Assembly: GCA_964397315.1 (NCBI GenBank)
Contig: CAYNHV010000001.1
Coordinates: 12,367 to 76,366, forward strand
Length of the DNA stretch: 64,000 nt
Direction: 5' to 3'
DNA from: an uncultured Methanosarcinales archaeon
GTDB lineage: Archaea; Nanobdellota; Nanobdellia; Woesearchaeales; UBA12501
Positions 1 through 64,000 of the stretch are shown piece after piece. Numbering within the stretch: the first letter of the stretch is position 1; the number at the start of each line of letters is the position of its first letter. A program made the translations under genes and the position numbers. Below the pieces are notes generated by a model. That model had not been told where the DNA came from, made no database searches, and saw only the letters and a program-made list of their open reading frames with translations.

Positions 1-137
1 AAGAGGATCTTATAGAGTTAAACAACAAAAAGAAAGACATAGTAAACAGAATAGAGAACATGCTGACGAAAAAAAACAGGCATGAGGTATTTGTCCTCAA
101 CCATATGATGTTCCTGGTCAAAACTTGCGAGGACTTT

Positions 138-2288
138 TCAACCTCCATGTTCATGCTCAATTACCACTGATTTAGTCTCACCCAATGCTTCCCTGAGACC
201 ATCATAATTGCCTTCTTCTTTCCAGTAGTGTTCAGGATGATGTTCCTTTATGAGGTCTATTGTGCGTGTGCTGTTCTCAACAAGAAGATGCCTTTTATCA
301 GACATTACAGGCCTTTCTGGGGAGCTCCACGCAGAGCAGAGACAGAGGGACCTGAAAATAACAGACTGGAGATATTTCAGGTGAAAATTGTTGAAATCAC
401 TTATTCTCTCATCCTCAGAGTACTTATTGTACGACTCCGCATATTGGGTGATAATCTCCTGTTTTTCCTTATCATCGAAATAGTCACCGTAATCTGTTAG
501 ATTTGCCAGATCAAACTGCATCGGAACAAGCCCCTTATTCTCCCAGTCAAGCGCTATGATCTTTCCCCCCTCTGTTACAATCCATTGCTCAGGGTGGCCG
601 TCCTTATTGAAGACAAAAGGCTCCTCTTTCAAGTATTCCAAAAGGGGGAGGAGGCTTTGGTTCATCATTTCTATTGTTCTCTCAGGCAGATGTAAATCAG
701 GGTTATAGACTTTTCTCTCCAGATAATCTTTCAGATTAACAGGTTCCAGGCCTTCTGAGGGCATCCTCGCGTGTATAAGGGCAAGAAAGTCTGCTGTTTT
801 TAGAAACATATCCTTTTTTCCTGTTAATTCGTAAAGAAGCTGTCCTTTTTCTCTCTTTAGAGTATACACATATGAATCTCCAAAAGGGAAAATGCTTCTG
901 GATTCGGGGACCCTATAATCCTCAAAAGGTTCTGACAGCGCTCTTCCATTGTTTGTCAGTCTCGTCTCTTCTTCAAGAGATTTTCTGTCCCCTCTCTTGA
1001 AGAGAAACATGTTCCTGAAAAATTCCCTTGGTTCATACTCAAGAATTTCGTTGGCAGACTCTCCTTTCTTTTTGAATTTTTTCTGTAATTCAGTGTCAGA
1101 GAGCAGTAGATCCAAAGTTTTTTTCCATTCCTGAGCAGATTTCTCTTTATCCCCTGACTCTTCTAGCATCAAAGCATAGATTGCCTTTGAATCTAAGTTT
1201 TCAGGAAATTTTTCTGAGATTCTCCCCTTGATTCTTTCAACATAGGAGTAATCACCAACCATATAAGAGAAAACAAGCATATTAAGATGATTCTCTAAGT
1301 TATCCGGATTCCTTCTTAGTTTTCTCTTGAATCTAAAATACGAAAAAGCGTAATAATTCGGAGAAAAAAGCGAAGACTCTCTCATAAGCTGTATTAATTT
1401 AGGAGTTTCTTCCCTACTAATTCCGCTGTTTATATTTACCAGTGCTTGGTCCAAATAGCCTTCTTTTATATAATCTGTAGCTAAATCAAAAAAAGCTATT
1501 CTACAGGGAACACATTCAACGGCTTTCTCTAGTTCTTTTAGTGATCCATAACTAGATGTTTTTAACTTGAGTATTTTGCTTTTAGCGGAGTGATAAAGAA
1601 ATTTTTTAGAATCCTCTTTTGAAAGAGTATCTAATAAAGAAGTCGCATAATAAGAAAGACCATATATTCCAGCAGTTATTGATGAAGTCATAAGCAGAAC
1701 AGAATAATACATTTCGTTAATGAATGTCTTTAATTCTTCTTTTGAATCAAATATAGTTCTGATTTTGTCAGGATAATCGCTCCAACTAAAATAAGCATTA
1801 TTCAGGTGGGCATTCATTTCTACAATATCTGCACTAACTGCTGACATCACAGGAATATTTAAAGATAGATAGATAGCAGTTGGGATTAAAGCAGTCAGGA
1901 ATGGCCTCTCAAGAAACCAGTTTATGAATCCCTTGTTTTGTTTATCTTTTCCTTCATTTTTATCCTTGCCTACAAGTTTAACAACTTTCTTTCCAAGAGC
2001 GGATCTTAAGATATTATGAGAGAACCAACCAGTCACCGAAGATGTGACTATATTAAGAATTGAATAGAAAGTACTAATAGAGAAATAGATGTCGGGATTC
2101 GCCTCAAAAGTCTTAAGTACCGCTTTCATACCTTCTCCATAATCTGAGGCTAATTCATGGACAAATAAAGCAGAAGCTGCGCCGCCCACTATTGGTATAA
2201 GGTCAACAATCTCTTCCAGATAAAATTTGGCTTTTTCCTTAGTCTTGTGTTTGGATTCTTCCCTTAATACTGATTCAAGCCCACCCAT
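138..2288 (-). CDS. membrane-anchored kinase-like protein: N-terminal ~4 TM helices, C-terminal choline/aminoglycoside phosphotransferase (ChoK/APH)-like domain
   Basis: 716-aa ORF. The first ~330 aa contain hydrophobic TM-like segments. The C-terminal 'IIALDWENKGLVPMQFDLANL' resembles the (I/V)D(W/F)E(Y/N)xxxxxxxFDLA motif of ChoK/APH kinases, and 'KDGHPEQWIV' sits in the Brenner-motif position. Confidence 0.5.
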   Translation of the reverse strand: MGGLESVLREESKHKTKEKAKFYLEEIVDLIPIVGGAASALFVHELASDYGEGMKAVLKTFEANPDIYFSISTFYSILNIVTSSVTGWFSHNILRSALGKKVVKLVGKDKNEGKDKQNKGFINWFLERPFLTALIPTAIYLSLNIPVMSAVSADIVEMNAHLNNAYFSWSDYPDKIRTIFDSKEELKTFINEMYYSVLLMTSSITAGIYGLSYYATSLLDTLSKEDSKKFLYHSAKSKILKLKTSSYGSLKELEKAVECVPCRIAFFDLATDYIKEGYLDQALVNINSGISREETPKLIQLMRESSLFSPNYYAFSYFRFKRKLRRNPDNLENHLNMLVFSYMVGDYSYVERIKGRISEKFPENLDSKAIYALMLEESGDKEKSAQEWKKTLDLLLSDTELQKKFKKKGESANEILEYEPREFFRNMFLFKRGDRKSLEEETRLTNNGRALSEPFEDYRVPESRSIFPFGDSYVYTLKREKGQLLYELTGKKDMFLKTADFLALIHARMPSEGLEPVNLKDYLERKVYNPDLHLPERTIEMMNQSLLPLLEYLKEEPFVFNKDGHPEQWIVTEGGKIIALDWENKGLVPMQFDLANLTDYGDYFDDKEKQEIITQYAESYNKYSEDERISDFNNFHLKYLQSVIFRSLCLCSAWSSPERPVMSDKRHLLVENSTRTIDLIKEHHPEHYWKEEGNYDGLREALGETKSVVIEHEHGG

Positions 2289-2360
2289 AACACCCAGAAA
2301 TCCAGAAATCCTATTTAAACCTTGCCTTGTCCCTGTTTTGTGGCTAAATCATGGCTGTTC

Positions 2361-3323
2361 TCAGGCCTTCTCAGCCATTCCTGCTGTATCAGGCTTGTTT
2401 CCCATGAACCATTCAGAGGTCTTTCTTATCCCCTCTTCTATGCTCACCTCAGGCTTCCATCCAAGCTCCTTTTCTGCCCTGCTGCATTCCAGGCTTATCC
2501 TGCTCACCTCTCCTGCCACAGCAGGAGTGCTCACTGCTTCAATGTCTGTTCCTGAAGCTTTCTTCAGCATGGAGTATATCTGGTTGACTGATGTCTCCTT
2601 TCCTGTGCCTATGTTGAATATCCTGCTCTTGGTGCTCTTCTCAAGGGCAAGAAGGTTTGCTTTTGCAACATCGCTCACGTAAACGTAATCCCTTGTCTGC
2701 TCTCCGTCCCCGAATATCTGCGGCTTTTCCCTGTTGATTATCTTGTTGAGGAATATGGCAACAACACCTGCCTCTCCGAAGGGGTCCTGTCTCGGGCCGT
2801 AGACATTAGCATATCTCAGTATGTTGAAGTCAATTCCATACATGTGCGAGTAGAGGAACACGTAATGCTCTGCGCAGTGTTTTGACACGCCGTAATGCGA
2901 GATCGGCATTATAGGATGGCCCTCAGAGCATGGTATCTTCTCTGGCTCCCCATAGCACGCCCCTCCTGAGCTGGCGTAAACAAACTTCTTCACCTTGTAG
3001 TCCCTGCAAAGCTCAAGAAGCTCTAGGGTCCCCACAATGTTTGATAAAGCGTCAAAGACAGGCTCTGCAACTGACTTCCTCACATTTACCTGTGCTGCCT
3101 GATGCACTACAAAGTCAGGTTTCTCTTTCTCAAAAACTTTCTCAAGGAATGGCGTGTTCTTTATGTCAACCTCGTAGAATCTTGCTTTTGGGTTTATGTT
3201 CTTCCTGTTCCCTGTGGAAAGGTCATCCACAAGAGCAACATCATAACCATTGTTAATCAGGATATCAGCAACATGGCTGCCTATGAATCCTGCCCCTCCT
3301 GTAACCATGACCCTGCCTTTCAT
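2361..3323 (-). CDS. NAD-dependent epimerase/dehydratase (UDP-glucose/UDP-glucuronate 4-epimerase-like)
   Basis: N-terminal Rossmann motif 'VMVTGGAGFIGSH', a YxxxK region and a C-terminal sugar-nucleotide-binding region. 320 aa. Confidence 0.85.
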   Translation of the reverse strand: MKGRVMVTGGAGFIGSHVADILINNGYDVALVDDLSTGNRKNINPKARFYEVDIKNTPFLEKVFEKEKPDFVVHQAAQVNVRKSVAEPVFDALSNIVGTLELLELCRDYKVKKFVYASSGGACYGEPEKIPCSEGHPIMPISHYGVSKHCAEHYVFLYSHMYGIDFNILRYANVYGPRQDPFGEAGVVAIFLNKIINREKPQIFGDGEQTRDYVYVSDVAKANLLALEKSTKSRIFNIGTGKETSVNQIYSMLKKASGTDIEAVSTPAVAGEVSRISLECSRAEKELGWKPEVSIEEGIRKTSEWFMGNKPDTAGMAEKA

Positions 3324-4111
3324 TTTTTCCTCCGAAAAACGCTGTCAGCCTCCTTAATGTCCTCTGCCTGGCCCATGTCAAACCTGATGCTCTCCTCTTT
3401 CCTGAGAGCGTGGATGTGAATCCTGCTGTACAGCCTCATTATCAGGCTTCCCAGATGCTCCTCTGCATGCTCAAATCTCATCTCCTTTATTAATCTTATT
3501 GTGTCTGCTGTGAACAGGTAGACAGCAGGGCAAATCCATTCTGACGAGGGCTCTGAAGGCTTCTCCTCAAAGCTCACAAGAAGGCTGTTCTCATCCGTGC
3601 TGAGGCAGGCGCTCTTCCTTATCCTCTCCCTGTCCAGCTCCTTACAGGCAGCCACAACACTTGTCTGCTTTTCCCTGAAGAAATCAACAAGCTCCCTCAA
3701 CTCAATCCTCAGGAGGTTGTCGCCTGCGATAACTATTGTGTCATCCTCAACATCCAATTCCTCAAGCCCCAGAACAAGATCTCTTACTGCTCCCAGCCTC
3801 TCTTGGTTGCTGTTGGTCCTGTCATTCACGAGCCTTATTGAAATCCCTCCATCCCTGTTGTCCTTCCATTTCTCAAACTTTCTGAAGTTACTGTTGTTGA
3901 CAACCAGGACTGCCTCAATTATCCCCGCCCTCTCAAGGTTCTCCATGATGTAATCAATTGCAGGCTTTCCTGCAACAAGAATAAGGGGCTTAGGCCTTCC
4001 CTCAACAGAATCCTTCAGCCTGCTGTAGCCGGCAGGATTCTCTGATCTCAGGGATTCCAGCTCTTGTTTCAATCTTGTGCCGTAGCCTGCCGCAAGTATC
4101 AGGGCTTTCAT
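3320..4111 (-). CDS. sugar-1-phosphate nucleotidyltransferase (glucose-1-phosphate thymidylyl/uridylyltransferase family)
   Basis: 'MKALILAAGYGTRL' pyrophosphorylase signature; 263 aa; 4-nt overlap with the downstream epimerase. Confidence 0.8.
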   Translation of the reverse strand: MKALILAAGYGTRLKQELESLRSENPAGYSRLKDSVEGRPKPLILVAGKPAIDYIMENLERAGIIEAVLVVNNSNFRKFEKWKDNRDGGISIRLVNDRTNSNQERLGAVRDLVLGLEELDVEDDTIVIAGDNLLRIELRELVDFFREKQTSVVAACKELDRERIRKSACLSTDENSLLVSFEEKPSEPSSEWICPAVYLFTADTIRLIKEMRFEHAEEHLGSLIMRLYSRIHIHALRKEESIRFDMGQAEDIKEADSVFRRKK

Positions 4112-5410
4112 TTACCTCCCAACCCCGAAGTAGGTGAAGCCGAGCTGCTTCATCTCCCCCCTGTTGTAGATGTTCCTGCCGTCAAAAATGACAGGCTTGC
4201 TCATGAGCTCTTTCATCTTCTGCCTGTCAAGATTCCTGAACTCGTCCCATTCTGTTGCTATAACAAGCGCGTCAGCTCCTTTCAAAGCCTCATAGGGTGT
4301 TTTTGCATAGGCCACATCCTTCAGTATGCTCTTTGCTGTGTGCTCTGCCTCGGGGTCAAACGCAGTTATATCCACACCTTCCTTCTGGAGCTCCCTTATT
4401 ATTGTCACTGATGGCGCATCCCTCATGTCGTCTGTTTTCGGCTTAAAAGCAAGCCCCCACACAGCTATCTTTTTTCCCTTTAAAGGTTTCAGCTCCTCCT
4501 TTATTTTGGGCACAAGCCACATCTTCTGCGCCTCATTCACCTCATCCACTGCCTTCATGATCTTCATCTCAACCCCCATCTTCTCTCCTGTTGAGATAAT
4601 GCCTTTCACGTCTTTTGGAAAGCAGCTTCCGCCGTATCCTATGCCTGCCTGGAGGAATCTGGAGCCTATCCTGGTGTCAAGGCCTATGCCCTTTGCTATC
4701 ATCTTGACATCCGCCCCTGTTTTTTCGCAGAGCCTCGCTATCTCGTTCATGAAGGATATTCTTGCTGCAAGCATGGCATTGCTCGCGTATTTTATCAGCT
4801 CTGCGCTTTTTATGTCAGTGAACAGTATGGGCCTGCCTGTCCTTTCTATTCCAGAGTATATCTTCTGCATCACCTCTTTTGCCTTTTCGCTCTCAGCCCC
4901 TATCACTATCCTGTCAGGGTTCGTGAAGTCCTTTATCGCGCTGCCCTCTCTCATGAATTCAGGATTGGACACCACATCAAAATCATGCTTTTCCTTTTGA
5001 TTCTCTGAGATTATCCTTTTCACCCGCTCTCCTGTCCCCACAGGGACCGTGCTCTTGTCAACAATCACCTTGTAGCTGTTCATGTGCTCTCCTACGTCTC
5101 TCGCAACAGCCTCAACATACTCCATGTTCACCGAACCGTCATCTGATGAGGGGGTTCCCACGGCTATGAATATGACTTCAGATTCCTGTATCGCCTTTTT
5201 CTTGTCTGTTGTGAATGACAGCCTGTTCTCCCTGAGGTTTCTTTTCACAATGTCCCCCAGGCCGGGCTCGTAGATTGGAATGTCTCCCTTGCTTAACCTG
5301 CTTATCTTCTCCTTGTCAATATCAAGGCATATCACCTCGCTTCCAAGGTCTGCCAGGCAGGCTCCTGTCACGCTTCCAACATATCCTGTCCCTATAATTG
5401 TTATTTTCAT
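4112..5410 (-). CDS. ugd: UDP-glucose/GDP-mannose 6-dehydrogenase family protein (UDP-glucose 6-dehydrogenase-like)
   Basis: 'MKITIIGTGYVGSVTGACLADLG' NAD-binding start, 'GGSCFPKD' catalytic Cys motif, 432 aa. Confidence 0.85.
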   Translation of the reverse strand: MKITIIGTGYVGSVTGACLADLGSEVICLDIDKEKISRLSKGDIPIYEPGLGDIVKRNLRENRLSFTTDKKKAIQESEVIFIAVGTPSSDDGSVNMEYVEAVARDVGEHMNSYKVIVDKSTVPVGTGERVKRIISENQKEKHDFDVVSNPEFMREGSAIKDFTNPDRIVIGAESEKAKEVMQKIYSGIERTGRPILFTDIKSAELIKYASNAMLAARISFMNEIARLCEKTGADVKMIAKGIGLDTRIGSRFLQAGIGYGGSCFPKDVKGIISTGEKMGVEMKIMKAVDEVNEAQKMWLVPKIKEELKPLKGKKIAVWGLAFKPKTDDMRDAPSVTIIRELQKEGVDITAFDPEAEHTAKSILKDVAYAKTPYEALKGADALVIATEWDEFRNLDRQKMKELMSKPVIFDGRNIYNRGEMKQLGFTYFGVGR

Positions 5411-6771
5411 CTTAATCCCCCTATGAGCTTTTCCATCCTCTCCCTTGCCCTTTTCAGGCCGTCTTCTGTGTCAGCTTCCATGTTGAGCCTGAGGAGGGGC
5501 TCGGTGTTTGACTTTCTTAGGTTGAACCACCACCCCTTGAATTCCATGGTCAGCCCGTCAACATGCATTATGTTGACAGCCTCCTGCTTAAGGCTTTCCT
5601 CAACCCCCCTTATGACCTTGTCCTTGTCCTCTATCCTGAAGTTTATCTCCTCTGAGCTGTAATACTTCTCAAAGGGCTTCAGCGCCTCTGAAAGCCCGCA
5701 TCCCTTCTTTGACAGGACATTCAAGACCTTGACCATTGTTATCATGGCTGAGTCAGCATACCAGAAGTCCCTGTAGAAGCAGTGTCCGCTCTTCTCTCCG
5801 CCGAAGAGTATGTCATCCTTTCTCATCTTTTCTTTTATCAGGGCGTGGCCTGCCTTCCACAGCACAGGAATGCCTCCCTTCTCTTTTATCGTGTCCCTCA
5901 CCGCCCAGGTGCTTCTCACCTCGTAGAGTATCTTCTCTCCGGGATTCTTCTCAAGAAATTCCTCAGCCAGGAGGGCTGTTATGAGGTCGCTTGGAACAAG
6001 CCTTCCGTTTTCGTCAACAAAGCCTATCCTGTCAGCGTCACCGTCAAATGCTATTCCCATGTCAGCTTTTCCCCCCCTAACCCTTGATTTCAGCTCCTCT
6101 GTTGTTTCCTCTTTTGAGGGGTTTGCCTCGTGATTCGGGAATGAGCAGTCAACCTCAAAGCAGAGCTTCTCTGCCTCAATGGGAAGGGCTTCCTCTATTT
6201 TAGGAAACACGACAGGGGACATGCCGTTTCCTGCGTCAACCACAAGCCTTAACTTCCTGCTTCTTTTAATCTCTTCTGCAAAAGAGAGCACTTTTTTTGC
6301 GTAATCATCAAGGGGCTTTTTTCCGCTCACACCCCCCTTCCTGGAAGGCTCCTCAAAATTGTTCTCAACAGCAAGCTTCTTTATCTCTTCCATGCCTGTC
6401 TCTCCCCCTATTGGAATTGCCTTTTCCCTGCAGAGCTTCAGGCCGTTATAATCTTTTGGATTGTGGGATGCTGTTATCATGATTCCTGAATCATGGCCGT
6501 AGTTTGCAATAGAGAAGTAAAACATGGGTGTTGTTGAGAGGCCTATGTCAATGACATCAGCTCCCTGGTCTGTTATTCCCTTAACAAGAGACTCATGGAT
6601 TACAGGAGAGCTCTGCCTTGCATCCCTTCCAACAACAACATTGCTGCAGCCCCTAAAAGAGACAAAAGCCCTGCCTATCCTGTAGGCTGCCTCTTCATTG
6701 ATCTGCCCGGGATATACGCCCCTGATGTCATAGGCCTTGAATATTGACTCGTCAATCCTTGTGCCGCCCAT
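5407..6771 (-). CDS. phosphoglucomutase/phosphomannomutase family protein (archaeal GlmM/PMM-like)
   Basis: Active-site 'TASHNPKDYNGLK' phosphoserine loop; four-domain length of 454 aa. Confidence 0.85.
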   Translation of the reverse strand: MGGTRIDESIFKAYDIRGVYPGQINEEAAYRIGRAFVSFRGCSNVVVGRDARQSSPVIHESLVKGITDQGADVIDIGLSTTPMFYFSIANYGHDSGIMITASHNPKDYNGLKLCREKAIPIGGETGMEEIKKLAVENNFEEPSRKGGVSGKKPLDDYAKKVLSFAEEIKRSRKLRLVVDAGNGMSPVVFPKIEEALPIEAEKLCFEVDCSFPNHEANPSKEETTEELKSRVRGGKADMGIAFDGDADRIGFVDENGRLVPSDLITALLAEEFLEKNPGEKILYEVRSTWAVRDTIKEKGGIPVLWKAGHALIKEKMRKDDILFGGEKSGHCFYRDFWYADSAMITMVKVLNVLSKKGCGLSEALKPFEKYYSSEEINFRIEDKDKVIRGVEESLKQEAVNIMHVDGLTMEFKGWWFNLRKSNTEPLLRLNMEADTEDGLKRARERMEKLIGGLR

Positions 6772-7066
6772 ATCTCAATAGGCAACTCAGGCTAGTTTAA
6801 AAATATTGCGCAGAAGGGCGGAGAACTTGCAATCACCTGCAAGAGCTTTTCAGATCGCGCTTCAGAGTGCTCTTTTGCATGGCCTGAAAGCCTCTGTGAA
6901 GCTTCTGAGCCCCTTGCAGAACAGCAAAAGATTTATATATGAGCATTATCCAAATCAATACCTAAAATCAACGACCGTGATGCCAGAGAAAGTCTTTATA
7001 TTATGATTATAAAAGAGCAAAAAGGCGTGATTTGGAAGATTCGCAAAAACCCCGACAAAAGGCGTA

Positions 7067-10000
7067 ATGATGACCAAGATCAACAAACTTGTGATGGATG
7101 GCTTCAAGTCCTTTGCAAAGCGAACAGAGCTTGTTTTTGGAGATGAATTTAACTGCGTTCTGGGACCCAATGGCTCTGGAAAGTCAAACATACTTGACGC
7201 ACTGTGCTTTGTCCTGGGAAAGACCTCTGCAAAGGCCCTGAGGAGCGAAAAATCAGCTAACCTCATCTACAATGGGGGAAAGTCAAAGAAGCCCTCAAAG
7301 GCAGCTGAGGTTTCAATATACTTTGACAACTCAAAAGGGATATTCCCGACTGACGAGAAGGAGGTTAAAATAACCAGGATAGTGAGGAAGACAGGGCAGA
7401 GCATATACAGGATAAACAATGAGACACGGACAAGGCAGCAGATACTGGAGCTTCTTTCCCTTGCAAGGATAAACCCTGACGCCTATAACATAATCCTCCA
7501 GGGAGATATAGTGAGGTTTGTTGAGATGCCTCCTGAGGAGAGAAGGCAGCTTGTGGAGGAGATCTCGGGCATATCAGTCTATGAGGAGAAAAAGCAGAAG
7601 GCGGTCAATGAGCTGCAGAGGGTTGAGGAGAGGATAAAAGAAGCTGACATTGTCCTCAATGAGAGAAAAAACAGGCTTACCGAGCTGAAGAGGGAGAGGG
7701 ACCAGGCAATAAAGTACAAGGACATCAATGACCGGATAAAGAAAAGCAAGGCATCCCTCATCTACAAGAGGCTGCAGAACAAAAAGAAGGAAAAGGAGGA
7801 GTTTGACTCCAAGACAGAGAGACAGAAGGGCCTTCTTGATGACAAGCAGAAGCAGATAGACGCTATAAAGAATGAGATAAAAGAAAAGAAGTCAAGAATA
7901 GACGAGATAAACAAGGAGATAGAGGCGAAAGGCGAGAAGGATCAGGTGGAGCTCAACAAGGAGATAGAGAAGCTTAAGGTTGACATAGCATCATCAAAGA
8001 ACAGGGTTGAATCCCTGAAAACAGAGATAAACAAGATAAAGCAGAGGAAAAAACAGCTTAATGATAATCTGGAGGAAAAAAAATCCAAGATAAAGAAGCT
8101 TGAGGAGGAGAAAGAGGACATGAAAAAGCAGGTGTCCAACAGGGAAAAAGAGATAGGGCAGATAGACAAGAAAATGAGCGAGTTCAGGAAGAAGAACAAG
8201 CTTGATGATGTTGAGGGGCTGGAAAAGGACATTGACAGGATAGACAGGGAAGCAGAGGAAAAGCAGAAGGAAATACAGAAGCTCAGGGAGGAGCAGCAGG
8301 AGCTTCTCAGGCAGAAGGACAAGATAGAGTTCAGGATTAACGCAATAGACGAGAAGATATCAAAGGTGCTTGAGGTTGAGAAGGAGAACAAGGAGAAGAT
8401 AGAAGAGCTAAAGTCAAAAAGGGACAGGTTCAAGAGCATCACGATGGGGCTTAACAAGGCTCTGGGAAAGAGCCCTGAGATAACCTCCCAGCTTGAGAAT
8501 GCGAGAAACTCCCAGCTGAAGCTTCAGGAGGAAATTTCAAAGCTCAATGCAAAGAACATGTCAATCAAGGAGAAGCTGAGAGAGAACAGCGCAGTGAGAA
8601 GGATACTTGAGCAGAAGAACAGCATTCCAGGAATACACGGCACTGTATCCGAGCTGGGAAAGGTGAACTCCAAATACTCCCTTGCCATGGAGATAGCGGC
8701 AGGGCCCAAAACAACCTCAGTTGTTGTAAAGGACGACAAGGTGGCAGGAAAATGCATAAAATACCTCAAGGACAACAAGCTTGGAATAGCCACTTTCATT
8801 CCCCTGAACAAGATAAAAGGTGTTGAAAAGAAGCCTGAGATAAAGAAGATGGCCTCATCAGAGGGGGTTCACGGCTTTGCGATAGACCTCATATCATTTG
8901 ACCCAAAGTTCAGGAATGTTTTCTCTTATGTCTTCAGCAACACCCTTGTTGTGGACTCAATAGATGCTGCAAGAAGGATAGGGGTTGGGAAGGCCAAGAT
9001 GGTCAGTGTTGACGGGGACCTTGCAGAGCTCAGCGGAGCCATGCAGGGAGGCTACAGGGCGAGGAAAGGCTCCGGCCTCGGGTTCGCGGAAAAGGATGTT
9101 GAGAAGGACATAAAGGAATGCGAAAAGAAGCTGGAGGATAATGAGAGCCTTGTTAATAGGCTGGAGAAGGACAAGAAAGAGAACGAGAATAACGTCGCAA
9201 AACTAAGAGAGGAGAAGGCCCATCTTGAGGGCGACATAATAAAGCTTGAAAAGCTGCTGAACCTGCAGTCTGGAGACACGGAAGACTCAAGGAAGGAGAG
9301 AAAAGAGCTTGAGAAGCAGGCAAAAGAGGTTGAGAAAAAGATTGAGGATGTGGCTTCAAGAATCACAGAGTGCAACAAGAGCCTTTCTGAGAACAAGACA
9401 AAGAGGCAGGAGATAAGGAACAGGATAAGCGAGCTCAGGAACCCCTCCCTCATAGCAGAGCTTAATGCTTTTGAGGAGAAGAGAAACCAGCTCAAGGAGG
9501 AGGTTGTGGCAAAGAAGGGTGAGGAAAAGAATATTGAGGCCCAGATACAGAATGTCTTCAGCCCTGAGCTGGAGAACACCCAAAAGATAATAAGGCAGAA
9601 CGAGAAAGAGGAAAAGGACTTTCAGGAGGAGATAAAGAGCCTTAACGAGAACATATCCTTGATGTCAGCTGACCTCAAGGAGAAGGAGGAAAAGCAGAGG
9701 AAGTTCCAGACAAAATTCAGGGACCTCTTCTCAGATAAGTCAAAGATAGACGAGAAAGTAAAGAAGCAGGAGCAGAATCTTGAGACCCTCTCAGAGCAGT
9801 ACAAGAGCATAGAGCAGAGGATTAACACAATAAATGTTGACTCAGCAAAGGTAAGGGCGGAGCTGCAGAGCCTTGAGGAGGAATTCAGGGACTATGAGGG
9901 GGTTGAGGTGATAAAGAACAAGTCAGAGCAGGAGCTGAGGAAGGAGATAGGCACCTGCGAGGGAGTGCTCACAAAGCTGGGCAATGTGAATATGAAGTCA

Positions 10001-10567
10001 CTTGAGATATTTGACCAGGTTGAGAATGAATATAATGATCTCACAAAGAAGAAGGAGAAGCTGCTGCTTGAGAAGGAGGATGTTCTTGTGATGATGAACG
10101 AGATAGAGTTAAAGAAGAAGGACATGTTCATGAAGACGTTCAATGTGGTGAACGACAACTTCAAGAGCATATTCTCCGCCCTTTCCAGCAAGGGAGAGGC
10201 ATCCCTTGTGCTTGAAAATGAGGAGATGCTATTTGATGGCGGGATCCTGATAAAGGTCAGGATAACAGGCAACAAGTTCCTGGACATAAGAAGCCTTTCA
10301 GGAGGGGAGAAGTCTATGACAGCACTGGCATTCATATTCTCAATACAGGAGCACGAGCCAGCCTCATTCTATGTTCTTGACGAGGTGGATGCCGCGCTTG
10401 ACAAGAAAAACTCAGAGAAGCTGTCCCAGCTGGTCAAGAAATACTCAGAGAATGCCCAGTACATCATGATAAGCCACAATGACGGAGTCATAAACGAGGC
10501 CAGCATACTTTACGGCGTGAGCATGGACGAGCACGGCAAGAGCAACGTGGTCAGCCTTAAGGTGTGA
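7067..10567 (+). CDS. smc: chromosome segregation protein SMC
   Basis: Walker A 'GPNGSGKSN' at the N-terminus, long coiled-coil K/E-rich arms, a hinge, and a C-terminal 'LSGGEKSMTALAFIFSIQ...VLDEVDAALD' signature/Walker B. 1166 aa. Confidence 0.9.
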   Translation: MMTKINKLVMDGFKSFAKRTELVFGDEFNCVLGPNGSGKSNILDALCFVLGKTSAKALRSEKSANLIYNGGKSKKPSKAAEVSIYFDNSKGIFPTDEKEVKITRIVRKTGQSIYRINNETRTRQQILELLSLARINPDAYNIILQGDIVRFVEMPPEERRQLVEEISGISVYEEKKQKAVNELQRVEERIKEADIVLNERKNRLTELKRERDQAIKYKDINDRIKKSKASLIYKRLQNKKKEKEEFDSKTERQKGLLDDKQKQIDAIKNEIKEKKSRIDEINKEIEAKGEKDQVELNKEIEKLKVDIASSKNRVESLKTEINKIKQRKKQLNDNLEEKKSKIKKLEEEKEDMKKQVSNREKEIGQIDKKMSEFRKKNKLDDVEGLEKDIDRIDREAEEKQKEIQKLREEQQELLRQKDKIEFRINAIDEKISKVLEVEKENKEKIEELKSKRDRFKSITMGLNKALGKSPEITSQLENARNSQLKLQEEISKLNAKNMSIKEKLRENSAVRRILEQKNSIPGIHGTVSELGKVNSKYSLAMEIAAGPKTTSVVVKDDKVAGKCIKYLKDNKLGIATFIPLNKIKGVEKKPEIKKMASSEGVHGFAIDLISFDPKFRNVFSYVFSNTLVVDSIDAARRIGVGKAKMVSVDGDLAELSGAMQGGYRARKGSGLGFAEKDVEKDIKECEKKLEDNESLVNRLEKDKKENENNVAKLREEKAHLEGDIIKLEKLLNLQSGDTEDSRKERKELEKQAKEVEKKIEDVASRITECNKSLSENKTKRQEIRNRISELRNPSLIAELNAFEEKRNQLKEEVVAKKGEEKNIEAQIQNVFSPELENTQKIIRQNEKEEKDFQEEIKSLNENISLMSADLKEKEEKQRKFQTKFRDLFSDKSKIDEKVKKQEQNLETLSEQYKSIEQRINTINVDSAKVRAELQSLEEEFRDYEGVEVIKNKSEQELRKEIGTCEGVLTKLGNVNMKSLEIFDQVENEYNDLTKKKEKLLLEKEDVLVMMNEIELKKKDMFMKTFNVVNDNFKSIFSALSSKGEASLVLENEEMLFDGGILIKVRITGNKFLDIRSLSGGEKSMTALAFIFSIQEHEPASFYVLDEVDAALDKKNSEKLSQLVKKYSENAQYIMISHNDGVINEASILYGVSMDEHGKSNVVSLKV

Positions 10568-10614
10568 ATTCTTGAGAGTGTTTTAGTGATTGAATAAAGG
10601 GATTGAGGAAGAAC

Positions 10615-11730
10615 TCAGCCGAGCATCTCGCTTATCTCCTTTACTGTCCTGTCCCAGCTATAGGCTGAGGTTATTGTCTTTCTTGCCATTGAGCCTATCG
10701 CCCTCCTGAGGTCCTCATTGTCCGCAAGTTTTGAGAGCTTTCTTGCAAGCACAGAAGGCTCTCTCGCAGGAAAGAGATAGCCGTTCCTGCCGTCAGAGAT
10801 GTACTCCTGCATGCCTCCCACTGGTGTTGCAACAACAGAAAGGCCGCAGCTCATTGCTTCCATGGTGGCAAGGGAGGATGTTTCTGTAAGGCTGGGCATT
10901 ACGAATATGTCCATTGCCTGGTAGTATTTCCTAACATCATTGGAAACCTCAACATGCTTGATGCCTGTCATGTCATCAAACATGGTGGAAAGCTCAATGC
11001 CCTTTCCTATGATGAGCAGCCTGAGGCGCTCGTTCTTTTTCTTCACACTCCTGAATGCCCTGTAAAGCGTGGGAAGATCCTTCTCTCTTGCTATCCTGCC
11101 CACAAAACCCACCACAACTGAATTCTGGCTGAGCCCTGCCCTCTTCCTGGCATTCCTCTTGCTTTTTGGGGGCCTGAACAGCGAAGTGTTCACGCCCAGG
11201 GGAATCACCCTCATCTGCGGGCTTATTCCCGCGTACTTAAGTGACTTCTCGCTGGTGGATGAGGGAACAAATATGAAGTCGCACTTGTTGTAAACATACC
11301 TGGCGAATGATTTTGTCAGCGCGCTTATTGTCCTTTTGAACTTGTCTATGCTCTTGGGAACAAGCTCCCACTCCAGTGAGTGGGCGTAGGCGTAGAGAGG
11401 CTTGCGGAGCCTGTCAGCCCATATCATGGCCATGCCACCTATGGGGCCTATGCTCTGTGTGAAGACAACATCAGCCTCTTTAACATACTTTCTTATGGTG
11501 AAAGGCCTTATCTTGGGAGGATGATAATCTCCTGCCATGAAACTGTGCACGGGAATCCTTGTTATTTCCACATTCTTCATGACAGCCTTTTTTCCCCTGA
11601 ATTCAGGGACTATAAGCCTTATGTCATAATGCCTGGCCAGCCTCGGCACTGTCTCTGCCAGGAACCTGCTTATGCCATCCCATCTTGGAAGGAAAGAGTC
11701 CGCTGCTATGAGCAATTTTTTCTTTTTCAT
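10615..11730 (-). CDS. glycosyltransferase family 4 (GT-B fold)
   Basis: C-terminal 'E(x7)E'-type region 'MPSLTETSSLATMEAMSCGLSVVAT...YISDGRNGYLF'. 371 aa. Confidence 0.8.
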   Translation of the reverse strand: MKKKKLLIAADSFLPRWDGISRFLAETVPRLARHYDIRLIVPEFRGKKAVMKNVEITRIPVHSFMAGDYHPPKIRPFTIRKYVKEADVVFTQSIGPIGGMAMIWADRLRKPLYAYAHSLEWELVPKSIDKFKRTISALTKSFARYVYNKCDFIFVPSSTSEKSLKYAGISPQMRVIPLGVNTSLFRPPKSKRNARKRAGLSQNSVVVGFVGRIAREKDLPTLYRAFRSVKKKNERLRLLIIGKGIELSTMFDDMTGIKHVEVSNDVRKYYQAMDIFVMPSLTETSSLATMEAMSCGLSVVATPVGGMQEYISDGRNGYLFPAREPSVLARKLSKLADNEDLRRAIGSMARKTITSAYSWDRTVKEISEMLG

Positions 11731-11795
11731 TCTTACAATGATTTATGGGTGTGTTTCATGAGTGGCTTCTGTTTTATCATTCACCTGTCTTGTAC

Positions 11796-12617
11796 CTATC
11801 TTATCTTGTGGAACACCTCTGCAAAGAGGCAGTGGGCTTTGAGCCCGTGCTTTATTGCCCTGTAGTATACGCTCCATAGCAGGGAGAGCATTGAGAGCCA
11901 CTGGCTTTCAAAGCACTTAAGGGCCTTTGTCTTTTTCCTGAATGTTTTTGTTATGTCCACATAAAGCTTCGGAACATTCCTTTCCCTTATCTTGAGGGGA
12001 TTCCACACGTCAAAAGAGTATAAATCTCCATTATAGCCTATCTCATCGCACAGCTCAACCACGAACTTGTTGACGGCTGTGTGGTCAGGGAGGGGATCGT
12101 CACCAGAGTGGGTGAATATCTTTGACGGCTTATATTTTCTTATCAGCCTGCGCGTCTTTTCGTGCATCTCCATCTCCACAAAATCAGTGGGAAAGTTCCC
12201 CTCTCTCATGCCGAAGAATATTGTCCTTTCAGCCCCTATTATTTTTGCTGCCTCATGGCTTTCCTTAACCCTCATCCTGACAGTCACTTTCTTCTTGAGC
12301 CAGGGATGGCTCTTCTCGCCGTAGGAGAGCACAACTATTATCACCCTTCCGCCCTCTTCAGCGTATTTTGCAAGTGTCCCACCCACCCCAAATATCTGGT
12401 CGTCTGAATGAGCGCAGATGACAAGCACTGAATCCTTCTTTTTCCTGCTGGAGCTCTTGGAGGGCCTATTCCCCTTTGATCCGGCTTTCCCCCGGTTTTT
12501 GCCCCTGCCCGTGCCTGCAGCCATGAGGCCTCTTATTTGAGAACTATTTTTATATTTTACTGAACAAGCAGGTGCAGGAGCTTTATTCAGCGTTTTGCCC
12601 CCGCCTGTTTCTGCCAC
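11796..12617 (-). CDS. PIG-L/LmbE family N-acetylglucosaminyl deacetylase with Lys/Arg-rich N-terminal extension
   Basis: 'VLVICAHSDDQIFGVGGTLAKY...GGRVIIVVLSYGE' is an LmbE signature. The N-terminal ~65 aa are rich in G/K/R/S. Confidence 0.7.
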   Translation of the reverse strand: MAETGGGKTLNKAPAPACSVKYKNSSQIRGLMAAGTGRGKNRGKAGSKGNRPSKSSSRKKKDSVLVICAHSDDQIFGVGGTLAKYAEEGGRVIIVVLSYGEKSHPWLKKKVTVRMRVKESHEAAKIIGAERTIFFGMREGNFPTDFVEMEMHEKTRRLIRKYKPSKIFTHSGDDPLPDHTAVNKFVVELCDEIGYNGDLYSFDVWNPLKIRERNVPKLYVDITKTFRKKTKALKCFESQWLSMLSLLWSVYYRAIKHGLKAHCLFAEVFHKIR

Positions 12618-12964
12618 CTGAACTTGTAGTCAATGTTCTTTTTTTTGAGGAATCTTATGAAATCATCATGGGTGTCAAAAGAGAGCTTTTCAGCGTTGCC
12701 CTCCCCGTTTGTCACGCACTCCTCAGGTGAGTAATCCCTGCACACGCTCGGCCTCCTGCTGTGGTTCATGCACATTCCGTTCTTTCTCCACTCGCATGGA
12801 GTCAGGAATTCAACGTACCAGTCATTCTCGTCATCAACAAACACTCTCACGTCCTTGTGGAGGAGAAACCAGAGTATCTCCTGATAATCCTGCTTTGAGG
12901 TGGGCCTGTCCAGCTCAATAGCAACGTGATTGCAGCATCTTCCGCAGTTTTTGCAGTCAGCCAT
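12587..12964 (-). CDS. YkgJ/UPF0153-family putative Zn/Fe-S cluster protein (CxxCxxCC)
   Basis: 'MADCKNCGRCCNHVAIEL' motif. The track ORF runs to 13147, but that upstream part overlaps the neighbouring ORF and is Arg-rich low complexity, so the internal ATG at ~12964 is the preferred start. Confidence 0.55.
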   Translation of the reverse strand: MADCKNCGRCCNHVAIELDRPTSKQDYQEILWFLLHKDVRVFVDDENDWYVEFLTPCEWRKNGMCMNHSRRPSVCRDYSPEECVTNGEGNAEKLSFDTHDDFIRFLKKKNIDYKFRWQKQAGAKR

Positions 12965-13028
12965 TTTAAGAGGGCCAAAAAGGTCATTTATAAGATTTTC
13001 CTTTGGAGATATGAACCCTGCTCTGTGC

Positions 13029-13307
13029 TCAGGACTGCCCCTCAGGTTCTTTCTCTTCCTCCTCCTGGGGCATGTGCTCAAGCGCCTTCTGCATGAGAGG
13101 GATTGCCGCCTCTGCCTCGTCCCTGAACATCCTGCCCAGCTTGGCAAACTTCCACTCTCCGGTGTTATTGTCCAGGTTCTGTCTTGTCAGCTGCATCTTT
13201 GGGGTGCCGTCATTGTAGGAGAAAACACCCACTATTATCCTTGTTGTCTCAAACTGAGCTGTCTCAGAGAAAAGCTCTTTGTCCAGATTCTTGTCAAATG
13301 CCATCAT
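13029..13307 (-). CDS. small hypothetical protein with acidic C-terminus (possible PC4/YdbC-like nucleic-acid-binding fold)
   Basis: 92-aa ORF with a compact beta-rich core 'IIVGVFSYNDGTPKMQLTRQNLDNNTGEWKFAKLGRM' and an EEEEKE tail. The fold assignment is a guess. Confidence 0.35.
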   Translation of the reverse strand: MMAFDKNLDKELFSETAQFETTRIIVGVFSYNDGTPKMQLTRQNLDNNTGEWKFAKLGRMFRDEAEAAIPLMQKALEHMPQEEEEKEPEGQS

Positions 13308-13322
13308 ATCCCTCCTGTTTTA

Positions 13323-13488
13323 TGTCAAAAACCACCGGTCAGAGACCGGTGGCATGAAGCGAAAGCTTCATTCTCATTCTTTATTGACCTGTGGTTTTTG
13401 AGCATGCTCAGAAATATACCCTCTGCGGATATGCCTTTGTGGACTTTGTCCACTGGTTAAATAAACCAGTGGTATATTTCTGACATAT
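13323..13488. mobile_element. 166-bp MITE-like structured repeat, copy A (intergenic, 12 bp from the tRNA 3' end)
   Basis: Near-identical (1 mismatch) to 42593..42758. Terminal inverted repeats are TGTCAAAAA / TTTCTGACATA. It has three internal perfect hairpins, one with a GAAA tetraloop. Confidence 0.65.
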
Positions 13489-13500
13489 CAAACATGATAA

Positions 13501-13664
13501 TGCGCCGACCGGGACTTTCGAACAAGGGTTTTACGACCCGAAAGTCAACCACGTGGATTTTCCAGCGCAAACCCTCAGTTTTCGAACCCGGATAGTCGGC
13601 TTGGAAGGCCGAAGTTTGCCAGGCCTGCCCATGGCAGGTCTCATAGCCATTAGACCACCGGCGC
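13501..13664 (-). tRNA. tRNA-Gly(UCC), predicted to contain two introns (24 nt after the D-arm; 66 nt in the T-loop)
   Basis: On the minus strand: acceptor GCGCCGG/UCGGCGC (one G-U) with discriminator A. D-arm GUCU-AAUGGCUAUG-AGAC with GG in the loop. Anticodon arm UCGGC-CUUCCAA-GCCGA. T-arm CCGGG-UUCGAAA-CCCGG. The mature ~74 nt form is obtained only after removing forward 13614..13637 and 13514..13579. Confidence 0.55.
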
Positions 13665-13700
13665 ATTAATGCCAAGCATTAGATCTGAAAAACACCCCCT

Positions 13701-14795
13701 TTATAAAGGTTTCTTTAGCTCCTTTTTCAGCTGTTTTATGAATCTCTTGTTGTCCTTCTTCTTTATCACTGCCCCGCAGGCATGCTCGTGACCCCCTCCA
13801 AACCCATCTACATTCTTCAGGGCGCTCTCAAGGGCTGCTGATATGTTATCTTCAGCTGACCTCAGGCTGTATTTTATCTCTCCTGACTTCTCCCTGCCCA
13901 CCAGTATTATCTTGGTAGGATAATTGAAAAGCATCTCGTTAGCTACCTCGCTTGAGAAGCTGAACTTCTCACCCTTGTAGATGAACACAAAGAAGTCGTC
14001 CTTTTTCACCTCTCTCTTGGCCTTTTTCAGGAGGTTTTCATAATGCTCCTCAACACTCTTGTATCTCTTGTAGAGGAACCTTCCTGCAGGGGTCTTCTGC
14101 TTCAGGATCTCATACGGGCTGTCTATCCTTGTGAGGATTTTCATGCACCTTATCACATTCTCCTTCCTGCCTTTAAGGACAAAAGAGAGTATTCTCACCA
14201 GCCTGCCTATGGGCTGGGCAAAGAGAGCTTCTTCAGGCCTTCTCACAGAAGAGTCAAGCAGCTCAGGGTACTGCCTTACAAATTCATCCCTGAAGCCGGG
14301 CATCTGCCAGTCCCCTATTGAGCCTGCCATTGCAATCCAAATGTCCTGCTTCACAACCTCATAGCATATCCTTGATATGCATGTGTCATCCCCAGGCTCT
14401 TTTTTCCTTGGGTTAAAGTAGAGCACCCTGTCCCTCTTGAGGGGGGTGTGGTGGTCAACCCAGACAACAGAAATGCCCATCTCAGACATGTCATCAATGA
14501 AATCCTGCTCTACCATTGCAATGTCAAGAACAAAAACCTTGTCAGGCAGGTACTCCTTTACCTTTCTGGTGTAATTCTTCCTGTCAATCTTGGGTGTTGT
14601 CTTTACAATGGATCCCTTGCCCTCACCTATCCTCCTGTAGAAGAGCAGGAACGAAGCCAGGCCGTCTGCGTCATCATGGAAGAATATGAGGGGCCTCTTG
14701 CAGGAGGAGAGTTCCTCCCTGAGCCTCTGGATGTGTCTTTTCTCAAGCATGATCTCACCAACACTGAATTCAAAAAAAGATGATATTATGGGCAT
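13701..14795 (-). CDS. DHH-family phosphoesterase (NrnA/RecJ-like, DHH + DHHA1)
   Basis: 'FFHDDADGLAS' (motif I/II), 'VDHHTP' (DHH) and 'GGGHEHACG' (DHHA1 GGGH). 364 aa. Confidence 0.75.
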   Translation of the reverse strand: MPIISSFFEFSVGEIMLEKRHIQRLREELSSCKRPLIFFHDDADGLASFLLFYRRIGEGKGSIVKTTPKIDRKNYTRKVKEYLPDKVFVLDIAMVEQDFIDDMSEMGISVVWVDHHTPLKRDRVLYFNPRKKEPGDDTCISRICYEVVKQDIWIAMAGSIGDWQMPGFRDEFVRQYPELLDSSVRRPEEALFAQPIGRLVRILSFVLKGRKENVIRCMKILTRIDSPYEILKQKTPAGRFLYKRYKSVEEHYENLLKKAKREVKKDDFFVFIYKGEKFSFSSEVANEMLFNYPTKIILVGREKSGEIKYSLRSAEDNISAALESALKNVDGFGGGHEHACGAVIKKKDNKRFIKQLKKELKKPL

Positions 14796-14829
14796 GAAAC
14801 ATGAAGGCCATTTATAAAATTATTGCATT

Positions 14830-15495
14830 CTACTGCGCTCTTTTTATGCTGTTGCCTGCCGCGCCTGTTTTGTTTTCCTTCAGCATGCCCTCCAGCTGGG
14901 AGGGGTCTGTGCAGCCGTTTATGTTTGTCACAAAAACAGCGCCCCTGTTCTCTGAGTATACATCGTGAAAGTCAAGCATTGCCCCTGCAATCACAAGCTT
15001 TCCCGAGTCAATCATGCTTTTGTATTTTTCCACTGCTCTCCTCACCTGGAAGTCAACATTTTGCTCTGCATACTTTGTTTCCCGCAGAACAGGATCAGGG
15101 TCGTCAAACTTATTTCCGAGGCCTGCCTTGAGGGTGTCAAGCTCTCTCCTTACAGGCTCTTTCTCCCCTGAATAATCAGACAGCGCTGCTTTCACTGCTC
15201 CACAGCCTGTGTGACCGAGAATCATAAGCAAGGGCGTCCTGAGGTGCATTATTCCATAATCAACAGACCCCTCTGCAGTGGACACCTGATTGCCTATGTT
15301 CCTTATGTGAAATATGTAGTTTGTAGGGTCAAGGCTGAATATCCTGCTTGATAGCCTTGAGTCAGAACAGCTTACCAGAGTCACCTTGGGGCTCTGGCCT
15401 TCCTGCAGTTCCTCAAAGCTTCTGTTGGGGGTTGATGCTGAATAATCCTCATTCCCCCTTACGAGCGCTGAAATTATCTCTTCTGCCCCTGTCAT
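14830..15495 (-). CDS. beta-class carbonic anhydrase
   Basis: 'CSDSR' and 'HTGCGAV' zinc-ligand motifs. 221 aa. Confidence 0.8.
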   Translation of the reverse strand: MTGAEEIISALVRGNEDYSASTPNRSFEELQEGQSPKVTLVSCSDSRLSSRIFSLDPTNYIFHIRNIGNQVSTAEGSVDYGIMHLRTPLLMILGHTGCGAVKAALSDYSGEKEPVRRELDTLKAGLGNKFDDPDPVLRETKYAEQNVDFQVRRAVEKYKSMIDSGKLVIAGAMLDFHDVYSENRGAVFVTNINGCTDPSQLEGMLKENKTGAAGNSIKRAQ

Positions 15496-16106
15496 TTCTT
15501 GATCCTCTTCAGCCTGAATACGTTCTCCCTTTCCATCTCCTCCAGCCTGAACCTTATGAAGCCTGCTGTCTCCTCCATCTCAGGTATCACTGCAAACTCA
15601 AGCGCGTTCACCCTTCTTTTTGTCTTCTCTATCTCATTCAGCAGTTTCTTCATTGATGTCTCTATCTCTGCAGCCAGTATTACCTTCTCCACAACCTTTT
15701 CATAGGATGCTGCTGCCTCGTCTATCAATGAAGAGCTGTCGTAAACTCCATAACCCCTCTCCTCCATTGACTTCTGGAGGCCCTCGCTCTCTATCTTGGG
15801 CACAACAACGCCCATTATGTTCTTCTTCTGAAGCTCTATTGAAGGCTTCTGGCTTACAGCCATTGCGAGGGACCTGAGCTTTACATCCCCCTCAACAGCC
15901 CTTGCCATGTTCATCTTCTCAACAGCATCCCTGTACTCCTGTGTGAGCTCCTGCCTCAGGGTCTTTGCCTTCTTCAGGATCTCAAAGAAGTCAAGTATCA
16001 GGCCGTCCCTCTTCTTCTTGAGCAGGCTGTGGCCTGACCTTGCCAGCTTTACCTTGTTCTTTAGCTTTATGAGCTCGCTTCTCGTAGGCTTTACGTCCAG
16101 TGCCAT
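15492..16106 (-). CDS. atpD: A-type ATP synthase subunit D
   Basis: 'MALDVKPTRSELIKLKNKVKLARSGHSLLKKKRD' is a typical subunit D N-terminus. It is the last gene of the operon. Confidence 0.85.
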   Translation of the reverse strand: MALDVKPTRSELIKLKNKVKLARSGHSLLKKKRDGLILDFFEILKKAKTLRQELTQEYRDAVEKMNMARAVEGDVKLRSLAMAVSQKPSIELQKKNIMGVVVPKIESEGLQKSMEERGYGVYDSSSLIDEAAASYEKVVEKVILAAEIETSMKKLLNEIEKTKRRVNALEFAVIPEMEETAGFIRFRLEEMERENVFRLKRIKK

Positions 16107-16125
16107 TTTAAGTCATTCTGCTCTT

Positions 16126-17676
16126 TCACTTCTTCCCGGAGCTCTTTTTGCTCTTTGCCTTTTTCCGCGTTTTCTTTTTGCCTGAGGCCTTTGACTTTCC
16201 TGCACTCTTTCCGCTTTCCTTTTTGTTTCCTGCTTCTTTCTCAGGAGTTTTTTTCTCTGCGGTATTCCCTGCCTCTGCAGATGCTTTCTTGCCGGTCTCT
16301 TCTTTGCCAGTCCCTTTTCCATAGTGCTTCTCTTTCATCTCAGGGCTTATCCTTGTGAGCTCCTCCTCTGGCATCTCCCTGAGCAGGCTCCACCCAAGGT
16401 CAAGTGTTTCATGTATGCTCCTGTCCTCGTTCTTTCCCTGCCTGACGAACCTGTCCTCAAAGTGGCCTGCAAAGTGCAGGAGCCTCTTGTCCCTCTCGCT
16501 TAGGGCCTCCTCCCCAACAATAGCCACAAGGCCTCTCTGGTCTCTTCCCTCTGCATAGTTGGCGTAAAGCTGGTCAGACACCTGCTTGTGGTCCTCTCTT
16601 GTCTTCCCTTTTCCTATGCCCATGTTCATGAGCCTTGAAAGGGAGGGAAGCACGTCTATTGGAGGGTAGATGTTCTTCCTGTGCAGCTCCCTGCTGAGCA
16701 CTATCTGCCCCTCTGTTATGTAGCCTGTAAGATCAGGTATTGGGTGGGTTATGTCATCCCCTATCATGGTGAGTATAGGGAATTGGGTTATGGAGCCCTT
16801 TCTTCCCTGCACCATTCCTGCCCTCTCGTAGATCCCTGCAAGGTCGGTGTACATGTATCCCGGATACCCTCTTCTTCCGGGAATCTCCTCCCTTGCAGCT
16901 CCTATCTCCCTGAGGCTCTCGCAGTAGTTTGTCATATCCGTGAGTATGACAAGCACGTGCATGTCCTTCTCATAAGCGAAGTATTCCGCTGCTGTCAGGG
17001 CCATCTTTGGCGTAACAAGCCTCTCAACTGCAGGGTCGTCAGCCAGGTTGAGGAAAACAACAGACCTCTCAAGCGCGCCTGTCTCCTCAAAGTCCCTGAT
17101 GAAAGTCTGGGCTTCCTCGTTTGTTATTCCCATTGCAGCGAATATGACAACAAAGCCCTCCTTCTGGCCTATTACCTTGGCCTGCCTTGCTATCTGCAGC
17201 GCTATCTCATTGTGAGGCAGTCCTGACCCTGAGAAAATGGGAAGCTTCTGCCCTCTCACAAGAGTGTTCATCGCGTCAATTGTTGATATTCCTGTCTGGA
17301 TAAAGTCAGCAGGGGGGCCTCTTGCGTAAGGGTTGATGGCTGATCCTGTGATGTCCATCTTTTTCTCTGGTATTATCTCAGGCCCTCCATCAATAGGCTT
17401 TCCTGCTCCGCTGAGTATCCTGCCGAGCATGTCATCTGAAACAGGAAGAGTCATTGTCTCTCCGAGAAACTTGACTCCCGACTTCTTGTCAATGCCTCTG
17501 GTGCCCTCAAACACCTGCACTACGACAAGGTCGTCGCTTGTGTCAAGCACCTGCCCGTTCTTTATGGATCCGTCAGGCAGCGCTATCCTCACAAGGTCTG
17601 CGTAGCCTATGGGCTCTGTCTTTTCAACAAAGACGAGGGGTCCTGCAATCCTTTTTATTGTCTTGTATTCTTTCAT
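16126..17676 (-). CDS. atpB: A-type ATP synthase subunit B with ~60-aa Lys-rich C-terminal tail
   Basis: Conserved regulatory-subunit core ('IAGPLVFVE', '[11 protein letters not shown]', '[14 protein letters not shown]'). The tail '[19 protein letters not shown]...[17 protein letters not shown]' is in frame up to the stop. Confidence 0.9.
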
Positions 17677-17709
17677 GATATCACCTTGGCCATGACTTTC
17701 ATCTTGTCC

Positions 17710-19527
17710 TCATTTTACCAGCCTGTCAAACTCAGAGTCCATCTCCCTCTGGACGCTGTTCAACAGCTTCTCGTAGTCCTTTGTGAATTTTGCGTCTGAC
17801 ACCCTGTTTCTTGACTTTGTCTGCATGATGTCCTGTATTCTCGCTCCTGCCTCAAGCGCGTTTTCCGCAAGGCCCTGGAAGTGTGTTATGGTCTTCATGA
17901 TGAGGTGGTCTTTCTTGAGCTCCGAGTATGTGTCCACTTCGTGGAATGCGTTCTGCTGGAGCAGGAACTCCCTTATCATCCTTGCAACTTCAAGAGTCAG
18001 CTGCTCTTTTTCAGGGAGCGCGTCTGATCCCACCAGCTGCACTATCTCCATGAGCTTGTCCTCTTCCTGAAGTACTGACATGCACTTATTTATCAGCTCC
18101 CTCCAGTCTGAACCCACGTTCTTGGCGTACCAGGGCTCAAGCGTGTTAAGATAAAGGCTGTATGAGGTGAGCCAGTTTATGGACGGGAAGTGCCTTCTTT
18201 GGGCAAGCTTGGCGTCAAGAGCCCAGAATGTTTTTGTCACCCTGAGTGTTCCCTGTGTCACAGGCTCTGAGAAGTCCCCTCCAGGCGGGCTTACAGCTCC
18301 TATGATGGTGACAGAGCCCTCCTCCTTCTCCCTGCCCTGTCCGAGAGGTATTATCCTTCCTGCTCTCTCGTAGAACTCTGAGAGTTTTGTGGAGAGGTAC
18401 GCCGGATAGCCTTCCTCTCCAGGCATCTCCTCAAGCCTTGATGATATCTCCCTCATTGCCTCAGCCCATCTTGATGTTGAGTCTGCCATCAGGGCAACAG
18501 AGTATCCCATGTCCCTGAAGTATTCTGCTATTGTTATTCCTGTGTAAACTGATGCCTCTCTTGCTGCAACAGGCATATTTGATGTGTTTGCTATCAGAAC
18601 TGTCCTGTTCATGAGCGGCTTTCCTGATTTGGGATCTGTAAGATTAGGGAATTCAGTGAGCACTTCTGTCATCTCATTGCCCCTCTCCCCGCATCCTATG
18701 TAGACGACTATGTCTGCGTCAGACCACTTTGCCAGCTGCTGCTGGGAAACGGTTTTTCCGGCTCCAAAGGGGCCTGGTATTGAGCCTGTTCCTCCCTTTG
18801 CAAGAGGAAAGAGCACGTCAAATATCCTCTGTCCTGTTATAAGCGGCAGCTCAGGAGCGAGCTTTTTCGCAGACGGCCTGGAATTTCTCACAGGCCACTT
18901 CTGCTTCATGCTTATCTTTTGCTTTCCATCAAGCACAGCTATTGTGTCACTTACAGTGAACTTTCCTGATTTTATCTCAGTTATCTTCCCTTCCATTCCC
19001 GGAGGGACCATCACCTTGTGCATGAACCCTTCAGTCTCCTCAACCTCCCCGATAATATCGCCTGTCTTTACTCTGTCTCCTTTCTTTGCTTTTGGCCTGA
19101 AATCCCATTTCTTGTCAGGATTCAGCCCCGGAGCATCAACACCCCTTGTTATGAAATCTCCCATGTCTTTCTTTAGAACAGGAAGAGGCCTTTGTATTCC
19201 GTCGTAGATGCTTGTCAGGAGGCCCGGGCCGAGCTCAACAGACAGGGGCATTCCAGTGTTCTCAACAGGCTCTCCTGGCTTTATTCCAGATGTGTCCTCA
19301 TAGACCTGTATGACTGTCTTGTCCTCGCTTATCTGGATGACCTCTCCCATGAGGCCTTCTTTTCCAACCTTTACAACATCATACATCCTGGCTTTCATGC
19401 CTTTTGCCACCACAACAGGGCCTGCTATCCTGTAAAGGACTCCCCCATCCCCCCTGGAAGCGTCTTTGCCCTCATGGCTTTTCCTTGATCCTGTTTTCCT
19501 TCCTGATTTTCTTGTTTTCATTGCCAT
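17710..19527 (-). CDS. atpA: A-type ATP synthase catalytic subunit A with basic N-terminal extension
   Basis: Walker A 'GPFGAGKT', '[10 protein letters not shown]', ~600 aa. Start placed at 'MAMKTRK', just after the atpF stop with a GGTGA spacer. The track's TTG start at 19557 would overlap atpF. Confidence 0.9.
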
Positions 19528-19537
19528 TATATCACCT

Positions 19538-19852
19538 TCAGTCCTTCCATAGGTCAACTCCTATTGATTTTATGATCATGTGCCTTAATGCCTCCTGGGC
19601 TCCTGCCTCTGAGGAGACGACAACAGTAACGGGCCTGACGCTTGTCTCTGCGGTCTCTCTCATTCTTTCGCTGAGGCTGTTCATTGTTTCCTCATCTGCT
19701 ATGATTATCCCTGTGTTCTCTGACTCCATCATCTCAGAGAATCTCCTGTCAGCCTCTTTTGCATCAGCAGTTTTCAGGTCAGCCACATTGCTTATCCCCG
19801 CAAGCCTGAACCCGAGGGTGAATTCCGGTTTTCCTATGACAGCCAGCTCCAT
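19538..19852 (-). CDS. atpF: A-type ATP synthase subunit F
   Basis: '[20 protein letters not shown]' is a typical subunit F start. 104 aa. Confidence 0.8.
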
Positions 19853-19853
19853 T

Positions 19854-20942
19854 TTATCCTCCTATTACCAGCTCGTTCTCTATGAACTCATCCTGCAGGC
19901 CGAGCTGTTTTCCTTTTATGAGCATCCTTATGTTCCTTGCCTCTATCTCCTTTGCAAACATGTATCCAAGGATTACGTCAACAGACAGGGGGTATGTATG
20001 GAGGAGCAGTATCACATCATCAAGAAGCTGCTTGCTTAGCTTCAGCTCAACAGGGGCTATGTCCTTTTTTGACCTGTCATAGGCTGCTGTTATTTTAGCA
20101 TAACCCATCTTTTCCAGCATGCCCATCAGAGAGTCTGTGTCCTCAGCTCCTGCAAGCTTTCTTAAGTCTGCAACGCTAAGGTCTGCTCCTGACGGGATGA
20201 GGAACCTCTCTGCCTCTTCCCTTTCAATGCCCGCTTTCTTCATCCTCAGCAGAATCTTGATGTTGAGCGTGTCAATCTCATTCTCTATGAATTTCCTGAA
20301 CACATGCCCCTGCCTGGGCATTTTTCTGGAGAACTCTATTGCTCCCTCATAGTATGCCCTGTCCAGCAGGTTCTCCAGCGCAAAAAGGCTGTTCTTCTCT
20401 CTGAATAATTCAATGGCTTGATTCACGAGCTCCTGATCAGGAAGGTCAATGGCCTTGATTATGTCCTCTATTGACTCCTTTTTCAAAAGGTCAAGGAGAA
20501 AGCTCTCGCTTAGCTCCCCCACAGGAATTAGAAGGTCCTTTATCCTCTCCTCACTCTGGCCTGTGAACCTTCCCCTGATTATTGTCTTGAGATTCCATAT
20601 GTCATTCCTTTTCATGTATTCCTCCATGACTCTTCTCAGCCCGTCATACTCCGCTATTCTCTTGAGCTTGTTGAAAGTCTTGACTATGTTCTTGTTAAGT
20701 GCCAGCTCCACAAGCTCCACTCCTGAATAGCTCACTGCCATCTCGTCTATCTCTTTCTTGTATTCAGTCTCCTGCAGGAATCTTATGATGTCGTTCAGCT
20801 TCATCTTCAGAAGGCGGTAATAATCATCTTTTCTTATGAGCTTGCTCCTCATCACAGCAACACGGGCATAGGTGTACGGAGCCTCGCCTAGCCTTATCTT
20901 TCCCTCCTTCCTTTTATTTTCTGTCACAAGCTCCTGCATCAT
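19854..20942 (-). CDS. atpC: A-type ATP synthase subunit C
   Basis: 362 aa; 'YTYARVAVMRSKLI' N-terminal signature; correct operon position. Confidence 0.75.
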   Translation of the reverse strand: MMQELVTENKRKEGKIRLGEAPYTYARVAVMRSKLIRKDDYYRLLKMKLNDIIRFLQETEYKKEIDEMAVSYSGVELVELALNKNIVKTFNKLKRIAEYDGLRRVMEEYMKRNDIWNLKTIIRGRFTGQSEERIKDLLIPVGELSESFLLDLLKKESIEDIIKAIDLPDQELVNQAIELFREKNSLFALENLLDRAYYEGAIEFSRKMPRQGHVFRKFIENEIDTLNIKILLRMKKAGIEREEAERFLIPSGADLSVADLRKLAGAEDTDSLMGMLEKMGYAKITAAYDRSKKDIAPVELKLSKQLLDDVILLLHTYPLSVDVILGYMFAKEIEARNIRMLIKGKQLGLQDEFIENELVIGG

Positions 20943-20981
20943 CTTCTTGCTCTCCCTATTGCGCTGCTTCCATCATCTGAG

Positions 20982-21542
20982 CTATGTGCTGGTGAAAAGG
21001 CTTGATGCTATCCTCTGGAGGCTGTCCTTTTGTATGCTGTCAAGCATCTCCTCATAGCTGTAGTCAACCCTTATGCTAGAGTCCTCATTCTCCGCTATTA
21101 TGCCTCCTGTCATGTCCGCTTCAATGAACTTAACCCCTTTCGCGCTGCTTACCGCCTTTTTGTCCCTGCTGCTGCCGTAGACAAGCGCAACCTTTATCTC
21201 TTTTCCCGCTTTTGAGAGAAGCTTTTTCACGTGCTCATCCCTCTTATTCTGGGGAATCCCTGCAAGTTTTTGCTTGACTCCAGAGAATACCCGGTCAACC
21301 ATCTCCTTTTTCTTGTCAAGCTTCATCTTTTTGACATCAAACTCAGCGCCTGACCTCTCTTTCCTCTCCAGCGCCTCCAGGACCTTGCGGGTGTCCTCTT
21401 CTGATGACTCCCTGCACTTCTGTATCTGCTCCTCTGTATCTTTGGCTATCTTCTCAGCCTCTCTCCTGCTTTCAGCAGCTATGCTTTCAGCTTCCTTCTT
21501 TGCTTTGTCCAGTATTTCCTTTCTCACTTCTTCAAGTCCCAT
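20982..21542 (-). CDS. atpE: A-type ATP synthase subunit E
   Basis: 186 aa with a coiled-coil charged N-terminus 'EEVRKEILDKAKKEAESI'; correct operon position. Confidence 0.7.
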   Translation of the reverse strand: MGLEEVRKEILDKAKKEAESIAAESRREAEKIAKDTEEQIQKCRESSEEDTRKVLEALERKERSGAEFDVKKMKLDKKKEMVDRVFSGVKQKLAGIPQNKRDEHVKKLLSKAGKEIKVALVYGSSRDKKAVSSAKGVKFIEADMTGGIIAENEDSSIRVDYSYEEMLDSIQKDSLQRIASSLFTST

Positions 21543-21594
21543 TTTATACCTCTTGGAATAGGCGGGCCACTAAACACAAAAGCATTTAGTGGGC

Positions 21595-21819
21595 TCATGC
21601 CATTCCAATTATAAGGATAGCCACTACAAGTCCGAAGATGACAATGGTCTCTGGGATCACTGTAAGGATAAGCCCCTTACCAAATAATCCCTCTTTCTCT
21701 GCCATTGCACCTACTGCAGCAGATCCTATCTGCTTCTCTGCAATTGCTGTTGCTATTGCTGTCACGCTTATGGCTACTCCTGCGCTAAGCGCGATAAGTC
21801 CTGTTCCTAAATCCGCCAT
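21595..21819 (-). CDS. atpK: A-type ATP synthase proteolipid subunit K (c)
   Basis: Two TM helices 'GLIALSAGVAISVTAIATAIA...ILTVIPETIVIFGLVVAILIIG' with the conserved Glu in helix 2. Start set at internal 'MADLG'; the track ORF begins 24 codons upstream. Confidence 0.8.
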   Translation of the reverse strand: MADLGTGLIALSAGVAISVTAIATAIAEKQIGSAAVGAMAEKEGLFGKGLILTVIPETIVIFGLVVAILIIGMA

Positions 21820-21856
21820 TTTTTCTACCTCCTGTGTTTTGTTTATCCTGTTTTTC

Positions 21857-23734
21857 CTATTCAACTTTTGTTTCTGCCCCGAATGGAGCATATCTCATGC
21901 CTCCACCATGATAGAACTTGGTGAAGAACTCCACGTAATGGAGCCTTAATGAGTGAAGGAAAGGGCTTATCAGCCCAAGCCCTATGTTCAGGGTGTGGCC
22001 TGCTCCCAGGAGAAGGACAGCGCCTATTGCTCCTGCAATGCCTGCTGCAAAGAGCTTTCCTGAGAGGTCGTTGACCACTACTGCCAGTGTCACTGATGCA
22101 AGCCCTACTGCCATCAGCCTCGCATAGGAAAGCATGTGGCTGAATATCGCGGGTATCTCAACAAGGCCCTTGGCACCCTCTCCCTTGTATATCATAAAGA
22201 CAGCAAGCGCAGCCAGGAGCCCTCCTGCTGCTGGGTGCGGGGTGTATGGGATTATGCCTGTGAAGCTTAATGCGAGCAGGACAACTCCTGCCTCAAGCAC
22301 CAGCCAGCTCAGCTTCTCAAACACCGCGCTCTCCAGGCCGTGAGACCTTAGCTCGTTGTAGAATCCCACAAGCAGGCCTATGTTAACATGCGCTGCTCCT
22401 ATGGCTATTGCAGCAAGGAGAAGGCCATGGGTGTCATGAAGCCTGTTTATGAGGATTGGATGGTAGAGCTCAACCCCGAAGTATTCCGCAAAAAGCGCAC
22501 CGAATATTATTGTGGATATTGAGGCGAATATCATTGCATTGACAAGCCTTCCGAAATCCCCTTTTATCCTTGTCCTTAACACCAGGAACAGGATTAAGGT
22601 GACTGCCCCATACCCCACGTCTCCGAGCATGAAGCCGTAGAATATCGGGAAGGTAAGGAACATGAGGAAAGTGGGGTCAATCTCCTTGTACTTTGGCAGA
22701 GTGTAAAGGTCCATGAACCACTCGTAGAACCTCACTGGCTTTGGATTGTCAAGCTTTATTGGCACTTCATCCTCTTCTGATATCTCTTCAGAATACATAT
22801 ACACCTTTCCGTTTGATACGCTTTCTATCTCTTTCATTGCCTTGTTCAGCTTTTTGGATGGAACAAAGCCTTTTATCACAAATGCCTCCTCTGTAGCTCC
22901 GAAGCGGAGGGGGGCTTCTGCTTTCTCTGCCTCTTTTGAAAGCATGCTTTCTGTCCTGAGGAGATAGCCTGACCATTCTCTTTTTGTGTCTTCCAGCTCT
23001 TTTTTGAGGCTGAGCTTTTTTCTTTCCAGCTCTTTTATTCTTGAATCCAGTTTCTTGAGCTCTTCTGAAGCCCTGCCCCTGAGGCCCTCATCCCTTATGA
23101 AGGATGTGTCAATCTCTGTGAAACCTCTTTTTGAGAGCTTTTCTGATATTTCCTGCCTTAGGCTTTTGTCAAAGAAAAAAAGAGCTATGTTCTTTCCGCC
23201 CTCATGGGCTGTCAGGGTCCTGCACCTTCCTTTGGCGCTCTTTAGCTCTTCTGAAAGCCCTTTCACATCCTCAATGTATCCTAGGAGGTGGTCTATTGAC
23301 TCATAGTCATGGAACGCGTCAAGGCTGATCTTGAGCAGGCTTATCTTGTCTGTTATGTCCCTTCTCTCCCTGAGGGTGTTTATGCTCTCTTCTGTCTCTT
23401 TTATTCTTGATGAGTCCAGGGATATCCTGTCATTCAGCCCCTCCATCTTCTTCTTTACTGAAGCCAGGCCGGGCTTTTCTTCCTGTGATAGGTTTTGTGA
23501 GACGTTTTTATGCTGTATGCCGAGGAATGAAATGAGGGATCTAAGGGTCACGAGAAGCTCTGATATCTCTTCAGAATCCCCCATTGGAGAGCCTATGTCA
23601 AGGTCCTCTGTCCTGGCATGGTCCATTAGGTGGTATATCCTCATGCTGTGGAGCCTGTCAACTATATTATAGGACAGGCTCTTGGGCCCTATGATTGTGA
23701 GCTTTGACATCTGTTCGGGCTTTAGCATTTTCAA
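21857..23734 (-). CDS. atpI: A-type ATP synthase subunit I (a)
   Basis: 625 aa. Hydrophilic coiled-coil N-terminal half and a polytopic C-terminal half containing the conserved Arg region 'LRLHYVEFF'. Confidence 0.85.
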   Translation of the reverse strand: MKMLKPEQMSKLTIIGPKSLSYNIVDRLHSMRIYHLMDHARTEDLDIGSPMGDSEEISELLVTLRSLISFLGIQHKNVSQNLSQEEKPGLASVKKKMEGLNDRISLDSSRIKETEESINTLRERRDITDKISLLKISLDAFHDYESIDHLLGYIEDVKGLSEELKSAKGRCRTLTAHEGGKNIALFFFDKSLRQEISEKLSKRGFTEIDTSFIRDEGLRGRASEELKKLDSRIKELERKKLSLKKELEDTKREWSGYLLRTESMLSKEAEKAEAPLRFGATEEAFVIKGFVPSKKLNKAMKEIESVSNGKVYMYSEEISEEDEVPIKLDNPKPVRFYEWFMDLYTLPKYKEIDPTFLMFLTFPIFYGFMLGDVGYGAVTLILFLVLRTRIKGDFGRLVNAMIFASISTIIFGALFAEYFGVELYHPILINRLHDTHGLLLAAIAIGAAHVNIGLLVGFYNELRSHGLESAVFEKLSWLVLEAGVVLLALSFTGIIPYTPHPAAGGLLAALAVFMIYKGEGAKGLVEIPAIFSHMLSYARLMAVGLASVTLAVVVNDLSGKLFAAGIAGAIGAVLLLGAGHTLNIGLGLISPFLHSLRLHYVEFFTKFYHGGGMRYAPFGAETKVE

Positions 23735-23736
23735 TT

Positions 23737-24057
23737 TCAGCTTCTTATTCTTTCCTCCAGTTCTTTCATCACAAGCTCTTCTGTCTTGCTGAGGTTTTTC
23801 TTTGCTGTCTCCTCTATCTTTTCTGCCTCTTTCCTGCCTTTTTCAAGTATCTTCTCTTTCTCCTTCTCTGCATCTGAAGCCTTCTTCTTTATCCTCTCAT
23901 CCATCTCTTTGTCAATCTTCTGCTGCTCCTGGCTGAGCTTTTTCATTGCCTCTTGTCTTGCCCTGCTTATGGCATCCTCCTTCTTCTTTTCAGCATCCTC
24001 TTTCATCTTTTTTGCCTTTTTCTCGGCTTCGCGTATGTCCTTTAATGCCTTGTCCAT
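23737..24057 (-). CDS. atpH: A-type ATP synthase subunit H
   Basis: 106-aa K/E-rich coiled-coil protein, first gene of the operon. Confidence 0.55.
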   Translation of the reverse strand: MDKALKDIREAEKKAKKMKEDAEKKKEDAISRARQEAMKKLSQEQQKIDKEMDERIKKKASDAEKEKEKILEKGRKEAEKIEETAKKNLSKTEELVMKELEERIRS

Positions 24058-24085
24058 TTTAACACCTTTTCTGCTTTGTTTTCCC

Positions 24086-24106
24086 TTGTTTTATATTTAT
24101 ATACCA
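24086..24106 (-). promoter_or_regulatory. putative TATA/BRE promoter of the atp operon
   Basis: Minus-strand 'GGTATATAAATATAAAA' lies ~35-45 bp upstream of the atpH ATG. Confidence 0.3.
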
Positions 24107-24134
24107 AATAGACTATTTACTGTATTTGGCTGTA

Positions 24135-25022
24135 TTATTCCGCTTGGTTTGTCACTGCCCAGTCTATGAACACCTCAGATATGTTGATGAGGTAATGCCT
24201 TATCCTAACCTTGTGGTAGGATTCTATTCCCTTTATCTTGTCCTCGCTGAGGCTGAGGGAGGTTTTTGAAAATTTTATTGCAGACTTGTAGTCAAGCTCC
24301 TTCTTGGGGTCTGTAGCCAGCTCTACTACCTCCTTCAGGGACCTCACGACCTCCAGCACCTTCTCAAGGAACTTCTTGTCATTGTGGTCAAGAAGGATTA
24401 TGTGGTCTGCCAGCCTCTCAAGGTCTTTTGATATCAGAGCTGTATAGAAGAGGTCAACTGTCTTCATCTTTGACTCGCTCTTGTATGTCATTGAGCTTAT
24501 CACTGACTTGTCAACCATTATCCTGTTGCGGTCTATCTCCTCCTCATACTTCTGGACCAGGTCCTTGTTCGGATTCTGGGTCATCACAACAAGCATGTTC
24601 TTTATCTTGTTGACCATTGTCCTGAGAAGCATGTTCGGCTCTCCTGCAGCCACTGAGGACTCGCAGGTTATTGTCCTGCCCTTGTTCTCAACCTCTATAA
24701 GCTCAACATTGACCAGCCTTTTCTGGTCAAGAAGCTCCCTGTAGTTAAGGGGCTTCTCCAGGTGTATCTTGAAAGAGTCCGCGGGGTTTATGTAGCAGGC
24801 CATCACCACCTTGTTGACAATGTCAACATTATCCCCTTTTATGTTTATGTCAACGTGCTTGGGGCTCTTCTTGAGCAGCCTTGGAGTCACAATAAGGCTG
24901 CCTCCGCCCCCTCTCGTAAGGCTGACTGTAGCGCCTGATGTTATGCTGTATTCCTTGCACCATGATGTGGGAAGGTACAGGTAATTCATGTCTCCTGTCT
25001 TCTGCACTTTCCTTATATCCAT
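24135..25022 (-). CDS. putative regulator: N-terminal SpoVT/AbrB-like domain plus PhoU-like helical domain
   Basis: N-terminal 'KVQKTGDMNYLYLPTSWCKEYSI...TVSLT' is a swapped-hairpin-like segment. The C-terminal ~200 aa are helical with a repeated E/D-rich pattern as in PhoU homologs. Confidence 0.4.
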   Translation of the reverse strand: MDIRKVQKTGDMNYLYLPTSWCKEYSITSGATVSLTRGGGGSLIVTPRLLKKSPKHVDINIKGDNVDIVNKVVMACYINPADSFKIHLEKPLNYRELLDQKRLVNVELIEVENKGRTITCESSVAAGEPNMLLRTMVNKIKNMLVVMTQNPNKDLVQKYEEEIDRNRIMVDKSVISSMTYKSESKMKTVDLFYTALISKDLERLADHIILLDHNDKKFLEKVLEVVRSLKEVVELATDPKKELDYKSAIKFSKTSLSLSEDKIKGIESYHKVRIRHYLINISEVFIDWAVTNQAE

Positions 25023-25159
25023 ACTAAGTAGGAGGTAAATAGAACCTATTTATAAAATCTTTGGTTTTTTAGGGATATTTTATTTTCATATACAGCTGTA
25101 ATATGAAAAATATTTGTAAATAGCTTCTGTAAATCATTTGGATATGGCTTATAAAGGGG

Positions 25160-25408
25160 GTGGCGGGCCGGTATGGCATGGACAATTACACCATGTTTTT
25201 CGGATTCTGCATGTTTGTTATAGGCATGATTGTGGGCAGGATAACCATGGCAATACAATATGAGGTGATGAAGCCCATTGCTGGGTCCAGGAAAAAAAGA
25301 AAGAAAAAGCCCAGGGGGCAGGAAAAGAAAAGGATTGAGCAGCCTCCTGCTGATGAGAAAGAAGCAAGAAGGGAATTCTATGATTATATGAGGAACAGAA
25401 GGCCATAG
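25160..25408 (+). CDS. small membrane protein with Lys/Arg-rich C-terminus (hypothetical)
   Basis: One TM segment 'TMFFGFCMFVIGMIVGRI' followed by 'SRKKRKKKPRGQEKKR'. 82 aa. Confidence 0.3.
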   Translation: MAGRYGMDNYTMFFGFCMFVIGMIVGRITMAIQYEVMKPIAGSRKKRKKKPRGQEKKRIEQPPADEKEARREFYDYMRNRRP

Positions 25409-25446
25409 GCATAAAATATTTATATCAAGACACGCTTTGGCTGGTT

Positions 25447-25953
25447 ATGAGAAGCCTCAGCAGGAAGTCCCAGATTCCGTCAACAGTGTTTATCTATGCT
25501 CTTGCAGCAATAATCATAGCCCTCATCCTCATATTTGGTTACATGGCAATAGGAAAGCTCATGACCACCTCCTGCGAGACAGAGAAGGCAAAGTTCAAGT
25601 CAGACCTTAAGTCAGTCATAGAAGAGGACGCGACATACGGAAAGAACACAGTGATTGAGCTTTCTGCTCCATGCAATTATGAGGAACTGTGCTTTGTTGC
25701 GAAAAGTGAGGAAGGAGCGCTTTCTGAGGACATAAAAGGAAGGTATCCTCTTGCTGCAGATGTTGCAGAATCCTCTGACAATGTTTTTCTTGCAGACATT
25801 GACGGAAACATAGAGCCGTTTGAGGTTGGAAGATTCAAGATACATGGAGATGCAGCCTACTCACCAGACCTTTGCGTGGAAGAGGACATGGGAGAGTTCA
25901 GGTTCAGGATAAAAGGAGAGGGAGACTTTGCCCTTATAGTGCCTATAAGCTGA
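25447..25953 (+). CDS. membrane-anchored/secreted Cys-containing hypothetical protein
   Basis: N-terminal TM/signal anchor 'VFIYALAAIIIALILIFGYMAIG' and four Cys in the soluble part. 168 aa. Confidence 0.35.
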   Translation: MRSLSRKSQIPSTVFIYALAAIIIALILIFGYMAIGKLMTTSCETEKAKFKSDLKSVIEEDATYGKNTVIELSAPCNYEELCFVAKSEEGALSEDIKGRYPLAADVAESSDNVFLADIDGNIEPFEVGRFKIHGDAAYSPDLCVEEDMGEFRFRIKGEGDFALIVPIS

Positions 25954-26032
25954 AGAGCTGTTTTTGCTGATCTCTCATGGTATTACCCACCCTTATTCCA
26001 CAACCATCAGGCAGGTTTTCTCTTTCTGAAAC

Positions 26033-26133
26033 TGCACAACTTCCAGCTTCTGCATCCAATAAGCCCGCCCAGTAATATGCTTAAAGCGCGCTTAGGTGGA
26101 GTTGGTGCGCTAAGCATATTGAAGGGGGTGGGA
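26033..26133. repeat. conserved ~100-bp intergenic element, copy 1 (contains a 13-bp-stem hairpin)
   Basis: ~85% identical to 29946..30078. The core is 'CTTCTGCATCCAATAAGCCC...ATATGCTTAAAGCGC...TGGAGTTGGTGC...AGCATAT..AAGGGGG'. Lies upstream of a + strand gene. Confidence 0.5.
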
Positions 26134-26212
26134 GATTGCCAAACGAAGTTTGGCAAGTCTAATACTGCAAAACAAAGTTTTGCAGGCCTGAAAATACTTT
26201 GTATTTTCAGTA
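26134..26212. other. three tandem perfect hairpins (8-10 bp AU-rich stems) in a long non-coding leader
   Basis: TTGCCAAAC-GAAG-TTTGGCAA; CTGCAAAAC-AAAG-TTTTGCAG; CTGAAAATAC-TTT-GTATTTTCAG. Confidence 0.5.
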
Positions 26213-26468
26213 ATCCCAGACGCTTGACTAAGCGAAGCTTAGGCAAGTCTTATAATTTCGACTTCAGTCGGAATTATATTTAAGCTTGCGCGAGTCGGGA
26301 TTATTTTTAGGGGGACTTATCCAGATGTAAGTGCGACTGGGGCGGAGGTCAGGTCTGGATTAACCAGAACAATCAGAATATGCATAGGAGATTCTTAATC
26401 ATGATACCTCATATATCCCAACTTGAGCCTGCGCAATCTTTATAAAAAAAGGCCCAGAACAAACTTAT

Positions 26469-27428
26469 ATGGCAAAGTATCTTGTTACAGGAGGCGCGGG
26501 ATTCATAGGCAGCCATCTTGCTGAAACTCTTGCCAAACAGGGCCATAACGTCACTGTGGTGGACAACCTTTTTGACGGGAAGAGGGAGAACCTCAGCAGT
26601 GTCATGGACAGCATAGAGTTTATTGAGGGAGACATCCGCGACAAGCAGGTGATGGGCCGCGCCTGCAAAGGCGCTGATTTCATACTCCACCAGGCAGCGA
26701 GAAGGTCTGTTCCAGCCTCTCTAAAGGACCCTTTTGAGTATAATGACGTGAACATCAACGGCACTCTTAACATTCTTGAGGCAGCAAGAAGGAATGATGT
26801 CAGGAGGGTCTTGTTAGCTTCCTCCTCCTCTGTCTACGGTGATGTGAAGGAATTCCCTGAAAAGGAGTCTTTCAGGCCTGACCCAAGGTCTCCGTATGCC
26901 CTGACAAAGCTGGCAGGAGAGCATTACCTGAGCATATACTGGAAGCTCTACGGCCTTGAGACAGTCTCACTAAGGTACTTCAACGTGTTCGGCCCGCGCC
27001 AGGACCCTAACAGCCAGTACGCTGTTGTCATGCCTCTCTTCATAAAGGCAGTTTCAGAGGGAAATCAGCCGAAAATATTTGGGGATGGGGAGCAGAGCAG
27101 GGATTTCACTTACATAGCAAATGTTGTTGAAGGCAACCTGAAGGCCTGCGCTGCGCCAAAGGAGAAGGCTGCAGGAGAGGTCTTTAATATTGCTGACGGA
27201 AACTCCATAAGCGTCAATGAGATCGCGGGAAAGATAATCGAGATGTTAGGAAAAGAAATAAAGCCTGTGCACGCGGAAGAGAGACCCGGTGATGTGATGA
27301 AAACGCAGGCTGACAACACAAAGGCAAAAAAGCTGCTTGGCTACAAGGGGGATGTCAGCTTTGATGATGGATTGAGGAGAACTGTTGAATGGTTCAGCAA
27401 AGAATTCAGCAGAAATAAACAGCCTTAA
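26469..27428 (+). CDS. NAD-dependent epimerase/dehydratase (UDP-sugar 4-epimerase, WbpP/UDP-glucuronate epimerase-like)
   Basis: 'LVTGGAGFIGSHL', a YxxxK region and C-terminal 'DGEQSRDFTYI'. 319 aa. Confidence 0.85.
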   Translation: MAKYLVTGGAGFIGSHLAETLAKQGHNVTVVDNLFDGKRENLSSVMDSIEFIEGDIRDKQVMGRACKGADFILHQAARRSVPASLKDPFEYNDVNINGTLNILEAARRNDVRRVLLASSSSVYGDVKEFPEKESFRPDPRSPYALTKLAGEHYLSIYWKLYGLETVSLRYFNVFGPRQDPNSQYAVVMPLFIKAVSEGNQPKIFGDGEQSRDFTYIANVVEGNLKACAAPKEKAAGEVFNIADGNSISVNEIAGKIIEMLGKEIKPVHAEERPGDVMKTQADNTKAKKLLGYKGDVSFDDGLRRTVEWFSKEFSRNKQP

Positions 27429-28015
27429 ACGCCCAGATATTCTATTATGGCGCTTGCGCAGGCCTCAATATCCTGGCTCCCTGAATCAACAGTTATCTCA
27501 GGACCTTCAGGATCCTCATAAGGGGCGGAAACTCCTGTGAAGTCATCTATCTCCCCCTGCCTTGCCTTCCTGTAAAGGCCCTTGGGATCGCGCTTCTCGC
27601 ACTCCTCAACAGGGCACCTTACATAAACCTCAACAAAATCATCCCCTATCAGCTTTCTGGCAAAATCCCTCTCCTTCCTGTACGGGCTTATGAAGCAGAC
27701 AATAGTGTAAAGTCCCGAGTCATAGAACAGCCTTGCGACCTCAGCTATCCTTCTTATGTTCTCCCTCCTGTCCTCCTCTGAGAAGCCCAGGTCGCTGTTA
27801 AGGCCGTGCCTTACGTTATCACCGTCAAGAACATAGGATACAACACCCTTCTCAAAGAGCTTTTTCTCAACCTCCCTGGCTATTGATGACTTGCCTGAGC
27901 TTGGCAGGCCTGTGAACCACAGCACCCTGTTATTAAACCCGAGAAGCTTTGACCTGCTGTCTTTTGATACATGGCCGTCATGCCACACCACATTTGATGA
28001 TTTTCCTGATCCCAT
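27425..28015 (-). CDS. cysC: adenylylsulfate (APS) kinase
   Basis: P-loop 'GLPSSGKSS' and the canonical 'LDGDNVRHGLNSDLGFSEEDRRENIRR'. 196 aa. Confidence 0.85.
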   Translation of the reverse strand: MGSGKSSNVVWHDGHVSKDSRSKLLGFNNRVLWFTGLPSSGKSSIAREVEKKLFEKGVVSYVLDGDNVRHGLNSDLGFSEEDRRENIRRIAEVARLFYDSGLYTIVCFISPYRKERDFARKLIGDDFVEVYVRCPVEECEKRDPKGLYRKARQGEIDDFTGVSAPYEDPEGPEITVDSGSQDIEACASAIIEYLGV

Positions 28016-28039
28016 TTTGGAAGCTAATCTGGAAGCTGC

Positions 28040-28954
28040 TTAAAGCATTGCCTCAAGGAATTTCACAAGCTCCTCAGCGCAGTCCTCCATTGACTTTTTC
28101 TCTGTGTCAAGCACTATATCAGGATTCTCCGGCTCCTCATAATCCTGGGAAACGCCTGTAAAGTCCTTTATCTCCCCCTTCTCAGCTTTCCTGTAAAGTC
28201 CTTCCTCATCCCTCTTCTTGGATGTCTCAACAGATGATTTCACGTACACCTCAACATAATGGCCGTGCTTCTCAAGCTCTTTTCTTATCCTCTTTCTCTG
28301 CGACTCGTAAGGGGTTATGAACGAGCAAAGGACTATGGCCCTGTTCCGTGAGAGCATCTCAGCAATGTGCATGGCCCTCTCAAGGTTGGTGTCCCTGTCC
28401 TTCTTGGAGAAACCGAGGTCTTTTGATATTGTCTTACGGAGTATTGAGCCGTCAAGCCTCTCAGCCTGGATGCCTCTCTGCTCCAGCTTGTAGGCTGTAA
28501 GCTCTGCTATCTCTGACTTGCCTGACTTGGGCAGGCCTGTGAGCCACACAACAACGCCCTTTCCAGTGAGATAATCCTCAAGAATCTTGTCAGCTCCCTC
28601 TGGTATGAACTCCTTCCACGAGAAGTCATTCTTCTCAATCCTGTCCCTTATCTCTGTCGCGGATATCTGCTTTATGTTGTCAGGCACCTCTATCTCATTG
28701 ACCTCATACCCGACTCCCCTGCCGTAGTTTATGCTTTCAATGTCATCTATTATCATGACCTTTGCATCCACCTTCAGCTTTGACATCGCCGCCTCTATCA
28801 TCCTCTTTCTCATCAGGGGAGGGTAGATGTCATAAGGCGTGTCCCTCACTAGTATCAGGAGGGGCTTTCCCTCATCAATCTTCTTCTGCATTATTGCAAG
28901 GTGGCCCTTGTGGAATGGAGTCCATCTTCCAATAAAAACAGCTCTCTTAGTCAT
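28040..28954 (-). CDS. two-domain protein: HxGH (NMNAT/cytidylyltransferase-like) nucleotidyltransferase domain fused to an APS-kinase-like domain
   Basis: N-terminal 'AVFIGRWTPFHKGHLAIM' is an HxGH motif. The C-terminal P-loop is 'GLPKSGKSE', and 'LDGSILRKTISKDLGFSKKDRDTNLER' is degenerate relative to canonical DGDN(V/I)RHGL. 304 aa. Confidence 0.7.
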   Translation of the reverse strand: MTKRAVFIGRWTPFHKGHLAIMQKKIDEGKPLLILVRDTPYDIYPPLMRKRMIEAAMSKLKVDAKVMIIDDIESINYGRGVGYEVNEIEVPDNIKQISATEIRDRIEKNDFSWKEFIPEGADKILEDYLTGKGVVVWLTGLPKSGKSEIAELTAYKLEQRGIQAERLDGSILRKTISKDLGFSKKDRDTNLERAMHIAEMLSRNRAIVLCSFITPYESQRKRIRKELEKHGHYVEVYVKSSVETSKKRDEEGLYRKAEKGEIKDFTGVSQDYEEPENPDIVLDTEKKSMEDCAEELVKFLEAML

Positions 28955-29750
28955 TCTTGATCATCTCCAGAAGGGTGCTGTGTGACCTGTTGTTTGACAC
29001 TATAAAGCCTCCTTCCACCAGAGTGGAGGGCTTGTTGTATTTTAAAGGTTTCCCCTCCAGGCCTGTCATGATGCCTCCAGCCTCCCTGACTACGATGTCC
29101 ATTGCGCAGATATCCCACTCATGGACAGGACCGAGCCTTATGTAAACATCAGCCTCTCCTGCTGCTATAAGGCATCCCTTGACCGAGCTTCCGCTGGTAA
29201 TCGTAGATTTGAAGCCTGCTTCTTTTATTATTCTAAGGAGATTTTCTGAAGCGTGAGACCTGCTCCTTACTATTGTCATATCACTTATTTTGCCATTGCC
29301 TGAAACGCTTATCCTCCTTTTGCTCCCTTTTTTCTCGTGGAACGCCCCTCCCCCTTTCACAGCCCAGTACAGGTCTTCCTTTGCAGGCACGAATATCACT
29401 CCCAGCACTGGCTCTCCCTGCATGACAAGGGCTATGTTCACAGTAAACTCGCCAAGCTTGTTTATGAACTCCCTCGTGCCGTCCAGAGGGTCCACCACCC
29501 ACAAGGCATCTGCCCCAAGCCTTCCTGTGTCATCCTCTGCCTCCTCTGTGAGCATGGGATGTGGGAATCTTTTCAGCTCTTCTGTTATTATGTCATTGGC
29601 TGCATGGTCCGCTTCTGTCACAGGATTGTCCTCTCTTCCACCCTTCTGCCTGACACTGACACCCTCCCTTTCCTGAGAGTAGAACTCCATAATCCTCCTG
29701 CCGGCTTTCAGGGCTGCATTCCTGGCTGCCTCAAGCTCTTTCTCAAACAT
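28947..29750 (-). CDS. cysQ: inositol-monophosphatase-fold phosphatase, CysQ-like 3'(2'),5'-bisphosphate nucleotidase candidate
   Basis: 'WVVDPLDGTREF' and 'EADVYIRLG' IMPase/CysQ motifs, with the PAPS genes as context. 267 aa. Confidence 0.7.
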   Translation of the reverse strand: MFEKELEAARNAALKAGRRIMEFYSQEREGVSVRQKGGREDNPVTEADHAANDIITEELKRFPHPMLTEEAEDDTGRLGADALWVVDPLDGTREFINKLGEFTVNIALVMQGEPVLGVIFVPAKEDLYWAVKGGGAFHEKKGSKRRISVSGNGKISDMTIVRSRSHASENLLRIIKEAGFKSTITSGSSVKGCLIAAGEADVYIRLGPVHEWDICAMDIVVREAGGIMTGLEGKPLKYNKPSTLVEGGFIVSNNRSHSTLLEMIKND

Positions 29751-29945
29751 GATTCAGAGCCTGCAGGCCAGGTTTATATAGTTTTTGCAAGGATTAATCA
29801 AGAGGATGAGGTGTTCCAAGAGTGGTTTGCTTATGATGCCAGGCACTTCCAGGGGGGATAATAAGTTTATGCTGATAAATCCTGGTACTTCCCTCCCTTG
29901 CGAGGCTGGGTTAATGCTGATAGCTCATGGTAATTCCCGCCCTTA

Positions 29946-30078
29946 CTGCACAACTGCTTAGCAGGTTCACACCTTCTGGAACAGCACGACTCTCTGCTTC
30001 TGCCTCTAATAAGCCCTCCCAATGATATGCTTAAAGCGCTCTGTGGAGTTGGTGCTCTGAGCATGTTAAAGGGGGGGA
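29946..30078. repeat. conserved ~100-bp intergenic element, copy 2 (with ~45-nt insertion relative to copy 1)
   Basis: Same core as 26033..26133. Located ~250 bp upstream of the + strand sulfotransferase gene. Confidence 0.5.
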
Positions 30079-30332
30079 GAACTCTGGAGGAATTCACCCT
30101 TATAAAACGAGCATCATTCTTAGAACTCATAAACAGGAATGCAGCAAAGCTTGCATTAACCACCATATTTAGAGGAGGCTCAATTTCCTGCGCGTGAACT
30201 GAGTAACGCCGTTCTGGCGGCAATATCTGGAGGATTTACGAATCTTAAATAATATTCTGAGTGGCGGTCAACTTTGCTTGTGCTGAAGTGTTTTCAGCAA
30301 TCTTTAAATATGCGAAGTTTTGCTTAAACTAC

Positions 30333-30893
30333 ATGGTCAACTACATAGTCTCAGGCTGCCCCAGGTCAGGAACCTCCATGCTCATGAGGATACTGAACAA
30401 TGCAGGATTTCCAATTGCCAGGGATGAGAAGAGGAAGGCTGACAAGGACAATGTGCACGGATATTTTGAGGTGCATAACATAATAAACAAGCTTAAGGAC
30501 AATCCCGAGCTTGTGTCCAGGTATGACAACAAGATTCTTAAGGTGACGCACTTCGGCATCCAGTACCTTCCTGAGAGGGAAGAAGGATGGTACAAGGTGA
30601 TATACATTGAGAGGGACATTGAGGAGGTTCTTGACTCAATGGAGAAGATGATGGGCCAGTCTGACGAGCAGAGAGAGGAAACAAGGCAGGCCTTCCTGAA
30701 GTTTGACAAGAAGGTGAGAGAGCTCATGGAGGAGAGGGAGGACATTGATTACATAATAGTGAGCCACAGGAAGCTGATAAAAAAGCCAGATCCTGAGATT
30801 GAAAGGATAATAAGTTTCTACGGCATTGACCCATCAAGAAAGAAGGCAATGCTTGAGGCGATTGACCCAAAGAGCTACAGGAACAGGAGATAG
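30333..30893 (+). CDS. sulfotransferase family protein
   Basis: 5'-PSB-like 'IVSGCPRSGTSML' at the N-terminus and an 'IERD' region. Start chosen at 'MVNYIV'; the track ORF begins 24 codons upstream at 30261. Confidence 0.6.
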   Translation: MVNYIVSGCPRSGTSMLMRILNNAGFPIARDEKRKADKDNVHGYFEVHNIINKLKDNPELVSRYDNKILKVTHFGIQYLPEREEGWYKVIYIERDIEEVLDSMEKMMGQSDEQREETRQAFLKFDKKVRELMEEREDIDYIIVSHRKLIKKPDPEIERIISFYGIDPSRKKAMLEAIDPKSYRNRR

Positions 30894-30894
30894 C

Positions 30895-31122
30895 TCATTC
30901 AAGATAACCCAGGCTTCTCAGCCTTTTCTTTATCTTTTCCTCATCCTCTTTTGAGAATGACTCCTGCCTGTTCTTCCCCTCCACCCTGTCCATGACCTGC
31001 TCCATGACATAGGTTATGTATTCTCCTGCATCGCTGAACTCGCTGCTTTTGACTCTCTTGTCAATCCTCTTTGCCAGCTTCTCGGGTATGCTGATGCTTC
31101 TTTTTCCAGCCATTGCCATCAT
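30895..31122 (-). CDS. ribbon-helix-helix (CopG/Arc-like) DNA-binding protein
   Basis: 'KRSISIPEKLAKRIDK' is a beta-strand-helix pattern. 75 aa. Confidence 0.5.
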   Translation of the reverse strand: MMAMAGKRSISIPEKLAKRIDKRVKSSEFSDAGEYITYVMEQVMDRVEGKNRQESFSKEDEEKIKKRLRSLGYLE

Positions 31123-31146
31123 CTCCTTTCCGTAAGTTTCCTGATT

Positions 31147-33354
31147 TCACTCCCACTGCTTGATGTAGGTGACAACCCTTCCCCCCACAGGGTCTGAGAC
31201 ATCACTCAGAAGCTTGAACTTCTCAACCCCTATGCCATTCATGAAGTAAAGCCTTGCGAACACGCTGTCAGTAAGCTCTGTTCTCATGAGAACAGCCTTG
31301 TAAGCTCCTGTTTCAGGATACACCAGGAGGGTGTAAGGGCCTGTCTGGTTTGACTCAAAAATGCTGTCCTGCCCCACTATAATCACTGGGAATTGCTGGC
31401 CCTTATACTCCAGCTCTCCGCTTTTCATGTCAAGCACAAAGTTCTTCCCGCATTTCATAATTCTCTGCTCCTTGTCCTGGGAGCAGCGCGAGGGCTGCGA
31501 TATGGAAGGTATCTTTGGAAGGCTGAAGTCCTCGTGCTCCTCTGCATTGAAGTCCCAGTTTGTGTAGTATCTGAAAACATCCATCTTGCCTATCATGTCA
31601 TTGTCAAGCACAAGATACCCCTTCTGAGGGTTTTTGCAGAAGTCCTGGCTGAGGTTTATCTCGGGGCTTCTGCTTCTTTTTCCGCAGTCCAGCATCCTGA
31701 ATATCCTTATCGCCTCTGTCTCGTTTGACGTAAGGGCCCTCGCTGTCCAGTAGAGCCTTGGATTACCACTGCCGCCTGCAGCGTTGTTTATGAGCACATC
31801 ATCATCAAGATAATACTCATAAAGGTAGCCGTTGTGCCACCACAGATTTACTATGAAATCACCTGTTGCATTCTCCAGAATGTCCCTGCTTGCCTTCTCA
31901 ACAGGGCTTGTCATCAGGGGCGTCCTGGCTGTCCTTTCCTGGATGGCAGGAGAGAGTGATGCTGAGATTATGACAAGGAGTATGATGGTGAGTATAGCAA
32001 AAGAGTGCTTAACAGGAATCCTGGGCTTCAGCTTCTTGTCTGCAAAATTCAGCAGATGGGTGCTGCCGTAGGATATCAGAATAACAAAGGGCAGGCCGAA
32101 GAAGGAAAGGAACCTTATTGACTTCCAGCCAACAAAGAGCATCATAAGGAACCATAACGATGTAAAGACAGCGTATTTTGTTTTTTTGCCTGGCTTCCTG
32201 TGATGATAAATCATCATTAATAGTGACAGGAGGGCGAGAGCCGCGAGAATGCTGCCGTTAAGGACATAAAGCAGCGCGCTTTTTCCAGGCTGGGCTACCT
32301 CCATTCTTTCTTTTGCTGAGAAAAGCTCTGTTGTTGTTGAGAGTGCGCTGGGAAAGTTTCCTGTCTCCTCAAGCATGCCTAGCTTCTTCTTGACCCTGTC
32401 CACCTCGCTTCTCACGGATTTTGTGTCATCAGCTATTGAGAACACGCCTATTACAATTACAGTGAGTATTACTGCAACGACATAGTATTTTCTTGAGCCT
32501 TTCTCTTTTATTTTCCAGTATAACTCATATGCTGCATAAAGCACTGCAAACAAGATGATTATGAATATGATATAGTACCAACCTGACCAGGTGAACCTGA
32601 ACAGCAGTGTGACAGGCATTATCAGCAGAAGACAGATTATCTGCCTTATGTTGTTTCTTGCCTTGTCTTTCAGGCTTTTTCCCTTGTTCTTCATGCCAAT
32701 GCCTTCAAAGAACAGGAATACTATCAGGGCTGAGAGGAAGAGGTTGAGGAAGTTCGTGTCAACAAATCCTGCCTGCGTGGCTGTGAAGTACTGGGGGTGT
32801 ACGGCGAGCAGGAATGACGCAAGAAAGCCTCCCATGTTGTTCGTGAGCTTTCTTGCTGTGAAGAAAACAAGGACTATTGTGAGGAGGGAGAATATTGTGG
32901 GAAGCCAGAATGCAGTTCCCATCAGAGTGGCATTGCTGTTGAATGCGCTGGCCAGTTTGTAGGTGTTTGCCTCAAGCCACGGCAGGAATGACCTTGCTTC
33001 ACCGCCCTCAAGAACATGGTTTGTCCTCCTGAGATAGGTGTATGAATCAACACCATAGATGTAGGTGTTTCCATTATCATCCCTGAAAGCGCTCTTGTAC
33101 TGATCTGAGACCTCTTTTATCTTCTCTTTTGCCTGGCTTGTGCCTATAAGATTTTCGCTGCCCGTGCTCCTGTAGTATGCATTAACATTCTCCTCTGCCA
33201 TCCTGTCAATTGCAGGAAGGCCTGCCGCGTAGAGGTGGAGGGAGAGGCAGACTATGAGGGGGATGAGGATGAGAAATGCTGTCTGGCGCTTTTGCAGGAA
33301 CTTCCCTGCTTGTTTCATGCCTATTGAGACATCATCTTTTTTCTTTGAGGCCAT
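31147..33354 (-). CDS. aglB: AglB/STT3-like oligosaccharyltransferase (variant WWDYG motif: WWHNG)
   Basis: 735 aa. A TM1-first-loop 'GVDSYTYLRRTNHVLEGG' resembles the STT3 EL1 'DPYFNYRATRYLVENG'. There are ~12 TM segments, followed by a C-terminal soluble domain with 'NLWWHNGYLYEY'. Confidence 0.6.
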   Translation of the reverse strand: MASKKKDDVSIGMKQAGKFLQKRQTAFLILIPLIVCLSLHLYAAGLPAIDRMAEENVNAYYRSTGSENLIGTSQAKEKIKEVSDQYKSAFRDDNGNTYIYGVDSYTYLRRTNHVLEGGEARSFLPWLEANTYKLASAFNSNATLMGTAFWLPTIFSLLTIVLVFFTARKLTNNMGGFLASFLLAVHPQYFTATQAGFVDTNFLNLFLSALIVFLFFEGIGMKNKGKSLKDKARNNIRQIICLLLIMPVTLLFRFTWSGWYYIIFIIILFAVLYAAYELYWKIKEKGSRKYYVVAVILTVIVIGVFSIADDTKSVRSEVDRVKKKLGMLEETGNFPSALSTTTELFSAKERMEVAQPGKSALLYVLNGSILAALALLSLLMMIYHHRKPGKKTKYAVFTSLWFLMMLFVGWKSIRFLSFFGLPFVILISYGSTHLLNFADKKLKPRIPVKHSFAILTIILLVIISASLSPAIQERTARTPLMTSPVEKASRDILENATGDFIVNLWWHNGYLYEYYLDDDVLINNAAGGSGNPRLYWTARALTSNETEAIRIFRMLDCGKRSRSPEINLSQDFCKNPQKGYLVLDNDMIGKMDVFRYYTNWDFNAEEHEDFSLPKIPSISQPSRCSQDKEQRIMKCGKNFVLDMKSGELEYKGQQFPVIIVGQDSIFESNQTGPYTLLVYPETGAYKAVLMRTELTDSVFARLYFMNGIGVEKFKLLSDVSDPVGGRVVTYIKQWE

Positions 33355-33425
33355 TGTGCATGGCCAGCGAGGGCTGGTTTATAAATATTTTGAAGGCTCT
33401 GGCTTTGCATCAGAAAACTATTTAA

Positions 33426-34253
33426 ATGAGGCAGGAAAAGGTAGTGCCTGAGGGTTTTTTAATGAAGCTCATAGACAATAGGGGAAGGCTATTCGGAAAG
33501 TATAACATCATAGATGTGATGGTTGTCCTGTTCATACTCTTAGTGGTTATTGTGGGAGCAAGGTTTGTTCTTGTCCAGCCAGAAGCTGAATGGACCATAG
33601 TTAAGGTGAGGGCAGGCAACCAGCCTGACTATGTTGCTGACAGCCTCGCTGTTGGAGACCTTTTATTGGGTGGTGAAGGCAATGTCATAGGCAACATAAC
33701 AGAGCTGCAGATTCTGCCTGACGGAGGGGACAACAAGAACATTGTGATGAAACTCAATCTCAATACTGAAACCCAGGATAACAAGACACTCTTTAATGAC
33801 AATGAGCTGAAGATCGGCTCTAGCATAGGGATTAGCACAAAGAAAGTGACTGTAAAAGGCACTGTCACTATTGCAGGGTTCGAAGGCAGGAAGATAACAA
33901 AGGAGGAGCTTGTTGACAGGACAGTTCAGCTAGAGATCAGGAATGCGAGGCCCTGGCTTGCAGATGCTGTTTCAGAAGGCGCCAGCCAGAGGAACAGCAA
34001 GAACAGGGTTGTGGCTGAGGTGGTTGAGAAGAATGTTGAGCCTGCAGAAGTGGTCTTTACAACAGAGACAGGAGAGGTTGTAAAGCGAGACCATCCTGTT
34101 AACAAGGATGTGACCCTTGGAGTGAGACTTACATTAGAGGAGAGAGAGGGCGGGCTTTACTTCCAGGGCCGCAAGGTCAGCATAAGCAGGAGCCTGAAGC
34201 TTGAGCTTGACAGTGTTGAGATCAGCGGCACTATCACGTCAATAAGCGGGTGA
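33426..34253 (+). CDS. membrane-anchored extracellular hypothetical protein
   Basis: N-terminal TM 'IIDVMVVLFILLVVIVGARFVLV' followed by a beta-rich T/V/N-rich domain. 275 aa; the start could be internal 'MKLIDN'. Confidence 0.4.
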   Translation: MRQEKVVPEGFLMKLIDNRGRLFGKYNIIDVMVVLFILLVVIVGARFVLVQPEAEWTIVKVRAGNQPDYVADSLAVGDLLLGGEGNVIGNITELQILPDGGDNKNIVMKLNLNTETQDNKTLFNDNELKIGSSIGISTKKVTVKGTVTIAGFEGRKITKEELVDRTVQLEIRNARPWLADAVSEGASQRNSKNRVVAEVVEKNVEPAEVVFTTETGEVVKRDHPVNKDVTLGVRLTLEEREGGLYFQGRKVSISRSLKLELDSVEISGTITSISG

Positions 34254-34408
34254 ACGCATCTGCTGCCATTCTAAAGGCTGTTCCGGTCTGCGCTTCGCAG
34301 TTTCAGAAAATTTATAAATGTATTATGCGATATACTCTCCTAAAGCATTATTTACAAGAGCATTATTTGCAAGATTATTAAATTGTTCGCTCTGCAGGGG
34401 CCGCGCTT

Positions 34409-37132
34409 ATGCCTGAAAAAAAAGAGAGCTGGCATGCAAAATCCATTGACGAGATGTTCAAGAGTCTTGACACCAAAAGGGATGGGCTTTCGTCCAAGGA
34501 TGCTGAAAAGCGGCTTGAGGAGCACGGCTACAATGAGTTCAGCGCAGGAGAGAAGAAAACACCCATCAGGATATTCCTCAGGCAGTTCAAGAGCCTTCTT
34601 GTGTGGATACTGATCCTTGCAGCAGGAATATCATTCTTCATAGGCCACACCATAGAGTTTGCTGTCATCCTCATAATCATAATCCTCATAATCATCATAA
34701 ACTTCTTCGGAGAGTACAAGGCATCACGGGACATGGAGGCCCTGAAGGAGCTGAGCCCTAAAAAGTCTGTTGTGATAAGGGATGGAAAGAAGAAAGAGAT
34801 ACTCTCAAGGGAGCTCGTGCAAGGAGACATTCTCGTGCTGAGAAGGGGGGATATTGCAGGGGCTGACGCGAGGCTGATAGAATGCAACACCATCAAGGCT
34901 GACGAGTCAGCATTGACCGGAGAGTCTGAGCCTGTGCTGAAGAAGACAGGGACATTCAAGGATGATGCCCCTCTTGCCCAGAGGAAGAACATGGTTTTCT
35001 CAGGGACGAGCATCACAGACGGCAACGGACTTGCTGTTGTGGTGGATGTGGGAGAGGGCACTGAGATGGGAAAGATATCCGCGATGATGAAGGGTGTAAA
35101 AGAGGAGAAAACACCGCTCCAGAAAAGGCTGGACAGGATGACCAAGCAGATATCAGTTGGAGTTGTTTTCCTCTCGCTCATAGTCTTCTTCACAGGCCTC
35201 GCCCATGAGATTCCACTGGCAGCCATGCTGATATTCTCCATGGCAGTGATAGTGTCAGGAATACCTGAGAGCCTGCCCACTGTGATTGCCATCACCCTTG
35301 CAGCAGGCGTGAAGAAGATGGCGGGCAGGAACGCCATAGTAAAGAGGATGCCCGCTGTTGAGACCCTAGGAACCTGCACCACAATATGCTCTGACAAGAC
35401 AGGCACAATAACCCAGAACAAGATGGTGGTCCAGAATATCCTCACCTCTGATGTTGAGCTGGATGTGACAGGAGAGGGGTACAAGCCTGAAGGCATTTTC
35501 CTGCTTGAGGATGATGAGTTTGATCCCATGAAGCATAAGACAGTGTCAAAGATGCTTGAGATAGGGGTGTTGTGCAACAACTCAGAGGTAAAAAATGAGA
35601 AAGGAAGGTGGAGCATTGACGGAGAGGCCACAGAAGGCTCCCTCATGGTTCTGGCAAAAAAAGCAGGGATAGACCATGAGGAGTACAGGAACAGCTATGA
35701 GAGGAAGAAGGAGCATCCGTTTGATGCTGATAGGAAGTGCATGAGCACAGTCCATGTGCACAAGAAAAAGCATTTTGTATACTCAAAGGGAGCTCCTGAG
35801 ATGCTCCTGAAAAAGGCAAAATACTACCTGCACGCTGGAGAGGTTAAGAAGCTTGACAGGAAGACAGCTGACTTCTTCATTGAGCAGAACAGAGCTTACG
35901 CGGAAAATGGCCTGAGGGTTCTGGGGCTGGCTTTCAAGGAGCACAAGGGATCAATGGAGATTGAGGATGTGGAGTCAGAGCTTGTTTTTGCCGGCCTGGT
36001 GTCAATAAGAGACCCTCCGAGAGAGGGGGTCAAGGGCTCAGTGGAGAAGTGCAGGCAGGCTGGAATGAGGGTTGTCATGATCACAGGGGATAATGAGGCA
36101 ACAGCAAAGTCAATAGCAGGAGATGTGGGCATATACTCTGAGGGTGACACTGTGATGACAGGCAGCCAGGTTGAGAGCATGGATGAGAATTCATTTAAGA
36201 GGGCTGTGAACAACACCACAGTGTACGCGAGAGTCTCGCCTTCCCACAAGCTCAAGATTGTTGACACCCTGCAGAAGGCAGGCAATGTGGTGGCAATGAC
36301 AGGAGACGGGGTGAATGACGCGCCTGCGCTGAAGAAATCTGATATAGGCATTGCAATGGGAGAGAGGGGGACTGAGGTTGCCAAGGAATCTGCAGAGCTG
36401 GTGCTCAAGGATGACAACTTCAACACAATAGCCAATGCAGTGGAGGAGGGAAGGACGATATACGAGAACATCAGGAAGTTCATAAGCTACCTTCTGGTGG
36501 GCAACATCTCAGAGGTCCTTATAGTGCTGATAGCAGTGGTTCTTGGAGTGAACCTGCCCCTCACAGCCCTGATGATACTATTCATAAACCTTGTGACAAG
36601 CGAGCTGCCTGCAATAGGCCTGAGCTTTGAGAAACCCTCCCCTAAGATCATGAGTGAGAAGCCCAGGGACCCTAATGAGGGAATACTCAGTGAGTACATA
36701 CTGCTCAAGATAGCCCAGATAGTGCCCCTGGTTGTGCTGGGCACAATAATAGTGTACACATGGGAGCTTGTGGTGAAGGGAGTTCCTCTGGCAAATGCGC
36801 AGACAGTGGCATTTGCTATAATAGTCTTTATGGAGCTGTTCCACTCCCTCAATGTGAGGAGCTGGGGTGAGTCAATATTCACCAGAAGGTTCTTCACAAA
36901 CGCGTACCTGCACGGAGGCATAATACTCTCTGCGCTTCTTACTCTCGCTGCTATATACCTCAGGCCCCTGCAGGAGATATTTGGTACAGTGCCGTTGGGA
37001 GCTGCTGAGTGGGTGATCATACTTGCGGTCTCAGCAAGCGTGATATTCTTCATGGAGATACAGAAGACCATAGTCCAGGCTGAGATGAGGGAGAAGCAGA
37101 AGATGGGCCTCTATCCATCAAGAGGTGGCTAG
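34409..37132 (+). CDS. cation-transporting P-type ATPase (type II, Ca2+/cation pump-like)
   Basis: 'CSDKTGTITQN' phosphorylation motif, 'TGDN', 'GDGVNDAPALKKSDIGIAMG' hinge, 10 TM segments. 907 aa. Confidence 0.9.
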   Translation: MPEKKESWHAKSIDEMFKSLDTKRDGLSSKDAEKRLEEHGYNEFSAGEKKTPIRIFLRQFKSLLVWILILAAGISFFIGHTIEFAVILIIIILIIIINFFGEYKASRDMEALKELSPKKSVVIRDGKKKEILSRELVQGDILVLRRGDIAGADARLIECNTIKADESALTGESEPVLKKTGTFKDDAPLAQRKNMVFSGTSITDGNGLAVVVDVGEGTEMGKISAMMKGVKEEKTPLQKRLDRMTKQISVGVVFLSLIVFFTGLAHEIPLAAMLIFSMAVIVSGIPESLPTVIAITLAAGVKKMAGRNAIVKRMPAVETLGTCTTICSDKTGTITQNKMVVQNILTSDVELDVTGEGYKPEGIFLLEDDEFDPMKHKTVSKMLEIGVLCNNSEVKNEKGRWSIDGEATEGSLMVLAKKAGIDHEEYRNSYERKKEHPFDADRKCMSTVHVHKKKHFVYSKGAPEMLLKKAKYYLHAGEVKKLDRKTADFFIEQNRAYAENGLRVLGLAFKEHKGSMEIEDVESELVFAGLVSIRDPPREGVKGSVEKCRQAGMRVVMITGDNEATAKSIAGDVGIYSEGDTVMTGSQVESMDENSFKRAVNNTTVYARVSPSHKLKIVDTLQKAGNVVAMTGDGVNDAPALKKSDIGIAMGERGTEVAKESAELVLKDDNFNTIANAVEEGRTIYENIRKFISYLLVGNISEVLIVLIAVVLGVNLPLTALMILFINLVTSELPAIGLSFEKPSPKIMSEKPRDPNEGILSEYILLKIAQIVPLVVLGTIIVYTWELVVKGVPLANAQTVAFAIIVFMELFHSLNVRSWGESIFTRRFFTNAYLHGGIILSALLTLAAIYLRPLQEIFGTVPLGAAEWVIILAVSASVIFFMEIQKTIVQAEMREKQKMGLYPSRGG

Positions 37133-37236
37133 TGAGGCAGTGGCTGTTGTTGTGTGTTAAAGCTCCTGCAACCAAGCTCTTGTCCTGGAACTTCTGCAGT
37201 ATCTCAAATATGCTGTTCTCTCTTTTTATGAATTTT

Positions 37237-37878
37237 TCAAACATTTTCAGCTTCCCTGTAGCGCACGCCTGTTTCCCTTCTGTACATCTTGCTTATCATC
37301 TCCAATGCAGGCTGGAAGTTGTATATGTGCCTCTTCATGAATGATATGGTGGATTCCAAGCTGTCAACAGGAATCCTGTCTGAGTAAGACACAGGAAAAT
37401 CGTCCAATAACTCTATGGAGTAGAATATGCCTTTTCCGGATCCTGTCTTTAAGCCTAATCTCCTGCAATGCTCTTTGAAATCTTCTGCATCGCTCTTTTT
37501 TACCTTTATGAAGATGGGGTAATGGTCCTTGAACCTTGCTATGTTGTATCCTCCTTTTGTCCATATAAAGACCGCGTCTGTCTTTGTGAAGCAGTATTTC
37601 ACCCCGAACAATCCCAACACAGAGTAGTGGAAGCTTATGCTGCCTGCAAAGTTCTCTTTGATATAATCCAAGGTGCTCCTGTAGAAGCTGTTGTTCTCGT
37701 CCAATTCCAACGCCTGCCTGCTGCTCCTGAAAACCCCCTTTTCAGCCAATTCCTTCACCCACTTGTGGGTCCAGCCATAGCTCAAGCCTATCCTTTTGGA
37801 TATTGAATTAATTGAATCCTTCTTCCTTGCTGCTATGATTATCCTCATAGTGTGCGGGTTCAATATGTCCAAATCCAT
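37237..37878 (-). CDS. hypothetical protein with N-terminal winged-helix-like segment
   Basis: 213-aa ORF; 'ISKRIGLSYGWTHKWVKELAEKGV' is HTH-like. Confidence 0.35.
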   Translation of the reverse strand: MDLDILNPHTMRIIIAARKKDSINSISKRIGLSYGWTHKWVKELAEKGVFRSSRQALELDENNSFYRSTLDYIKENFAGSISFHYSVLGLFGVKYCFTKTDAVFIWTKGGYNIARFKDHYPIFIKVKKSDAEDFKEHCRRLGLKTGSGKGIFYSIELLDDFPVSYSDRIPVDSLESTISFMKRHIYNFQPALEMISKMYRRETGVRYREAENV

Positions 37879-37961
37879 AGTTATCAGTATAGTGATAGGT
37901 AGTATTTAAAGGTTTTGGTTGTCAAAAAAGCCAAAAATATAAAAGAGAGTGTCTCTCAGCA

Positions 37962-38228
37962 TTGGGAATGGGGCATAGAGAGGTTTTCTGGCTCAGGTGC
38001 AGGTCATGCGGGAGGAGAGGGAAGTACATTGCAGACCCTGAGGAAATATCATATCAGAAAGGGCATGGCCTTATCCTGAAGTGGGGCCTTGAGTGCAAGT
38101 TCTGCAGCACACCCCTTACTCATGACAACCTGACAGAGATGAGTGTCAAGGAATTGTATATGTATCTGGCAGGCAGGCAGATTGGTGTTGCTGATCTTCT
38201 GCTGAAAGAGAATCGTTCAGATTACTGA
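37962..38228 (+). CDS. small zinc-ribbon protein (CxxC...CxxC)
   Basis: 'CRSCGRRG...CKFCSTP'. 88 aa. Its stop codon lies inside the 65-bp junction repeat. Confidence 0.4.
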   Translation: MGMGHREVFWLRCRSCGRRGKYIADPEEISYQKGHGLILKWGLECKFCSTPLTHDNLTEMSVKELYMYLAGRQIGVADLLLKENRSDY

Positions 38229-38290
38229 AAGATTTTTCCATAAAACCTTTCAGTGCACTGAAAGAAATAGGGTTTCGGCTGTGGGGATTG
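38225..38290. repeat. ~65-bp junction repeat copy 1 (CTGAAAGATTTTT..AAAACCTTTCAGTGCACTGAAAG..GGGTTTCGGCTG)
   Basis: A direct repeat of this sequence occurs at 40688..40753. It contains the inverted repeat CTGAAAG/CTTTCAG. Confidence 0.55.
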
Positions 38291-38392
38291 GTTTATAAAA
38301 GGCTGTTCTATTAGATTTAATAGGTTTATAAGGGTTTTTTGGGAGGATATGCTTTCTAAAACAAGAAAAATTTAAATATCAGAAAGTATTAT

Positions 38393-38629
38393 TTGATATT
38401 AATGGATATCACAGGATATGAAATTGAGATCAGGAGGCATGCTCTCATAAGGGCTATGCAGAGAGGAGTGAGCCCTGACATGGTGGAGGCCACAATAAAG
38501 GGAGGCAGAATAGAAAGTTTTGGAAAGAATAACAAAAGGTTTTCAAAAAAGTACAAGGCTTTCACAGTAGTCTGTGTTGATGAGATTACAGGCACAAGAG
38601 TAAAGATTGTTACAATAGAAACAAGATGA
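38393..38629 (+). CDS. small toxin-like protein (DUF4258/BrnT-like family guess) of a two-gene TA-like pair
   Basis: 78 aa. It overlaps by 4 nt with a downstream zinc-ribbon/SpoVT-AbrB antitoxin-like gene. Confidence 0.4.
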   Translation: MILMDITGYEIEIRRHALIRAMQRGVSPDMVEATIKGGRIESFGKNNKRFSKKYKAFTVVCVDEITGTRVKIVTIETR

Positions 38630-38946
38630 GGTGTGTTAAAATGGCAAAAAAATGTTCTGAATGCGGCGGGAGCATGAAAGAGCTCAAGGCAAAGACTTCT
38701 GAAGGCGTAAGCTACACTTATTTCAGGTGCGGGAAATGCGGGGAGGAGATCCTCAGCATGGGCCAGCTTCACAGTGTAGCAGAGAAGTACAGGAAAATCA
38801 AGAGATACCATGCAAAGCTCTCATCCTGGGGAAGAAACATAGGGCTCAGGATACCGAAGGAGCTGGCTGAGAGATACCATTTCAGCGATGATGACGAGGT
38901 CACCATAATCCCAGAGAAAGATGGAATAAGGATAATACCTGCCTGA
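38626..38946 (+). CDS. antitoxin-like protein: YgiT/MqsA-type zinc ribbon + SpoVT/AbrB-like C-terminal domain
   Basis: 'CSECGGSM...YTYFRCGKCGEE' followed by 'GRNIGLRIPKELAERYHFSDDDEVTIIPEKDGIRIIP'. Confidence 0.5.
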   Translation: MRCVKMAKKCSECGGSMKELKAKTSEGVSYTYFRCGKCGEEILSMGQLHSVAEKYRKIKRYHAKLSSWGRNIGLRIPKELAERYHFSDDDEVTIIPEKDGIRIIPA

Positions 38947-39046
38947 GCAATTACATTGTAGCGGAGACTCTCACAGAGGCTGAGCTAGGCAGGGAGCTTA
39001 ACAAGGATCTTGTAATATTCTGGAGTGTCCTGAGAAACATAAAACC

Positions 39047-47525: not shown

Positions 47526-48489
47526 GCTGGAAGGAAAGAGTGTGCTTGTGATAGGTGGAGCGGGATTCATAGGAAGCCATGTTGTGGCTGAACTGCTGAA
47601 GGAGCCTGTGAAAGAGGTCGTGATATATGATAATTTTGCTAGAGGAAGATATGAGCATATCAACAAGCTGCTGAAGGACAGCAGATGCAGGCTCTTTGAG
47701 GATGGAGGAGATATAAGAGACATTGATGTTCTGGATGCTGCAATGAAGGATGTTGACTATGTGATACACCTTGCAGCAATGTGGCTGCTCCACTGCAAGG
47801 ATTACCCACGAACAGCATTTAACGTCAATATTGAGGGCACTTTCAATGTTCTTGATGCCTGCGTCAAAAACAAGATAAAAAAGCTTGTGTATTCTTCATC
47901 AGCATCGGTATATGGCACTGCTGTTGAGGTGCCTATTAAAGAAAGCCACCCTTTCCTCAACAAGAACTTTTATGGGGCCACAAAAATAGCGTCAGAGGCG
48001 ATGTGCACAGCCTTTTATGACAGGTACGGCCTGGATTTTGTAGGATTAAGATATATGAACGTGTTCGGGCCGCTGCAGGACCAAAAAGCAGTTTACACAG
48101 GAGTAATACCAGTTATGCTGAACAAGATAGAAGAGGGAAAAGAGATAACCATAAATGGTGATGGCTCACAGGCCTATGACTTCATCTATGTAGAGGATGT
48201 TGCCAGGGCCAATGTATGCGCACTGAAGAGCGACGCAACAGATGACTTCTTCAATGTTGGATCAGGGATCAGGACAACAATAAAAGATCTCGCAGAGAAT
48301 ATACTCAAACTGAAGGGATCAGAGCAGAAGATAAGGTTCATTCCCTACAGCGAGGGGGATGCAAGATCTCTAGTACAGGACAGGGTGGGATCAACAGAGA
48401 AAGCTGAAAAAGAGCTCGGGTTCAGGCATAAGTATTCTCTTGAGGAAGGCCTGAAGAAGCTTATTGGGTGGAGAAATAAAGCAAAATAG
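47512..48489 (+). CDS. NAD-dependent epimerase/dehydratase
   Basis: 'VLVIGGAGFIGSHV', 'YGATK'. 325 aa. Confidence 0.85.
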   Translation: MMANKLEGKSVLVIGGAGFIGSHVVAELLKEPVKEVVIYDNFARGRYEHINKLLKDSRCRLFEDGGDIRDIDVLDAAMKDVDYVIHLAAMWLLHCKDYPRTAFNVNIEGTFNVLDACVKNKIKKLVYSSSASVYGTAVEVPIKESHPFLNKNFYGATKIASEAMCTAFYDRYGLDFVGLRYMNVFGPLQDQKAVYTGVIPVMLNKIEEGKEITINGDGSQAYDFIYVEDVARANVCALKSDATDDFFNVGSGIRTTIKDLAENILKLKGSEQKIRFIPYSEGDARSLVQDRVGSTEKAEKELGFRHKYSLEEGLKKLIGWRNKAK

Positions 48490-48504
48490 ATTAGGGGGAT
48501 TATA

Positions 48505-49935
48505 ATGAAAGTTTTTTTAGTAAGTCCACCACAACCAAAAAAAGATTTAGTATCAAACTTAAGTAAAGGGGAGGGTTTTATTTTACCTTATAGTTTGCTG
48601 TGTATTGCAACATACCTTAATTACAAGAAACACAAAGCTAAAGTTTTGGATTGTCCTGCAGAGCACATATCTAATAAAAATCTTTATGATATAATAAAAA
48701 AAGAGAAACCTGATGTGGTAGGATTAACAGCTTTTACTTTTACTATCCCAAAAGCATACAACGCTGCTGAAACTATTAAAAAGGCTTCACCAAACACTAA
48801 AGTAGCTCTAGGCGGCATTCACGCAAGTGTTCTTCCTATTCAATGTTTAAAGGAGTGCAGGCATATAGATTTTGTTGTTATTGGAGAGGGAGAGTATGTT
48901 TTTGAAAGATTATTAGAGGCTCTCGAAAAAAAAGGCGCTCTTTCAGAGGTTAGTAATTTAGCATACAGAGAAGGAAAAGCCCATAGATTAACAAAAAAAG
49001 AGCATATATTTCTAGATCCCAATAAATTGCCTCTTCCAGATTATAGCTTATTAAACATGGACAGGTATGTTCCTCACAGGGGAAATTATAAAGATTTACC
49101 ATGTTACAGTTTTTATACCAGCAGAGGGTGTCCTTTCCAATGTTCATTTTGCTCTGCCAATATAAATATGGGAAGAATGATCAGAAGGAAAAGCATAAAC
49201 AGGTGTATTAAAGAGATAAAAATTTTGGTTAATAAGTATGGGGCAAGAGGACTGATAATCCAAGACTCAACATTTACCATCCAGAAAGAGTGGGTAAGAA
49301 ACTTTTGTAAAGCTTTATTAAAAAATAATATCAGATTAAGCTGGAGAGCTAATACAAGAGCAGACTGTGTGGACCTGAAAACCTTAAAGTTGATGAAAAA
49401 AGCAGGATGTTATAGGATTAATGTTGGATTTGAATCTGGAAATCAAGAAACACTGGATTTTATAAATAAAGGGACTACTCTAAAGCAGAATAAAAGAGCA
49501 GCATATCTTGCAAGAAAAGCAGGTTTGCAGATAGGGTCATCCTTCATAATAGGGCTTCCTAATGAAGGGATGAAGGAGGTTATGAATACTATCAGGTTCG
49601 CTAAGGAAATAAAAGCTAAACATGCTCAGTTTTACCTTCCCATACCCTATCCTGGAACAAAACTCATGGATTTATGCAAAAAGTACGGAGGGGTAAGAGA
49701 AAATACAAGATGGGAAGATTTTGGCTCTAGAGATTTCAGCAATGCAGTATATATAAACAAAAACTTTGACAAAGAAACCTTTAAGAATCTGCCCAATATG
49801 GCATTTAGAAGATTTTATCTTGATCCTAAAACAGTAGCCAGACTTATTTTTACTATAGGAAGCTTTCACGAGTTAAAAGATACTCTGGGAACTCTTAAAT
49901 CAATAGCAAAAAAAGCCATATTTAACAGACTATAA
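48505..49935 (+). CDS. B12-binding domain radical SAM protein (class B radical SAM, methyltransferase-like)
   Basis: N-terminal B12-binding-like region and 'YTSRGCPFQCSFCS' (CxxxCxxC). 476 aa. This is the start of a visibly AT-richer segment. Confidence 0.8.
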   Translation: MKVFLVSPPQPKKDLVSNLSKGEGFILPYSLLCIATYLNYKKHKAKVLDCPAEHISNKNLYDIIKKEKPDVVGLTAFTFTIPKAYNAAETIKKASPNTKVALGGIHASVLPIQCLKECRHIDFVVIGEGEYVFERLLEALEKKGALSEVSNLAYREGKAHRLTKKEHIFLDPNKLPLPDYSLLNMDRYVPHRGNYKDLPCYSFYTSRGCPFQCSFCSANINMGRMIRRKSINRCIKEIKILVNKYGARGLIIQDSTFTIQKEWVRNFCKALLKNNIRLSWRANTRADCVDLKTLKLMKKAGCYRINVGFESGNQETLDFINKGTTLKQNKRAAYLARKAGLQIGSSFIIGLPNEGMKEVMNTIRFAKEIKAKHAQFYLPIPYPGTKLMDLCKKYGGVRENTRWEDFGSRDFSNAVYINKNFDKETFKNLPNMAFRRFYLDPKTVARLIFTIGSFHELKDTLGTLKSIAKKAIFNRL

Positions 49936-49936
49936 A

Positions 49937-50797
49937 ATGAAAATACTAGTTACAGGATCTTCAGGTTACCTAGGAAATGCTTTTATTAAACAATTTAAGG
50001 ATGAGCATGATATAATAGGACTTGACAGAGACAATAGAAAAAGAGATTATAAAAAAGTGCAAGGAGATCTCTCTAATTATAAGAAAATCATGAAAAATCT
50101 GGATGAGATAAAAGATGTGGACTGCATAGTGCATTTTGCGAGCCTTACTGATATAAAAGAGTGTGAAAAAAACAAAATGGCGGCTTTGGAAACTAATCTA
50201 ATGGGGACATGGGCACTTTTAGAGCATGGAAAAAGAGTGGGCATAAGAAAATTCATATACATCTCCACAGGAAGCATATATAAAAAAACAGAAAAAGAAG
50301 TGTCAGAAGAAGATGAAACAGAAGCTGATAACTTTTATGAAAGCACTAAACTTATGGCAGAAGAAATCTGCAAACAATATTCGAATAAATTTGATATAAT
50401 AATGTTAAGACCTTTTTTTCCTTATGGAAAAAACACCCATCCAAACAGATTGATAAATAAAATCATTCAGAATGTAAAAGATGGAAAGAGCATAATTCTA
50501 AATAGAAAAAATAAGCCAATTGTATCTCCAATATATGTAGATGACATGAGCAATGCAATAGATACCATAATAAAGAAGGACAAAGAAGAAAAAATTTCAA
50601 TATATAATCTTGCTGGCCCAAACGGATACTCCATAAAAGAGATTGCAGAAATAATTGGGAAAATAATCAATAAAAAACCAAAATACCAAAAAGGAAAGTC
50701 AGACTCCTCCAACTTCTGTGGTTCTGCAATAAGACTTAAAAGTTTAGGTATTAAATTGCATAATATAGAGGAAGGCTTAAGATTAACCATGGAATAA
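49937..50797 (+). CDS. NAD(P)-dependent epimerase/reductase (RmlD/short SDR-like)
   Basis: 'ILVTGSSGYLGNAF', a 'YESTK' YxxxK. 286 aa. Confidence 0.6.
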   Translation: MKILVTGSSGYLGNAFIKQFKDEHDIIGLDRDNRKRDYKKVQGDLSNYKKIMKNLDEIKDVDCIVHFASLTDIKECEKNKMAALETNLMGTWALLEHGKRVGIRKFIYISTGSIYKKTEKEVSEEDETEADNFYESTKLMAEEICKQYSNKFDIIMLRPFFPYGKNTHPNRLINKIIQNVKDGKSIILNRKNKPIVSPIYVDDMSNAIDTIIKKDKEEKISIYNLAGPNGYSIKEIAEIIGKIINKKPKYQKGKSDSSNFCGSAIRLKSLGIKLHNIEEGLRLTME

Positions 50798-50833
50798 GTT
50801 GGCAACATCAGCAGTATATAGTTTAAAAAGAAT

Positions 50834-52702
50834 ATGTGCGGCATAACAGGATTATTCAATTTTTCAGGAAGTGCGGCTTCTGATGATGTAATCAAGAGCA
50901 TGACAGATGCCATAAAGCACAGGGGACCTGACGGCGAAGGTTTCTTTAGGGAAGGGAATATGGCTTTAGGCCACAGGAGGCTCTCTATAATAGACCTCAG
51001 TGAGAAAGGCAGCCAGCCCATGAAAGATGAAAACGCCTCTGTTATAATAGCATATAATGGTGAGGTTTACAATTTCAAGGATATCAGGAAAGAGCTTAAG
51101 GAGAAAGGCTATGATTTCAGGTCAGAAACAGATACAGAGGTTGTCCTTTATGCATACAAGGAGTGGGGCATCTCATGCATAAGAAGATTCAATGGAATGT
51201 TCGCTTTTGCATTGTGGGACAGGAAGAATAAAAAGGGCTATCTTGCAAGGGACAGGTATGGGATAAAGCCCCTCTATTATTACAAGGATGGGGAGAAGCT
51301 TGTCTTTGGGTCTGAGATAAAAGCCATACTTAAACATCCTGAAATAAAGGCAGATCTGGACTACAAGGCCCTCAAAGAGTATTTCACATTCCAGAATGTG
51401 CTGTCAGACAGGACCCTCTTTAAGGGAATAAGACTTATGGAGCCAGGCAGTTACATAGAATTCGGGCCTGAGACATTCAACAAGGAAAGATATTGGGATT
51501 ATGATTTCATCTCAGGAGAGCTAAAGCTTCAAAAAAAGGAGATAATAAGCAAGCTCAGGGAGATATTTGAAAGAGCTGTTAGGAGGCAGATGGTGAGTGA
51601 TGTGCCTGTCTCCAGCTATCTGAGCAGCGGGATGGACTCATGCTCAATAGCAACTGTTGCCTCCGGAAACACTGAAAACATGAGAACATTCACAGCAGGC
51701 TTTGACATGAGGGGGGTATCAGGTTTTGAGAATGATTTTGATGAGAGAGAAAAAGCCAGGATAATGGCAGAGCATCTTTCCACAGAACATCATGAGACAG
51801 AGGTAAGCTCTGAATTCATGGAAAAATCCATGGAAACCCTTGTTTACCATATTGAGGATTTAAGGATGGGAATGAGCTTTCCTAACTATGCTGTGGCAGG
51901 TCTTGTGTCAGGCCATAACAAGGTTGTGCTGGCAGGGACAGGAGGTGACGAGCTTTTCTGCGGCTACCCATGGAGATATAACCATGCTGTGGGCAACAAA
52001 GACAGAGGGGAATACATCAGGAATTATTATGGACTCTGGCAGAGGTTGGCAGGAGATGATGAGAAGCAGGAGATGTTCACGCAAGAAGCCTTAAGGATGA
52101 TGGAGGATTACGACACTTTTGAAGTGTTCAGGAAGGTTTTTGACAAAAAAAACATTGACCCAAATAATAACAGGGACTGTGTAAACAATGCGCTCCAGTT
52201 TGAAGCAAGAACATTCCTCCACGGTCTGCTTGTTATTGAAGACAAGATCAGCATGGCGCATTCCCTGGAGACAAGAGTCCCTTTTCTTGATAATGAGATG
52301 GTGGACCTTGCCATGAAAACACCTCTCAGTCTTAAGCTAAAGAATTATGAGAAGCTTATGAGAGCAGGGCCTGATGAAGCAGAGGCATTGAGAGGCAGTT
52401 ATGTTGAGTCCACAGACGGCAAGCTCATACTTAGGGAGGCCATGGAAGGGCTTATACCAGAGGAGATAGCCTTCAACAAGAAGCAGGGATTCTCTGCCCC
52501 TGTTGCAGAATGGTTCAGGAAACATAGCAGGAGCTATGTGGAAGATGTTTTGCTTTCAGAAAAAGCCTTAAATAGGGGCATATTCAACCCGGAATATGTG
52601 AGAAAAAGGCTGCAGGCCCATTTTGAGGGGAAGGAGAACAACAGGCTCCTCATATGGTCCCTGTTATGCTTTGAGCACTGGTGCAGGAGATGGTTGGATT
52701 GA
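50834..52702 (+). CDS. asnB: asparagine synthase (glutamine-hydrolyzing) family amidotransferase (WbpS-like candidate)
   Basis: Ntn 'MCGITG', 'GHRRLSIIDLS', PP-loop 'SSGMDSCSIA'. 622 aa. Confidence 0.85.
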   Translation: MCGITGLFNFSGSAASDDVIKSMTDAIKHRGPDGEGFFREGNMALGHRRLSIIDLSEKGSQPMKDENASVIIAYNGEVYNFKDIRKELKEKGYDFRSETDTEVVLYAYKEWGISCIRRFNGMFAFALWDRKNKKGYLARDRYGIKPLYYYKDGEKLVFGSEIKAILKHPEIKADLDYKALKEYFTFQNVLSDRTLFKGIRLMEPGSYIEFGPETFNKERYWDYDFISGELKLQKKEIISKLREIFERAVRRQMVSDVPVSSYLSSGMDSCSIATVASGNTENMRTFTAGFDMRGVSGFENDFDEREKARIMAEHLSTEHHETEVSSEFMEKSMETLVYHIEDLRMGMSFPNYAVAGLVSGHNKVVLAGTGGDELFCGYPWRYNHAVGNKDRGEYIRNYYGLWQRLAGDDEKQEMFTQEALRMMEDYDTFEVFRKVFDKKNIDPNNNRDCVNNALQFEARTFLHGLLVIEDKISMAHSLETRVPFLDNEMVDLAMKTPLSLKLKNYEKLMRAGPDEAEALRGSYVESTDGKLILREAMEGLIPEEIAFNKKQGFSAPVAEWFRKHSRSYVEDVLLSEKALNRGIFNPEYVRKRLQAHFEGKENNRLLIWSLLCFEHWCRRWLD

Positions 52703-52712
52703 ATGATAGGCA

Positions 52713-53297
52713 TCAGTCTATAGCAATCCTGTATGTGTTTTTGACCCTATCAATGTACCACTTATCTATAGAGAGTGTTGATGGATAGTTATATCTCTCA
52801 TCAACAGCAAAAATATTAACTTGCCCGAAAGAGGATGCTCTGTTATTGGACAGGTTAACAAATCCAAACCCTGCATAATAGTTTTTTCCGTCCCATTTCG
52901 GAAATGGCCTTGTAGGGGAGGTTAATGTCATGTACCATGTGCCGTTCCTATGCAGGGTTTTATAATAGTGAAAATCCCCCTGCAACACAAGATCTGTGTT
53001 GTACATTGCATTCCAGTGTTCAACAGTCCTGGCTTCAGTCTTACTCCATCCTATTGCCCTGCGTCCTTGGCTATCAAACAATACAGGGGGTTCGGATATC
53101 ATAATGAGAGTTTTGTTTCTATATTTCCTCAGATTATTTTTGATCCATTCCATCTGATTATCTGTTGGTTTGCCGCTGTGAAGTCCCACAGGATTTATCT
53201 CATTCCCGTTAACCACCATAAAATTATACTCGCCTACATTTGCCATAAAATTCCATTTCATGGTGGGAAATGTTCCGTTCTTTTTGGCCTCATTCAA
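52713..53297 (-). pseudogene. C-terminal fragment of a metallophosphoesterase (purple-acid-phosphatase-like), N-terminal metal-binding motifs absent
   Basis: 'LVLQGDFHYY' matches the GHxHxYER-type C-terminal motif. There is no GDxHG/GDxxDRG upstream, the in-frame upstream is closed by stops, and the only start is TTG. Confidence 0.4.
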
Positions 53298-53364
53298 AAT
53301 GTTTCTTTGGGAGTCAAAGAATACAGGCCTCCCAAATGCTTTTGCGTAAATGACCTCCTCCCCG

Positions 53365-53384
53365 ACCTAAAGGTCGGGGAATTA
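53365..53384. other. perfect 8-bp-stem hairpin CCCCGACC-TAAA-GGTCGGGG at the truncation point
   Basis: Palindrome read directly from the sequence. Confidence 0.5.
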
Positions 53385-53656
53385 AACCCCAGTGCTCACT
53401 ACACTCGCATTAGTGTTTTGGAGCCTCATTTTGCCCTTAGGGGCATTTTGAGGTTTTTAAATCTTCATCAAAATTACAGAAGAAGCATATTTCTAAATAT
53501 GGGCAAAACAGAGCTTGGTAATGCTTTTAAATGGCCTTTGGGATGTTTAGACTATTTTAAAAGAGGATTAAAGATAAACAATAATTTTATAAATGTGTGG
53601 TTTTAGATTATTTAAGTCCCGGAGGGGGTATTGAAGAGGGGTGTATATTTAGATAA

Positions 53657-54394
53657 ATGATAATTTTAACTTTTGACATGGACTGGGCACCTGATTGGAT
53701 TATGGAAGATATAGCTGACAGGCTGATTAAAAAAGAAATACCATCAACTTGGCTGGTGACCCATGAGACTCCTTTTATCAAGAAGTTATTAAAATACCCT
53801 TCTCTCTTTGATATAGGATACCACCCTGATTTCTTAAGAAATTCAATAGAAAAAAAAAGTGTTGATTCAATAATGAAAAAAATGAAGAGCATAATTCCTA
53901 GGAGAAACATCATAAGAACTCACTGCCTGTATCAGTATACTGACCTTTTAAGATATTTGTGTACAGACCATGATATACGAGTGGACCTTTCAGTCTATCT
54001 TCATCTGACTCAAGATATAAGATCTCATTTCCTGAATTGCAAGGACGGAAAAAAGCTTCTCAGAATACCTACTTTTTTTGAAGATGACCTCTTTTTTGGT
54101 GAAAACACAGATTGGGGCATAAAAGAGCTTGGAATAGAAAGGGAAGGGTTGAAAGTATTCAACTTTCACCCAATCCATATCGCCCTGAATTCAAAAGATT
54201 ACAGGGGATATAGCGAATTAAAAGAGGAAACGCATGATTTAAAACTTGTAAAAAAAGAGCAAATAAACAAGTTCTTTAATAATGAGAAAGGAATAGAATC
54301 CCTATTTAGTCAGTTAATTGAATTCATGGAGAAAAATAGAGATAAGGTTAAATCATTGCCTGATATTTCAAGAGAATTGGGAGTTAAAATATGA
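53657..54394 (+). CDS. hypothetical protein (possible polysaccharide-deacetylase-like fold)
   Basis: 245 aa; 'TFDMDWAPD', 'GYHPD', 'NFHPIHIALNS'. The family assignment is uncertain. Confidence 0.3.
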   Translation: MIILTFDMDWAPDWIMEDIADRLIKKEIPSTWLVTHETPFIKKLLKYPSLFDIGYHPDFLRNSIEKKSVDSIMKKMKSIIPRRNIIRTHCLYQYTDLLRYLCTDHDIRVDLSVYLHLTQDIRSHFLNCKDGKKLLRIPTFFEDDLFFGENTDWGIKELGIEREGLKVFNFHPIHIALNSKDYRGYSELKEETHDLKLVKKEQINKFFNNEKGIESLFSQLIEFMEKNRDKVKSLPDISRELGVKI

Positions 54395-55146
54395 GGCATG
54401 TAAATATTGATATAAATAAGAACCTGATTAAAGGATTAGGTGAAAATGATTTGTCTTTCCTTAAAAGAGTTTACTCAAAGAATATTAATAAATACAGAGA
54501 AAGAATTAAGATGATTGGATTTGAAGATAAAAACGCTGTGCTTGATGCAGGATGTGGTTTCGGACAGTGGCTTTTTTCCCTTGCAGATATGAACAAAAAG
54601 GTGGTTGGAATAGATTTTTCACAAGAGAGAGTTGATGTATGCAAGGAAATAGCACAAAAGAATAATATAAACAATGTTGAAGTGATTAAATCAAGCATAA
54701 CTAATACAGAATTGAAAGAAGAATCTTTTGATGCCATATTTAGTTATAGTTCAATCTATTTTACTGATTACAGAAAAACACTTAAAGAATTTTACAGGTT
54801 GCTTAAAAAAGGGGGAGTATTGTACTTCACGACCAATAGTTGGGGAAAGTATATATCTGATATCATCAATAATCCTTATCCAACCAGCGATTTTTATCCA
54901 AGATGGTATGCTATAAAGACAATATGGAATACATTCAAGAACAAAAGAGAAGGTTTCTCTATGGAAAACGGAGCCTTGGTTATGTCAAAAAAAAAGACTA
55001 AGAGAATAATGCAAAAAATAGGTTTTTATGATATAAGAATCGATTATGACGGCCACTTATGCACAAAAGACCGAGAACCGCTCCCTTTAGTTCCAGAAAC
55101 ATATATAGGCATGACTCATTCTTTTGAGGTGTTAGCAAGAAAATGA
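54391..55146 (+). CDS. class I SAM-dependent methyltransferase
   Basis: Motif I 'VLDAGCGFGQW'. 251 aa. Confidence 0.75.
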   Translation: MRHVNIDINKNLIKGLGENDLSFLKRVYSKNINKYRERIKMIGFEDKNAVLDAGCGFGQWLFSLADMNKKVVGIDFSQERVDVCKEIAQKNNINNVEVIKSSITNTELKEESFDAIFSYSSIYFTDYRKTLKEFYRLLKKGGVLYFTTNSWGKYISDIINNPYPTSDFYPRWYAIKTIWNTFKNKREGFSMENGALVMSKKKTKRIMQKIGFYDIRIDYDGHLCTKDREPLPLVPETYIGMTHSFEVLARK

Positions 55147-55958
55147 CATGCAACATCTTTTTCATAGTGGGTTGTAGCAGATCTGGCACCACAGCCCTGG
55201 TAAAAATTCTCAATACAGCAGTTAATGCAGAGGTGTTTACCGAACAGGAACCTAAACTCTGCATAAATGCAAGGATAAACTATGAGTTTGGAATGCCTCG
55301 CAGTAAAGATTACATAAAAGAAAGCAAGAGTAAGGCAATCAAGGCTACTCTCTCTAAAGGGAAAAAATATATGGATAAGAACCCTAATTATCTATTCTTT
55401 ATAGATGAACTGATGGCTAACTTTGATTGTAAATTCATTTTTGTTATCAGAGATGGGAGAGATGTAGTAAGAAGTGCTATGGATTATGATGAGTATGGAA
55501 AGAATCTTTACAGAACATTTGAAGATGAAGATAACCCAAAAACAGTGCAACCTGAAGAAGATTTCTGGGATTTTGCAAGACTAAGGCCAAAAAAAACAGA
55601 TACTATATTTTATAGTTGGAAGAGTCTGACAAGATTTGAGAAAGCATCATGGTACTGGGCAAAATTCAATGGTCTGATACTTAAAAAGATAGAGAAGAAG
55701 GATAAAGACAGATTTATTACTGTGGATATCTCAAACATAAATCTAAAAGAAATTGAAAAAATATTCAATTTTGCAGGGCTTGAAGGATTTAATAGAGACA
55801 TAATAAGCAAAATGCTCAAAGAAAGAATCAACTCAGCACAAGAAAAGTGGGGCCTGAAAGATATCTTTCCAAAATGGGATAAATGGGATAATAATATGAA
55901 AGAATCGTTTAGCAGATATGCAGGACGCATGATGAAAAGATTAGGTTATAATAAATAA
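55143..55958 (+). CDS. sulfotransferase family protein
   Basis: 5'-PSB 'FIVGCSRSGTTAL' and 3'-PB 'VIRDGRDVVRSAM'. 271 aa. Confidence 0.75.
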   Translation: MTCNIFFIVGCSRSGTTALVKILNTAVNAEVFTEQEPKLCINARINYEFGMPRSKDYIKESKSKAIKATLSKGKKYMDKNPNYLFFIDELMANFDCKFIFVIRDGRDVVRSAMDYDEYGKNLYRTFEDEDNPKTVQPEEDFWDFARLRPKKTDTIFYSWKSLTRFEKASWYWAKFNGLILKKIEKKDKDRFITVDISNINLKEIEKIFNFAGLEGFNRDIISKMLKERINSAQEKWGLKDIFPKWDKWDNNMKESFSRYAGRMMKRLGYNK

Positions 55959-55990
55959 GGAGACAATTCGATAAGAGAAGGGGGCATGAT

Positions 55991-57598
55991 ATGGAAATAC
56001 TGTTTTTAGTTTTGGTTCTTGCTTTTGGATTGCTATTGAGACTTGCTTTTATAACAAAGGAAGGCACAGATTTATATGTCCATTTCTGGTTAATTAAAAA
56101 GCAGAAAGGAAGAAAATGGGTAAACTATGAGGTAGAAGACTCAATAGTCAAGGGTGTTAGGGCTTACCCAGTGCTTAACCATCTCCTAGTAAGCAAACTG
56201 CCTGAAAAATACTGGATTACAGCAGGAAAGGTATTAAACGCCTCTTATGATATAATAACAGCCGTGCTTGTTTATATCACTGCGAGATTTGTAAATTTAG
56301 AGGGAGGGTTTTATTATAGTGTTGCAGGAATTAGCCTGCCATTGATTTGCACATTTGTATTCTTGACCCTCCCAGTTCTTTTGCCTTCAAGTGCTCGGAT
56401 GAGAACAATAGGGGGAAGGTCCATGGGGCTTCTTTTTGTTTCATTATACTTTGTCAGCTTGGGAGCGGGATATTTAATACACCCAGTCTATTTTTTTCCC
56501 TCTGTGATATTCGGTCTCCTTGCGATACTCAGCTCTAAGTTTGGTTTCCAGACCATCCTTTTATTTTCTTTTTTTCTGGCTTTCATCAAGCTTTCGGTTA
56601 TCCCTTTGATTATTACGACTATCCTGATTATAATAGCTTATACTTTTCCGAAATTAGGGGCATGGACAATAATAAAACACTGGTGGGATCACAGGATATG
56701 GTTCTTCAATAACTATGAGAAGTGTACAGCTTCAGCAGGAAGAAATAATATAAAAGATATACTATTTCTTCCGGTATACTTATTCAGAGACAGAAAAAAA
56801 TTCATCATGCAGTGCTATTTCAAGATTACACCATTAATGGCATTGAGAGTCGTCCCTGTTGTCGTTTTCCTTATCATAATAAGGTTTTTTTACCCTGGTA
56901 TCTGGTCAATAATTCAGAGTAATAGTTATCTGCTATTCTCCTGGGATATAACTGTTGCCTCAATATTCTCCTTCATATTAACTTCAATATATGTTTTTAA
57001 GGGTATGGGAGAAGCTGAAAGATATTTTGAGTACAGTTCTCTCTTCTACTCCATCATATTCCCATTTATAATTTTTAATATCTCTAAGTCAAGAGAAGAT
57101 ATATTATTCTCTGTTCTTTTGCTACAACTTGTGATTATATTATCACACCTTCTGGTTATAAATTATAACAAGCTTGTTGATTCTGAGACGATGATACCCA
57201 AGAACATGAAAGAGGCTGTTGAATGGATTAGGAATAATGTAAGAAAAAGCAATATATTGACGGTTCCCTGTAAACTTTCAGTAGTCTTATCATCCAATGC
57301 AGATAAGGATAACCTCAATAAATTCTATTTTAGGTTTATCATGACGAAAAGAGGGGGTCTAGATTACTTTGAAGAGGACACAGGGGGATACCATTATTCA
57401 CCAGTAAACGGCCTCATGAGATCTAATGAAGTTTTTAGTTTAACTCCCTATGAGATGAAAAGAAAATATAAAGCAGATTATATTGTTGTGGAAAAGAAAT
57501 ATTTTGAAGGTTTAAAGAAAACATTGGGAAAACAAGGCATAAAGTTCCTAAAGAATCCTGTTTTCGAGAATGGGAACTTCCTGATTTATAAGCTTTAA
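55991..57598 (+). CDS. polytopic membrane protein (putative glycan polymerase / GT-C-like)
   Basis: 535 aa with >10 hydrophobic segments, located inside the glycan cluster. Confidence 0.4.
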   Translation: MEILFLVLVLAFGLLLRLAFITKEGTDLYVHFWLIKKQKGRKWVNYEVEDSIVKGVRAYPVLNHLLVSKLPEKYWITAGKVLNASYDIITAVLVYITARFVNLEGGFYYSVAGISLPLICTFVFLTLPVLLPSSARMRTIGGRSMGLLFVSLYFVSLGAGYLIHPVYFFPSVIFGLLAILSSKFGFQTILLFSFFLAFIKLSVIPLIITTILIIIAYTFPKLGAWTIIKHWWDHRIWFFNNYEKCTASAGRNNIKDILFLPVYLFRDRKKFIMQCYFKITPLMALRVVPVVVFLIIIRFFYPGIWSIIQSNSYLLFSWDITVASIFSFILTSIYVFKGMGEAERYFEYSSLFYSIIFPFIIFNISKSREDILFSVLLLQLVIILSHLLVINYNKLVDSETMIPKNMKEAVEWIRNNVRKSNILTVPCKLSVVLSSNADKDNLNKFYFRFIMTKRGGLDYFEEDTGGYHYSPVNGLMRSNEVFSLTPYEMKRKYKADYIVVEKKYFEGLKKTLGKQGIKFLKNPVFENGNFLIYKL

Positions 57599-57612
57599 TA
57601 AATATATAACCA

Positions 57613-59088
57613 GTGGTTAATATGCAAAAAAACAGAATATCTCTTAAAAGAAACCTGATTTATGCTCTGTTCACCAATGCTTTTGTGGCTTTTATGGGGT
57701 TTCTTTTTCATGTGCTGATAATCAGGAATGTCAGCAAGGACTTGTATGGCCAATATTCCTATTTCATCAGTTTGTCATTGATATTTATTGCCCTTTCAAA
57801 CATGGGTTTGACAGGATATTATCTTGTTAATTCATCCAAAAGGAGAAAAGACATGAGTAAAAATTACTATAAAAGTATCTATTTAAGGAGTTTATTAGTA
57901 ATAATTGTTTCTCCTGTATTCTTAATAACATTCATCTTGTTAGAAAACACCCTCAATCTGATATTTTTAACGGTGCTTGCTTTTGTAATATCTGAGAGTT
58001 TCCTCAGAGGAACAATGATCGTTTTTCGCTCACAGGAGATGATCAAATACTGGTCCATAAACCAGGTCTTTTATTATTCAGCGAAATTTCTGCTTTTTTT
58101 CATATTTATTTACATAGTGGATTGGAGTTCGCTTTTATTGTTTCTTTTCCTAACGCTAACAAACACATTGCTCACTCTTTTAGTTAATAGCATATTGAAA
58201 AGAAAACTATTAAGGGTTTCTTTGAGAAAGCTCATTTTAGTTGCAAAAAAAGTTTCTGTAAAGCGCGAAATAAAGAGAATTGTGCCTTTTACATTATTTC
58301 AGGTTTTTTTTATTATGTTCTATAAAGTTGATGTTATAATGATTTCAAAGATGGTGTCTGATTCCGCCGTAGCGTTGTACTCCTCTGCTTTCCTTATAAT
58401 TCAGGCTTTAATCAATGTATCAAAAAGCATTTCAATAGCCATCGCTCCAAGATTTGCTCTTTATTACGAAAAATCAGAGAGAAAAAGATTAGACGAATTG
58501 ATTAACAAATTAATCCCCCTTATTCAGTACACAAGTTTTTTGATATTAGGAATAATATTGGTTTATGGTTGGAAAATAATAATCTTGATATTTAGCGAGA
58601 GATATTCGGATGCCGCAGGCATATTATCAATATTGATATTCTCTTTTTTTCTTATATTTTACCATGACCTTTTCGCCATATTGATGAACAATACAGGACA
58701 TGAATCTTATGCCACTTTATTCTATGGGATAGCTATGGCCATAAATATAATTCCAAACTTTGTGCTTATACCATTGTGGGGTGCGAAAGGAGCCGCAATA
58801 GCAACTGTTGCTGCATTTACTTTTCTGGCTTCTATATCATATATATACACACTAAGAAAGATAACTAATAAAATGGTCTTTTTCAGAAGATTTTTTATAT
58901 TCTCCATTATAACAGCAATTACATATCTTATCTGCAACCACTATTTCAAACAAGAGCTATTCCTTGGAGTAGCAGTTTTTGTTTCAATTTATACGTTATT
59001 GAGTATCATCCTTAAAGTATTTCCAGAGGAAGGTTTTAAGTTTATTAGAGGTATGATAAAAAGTATATCAACAAGAGCTAATAGATGA
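57613..59088 (+). CDS. MOP-superfamily polysaccharide flippase (Wzx-like)
   Basis: 491 aa with ~12-14 TM segments. The N-terminal 'LIYALFTNAFVAFMGFLFHVLIIRNVSKDLYGQYSYF' pattern is typical of Wzx/RfbX. Confidence 0.6.
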   Translation: MVNMQKNRISLKRNLIYALFTNAFVAFMGFLFHVLIIRNVSKDLYGQYSYFISLSLIFIALSNMGLTGYYLVNSSKRRKDMSKNYYKSIYLRSLLVIIVSPVFLITFILLENTLNLIFLTVLAFVISESFLRGTMIVFRSQEMIKYWSINQVFYYSAKFLLFFIFIYIVDWSSLLLFLFLTLTNTLLTLLVNSILKRKLLRVSLRKLILVAKKVSVKREIKRIVPFTLFQVFFIMFYKVDVIMISKMVSDSAVALYSSAFLIIQALINVSKSISIAIAPRFALYYEKSERKRLDELINKLIPLIQYTSFLILGIILVYGWKIIILIFSERYSDAAGILSILIFSFFLIFYHDLFAILMNNTGHESYATLFYGIAMAINIIPNFVLIPLWGAKGAAIATVAAFTFLASISYIYTLRKITNKMVFFRRFFIFSIITAITYLICNHYFKQELFLGVAVFVSIYTLLSIILKVFPEEGFKFIRGMIKSISTRANR

Positions 59089-59097
59089 GGCAGCATA

Positions 59098-60381
59098 TTG
59101 ATGAAAAGAATGTTCAATTATGTAAGAAATATAAACAGATTTAATGAGATTATAGTTCTCCTGTTTTTAGGTGTTCTGTTAGGAGTTGCTAGCTTCTTTG
59201 GTTTTCAAATGGTGTGCACTATCCTACTCTTTATTATTTTGCTTATGATAATTTGGAGAACAAAAAATAAGATCGTTATTGCTGCTTTTTTGATTCGTGT
59301 TGCCATACAACTCATGAATTATAGTTTCTCCATACTTGAGCCCAAAGGCACTTCAGTAGGTTACATGACAATTCTTGAAAGAGCGCGTTTTTCTTTGCTC
59401 ACACAAGGGGACCTTTCCAATGTCTTCTACCAGTCAGGATCATCCAGCTTCCCATACCTTATCCTGCTCTATCCCTTTGCTGTAATCTTCGGAGCATTCA
59501 TAATAAACTTCTTCATAATCAACTCTTTCCTGGGAGCCCTTGCAGTATTCAATGTCTTCAGGATCTCAGACAGGGTTTTCGGCAAAAAAACAGCAATCAT
59601 CTCCTCTCTAATTTTTTGTTTCTCCCCTTATATAGCCTACATGAATGGCGTTTTCTCGAGAGATCCTTTAATCTTACTAATAACTACTCAGATAATCTAC
59701 CTTCTTGTGGATATGGCAAAAAAGAACACGCTCAGACCATCAATATTTGTATTCCTGGGGCTGCTCTTCTTCCTGAGAGTGGAATCATTGCTCATAATAG
59801 CATTTGGCTTTGTAGCTTACAAGTTCATCCAGATAAAGGATATCAGGAAGAACGTACTGCTGATAGCCGCAGCTGTTATCCTTGTCATTTTTCTTTTATC
59901 AAATCTCACAGTATATATGTTTCCAAGAGGTGACTCCCCTGTAAACACGCTTGATGAGTTCAGGGATTATCGGTCTCATGGAAGATCAGTGTATCTAAAA
60001 CACCATCAGTATAACACTCTTTTAGATATTGTGTATTATCTACCATCAAGGTTTGTCTATTTTGCATATTCTCCCCTTCCTCATCAGATAGAAAAGCCCA
60101 GGGACCTGCTCGGGCTTGTAGATAGCGCTATACTGATAATGCTTACGATTTTTGCCTTCCTGTCCAAGAAAACTATTTTAAGAGACAAACAGGCCCTCCT
60201 AATGCTTATAATACTCCTGACAGGATTTGCAGCAAGCTCCATAATAGAGGGAAATGTGGGGGCTGCAATGAGGCACAGGATGCAGTACTCATTCATATTG
60301 TACATCCTAGGCAGTTATTACCTGTCAAAACATTTAAAGATACCAGCATTAGACAGGCTTATTAAGAAAAGGATAATCTGA
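59098..60381 (+). CDS. polytopic membrane protein (Wzy/O-antigen-ligase-like candidate)
   Basis: 427 aa with multiple TM segments and a large loop. Confidence 0.35.
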   Translation: MMKRMFNYVRNINRFNEIIVLLFLGVLLGVASFFGFQMVCTILLFIILLMIIWRTKNKIVIAAFLIRVAIQLMNYSFSILEPKGTSVGYMTILERARFSLLTQGDLSNVFYQSGSSSFPYLILLYPFAVIFGAFIINFFIINSFLGALAVFNVFRISDRVFGKKTAIISSLIFCFSPYIAYMNGVFSRDPLILLITTQIIYLLVDMAKKNTLRPSIFVFLGLLFFLRVESLLIIAFGFVAYKFIQIKDIRKNVLLIAAAVILVIFLLSNLTVYMFPRGDSPVNTLDEFRDYRSHGRSVYLKHHQYNTLLDIVYYLPSRFVYFAYSPLPHQIEKPRDLLGLVDSAILIMLTIFAFLSKKTILRDKQALLMLIILLTGFAASSIIEGNVGAAMRHRMQYSFILYILGSYYLSKHLKIPALDRLIKKRII

Positions 60382-60383
60382 AA

Positions 60384-61322
60384 ATGGAAAGAATAAATGG
60401 AATAATCAAAAAATCAATTCCATCTTTTAAAAGAAGGCATTGGTCGTTTGTAGCAGATATAAAAGCAGGAGATAAAAAATTATTTTTGAAGATACCAAAA
60501 ATGGAGATGGATTTAAGTCTTAAAAAAAGTATGAACAGAAAAAAGAACATTGAACAAGGAATAATTGAAGCTAGAAACCATAAAAAAGCTGAAAGGATTA
60601 AGTTCTCAAAAGGATTCAAAGTTACAAAACTGAGAGAGTACGTCAAAAAGTACAACTGCTTAGTGTTTGATTTTGTTGAGGGGAATAATTTATACAAGGT
60701 CACTCTCAATAATAATCTGATAAGAGATCAAAATCTTGAAAGAGTATTTAAGATAATTGGTAAAAATTTACATATAATGCACAGAATACAGGTTAGTAAG
60801 AAAAACAGTAAGACAGTTGCGGAAGAGATAATGAGATATTCTAAAAGTTTGAAACTACACATTGATAAAAGAGTAATCCACTACTCAAAAAAACAGATTG
60901 TGAAATGCGCTCTCTCAGCAGAAGGTTTTGAAATAAGGAACTTTATCACAAATAATAGATGCATATATTTTTTTGACATTGGAGAGCTAAAAGAAGCTCC
61001 AGTTTATGAGAATTTAGCAAGATTTATTGTAAGCTCTAAAATAATATATTGGAACAAGCTTTTATTCCTTGCCAGATTGAAGATTAATAAAGCTTATAAA
61101 AAATCCTTTCTTAAAGGATACGGGCAGAAAGAAAATGAGCCCATGCTACAAATATTCATACTTAAAGAGCTTTTAAGATTCTATTATCATGCAATATTGT
61201 CTCTTAACCATAGAGTCAAAACACGGTCTATGAGAAAATTAATAAAGCGCTGTTATATCGACAGGTTTTATAAGAGAGAGGTGAACAAATGCCAAGAAAA
61301 AATAATAAATTTGATTACATAA
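60384..61322 (+). CDS. protein-kinase-like fold protein (LPS-kinase/RIO-like, divergent catalytic loop)
   Basis: 'LVFDFVEGNNLY' hinge-like segment and 'IRNFITNNRCIYFFDIGE' in the catalytic-loop/DFG position, with Asn in place of the usual Asp. Confidence 0.35.
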   Translation: MERINGIIKKSIPSFKRRHWSFVADIKAGDKKLFLKIPKMEMDLSLKKSMNRKKNIEQGIIEARNHKKAERIKFSKGFKVTKLREYVKKYNCLVFDFVEGNNLYKVTLNNNLIRDQNLERVFKIIGKNLHIMHRIQVSKKNSKTVAEEIMRYSKSLKLHIDKRVIHYSKKQIVKCALSAEGFEIRNFITNNRCIYFFDIGELKEAPVYENLARFIVSSKIIYWNKLLFLARLKINKAYKKSFLKGYGQKENEPMLQIFILKELLRFYYHAILSLNHRVKTRSMRKLIKRCYIDRFYKREVNKCQEKIINLIT

Positions 61323-61984
61323 AAGATACCAAATTAAAGTATCAGGATAAAGAATATGCAAGGAAATATCATTCAGAGTATTCTGGAAAGCTAAACTTAA
61401 GCCGCTTGAAGCATAAAATTGTAGCATATAGAGAAATTAAAATTGTTAGAGATTTGATAGACTCCATCAACGCAGGAAATAAAATCAGGATACTAGACAT
61501 ACCTTGTGGAACAGGAAAGCTTTTTCCTATTTTCCTGAAAAGAGGATTCTTGATATATGCGGCAGATATATCTAAAGAAATGCTATCATGCATACCAAAA
61601 GAACACATCAAACCTCAAGTAAAAGAGATAAAGACCCTAGATGCTACAAGAGTAGGTTACAAAGATGGGTTTTTTGAGATAGTAATCTGCCTTAGACTAC
61701 TTCACAGGGTGCCACATAAATTAAGGAAAAGAATAATTAAGGAATTGTCTAGAGTCAGCTCTTCTTACATAATACTCAGTGTAGGGGAGCTTCCTTTTAT
61801 TACCAAGATGGTTCATTCATTAAAAGAATTATTCCGTGATGGCAAAACATTGCCCTCACCTGCAACACACAATGAGATTTTGGATCTTGCAAAAAAGAAC
61901 AATCTTGTGATAAAGAAAAGAAAACCAGTGTTTAGGTTTTTGTCAACAGAACATATATATCTTCTGGAAAAATGTGCGGAATAA
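61289..61984 (+). CDS. class I SAM-dependent methyltransferase
   Basis: Motif I 'ILDIPCGTGKLF'. 231 aa. Confidence 0.7.
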   Translation: MPRKNNKFDYIKDTKLKYQDKEYARKYHSEYSGKLNLSRLKHKIVAYREIKIVRDLIDSINAGNKIRILDIPCGTGKLFPIFLKRGFLIYAADISKEMLSCIPKEHIKPQVKEIKTLDATRVGYKDGFFEIVICLRLLHRVPHKLRKRIIKELSRVSSSYIILSVGELPFITKMVHSLKELFRDGKTLPSPATHNEILDLAKKNNLVIKKRKPVFRFLSTEHIYLLEKCAE

Positions 61985-62160
61985 ACCTCATCTTGGACTT
62001 AAGCAACAGGAAAGATCTGAAAAGTCTTGTTTCCTCTATGAACAAGTGCATATCTTACAGGGGCCCTGACCCACAGGGAATCCTTTTGAAGGATAATGCA
62101 TCTTTGGGTCATCGCAGACTGTCCATCCTTGATATTTCAGAGAGAGGAACTGAAAGATAA
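61972..62160 (+). pseudogene. N-terminal 62-codon remnant of an asparagine-synthase (AsnB) gene
   Basis: 'MCGINLIL...YRGPDPQGILLKDNASLGHRRLSILDISERG' parallels 'MCGITGLF...HRGPDGEGFFREGNMALGHRRLSIIDLSEKG' of the gene at 50834, then stops. Confidence 0.6.
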
Positions 62161-62291
62161 GTTTTAAAATCAATGGAAAATGAGATTAGGAAACTTTACA
62201 GGAGTTATTCCAAAAACAGAGAGGATGACTCAAAGAAGCTCTGGAACGTTTATGTGCTTTCAAAATGGCTGGAAAAGAACAGGATAGAACC

Positions 62292-64000
62292 ATGAAAATC
62301 CTTCACATCATAACAAAGCTTGAGGTTGGCGGGGCCCAGCAGAACACAATATACACTGTTGAGCACCTTAATAGGCAGGAGAATGTTCATTCTGAGATAA
62401 TCGCAGGCCCCATTGTCAGCAGGAAGAACCTGATGAAGAACGCAAGGGACAGGGGCATAAATGTCACTGTAATAAAAGGCATAACCAATGAGATAAGGCC
62501 TATAAAAAACCTCACAGCCATGCTGAAAGCCTACAAGCACATAAGAAAAGGAAGGTTTGACATTGTCCACACCCACTCCTCTGTTGCAGGAATAATAGGC
62601 AGGATTGCTGCAAGGCTGGCAAAAACACCAGTAATAATACACACAGTGCATGGCTGGGGTATCAGGCCTGACCTTCCAAAGTGGAAGCTGAAGATATACA
62701 TTCTCCTGGAAAGGATCTGCGCCAGATTCACACACAAGCTCATAACAGTCTCAGAGAGGGACATAAGAAAAGGCCTAAAAAACAGCATAGGAAAGAAGAG
62801 CCAGTACACTGTAATAAGAAGCGGGATTGACATCAGCAGATTCTCAAAAAATATAAACAAGGAAAAGAAGAAAAAAGAGCTTGGCATTGACCCAAAAAAG
62901 CCTGTAGTAGGCATGGTAGGAAGGCTTGACAAGCAGAAGAACCCTCTTGACTTTGTGAGAGCAGCCTCAAAAGTGCAGAAAAAGCATCCAGAAGTCCAGT
63001 TCATCATAGCTGGGGACGGGCCTCTGAGAAAGCAGACAGAATCCCTAATAAAAAAACTGAAAGTAAATAATTTCCACATACTGGGATTCAGGGATGATGT
63101 TAATGAAATCATCCAGATTTTAGACATCTCAGTCCTGACCTCCCTCTGGGAGGGCCTGCCAAGAGTGTTTCCAGAGTCAATGGCTGCAAAAAAACCAATC
63201 ATTGCAACAGATGTTGACGGAGCAAGAGAGGCAATAATCAACAGCAAAAACGGCTTCATAACACAGCCTAAAAAGCCGGAGCAGACAGCAGAAAAAATAT
63301 ATTTCCTCCTGCAGAATCCCAAAAAGGCAAAGAAAATGGGAGAAAATGGCTTTGCAATGGCTGAAAAGTTCTCCCTGAAAACCATGCTTAACAAATTATA
63401 TGAGTTATATCAGAGACGGCAAAAAATGTCTGGAATAAAAGAAAGTTTTATACTTAAAGATAGACCTGCATTACGTAATGCATTGTTCAAGATATTTCAG
63501 ATAATTAACATCACAGCCAGAAAATGTTTTATACCTCTTATAGGATACAACTCATCAGAAAAAATAGTGTCAGAGAGATACAGATTCGTCTGCATAACAA
63601 TACCCATTTGTGGAAGGACCACTCTTCTTGACCTTTTCAGAAATTATTTTGATGATTTTTACATAACAAAAAAGCCTCTCAGCAGATTACTAAAAAGAAA
63701 TCCAGAGTATAACAATTACTTCAAGTTCACAATAATCAGGAACCCCTGGAGCAGAACAGTATCGTGCTATAACAAAAGGGTAGTTAATATCAATGCGTTA
63801 AAAAAGGTTTACCTCCTGAGCAGGTTTAAAGGATTAAACCCAAATATGACATTCAAGGATTTCATAAGATGGCTTAACACAAAGGAGGGTAGTGACGAAA
63901 GAGCTGACAAGCACTGGAAGTCCCCCCATAAATTTCTCATGGATGGTAATGGTAAGATAAGATGTGATTATGTGGGAAAGCTAGAAAGTTTAAGCAGTGA
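62292..64000 (+). CDS. GT4 glycosyltransferase fused in frame to a Sulfotransfer_2-like (carbohydrate sulfotransferase-like) domain; 3' end beyond the window
   Basis: 'MKILHIITKLEVGGAQ' and 'EGLPRVFPESMAAKKPIIATDVDGAREAI...NGF' mark the GT4 part. From ~63430 the sequence reads 'RFVCITIPICGRTTLLDLF' and 'FTIIRNPWSRTVSCYNKR' (5'-PSB/3'-PB-like). No stop occurs between the domains in my reading. Confidence 0.65.
   Translation, partial: MKILHIITKLEVGGAQQNTIYTVEHLNRQENVHSEIIAGPIVSRKNLMKNARDRGINVTVIKGITNEIRPIKNLTAMLKAYKHIRKGRFDIVHTHSSVAGIIGRIAARLAKTPVIIHTVHGWGIRPDLPKWKLKIYILLERICARFTHKLITVSERDIRKGLKNSIGKKSQYTVIRSGIDISRFSKNINKEKKKKELGIDPKKPVVGMVGRLDKQKNPLDFVRAASKVQKKHPEVQFIIAGDGPLRKQTESLIKKLKVNNFHILGFRDDVNEIIQILDISVLTSLWEGLPRVFPESMAAKKPIIATDVDGAREAIINSKNGFITQPKKPEQTAEKIYFLLQNPKKAKKMGENGFAMAEKFSLKTMLNKLYELYQRRQKMSGIKESFILKDRPALRNALFKIFQIINITARKCFIPLIGYNSSEKIVSERYRFVCITIPICGRTTLLDLFRNYFDDFYITKKPLSRLLKRNPEYNNYFKFTIIRNPWSRTVSCYNKRVVNINALKKVYLLSRFKGLNPNMTFKDFIRWLNTKEGSDERADKHWKSPHKFLMDGNGKIRCDYVGKLESLSS

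Follow-up and report, generated by a model that had tools for sequence, protein, structure and literature searches.

A low-GC mosaic, probably imported in large part, within an archaeal surface-glycan locus

Does the AT-rich end of the window, the 64,000-nucleotide stretch of DNA analyzed here, correspond to a horizontally acquired or hypervariable surface-glycan locus? The original prediction, made by eye, placed a shift in composition at about 48.5 kb and proposed calculations of GC content and codon usage. Neither proved to be uniform. The GC content was 46.3% at positions 1–48,489 versus 36.1% at 48,490–64,000, with a sharp break between the two regions, and the 300-nt profile dropped from 0.45 to 0.33 across 48,250–48,550. 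A likelihood change-point scan of the window and a 3-kb Logan extension located the breaks at 48,460 and 64,190. On the left, the stop codon of the epimerase gene (48489) is separated by a 15-nt spacer from the start of the radical SAM gene (48505). On the right, the low-GC island continues beyond position 64,000 and stops about 200 nt past the window, at 64,199, where the GC content returns to 46–50%, giving an island of 15.7 kb (48,490–64,199). The calculated GC content of the host was 46–51%, below the 50–60% estimated by eye.

Third-position GC content (GC3) was 0.54–0.65 for 22 housekeeping genes versus 0.27–0.37 for nine island genes. From outside to inside the island, AAA/(AAA+AAG) rose from 0.30 to 0.73 and the GAA share of glutamate codons from 0.21 to 0.63; TTA, at 2.7 per 1000 codons outside, reached 27.7 inside, and the AGA:AGG ratio moved from 1:3 to 3.5:1. 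Synonymous codon choice is reversed in the island, which is more than a mere relaxation. The predicted richness in AAA, AAT, and ATA codons held for AAA; ATA was not diagnostic, being the preferred isoleucine codon in island and non-island genes alike. Nor is the block one even AT-rich stretch. The change-point scan delineated successive segments of 32.9, 43.3, 33.3, 39.2, 31.2, 42.3, and 34.8% GC. The block is a mosaic of low-GC cassettes (31–35%) interleaved with host-like pieces (about 43%), the latter consisting of AsnB1 with a phosphoesterase fragment (50,834–53,350, 43% GC) and of an AsnB2 remnant with a GT4 domain (61,972–63,425, 42% GC). We consider it likely that a larger archaeal surface-glycan locus has its variable part, mostly imported, at 48,490–64,199; the whole locus begins at 43,658 and runs past 64.2 kb to an AglH-like transferase, at least to 67,000 (Table 1).

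Table 1. Features of the glycan locus (window positions; +, forward strand; –, reverse strand).
Feature	Position	Strand	Basis
WbpD-like acetyltransferase	43658–44248	+	Pfam
WbpE-like aminotransferase	44245–45351	+	Pfam
WbpB-like oxidoreductase	45341–46336	+	Pfam
WbpA-like UDP-sugar dehydrogenase	46326–47525	+	Pfam
SDR epimerase	47512–48489	+	Pfam
Left compositional boundary	48460–48504		Change-point 48,460, GC profile
B12-binding radical SAM enzyme	48505–49935	+	Pfam PF02310 + PF04055, 34% GC
Short SDR epimerase/reductase	49937–50797	+	Pfam Epimerase 2.3e-42, 31% GC
AsnB1, full-length glutamine-dependent amidotransferase	50834–52702	+	Pfam, NCBIfam
3' fragment of rare metallophosphoesterase gene	52713–53350	–	Homologue alignment, frame analysis
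HgcC-like element	53337–53477	–	Rfam RF00062, sub-threshold match
WbmS-like polysaccharide deacetylase-fold protein	53657–54394	+	Pfam PF22537 7.4e-48, 33.5% GC
SAM-dependent methyltransferase	54391–55146	+	Pfam
Sulfotransferase	55143–55958	+	Pfam Sulfotransfer_3/_1
535-aa polytopic protein, GT-C fold	55991–57598	+	Foldseek on AF2 model
Wzx/MOP-type flippase	57613–59088	+	Pfam Polysacc_synt, MatE
427-aa polytopic protein, weakly PMT_2/GT-C-like	59098–60381	+	38.5% GC
312-aa protein	60384–61322	+	29% GC
Second SAM-dependent methyltransferase	61289–61984	+	Pfam
AsnB2 remnant	61972–62295	+	Identity to AsnB1, AsnB profile
GT4 glycosyltransferase domain of fusion gene	62292–63425	+	Pfam, ~43% GC
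Fusion joint: A6 run (63421–63426) and the sulfotransferase's own ATG (63426–63428)	63421–63428	+	Alignment, GC profile
Sulfotransfer_2 domain of fusion	63426–64000, gene on to 64199	+	Pfam PF03567, 35% GC

The window encodes archaeal host markers, an A-type ATPase and STT3/AglB, and for ATPase subunit B, M. mazei 2C61 gave 751 bits and the next group 624. The host is an uncultivated archaeon, probably related to the Methanosarcinales. The aglB gene is located 15 kb from the glycan locus and adjoins the gene for APS kinase (PAPS genes).

The genes preceding the low-GC block, WbpD/E/B/A and the epimerase (43.7% GC, GC3 0.37–0.49), appear to be resident. The D-E-B-A order recurs in loci L083–L085 at 48–60% identity and, with WbpB matching less well (33%), in L086; in L084 and L086, the block is as here and different genes follow. 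AsnB1 (44.5% GC, GC3 0.51) is 59% identical to its counterpart in the Woesearchaeota locus L002, where the order is epimerase, short epimerase, AsnB and where the short epimerase shows 42% identity. Of 67 loci, 57 had an AsnB homologue no more than 5 kb downstream of the epimerase. Since this pairing is kept in those loci, and in view of the order in L002, the compositional boundary at 48,490 runs through a functional unit. At the other end, orthologues of the GT4 domain (57–69% identity) are all stand-alone proteins of 375–394 aa, and GT4 adjoins the AglH-like gene both here and in L133; GT4 is a conserved anchor gene. Composition and synteny suggest that the 43% GC patches are resident, although the genome that carries the closest GT4 orthologue (69%) has only 29–35% GC, which counts against this reading.

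Pfam confirmed all of the genes originally listed for the block. None of the enzymes of the archaeal locus reached an NCBIfam equivalog cutoff, the radical SAM enzyme falling under every one of them. The WbmS-like protein matched WbmS itself (PDB 3HFT, 1.6e-22). No Pfam family matched the 535-aa protein; its AF2 model (pLDDT 64.8) retrieved only GT-C enzymes among the top 17 Foldseek hits in the PDB (E down to 1.3e-4, TM 0.34–0.46), the predicted fold being most similar to STT3/PglB. The 427-aa protein matched Pfam PMT_2 under the cutoff (E = 1e-4) and NCBIfam LA_3751/2 weakly. The 312-aa protein had no match in Pfam, NCBIfam, or the PDB, and its AF2 model was unusable (pLDDT 36.8).

Seven island genes recurred in two uncharacterized bacterial clusters, L134 from a Deltaproteobacteria MAG and L135 from an Omnitrophota MAG (GCA_024542985.1), and a subset was found in L136. 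Identities were 47–48% for AsnB, 27–30% for the short epimerase, 28–29% for the WbmS-like protein, and, for the positional counterparts of the first methyltransferase, the sulfotransferase, and the 535-aa protein (~525 aa), 39–43%, 42–47%, and 29–31%, respectively. The radical SAM enzyme has its best relatives in these bacteria (Deltaproteobacteria 56%, Omnitrophota 54%). Five genes keep the order of the window: WbmS-like protein, methyltransferase, sulfotransferase, ~525-aa membrane protein, and a flippase that shares its Pfam family with that of the island. As in the archaeal locus, the bacterial module adjoins WbpA/B/D/E. In contrast to the window, where it precedes the short epimerase and AsnB, the radical SAM gene of the bacteria comes after the WbmS-like gene, and the bacterial clusters are uniform in GC content (48% and 36%) and devoid of scars.

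These relationships bear on the possibility that low GC content is a long-standing trait of glycan genes that evolve fast or are weakly expressed, and that such genes pass vertically, with any shuffling confined to the archaeal lineage. L133, which carries the nearest chromosomal orthologues of GT4 (62% identity) and of the AglH-like gene (53%), displays at the same anchor, upstream of GT4, a cassette of 23–32% GC between flanks of 42–52%, and WbpD/E/B/A are already intermediate in GC3, both as expected for vertical inheritance. That explanation is nevertheless unlikely in view of the bacterial affinity of the radical SAM gene, the homologues of seven genes, five in shared order, in Deltaproteobacteria and Omnitrophota, the reversal of synonymous codon choice, and a 10-point drop in GC content inside a single fusion gene, exactly where its GT4 orthologues end. 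The bacterial relatives, the shared module, and donor-like genomes of 31–36% GC support the horizontal origin originally predicted, for the low-GC parts. Identity to the bacterial module is only 27–56%; the donor is unsampled, and transfer could have occurred from archaea to bacteria or from a third party. Support for hypervariability comes at long range only: beside the two closest GT4 orthologues (69% and 62%) lie glycan cassettes of different gene content, L133 holding instead Wzy_C, other GT4s, and a phosphodiesterase, and L132 also differing in content. The nearest available genomes share about 60–70% protein identity with the window.

The contig is metagenome-assembled. Among 15 billion proteins, none shared 90% identity with any tested protein of the window, ATPase subunit B included, and each of these singletons was confined to a single NCBI contig and a single SRA run. 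This might point to a chimera, or to mis-binning that joined DNA of a low-GC organism to that of an archaeon. Such an artefact is hardly credible, because the Logan assembly of SRR7048227 crosses 48,490, 50,830, 61,970, 63,420, and 64,200 at 100% identity (contigs L137, L138, and L131 span both boundaries, L137 crossing the left one), genes flanking each junction overlap or lie 1–36 nt apart, seven GC alternations are unexplained by a two-genome chimera, and the GT4 and AglH-like neighborhood also exists in L133.

The recombination scars of the original prediction were upheld and could be sharpened into three events. The first concerns the metallophosphoesterase C-terminal fragment, which was borne out by alignment to residues ~409–595 of its homologues. 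Only seven homologues were found among 1.84 billion representatives, the four best being proteins of 640–786 aa with a Metallophos domain. About 400 N-terminal codons, with metal-binding motifs I–III among them, are missing from the gene. The truncation thus stands, but the extent (52713–53297) does not, since the frame is open to 53,357. A perfect hairpin does exist, at 53,359–53,380 instead of 53,365–53,384; its stem measures 9 bp, and the window has no other perfect 8-bp hairpin that is GC-rich, against an expectation of 0.06. The hairpin has a UUUA loop, and GGAGGUCA comes after it; together they agree nearly base for base with the 3' half of the HgcC model, whose 5' half is matched poorly. 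RF00062 was the best sub-threshold Rfam match in the window (31.9 bits versus a gathering score of 50; E = 0.0016 for the whole window). HgcC RNAs, sotRNAs, IS1341-type right ends, and non-autonomous PATE derivatives have been described (PMC4615843). The element shares with the right ends of these IS200/IS605 (tnpB) elements the hairpin motif, with which TnpB ORFs in L140 and L143 also terminate; it differs in its score and its 5' half, and the window contains no tnpB, left end, or second copy. We read this sub-threshold match as a right-end/omega-RNA remnant of an IS200/IS605 element, located at the truncation point of the phosphoesterase gene and probably ending at ~53351.

This remnant, together with AbiE toxin-antitoxin pairs on both sides (40.5–42.1 kb and 64.2–65.7 kb) and a VapBC-like cassette at 42.2–43.0 kb, might suggest a self-mobile element, such as an integrative element, provirus, or plasmid insertion, with glycan genes as cargo. 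We regard this as very improbable: integrase, transposase, tRNA gene, and terminal direct repeat are all absent at the boundaries, which fall within a run of genes resembling an operon; identity between the two AbiE pairs is just 24%; and the internal mosaic favors several events over one insertion.

The second scar is the AsnB2 remnant. The predicted N-terminal piece of 62 codons (61972–62160 including the stop) matched positions 1–60 of the AsnB profile (E = 1e-19) and residues 1–61 of AsnB1 (43% identity, E = 1e-17). It is followed by 44 in-frame codons resembling the AsnB C-terminus, a match that is weak (E = 0.02–0.04) but rightly placed (profile positions 590–621 of 629). AsnB2 has probably been internally deleted, with a loss of about 500 codons (~1.5 kb). 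Its TGA stop overlaps the ATG of GT4 (ATGA). The third scar is the fusion of GT4 to a sulfotransferase (P0001, 635 aa), at the joint of which the GC content drops from 43% to 33%. With A5 in place of A6, the GT4 frame would end in ...QKCLE*, like its orthologues; as read, the fusion appears to depend on one A. Both the Logan and the genome assembly probably go back to the same reads, and an error in the consensus could account for the sixth A.

The following account infers which way genes were transferred, what the pathway makes, that the glycan becomes attached to protein, and in what sequence these events took place. WbpD/E/B/A would make a UDP-2,3-diacetamido-2,3-dideoxy-uronic acid in the cytoplasm, which the epimerase and AsnB1 would epimerize and amidate. 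GT4 and the AglH-like phosphosugar transferase would assemble a lipid-linked glycan on polyprenyl or dolichyl phosphate. The glycan would then be methylated, sulfated with PAPS supplied by the APS kinase encoded beside aglB, and flipped across the membrane, outside of which GT-C enzymes and AglB would extend or transfer it. Low-GC cassettes would have recombined in among resident genes, from a gene pool common to low-GC bacteria and DPANN archaea, bringing the radical SAM enzyme, short epimerase, WbmS-like deacetylase, two methyltransferases, two sulfotransferases, Wzx flippase, and one or two GT-C enzymes. The phosphoesterase gene would have been cut where the IS200/IS605 remnant sits, and a one-base change in the A-run would have joined GT4 to the incoming sulfotransferase.

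On this likely reading, the block is a clear and fairly ordinary case of gene exchange affecting microbial surface coats. Bacterial O-antigen and capsule clusters are low in GC, are bordered by conserved flanking genes, and depend on Wzx. The locus resembles them by a GC content under that of the chromosome, by nucleotide-sugar genes, glycosyltransferases, and a Wzx flippase in one co-oriented row, and by remnants of genes and of an IS where cassettes meet, with conserved anchor genes at the edge. It differs by one or two GT-C-fold proteins in place of Wzy/Wzz or an O-antigen ligase and by an archaeal AglB oligosaccharyltransferase encoded nearby; the lipid carrier is presumably dolichyl phosphate and the acceptor a protein. 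Because the host is an archaeon, the comparison is an analogy only.

Among archaea, the alternative N-glycosylation cluster of Haloferax and the glycosyltransferase-bearing genomic islands of Haloquadratum walsbyi vary between relatives, which has been interpreted as horizontal transfer and recombination under virus pressure (PMC5867893). They likewise are surface-glycan clusters differing in content beside a more conserved glycosylation gene set. Here, in contrast, the host is Methanosarcinales-like, only distant genomes show the variability, bacteria share the cassette, the locus is not around aglB, and it contains no homing endonuclease. For the chemistry, the closest parallels are the Wbp pathway of Pseudomonas aeruginosa and the wbm O-antigen locus of Bordetella, which produce UDP-2,3-diacetamido-2,3-dideoxy-uronic acids and their amides (PMC10622841; WbmS structure 3HFT). 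Homologues of WbpA, WbpB, WbpE, WbpD, the SDR epimerase, the AsnB-type amidotransferase, and WbmS are all encoded here; no WbpI-type 2-epimerase was seen in the archaeal locus, which differs in its D-E-B-A gene order and in the addition of a B12-radical SAM enzyme, two sulfotransferases, and two methyltransferases.

The low-GC block deviated from the rest of the window in both base composition and codon usage. GC content was 46.3% at positions 1-48,489 versus 36.1% at 48,490-64,000, with a drop from 0.45 to 0.33 between 48,250 and 48,550 (300-nt windows). A likelihood change-point scan of the window and its 3-kb extension placed the two strongest GC breaks at 48,460 and 64,190. The compositional shift was therefore as predicted, but the GC content of 50-60% attributed to the smc and atp genes was not recovered (46.1% for smc, 49.6% for ATPase A, and 50.9% for ATPase B). 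GC3 ranged from 0.54 to 0.65 in 22 housekeeping genes versus 0.27 to 0.37 in nine island genes. From outside to inside the island, AAA/(AAA+AAG) increased from 0.30 to 0.73, the GAA share of Glu codons from 0.21 to 0.63, the AGA:AGG ratio from about 1:3 to 3.5:1, and the frequency of TTA from 2.7 to 27.7 per 1000 codons. The shift in codon usage is a change in kind, beyond mere degree, with reversal of the Lys, Glu, and Arg preferences. Enrichment in AAA had been anticipated correctly; ATA, which had been listed with it, is not diagnostic because it is the preferred Ile codon in the island and housekeeping sets alike. The GC and codon-usage calculation proposed as a check thus revealed deviation with sharp boundaries, and uniformity was not seen.

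The composition of the island is itself non-uniform. Because binary GC segmentation left the internal mosaic unresolved, the GC content of successive segments was computed directly (Table). At the opposite end of the window, an ORF of 716 aa also had a low GC content (37.8%; GC3, 0.35), no Pfam family, and a faint APH-like match (E = 0.018). It may be a further low-GC insert.

Table. Features of the glycan locus and its surroundings. Identities are those of counterparts in L134 (Deltaproteobacteria MAG) and L135 (Omnitrophota MAG).
Feature	Coordinates	Basis	Identity in L134/L135	Segment GC
ORF, 716 aa	138-2288 (-)
170-bp MITE-like repeat	13323-13492; 42593-42762
ATPase B gene	16126-17676 (-)
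APS kinase	28040-28954 (-)
CysQ/inositol-monophosphatase-family protein	28947-29750 (-)
Sulfotransferase near aglB	30261-30893 (+)
aglB	31,147-33,354 (-)	Pfam STT3, 84.7 bits (cutoff 24.5)
AbiEi/AbiEii pair, left	40480-42074 (+)
92-nt direct repeat	42073-42164; 43049-43140
Gene with duplicated 5' end	43082-43624
WbpA, WbpB, WbpE, WbpD families	43,658-47,525
Same enzymes plus epimerase	43,658-48,489
B12-binding radical SAM enzyme	48,505-49,935	Pfam	54-56%
SDR epimerase (short)	49,937-50,797	Pfam	27-30%
AsnB (AsnB1)	50,834-52,702	Pfam	47-48%
Phosphoesterase frame	52,713-53,357 (-)
HgcC-like match	53,477 to 53,337 (-)	Rfam RF00062, E = 0.0016
Hairpin, 9-bp stem	53,359-53,380
Second stem-loop	53417-53456
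WbmS-like deacetylase-fold protein	53,657-54,394	Pfam; PDB 3HFT, 1.6e-22	28-29%
Methyltransferases	54,391-55,146 and 61,289-61,984	Pfam	39-43% (first methyltransferase)
Sulfotransferase	55,143-55,958	Pfam	42-47%
535-aa membrane protein (~525 aa in L134/L135)	55,991-57,598	Foldseek	29-31%
Polysacc_synt/MatE flippase	57,613-59,088	Pfam	same Pfam family only
312-aa protein	60,384-61,322
AsnB2, codons 1-61	61,972-62,160	AsnB profile
GT4 + Sulfotransfer_2 fusion	from 62,292	Pfam
A6 run at fusion joint	63,421-63,426
AbiEi/AbiEii pair, right	L131:3915-5386 (-), window-equivalent 64186-65657
PF00953 transferase	window-equivalent 65,771-66,772
Segment	48,490-50,833			32.9%
Segment	50,834-53,350			43.3%
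Segment	53,657-59,200			33.3%
Segment	59,201-60,383			39.2%
Segment	60,384-61,971			31.2%
Segment	61,972-63,425			42.3%
Segment	63,426-64,199			34.8%
Segment outside island, far side	64,200-67,012			46.0%

The right end of the island lies beyond the window. Logan contig L131 (run SRR7048227) was 100% identical to 60,272-64,000 and continued for 3 kb, locating the stop codon of the GT4-sulfotransferase fusion gene at 64,199, where GC content is back to 46-50%. A full-length record exists for the fusion protein (P0001, 635 aa). To the right of its gene, an AbiEii/AbiEi-like pair on the minus strand is followed by a gene for a 333-aa PF00953 (AglH/WecA-type) transferase. Two more Logan contigs matched 43,111-53,439 and 54,223-60,295 at 100% identity. 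A second assembler thus yielded both outer boundaries and most of the inner joints, probably from the same reads as the genome assembly.

All of the protein families proposed for the block from inspection of the sequence were borne out by Pfam. The 535-aa membrane protein had no sequence-family match. Its AF2 model was of moderate quality (pLDDT 64.8), and the top 17 Foldseek matches of this model in the PDB were all GT-C enzymes (STT3, PglB, and DPY19), with E values down to 1.3e-4 and TM scores of 0.34-0.46. Residue D27 was invariant in an alignment limited to four sequences, an acidic residue in the first external loop being a mark of GT-C enzymes. A 427-aa membrane protein was weakly PMT_2-like. 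Database and structure searches assigned no family to the 312-aa protein, for which the AF2 model was unusable (pLDDT 36.8). Literature searches on WbmS and on the Wbp homologues of M. maripaludis returned nothing usable. Together, the Pfam, NCBIfam, PDB, and fold matches indicate that the island encodes glycan biosynthesis, with sugar-nucleotide enzymes, transferases, and a flippase.

The glycan locus starts upstream of 48,490, with WbpD-, WbpE-, WbpB-, and WbpA-type enzymes encoded in a single row and an epimerase (325 aa here versus 324 aa on Logan contig L137, owing to a different start call). Enzymes of the WbpA/B/E/D type lead to UDP-2,3-diacetamido-2,3-dideoxy-uronic acids (PMC10622841). 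The epimerase and the island enzymes compared with NCBIfam all scored below its equivalog cutoffs, and no WbpI-type 2-epimerase was identified in the locus. An AsnB homologue was present on the same strand at most 5 kb downstream of the epimerase in 57 of the 67 loci with enough sequence (of 80 loci obtained with the epimerase). On a Woesearchaeota contig (L002), the gene order was epimerase (71% identity), short epimerase (42%), and AsnB (59%). The compositional boundary at 48,490 thus splits a functional unit.

The window encodes an A-type ATP synthase, SMC, and the STT3/AglB oligosaccharyltransferase, and belongs to an archaeon. ATPase B scored 751 bits against the subunit of Methanosarcina mazei (2C61) versus 624 bits for the next group, which suggests a Methanosarcinales-like host. 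Of the 516 residues of this subunit, only those up to ~452-460 could be aligned with solved B subunits, leaving about 60 as a C-terminal extension. The aglB gene is located 10 kb from the start of the glycan locus, with a P-type ATPase and toxin-antitoxin genes in between. Host-GC DNA adjoining aglB encodes an APS kinase with an N-terminal extension, a protein of the CysQ/inositol-monophosphatase family, and a sulfotransferase. This group would constitute a resident PAPS supply for glycan sulfation, suggesting that sulfated glycans are part of the resident biology. An AglB/STT3 protein, a candidate initiating transferase (the PF00953 protein of L131), and a flippase, as expected of an Agl locus, are all encoded, pointing to a putative Agl pathway. 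The product may be an Asn-linked glycan, but may just as well be a polysaccharide that is lipid-linked or secreted.

The collections contained no close relative. At 90% identity, all 10 proteins tested were singletons, ATPase B and D among them; among the matches listed in a scan of genome contigs, which came from all phyla, the epimerase reached at most 71% identity, and the best match of the WbpA-like protein in a metagenome scan was 61% identical. Comparisons were accordingly made with distant genomes. On contig L133, the GT4 orthologue (62%) is the first gene of host GC content (42-52%), with two epimerase genes separating it from an AglH-like gene (53%), and the 10 kb upstream of GT4 (23-32% GC) encode Wzy_C, other GT4s, a phosphodiesterase, and methyltransferases. 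Contig L132 (GT4, 69%) carries different glycan genes, with an intact AsnB gene three genes upstream of GT4. Just beyond this glycan cluster are a 34-aa epimerase remnant (11858-11962) and an IS91-family transposase (15542-16780), and an AbiE pair is located 9 kb from the GT4 orthologue. Loci L084 and L086 have the WbpD-E-B-A block in common with the window (WbpD, WbpE, and WbpA 51-60% identical). Past this block, L084 encodes a GT2, a formyltransferase, a PMT_2 protein, and a flippase, and L086 encodes housekeeping proteins including archaeal Taw1. These comparisons show conserved anchors that border differing cassettes.

The best named relatives of the radical SAM gene were from Deltaproteobacteria (56%) and Omnitrophota (54-55%). 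In L134 and L135, a module adjoining WbpA/B/D/E contains counterparts of the island genes (Table). Its run from the WbmS-like to the flippase gene is collinear with 53,657-59,088, save that the radical SAM gene directly follows the WbmS-like gene. A subset of the module was present in L136. The bacterial genomes harboring the module and the DPANN contigs have GC contents of 31-36%, resembling the island. The best named radical SAM matches and the collinear module suggest that the closest relatives of these genes lie outside the host lineage.

Three joints of the locus carry scars. Codons 1-61 of AsnB2 were 43% identical to AsnB1 (E = 1e-17) and matched positions 1-60 of an AsnB profile constructed from 61 homologues (E = 1e-19). 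Past the stop codon, the frame stays open for 44 further codons, and its closing TGA shares bases with the GT4 start codon (ATGA). This piece had no Pfam match and resembled profile positions 590-621 of 629 (weak match, E = 0.02-0.04). The gene is truncated, as originally proposed, but is most likely not a simple N-terminal stub, since the same frame resumes with a sequence resembling the AsnB C-terminus. The N-terminal match followed by in-frame C-terminal-like codons most likely reflects the loss of about 500 internal codons from an AsnB gene.

The second remnant is indeed a C-terminal metallophosphoesterase fragment, which aligned with residues ~409-595 of longer homologues. It had no Pfam, NCBIfam, or PDB match, and was resolved only by an exhaustive search of 1.84 billion representative proteins, among which seven homologues were found. 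The four best homologues (640-786 aa) harbor a Metallophos domain at roughly residues 320-650. About 400 residues, including metal-binding motifs I-III, are absent from the fragment, in which the GNHE site of the homologues reads FFDSQ.

The phosphoesterase frame opens at a stop codon within the loop of a hairpin, which is perfect, as predicted, but displaced by 5 nt from the coordinates first given. This is the only GC-rich perfect hairpin of at least 8 bp in the window (expected number, 0.06). The window's one notable Rfam match was to HgcC (RF00062), the hairpin arms and tail (CCCCGACC-UUUA-GGUCGGGG-AGGAGGUCA) matching model positions 86-116 almost exactly. Formal RF00062 membership is not claimed since the score of 31.9 bits is under the gathering score of 50. 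Gomes-Filho et al. (PMC4615843) showed the right-end hairpin of IS1341-type (IS200/IS605, tnpB) elements to be part of HgcC RNAs. None of the viral contigs contained the exact hairpin motif. The looser motif CG..CTT.AG..CGGGGAGGAGGTCA was detected in 17 IMG/VR stretches, which mostly follow a phage methylase and not a tnpB. In L140 and L143, ORFs that encode OrfB_IS605 and Cas12f1-like TNB domains have the motif at their 3' ends. In an alignment of eight copies, similarity ended directly past GGAGGTCA, placing the end of the element at ~53,351, where the phosphoesterase fragment starts. In related viral contigs (L141, L144-L147, L150-L152, and L154), the hairpin and GGAGGTCA follow a DNA adenine methylase-like ORF; there, they may be a solo transposon end or an unrelated terminator or SD-like element. 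The window contained no tnpB (tblastn with two TnpB proteins, E > 0.9), no second copy of the HgcC-like element, and no paired left end. HgcC-like matches were absent from L131-L133, and the intergenic region 53,298-53,656 recurred neither elsewhere in the window nor in any of the loci. This 359-nt region folds better than shuffled sequences (z = -3.1), and a second stem-loop (GGAGCCTCATTTTGCCCTTAGGGGCATTTTGAGGTT) is present inside the HgcC-like stretch. The stretch is best read as an isolated transposon right end, or as what is left of a transposon omega-RNA, the insertion of the transposon or a later deletion having truncated the phosphoesterase gene.

The third scar is the fusion gene. Among the relatives of GT4, the nine closest (57-69% identity) all stand alone as proteins of 375-394 aa, and the sulfotransferase domain was absent from the best 120 GT4 matches. 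These relatives stop where ...YQRRQK meets MSGIKES in the fusion, and GC content falls from 43% to 33% at this joint. With A5 in place of the A6 run, GT4 would end in ...QKCLE and a stop codon, and the sulfotransferase would be read from its own ATG with a 13-nt overlap. A single base thus separates the fusion from two ordinary genes, and it has either arisen very recently or results from an error in the consensus.

Boundary repeats and att sites were sought at the island ends and not found; there was no tRNA, and no recombinase domain among the ORFs scanned. The island is very unlikely to be an integrative mobile element, which would comprise an integrase or transposase, attachment repeats, and a tRNA target. 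AbiEi/AbiEii toxin-antitoxin pairs flank the glycan locus in opposite orientations, and were rejected as inverted repeats based on 24% identity between the pairs. Just left of the locus, a 92-nt direct repeat (97% identical) brackets a VapBC-like cassette of ~0.9 kb and duplicates the 5' end of a gene. A 170-bp MITE-like repeat is present in two copies (98.8% identical), the second of which interrupts a PIN-domain (VapC-like) ORF. The repeat has terminal inverted repeats of ~9 bp (TGTCAAAAA / TTTCTGACA) and contains two GC-rich hairpins.

We propose that the WbpA/B/E/D enzymes would convert UDP-GlcNAc into a diacetamido-uronic acid, to be epimerised and amidated by the epimerases and AsnB1 and further tailored by the WbmS-like protein, the radical SAM enzyme, and the methyltransferases. 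The glycan would be assembled on polyprenyl or dolichyl phosphate by the AglH-like enzyme and GT4, with PAPS for the sulfotransferases provided by the APS kinase encoded near aglB. The flippase would export the lipid-linked glycan, and the GT-C proteins and AglB would extend it or transfer it to surface proteins. Low-GC cassettes would have been interleaved with resident genes (WbpDEBA, epimerase, AsnB1, AsnB2, GT4, and AglH-like) in several events; the alternating composition and the three independent scars point to more than one recombination event. The original view of a probably horizontally acquired glycan island is essentially right. To it, the analysis adds the far boundary, the mosaic, the archaeal context, the bacterial counterpart of the cassette, the identity of the hairpin as a transposon end, and the one-base fusion.

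The locus offers a detailed picture of the rebuilding of an archaeal surface glycan, with resident anchors kept, low-GC cassettes probably drawn from a pool common to bacteria and DPANN archaea slotted between them, and datable scars at the joints (a transposon end, an internal deletion, and a one-base gene fusion). The conserved, uncharacterised multi-gene module with its B12-radical SAM enzyme is a candidate for biochemistry. Tentatively, and with more doubt than confidence, the recurring set (WbmS-like deacetylase, B12-radical SAM enzyme, methyltransferase, sulfotransferase, STT3-like GT-C protein, and flippase, beside WbpABDE, AsnB, and epimerase) might constitute a self-contained pathway, so far undescribed, to a 2,3-diamino-uronamide glycan bearing sulfate and methyl groups, with new sugar chemistry performed by its cobalamin radical SAM enzyme. 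The set might have crossed the boundary between bacteria and archaea as a unit to be wired into archaeal AglB-type glycosylation. Variable low-GC glycan islands are well known in bacteria and haloarchaea, and the value of the locus is that of an example, not of a new principle. It may be likened to O-antigen loci as a variable low-GC glycan island, and haloarchaeal glycosylation islands are instances of the same phenomenon (PMC5867893).

Follow-up and report, generated by a model that had tools for sequence, protein, structure and literature searches.

The question raised by the last gene in the stretch of DNA analysed here (the window, 64,000 nucleotides in length) is whether one polypeptide can both add a sugar to a glycan and sulfate it. 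It was originally predicted that the reading frame of a GT4 glycosyltransferase continues at this site into a sulfotransferase domain, and that the gene leaves the window before its end. Both statements were confirmed. The interval 62292-64000 (forward strand) translates as 569 codons without a stop, and the Logan contig SRR7048227_71105, which shows 100% identity to positions 60272-64000 of the window across the 3,729 nt shared, carries the missing last part; on this contig the frame extends to a stop, ends at the window-equivalent position 64199 and encodes a protein of 635 amino acids. The gene caller of that record reports one gene, bearing GT4 and Sulfotransfer_2 domains. An identical 635-residue protein (P0004) is on record for a 154,853-nt NCBI contig, and these two records of the fusion may derive from the same reads. 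Neither a stop codon nor a frameshift, either of which had been named as a finding that would refute the fusion, is present between 63400 and 63440, where the sequence reads ...CGG CAA AAA ATG TCT..., i.e. R-Q-K-M-S. Domain HMMs placed both Glycos_transf_1 and Sulfotransfer_2 above their curated Pfam cut-offs.

The N-terminal half is a GT4 glycosyltransferase module of the GT-B fold and retaining type (62292..63425, forward strand; residues 1-378). Glycos_transf_1 was matched at residues 190-353 with 149.6 bits against a cut-off of 26.4 (E 8.5e-44), and the N-terminal acceptor domain, Glyco_transf_4, at residues 12-183 with 63.7 bits against 28.5. The EX7E motif, EGLPRVFPE (E287-GLPRVFP-E295; residues 287-295, positions 63150-63176, forward strand), which belongs to the nucleotide-sugar-binding domain, and the GRLDKQK motif (62919-62939, forward strand) are both found in the module; the stretch equivalent to EX7E, the column of the first Glu being left out, is kept in ten aligned orthologues, with the second Glu changed to Gln in one of them (P0010). 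No NCBIfam equivalog for the GT4 part reached its cut-off, and the top one was TIGR03088 (166.6 bits against 409). The orthologues P0005-P0013, 375-394 amino acids in length and 55-70% identical to the window protein, share with it the full-length GT4 fold and motifs, and their genes likewise lie late in comparable glycan clusters (loci L005 and L006). They are standalone proteins, however, and terminate 2-12 residues past the ..LY motif, that is at the junction site, where the window protein runs on into the sulfotransferase. At L005 and L006 the GT4 gene is present and a sulfotransferase is absent. A gene for a Glycos_transf_4 protein (AglH-like phosphosugar transferase) lies downstream of the GT4 gene both at L005, at about 3 kb, and in the locus of the fusion, at 1.6 kb, and the two AglH-like products are 50% identical.

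The C-terminal half is a Sulfotransfer_2 (PF03567) module, which begins at 63426 (forward strand) and comprises residues 379-569 in the window (63426..64000) and residues 379-635 on the longer contig. With a cut-off of 22, the whole reading frame scored 48.7 bits and its C-terminal part by itself 52.3 bits, the portion in the window spanning only positions 4-183 of the 252 in the model; the Logan record for the complete 635-residue protein also lists PF03567. The AF2 model of the domain is confident throughout, and the structures that match it best are those of PAPS sulfotransferases, with the P-loop fold. Two segments that had been proposed to be the 5'-PSB and 3'-PB motifs, namely FVCITIPICGRTTLLDLF (residues 432-449, 63585-63638, forward strand, with the loop IPICGRTT at 63600-63623) and FTIIRNPWSRTVSCYNKR (residues 479-496, 63726-63779, forward strand), do occupy the positions of these motifs in profile alignments of the family. 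The 3'-phosphate motif R-x-P-x-x-R-x-x-S is present as R483-N-P-W-S-R488-T-V-S491, in columns conserved in 140-142 of 143 sequences, whereas the P-K-x-(A/G)-(S/T)-x-(S/T) loop of the 5'-PSB reads P-I-C-G-R-T-T, with Ile in place of the canonical Lys. Among 138 family sequences this column holds Lys in 104, Leu in 29 and Ile in one. His541, the candidate catalytic base of the D-x-H-W-x-S-Q motif, is kept within ADKHWKSPH (63903-63929, forward strand), and is a His in 140 of 143 sequences; Q545 (Q in 138 of 143) is changed to Pro, and K496 (K in 136 of 143) to Arg. Because of these three departures from conserved positions, sulfotransferase activity is not assured.

The nearest relatives of the sulfotransferase half are standalone proteins of about 250 residues, nearly all of them from metagenome contigs. 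One of them is P0001 (258 amino acids, 55% identity). The gene of the closest relative has a GC content of 24.6%, and the few relatives with a source name are bacterial (Glaciecola, Paraglaciecola and a cyanobacterium). No transmembrane segment was predicted in the fusion protein, the maximum 19-residue hydropathy being 1.36. With bacterial named relatives, no membrane anchor, and matches to HS2ST and HS6ST in the PDB only at E 0.04-0.05, the description of the domain as eukaryote-type, or Golgi-like, is not supported. The original prediction thus stands in its observation and in its domain calls, but finds no support in the eukaryotic classification, and the 5'-PSB loop departs from the canonical form. 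Both domains are ordinary members of their families.

The two halves meet at 63421..63428 (forward strand), where the last base in a run of six adenines (63421-63426) is also the first base of the ATG (63426-63428) belonging to the sulfotransferase itself. The junction, ..Q-K|M-S.., contains no linker, and the residue next to the end of GT4 is the sulfotransferase's own methionine, Met379. Since the GT4 orthologues end at this site and the N-termini of standalone sulfotransferases, which align to residues 379-430, match from Met379 onward, the junction fits a gene fusion. The GC content falls across it from 43.0% to 34.8%, and GC3 from 50.5% to 37.7%. With a hypothetical run of five adenines, the GT4 frame would end in ..RRQKCLE*, and this end would overlap an independent sulfotransferase gene beginning at the same ATG. 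The A6 run is slip-prone; 13 other A6-A7 runs in the gene leave the frame intact. No strong Shine-Dalgarno-like motif precedes Met379, and several other gene starts listed carry one. A membrane anchor in residues 379-425 was considered and rejected on hydropathy, and the AF2 model presents this stretch as two helices.

The fused architecture was found only once. The cluster of proteins with GT4 followed by Sulfotransfer_2 has a single member, and no second protein of this kind occurred among the 150 closest cluster representatives (best 150 of 1,485), among 52 profile hits, or across 80 metagenome loci, searched with an alignment of 13 closer sequences as the query, and 65 viral loci. That the fusion might be common to orthologues was rejected, as the nearby GT4 orthologues and the Sulfotransfer_2 relatives are all standalone. 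There was no sign of viral origin either; the viral contigs hold only distant Sulfotransfer_2 relatives (22-31% identity), which neither have a GT4 in their vicinity nor form part of a fusion. A scan of genome contigs with the complete protein likewise gave distant relatives only. Unfused GT4 genes directly upstream of a Sulfotransfer_2 gene were found at five of the 80 metagenome loci, with 3-110 nt between the GT4 stop and the first Met of the sulfotransferase (3 nt at L014). Other glycosyltransferases are fused to this domain in metagenomic proteins: P0194 (1068 amino acids) consists of Capsule_synth, GT2 and Sulfotransfer_2 domains, and P0262 and P0263 are fusions of GT25 with Sulfotransfer_2. 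They follow the same design as the window protein, with an N-terminal glycosyltransferase and a C-terminal sulfotransferase (32-37% identity in the latter part), but their glycosyltransferases are of the GT-A type and that of the window protein is of the GT-B type; they represent independent fusion events. The recurrence of unfused pairs, together with the existence of these other fusions, suggests that functional partnership of a glycosyltransferase with a sulfotransferase is a repeated theme. The expectation that such a protein would be unusual therefore has to be modified in both directions: the combination is rarer than supposed, no other GT4-Sulfotransfer_2 fusion being present among those listed, and less novel, in view of the GT2 and GT25 fusions and the GT4-Sulfotransfer_2 neighbours. 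In the literature searched, no description of a glycosyltransferase-sulfotransferase fusion was found, and the one match, a paper on the Aeromonas O-antigen, concerns separate genes. The window protein appears to be a recent event confined to one lineage rather than a new kind of enzyme, and it probably arose through trivial loss of a stop codon.

It is the genomic context that gives the gene its meaning, as it is part of an archaeal island which is linked to AglB and contains PAPS genes of its own along with genes for two further sulfotransferases. An archaeal host is supported by matches to ATP_syn_A_arch, SMC_prok_A and STT3 in the window. The fusion gene ends a surface-glycan biosynthesis cluster of roughly 20 kb, recognized in Pfam scans (43658..61984, forward strand) and mosaic in GC content (29-45%). 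The cluster encodes a hexapeptide acetyltransferase, a DegT aminotransferase, a GFO oxidoreductase, a UDP-sugar dehydrogenase and two epimerases, as well as a B12-radical-SAM enzyme, an AsnB-like amidotransferase, a WbmS-like protein and methyltransferases. It further contains, on the forward strand and by Pfam matches, a standalone sulfotransferase (55143-55958), a Wzx-like flippase (Polysacc_synt/MatE, 57613-59088) and a PMT_2-like membrane protein (59098-60381). The fusion gene is immediately preceded by an internally deleted pseudogene of the AsnB-like (asparagine-synthase-like) type (61972..62290, forward strand, by tblastn), whose first 61 residues are 43-48% identical to intact AsnB-like N-termini and are followed by a stop and by a weak C-terminal remnant, also detected by tblastn. 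This pseudogene marks a rearrangement at this end of the cluster.

A module for supply and recycling of PAPS, identified with Pfam and NCBIfam models, is located on the reverse strand at 27425..29750. Its three genes encode an APS kinase (27425-28015), a protein in which an NMNAT-like nucleotidyltransferase is joined to a second APS-kinase domain (28040-28954), and a CysQ-like member of the inositol-monophosphatase family (28947-29750), with scores of 223 and 180 bits for Pfam APS_kinase, 189 bits for Inositol_P and 190 bits for NCBIfam apsK. A canonical ATP sulfurylase was not seen within the window, and the PAPS pathway encoded there is incomplete. Between this module and the gene for an STT3/AglB-type oligosaccharyltransferase (31147..33354, reverse strand; Pfam STT3 84.7 bits, with a weak match to NCBIfam archaeo_STT3), a third sulfotransferase is encoded at 30261..30893 (forward strand). 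It is of the Sulfotransfer_1/3 type, with a GCPRSGTS loop (Pfam Sulfotransfer_1 44.7 bits, Sulfotransfer_3 39.3 bits). An AglB/STT3 protein, a phosphosugar transferase and a flippase are all encoded in the surroundings of the fusion gene, which is the genomic association looked for in a component of the archaeal N-glycosylation (Agl) pathway.

The explanation that we consider the best, and reasonably probable when taken as a whole, is that of a genuine single polypeptide of 635 residues, composed of GT4 and a PAPS-type Sulfotransfer_2 domain, with the following origin and function. The resident GT4 would have been the last glycosyltransferase of the host's surface-glycan cluster, and a low-GC sulfotransferase gene of foreign origin would have arrived directly downstream of it. 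The GT4 stop would then have disappeared, for which the simplest cause would be the alteration of a single base in the poly-A run overlapping the start codon of the sulfotransferase. The sulfotransferase's own N-terminal helices would serve as the connector between the halves. As the protein has no membrane-spanning segment, we infer that it would act at the cytoplasmic face of the membrane. Its substrate may be a lipid-linked (dolichol-phosphate-type) oligosaccharide, to which the GT4 half would first add a sugar from a nucleotide sugar; the sulfotransferase half could then sulfate this sugar, or one next to it, with PAPS as the donor. The APS kinases, whose genes lie 35 kb upstream, would provide the PAPS, and the CysQ-like phosphatase would clear PAP, the by-product. 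The Wzx-like protein would then flip the completed glycan, which AglB would, most likely, move to protein. Fusion of the two enzymes would set their activities at a ratio of 1:1 and couple two consecutive steps. The open frame, the identity of the two domains, the fold of the sulfotransferase, the structure and compositional break of the junction, the rarity of the architecture and the genomic surroundings are observations. What each half catalyses, on which acceptor and in which order, whether the product becomes an N-glycan, and how the fusion arose are proposals. In its most specific form, this reading would make the protein a bifunctional enzyme which adds a sugar and then a sulfate from PAPS to a lipid-linked precursor of an archaeal N-glycan, and whose sulfotransferase belongs to a natural subclade able to transfer sulfate without the 5'-PSB lysine that is usually considered essential; this form is less likely than not. 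The lysine-less subclade would make up about one fifth of the closest relatives.

The junction could also be explained by two genes with overlapping stop and start codons, possibly translationally coupled, whose merger in the consensus would reflect a one-base error in the A6 run or a variant of it, be it a minority or a phase variant. Such an arrangement would account for the missing linker and for the fact that the sulfotransferase retains its own Met and its full native N-terminus, and with five adenines the GT4 frame would stop four codons past the run (..QKCLE*), in a typical operon overlap. Unfused neighbours of the same two families do occur, as described above, and a second fusion is missing among the matches listed. 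Nevertheless, we regard this explanation as rather improbable, as both assembly records give six adenines with no mismatch over 3.7 kb, the Logan contig passes straight through the site, the 13 further A6-A7 runs of the gene are read in frame, and a good ribosome-binding motif before Met379 is absent. Consensus errors at 6-nt homopolymers are rare in short-read data, which would count further against two genes if the run was a short-read one. Another possibility, to which we give slightly less credit and which we likewise consider improbable, is that the fusion is real but its second half is not an active PAPS sulfotransferase. The absence of the catalytic 5'-PSB lysine is what raises this idea, and the domain might then be a decaying passenger, a module binding PAP, PAPS or glycan, or an enzyme whose donor or chemistry has changed. 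The change of Lys to Ile is accompanied by two changes at near-invariant positions (Q545 to Pro and K496 to Arg), the domain looks recently acquired and foreign in composition, and gene decay is evident nearby in the AsnB-like pseudogene directly upstream. Against inactivity, Leu replaces the lysine in 29 of 138 close relatives, many of the nearest included, and the change of Gln to Pro is also seen in P0001 and P0127, the nearest two among the relatives examined; since they recur in relatives, these substitutions look like traits of a clade under selection rather than random decay. Moreover, the Arg and Ser of the 3'-PB and the conserved His are intact, the structural model is confident along the whole domain, and 257 codons at 35% GC contain no internal stop.

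A separate problem is the destination of the sulfated product. An active enzyme might serve a polymer that is not N-linked, such as an exopolysaccharide, a capsule-like layer or a lipid-linked glycan, rather than AglB-dependent glycosylation; we hold this to be unlikely, but distinctly less so than either explanation above. The cluster contains the Wzx-like flippase along with the multi-pass PMT_2-like protein, a possible polymerase or GT-C enzyme, genes for Wzy_C polymerases are found at orthologous loci, and unrelated genes lie between the fusion gene and AglB. It is only from AglB, 29 kb away, that an N-glycan is assumed in preference to another surface polysaccharide. On the other hand, AglB adjoins the PAPS genes and a sulfotransferase, and the AglH-like phosphosugar transferase follows the fusion gene. 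In Methanococcus, archaeal N-glycans contain 2,3-diacetamido uronic acids made by the products of WbpABDE-like genes, and this also counts against a polymer that is not N-linked.

Returning to the reading of a bifunctional enzyme in N-glycan synthesis, the island suggests that sulfation of surface glycans proceeds by the classical PAPS route in some archaea. Among archaeal N-glycan sulfotransferases, experimental evidence exists so far only for Agl30 and Agl31 of Halobacterium salinarum, which have a sulfatase-like fold and belong to the alkaline-phosphatase/sulfatase-like superfamily (PMC11980604). Their role is the one proposed for the fusion, namely sulfation of an N-glycan sugar from an aglB-anchored cluster. 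The window protein, in contrast, has the P-loop fold of PAPS sulfotransferases and is accompanied by APS kinases, and on account of these two differences its chemistry is considered unrelated to that of Agl30 and Agl31. If the proposal is true, this would be the first PAPS-dependent route to archaeal sulfated glycans, distinct from that of Agl30 and Agl31.

The sulfotransferase half resembles the standalone prokaryotic PF03567 proteins annotated as 'sulfotransferase family 2 domain-containing', such as P0001 and those to which NCBI gives the names Glaciecola and Paraglaciecola, which share with it the domain, its length, the 3'-PB, the H-W-x-S motif and the C-terminal R-Y-x-x-D-I. Many of them are encoded in polysaccharide clusters, some directly after a GT4 gene; they are, however, products of separate genes, of about 200-300 residues, and the domain in the window is fused in frame to GT4. 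Archaeal PF03567 proteins were described as uncharacterised in a review (PMC11625862). The Golgi enzymes CHST8-14 and HS2ST (PF03567), and HS6ST, match the same Pfam model and have PSB and PB at equivalent positions, but the type II anchor topology of these enzymes and closest kinship with eukaryotic sequences are not features of the window protein. Bifunctional proteins with a sulfotransferase domain are known in eukaryotes, namely NDST (N-deacetylase/N-sulfotransferase) and DS-epimerase 2, in which an epimerase is joined to an O-sulfotransferase domain (PMC13308652). In neither of them is the partner domain a glycosyltransferase, unlike in the window protein; both are Golgi membrane proteins whose sequences are only remotely related to the fusion, and whose fusion origins are independent.

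If the fusion is functional, it would provide a natural single-chain link of sugar addition to sulfation, and a possible template for making defined sulfated glycans, in either enzymatic or cell-based production. It would also pair one sulfotransferase directly with one glycosyltransferase, which should help in predicting the acceptor, a difficult task in the PF03567 family. The lysine-less loop would, if the domain is active, amount to a variation in the mechanism of the sulfotransferase active site, and its occurrence in more than two dozen of the close relatives turns the mechanism of these enzymes into a testable question.

Translation of the fusion gene from window position 62292 to 64000 on the + strand gave 569 codons free of stops. 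A Logan contig reached via a neighbouring protein (SRR7048227_71105, here L001; 6,741 nt), identical to the window at 3,729 of 3,729 shared positions, carries this frame through to a stop at the window-equivalent position 64199, which completes a protein of 635 aa. The identical protein (P0004) is also recorded from an NCBI contig of 154,853 nt. At 63400-63440, where a stop codon or frameshift would have spoken against the fusion, the sequence reads TAT CAG AGA CGG CAA AAA ATG TCT GGA and the frame is intact. Pfam profiles recognised Glyco_transf_4 (aa 12-183, 63.7 bits), Glycos_transf_1 (aa 190-353, 149.6 bits, E 8.5e-44) and Sulfotransfer_2 (PF03567; aa 425-568), the last scoring 48.7 bits in the whole ORF and 52.3 bits when the C-terminal part was scanned by itself (curated cut-off, 22 bits). 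All three peptides quoted with the original prediction were located in the ORF: EGLPRVFPE (aa 287-295, nt 63150-63176), FVCITIPICGRTTLLDLF (aa 432-449, nt 63585-63638) and FTIIRNPWSRTVSCYNKR (aa 479-496, nt 63726-63779). Thus, the continuous frame joining a GT4 glycosyltransferase to a sulfotransferase is confirmed, and the prediction was right at the domain level. The GT4 half is complete and conventional, with the EX7E motif (E287...E295) and the GRLDKQK stretch; its donor and acceptor cannot be named, because the NCBIfam models of named GT4 enzymes (TIGR03088 stp2, BshA, MshA, PglH) resemble it only below threshold.

The structure of residues 379-635, predicted from a 53-sequence alignment, had a mean pLDDT of 91.6 and a pTM of 0.88, and Foldseek matched the model to cytosolic and heparan-sulfate sulfotransferases of the PDB (probability up to 0.99, TM about 0.4). 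No close solved structure was found for this half; the family profile reaches HS6ST/HS2ST at E ~0.04-0.05, and this alignment, though weak, falls exactly on the regions of the 5'-phosphosulfate-binding loop (5'-PSB) and the 3'-phosphate-binding motif (3'-PB). The label "eukaryote-type", originally given to the domain, is not supported, as the proteins most similar to it are standalone ones from metagenomes, the named among them bacterial, and it lacks a Golgi-type anchor.

The ten closest GT4 proteins that we aligned (53-70% identity) are all standalone and stop 2-12 residues past an ...LY motif, the very point at which the window protein has the sequence ...LYELYQRRQK. The next residue, Met379, opens the stretch MSGIKESFILKDRPALRNALFKIFQ..., which can be aligned with the N-termini of standalone sulfotransferases; hence there is no linker, and one complete gene directly abuts another. 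Base composition shifts at the junction itself, from 43.0% GC (GC3 50.5%) in the GT4 half to 34.8% (GC3 37.7%) in the sulfotransferase half, while GC of the housekeeping genes of the window is close to 50%. At 55% identity, P0001 is the relative closest to the sulfotransferase half; its gene stands alone, has 24.6% GC and is preceded by a non-coding, AT-rich region. An A6 run lies at 63421-63426, its last base being the A of the Met379 codon; with A5, the GT4 frame would end ..RRQKCLE*, overlapping a separate sulfotransferase gene that starts from the same ATG. If an error or variant in this run had merged two genes, the junction without a linker would be accounted for. Nevertheless, we regard this explanation as improbable, since two assembly records are identical (though possibly non-independent) and the gene reads in frame through its 13 other A6-A7 runs. 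No good ribosome-binding motif precedes Met379, which fits translation as a single chain; several other listed gene starts have one.

A separate problem is whether the sulfotransferase half of a real fusion is functional. In an alignment of 143 close relatives, the 3'-PB residues R483, R488 and S491 fit columns conserved in 140-142 sequences, and His541 a column with H in 140; three near-invariant positions are altered in the fusion protein. The 5'-PSB lysine, generally held to be catalytically important, is replaced by Ile (PICGRTT, window 63600-63623; among 138 sequences, K occupies this column in 104, L in 29 and I in one), Q545 by Pro (Q in 138/143) and K496 by Arg (K in 136/143). Loss of the lysine is common to many of the nearest relatives, and the Q-to-P change occurs also in P0001 and in P0127, another of these nearest relatives; therefore these alterations look like traits of a subclade rather than random decay. 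Even so, it would be unsafe to assume that the domain is active as a sulfotransferase. That this half is inactive or altered, as the missing lysine could indicate, seems to us a quite improbable reading, given that the lysine-less state is shared clade-wide and the remaining motifs are intact. If the fusion protein is active, as we prefer to think, its expected site of action is the cytoplasmic side of the membrane and its expected substrate a lipid-linked oligosaccharide, by analogy with other GT4s of such clusters; no membrane-spanning segment was found in it. The GT4 half would add a sugar, and the sulfotransferase half, using PAPS, would sulfate this sugar or a neighbour; the glycan might then be flipped and used by the oligosaccharyltransferase AglB or, less likely, by a polymerase pathway. 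A target other than an N-glycan seems less likely, though by no means improbable.

An exhaustive HMMER search with the sulfotransferase part (E <= 0.001) found 1,485 relatives among 1.84 billion cluster representatives. Among the best 150 of these, GT4 and Sulfotransfer_2 (ST2) were combined only in the query's own protein, and nearly all the others were standalone proteins of 200-300 aa. A profile search of a 5.8-billion-protein set gave 52 matches, all standalone. With GT4 and sulfotransferase profiles built here, none of 80 metagenome loci encoding relatives had both in one reading frame, and 65 viral loci contained neither a GT4 gene nor a fusion. An unrelated GT4 gene (25-29% identity) stood immediately upstream of the sulfotransferase on the same strand in five of the 80 loci, 3-110 nt separating its stop from the first Met of the sulfotransferase ORF, and a GT4 gene stood immediately downstream in four; such recurring adjacency supports a functional partnership. 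The longer relatives include a Capsule_synth-GT2-ST2 fusion (P0194, 1,068 aa), two GT25-ST2 fusions (P0262 and P0263) and sulfotransferase tandems, so that joining a glycosyltransferase to ST2 is not new to sequence space; the GT4 form turned up, within the 150 best relatives and the other sets covered, in this protein alone. In another metagenome relative, P0190 (600 aa), the ST2 domain (384-599) follows about 380 aa without a Pfam match, and a GGFADRFKGL-type motif in this region is reminiscent of fucosyltransferase-like glycosyltransferases; it may be a further unrecognised fusion of this kind. The family also contains a natural lysine-less subclade, in which Leu replaces the 5'-PSB lysine (29 of the 138 closest relatives in the P0124-P0271 alignment) and to which many of the window protein's closest relatives belong.

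Our literature search found no description of a glycosyltransferase-sulfotransferase fusion. The eukaryotic NDST and DS-epimerase 2 are similar in design, combining a modifying enzyme with a sulfotransferase domain, but their partner domains differ from GT4. Archaeal PF03567 proteins were uncharacterised according to a 2024 review (PMC11625862), and only Agl30 and Agl31 of Halobacterium salinarum have been established by experiment as N-glycan sulfotransferases of archaea; these two are members of the sulfatase/alkaline-phosphatase-like superfamily (PMC11980604).

How might the fusion have arisen? Two loci of GT4 orthologues, L005 and L006, contain no sulfotransferase-like sequence. L005 has, about 3 kb downstream, an AglH-like gene 50% identical to the one that follows the fusion gene in L001, where an AbiEii/AbiEi-like pair fills the space between. 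The fusion gene is immediately preceded by an AsnB-like (asparagine-synthase-like) pseudogene with an internal deletion (61972-62290, +). Over its first 61 aa (MCGI...) this shares 43-48% identity with intact AsnB-like genes; a stop and a weak C-terminal remnant come next. Together with the junction anatomy and the composition break, these features indicate that this end of the cluster was rearranged. Probably a sulfotransferase gene of foreign origin came to sit behind the resident GT4, the stop codon between them then being lost; the fusion is probably a recent, lineage-specific joining of two ordinary domains. The whole glycan cluster (43658-64000, +) is a compositional mosaic, in which blocks of 29-35% GC (48505-50797, 53657-59088, 60384-61984 and the part of the fusion gene that encodes the sulfotransferase) alternate with blocks of 42-45% and intermediate ones of about 39% (52950-53606 and 59098-60381), suggesting repeated horizontal replacement of cluster modules. 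AbiEii-toxin loci were seen twice, at 40480-42074 (+) in the window, with a partner weakly matching AbiEi_4, and at 3915-5386 (-) in L001, with a 254-aa partner that has no Pfam match and is antitoxin-like by position only. The latter pair starts right after the fusion gene, overlapping its 3' end by 14 nt; epimerase genes occupy the corresponding stretch of L005.

Judged by its markers, the window is archaeal DNA: it encodes A-type ATP synthase subunit A (TIGR01043, 960 bits), an SMC of SMC_prok_A type (861 bits, above cut-off) and the STT3/AglB oligosaccharyltransferase. The co-oriented cluster of about 20 kb that ends in the fusion gene (43658-61984, +) encodes WbpD/E/B/A-like enzymes for diacetamido uronic acids, epimerases, a B12-radical-SAM enzyme, an AsnB-like amidotransferase, a WbmS-like protein, methyltransferases, a Wzx-like flippase and a PMT_2-like membrane protein, as well as a standalone sulfotransferase of Sulfotransfer_1/3 type (55143-55958, +; loop GCSRSGTT). 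Another of this type (30261-30893, +; loop GCPRSGTS) adjoins AglB, as do an APS kinase (27425-28015, -), an APS-kinase domain fused to an NMNAT-like nucleotidyltransferase domain (28040-28954, -) and a CysQ-like phosphatase (28947-29750, -). One 64-kb archaeal window thus holds three sulfotransferase domains from two families. By predicted gene content, it encodes the components required for PAPS-dependent sulfation of glycans, bar a recognisable ATP sulfurylase, and the surrounding region is an interesting candidate archaeal sulfated-glycan island. As no canonical ATP sulfurylase was recognised in the 64 kb, the NMNAT-like domain might supply the sulfate-adenylylating step. Its 304-aa protein, encoded between the standalone APS kinase and the phosphatase genes, consists of an N-terminal NMNAT/cytidylyltransferase-like domain of about 125 aa, with an HxGH motif (FIGRWTPFHKGHLAIM), and a full APS-kinase domain. 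Several sizeable ORFs have no Pfam match, namely 138-2288 (-, 716 aa), 52950-53606 (+, 218 aa), 55991-57598 (+, 535 aa) and 60384-61322 (+, 312 aa); the 535-aa ORF, the only one of them scanned against NCBIfam, has no match there either. The three inside the glycan cluster may be unrecognised glycan-processing proteins.
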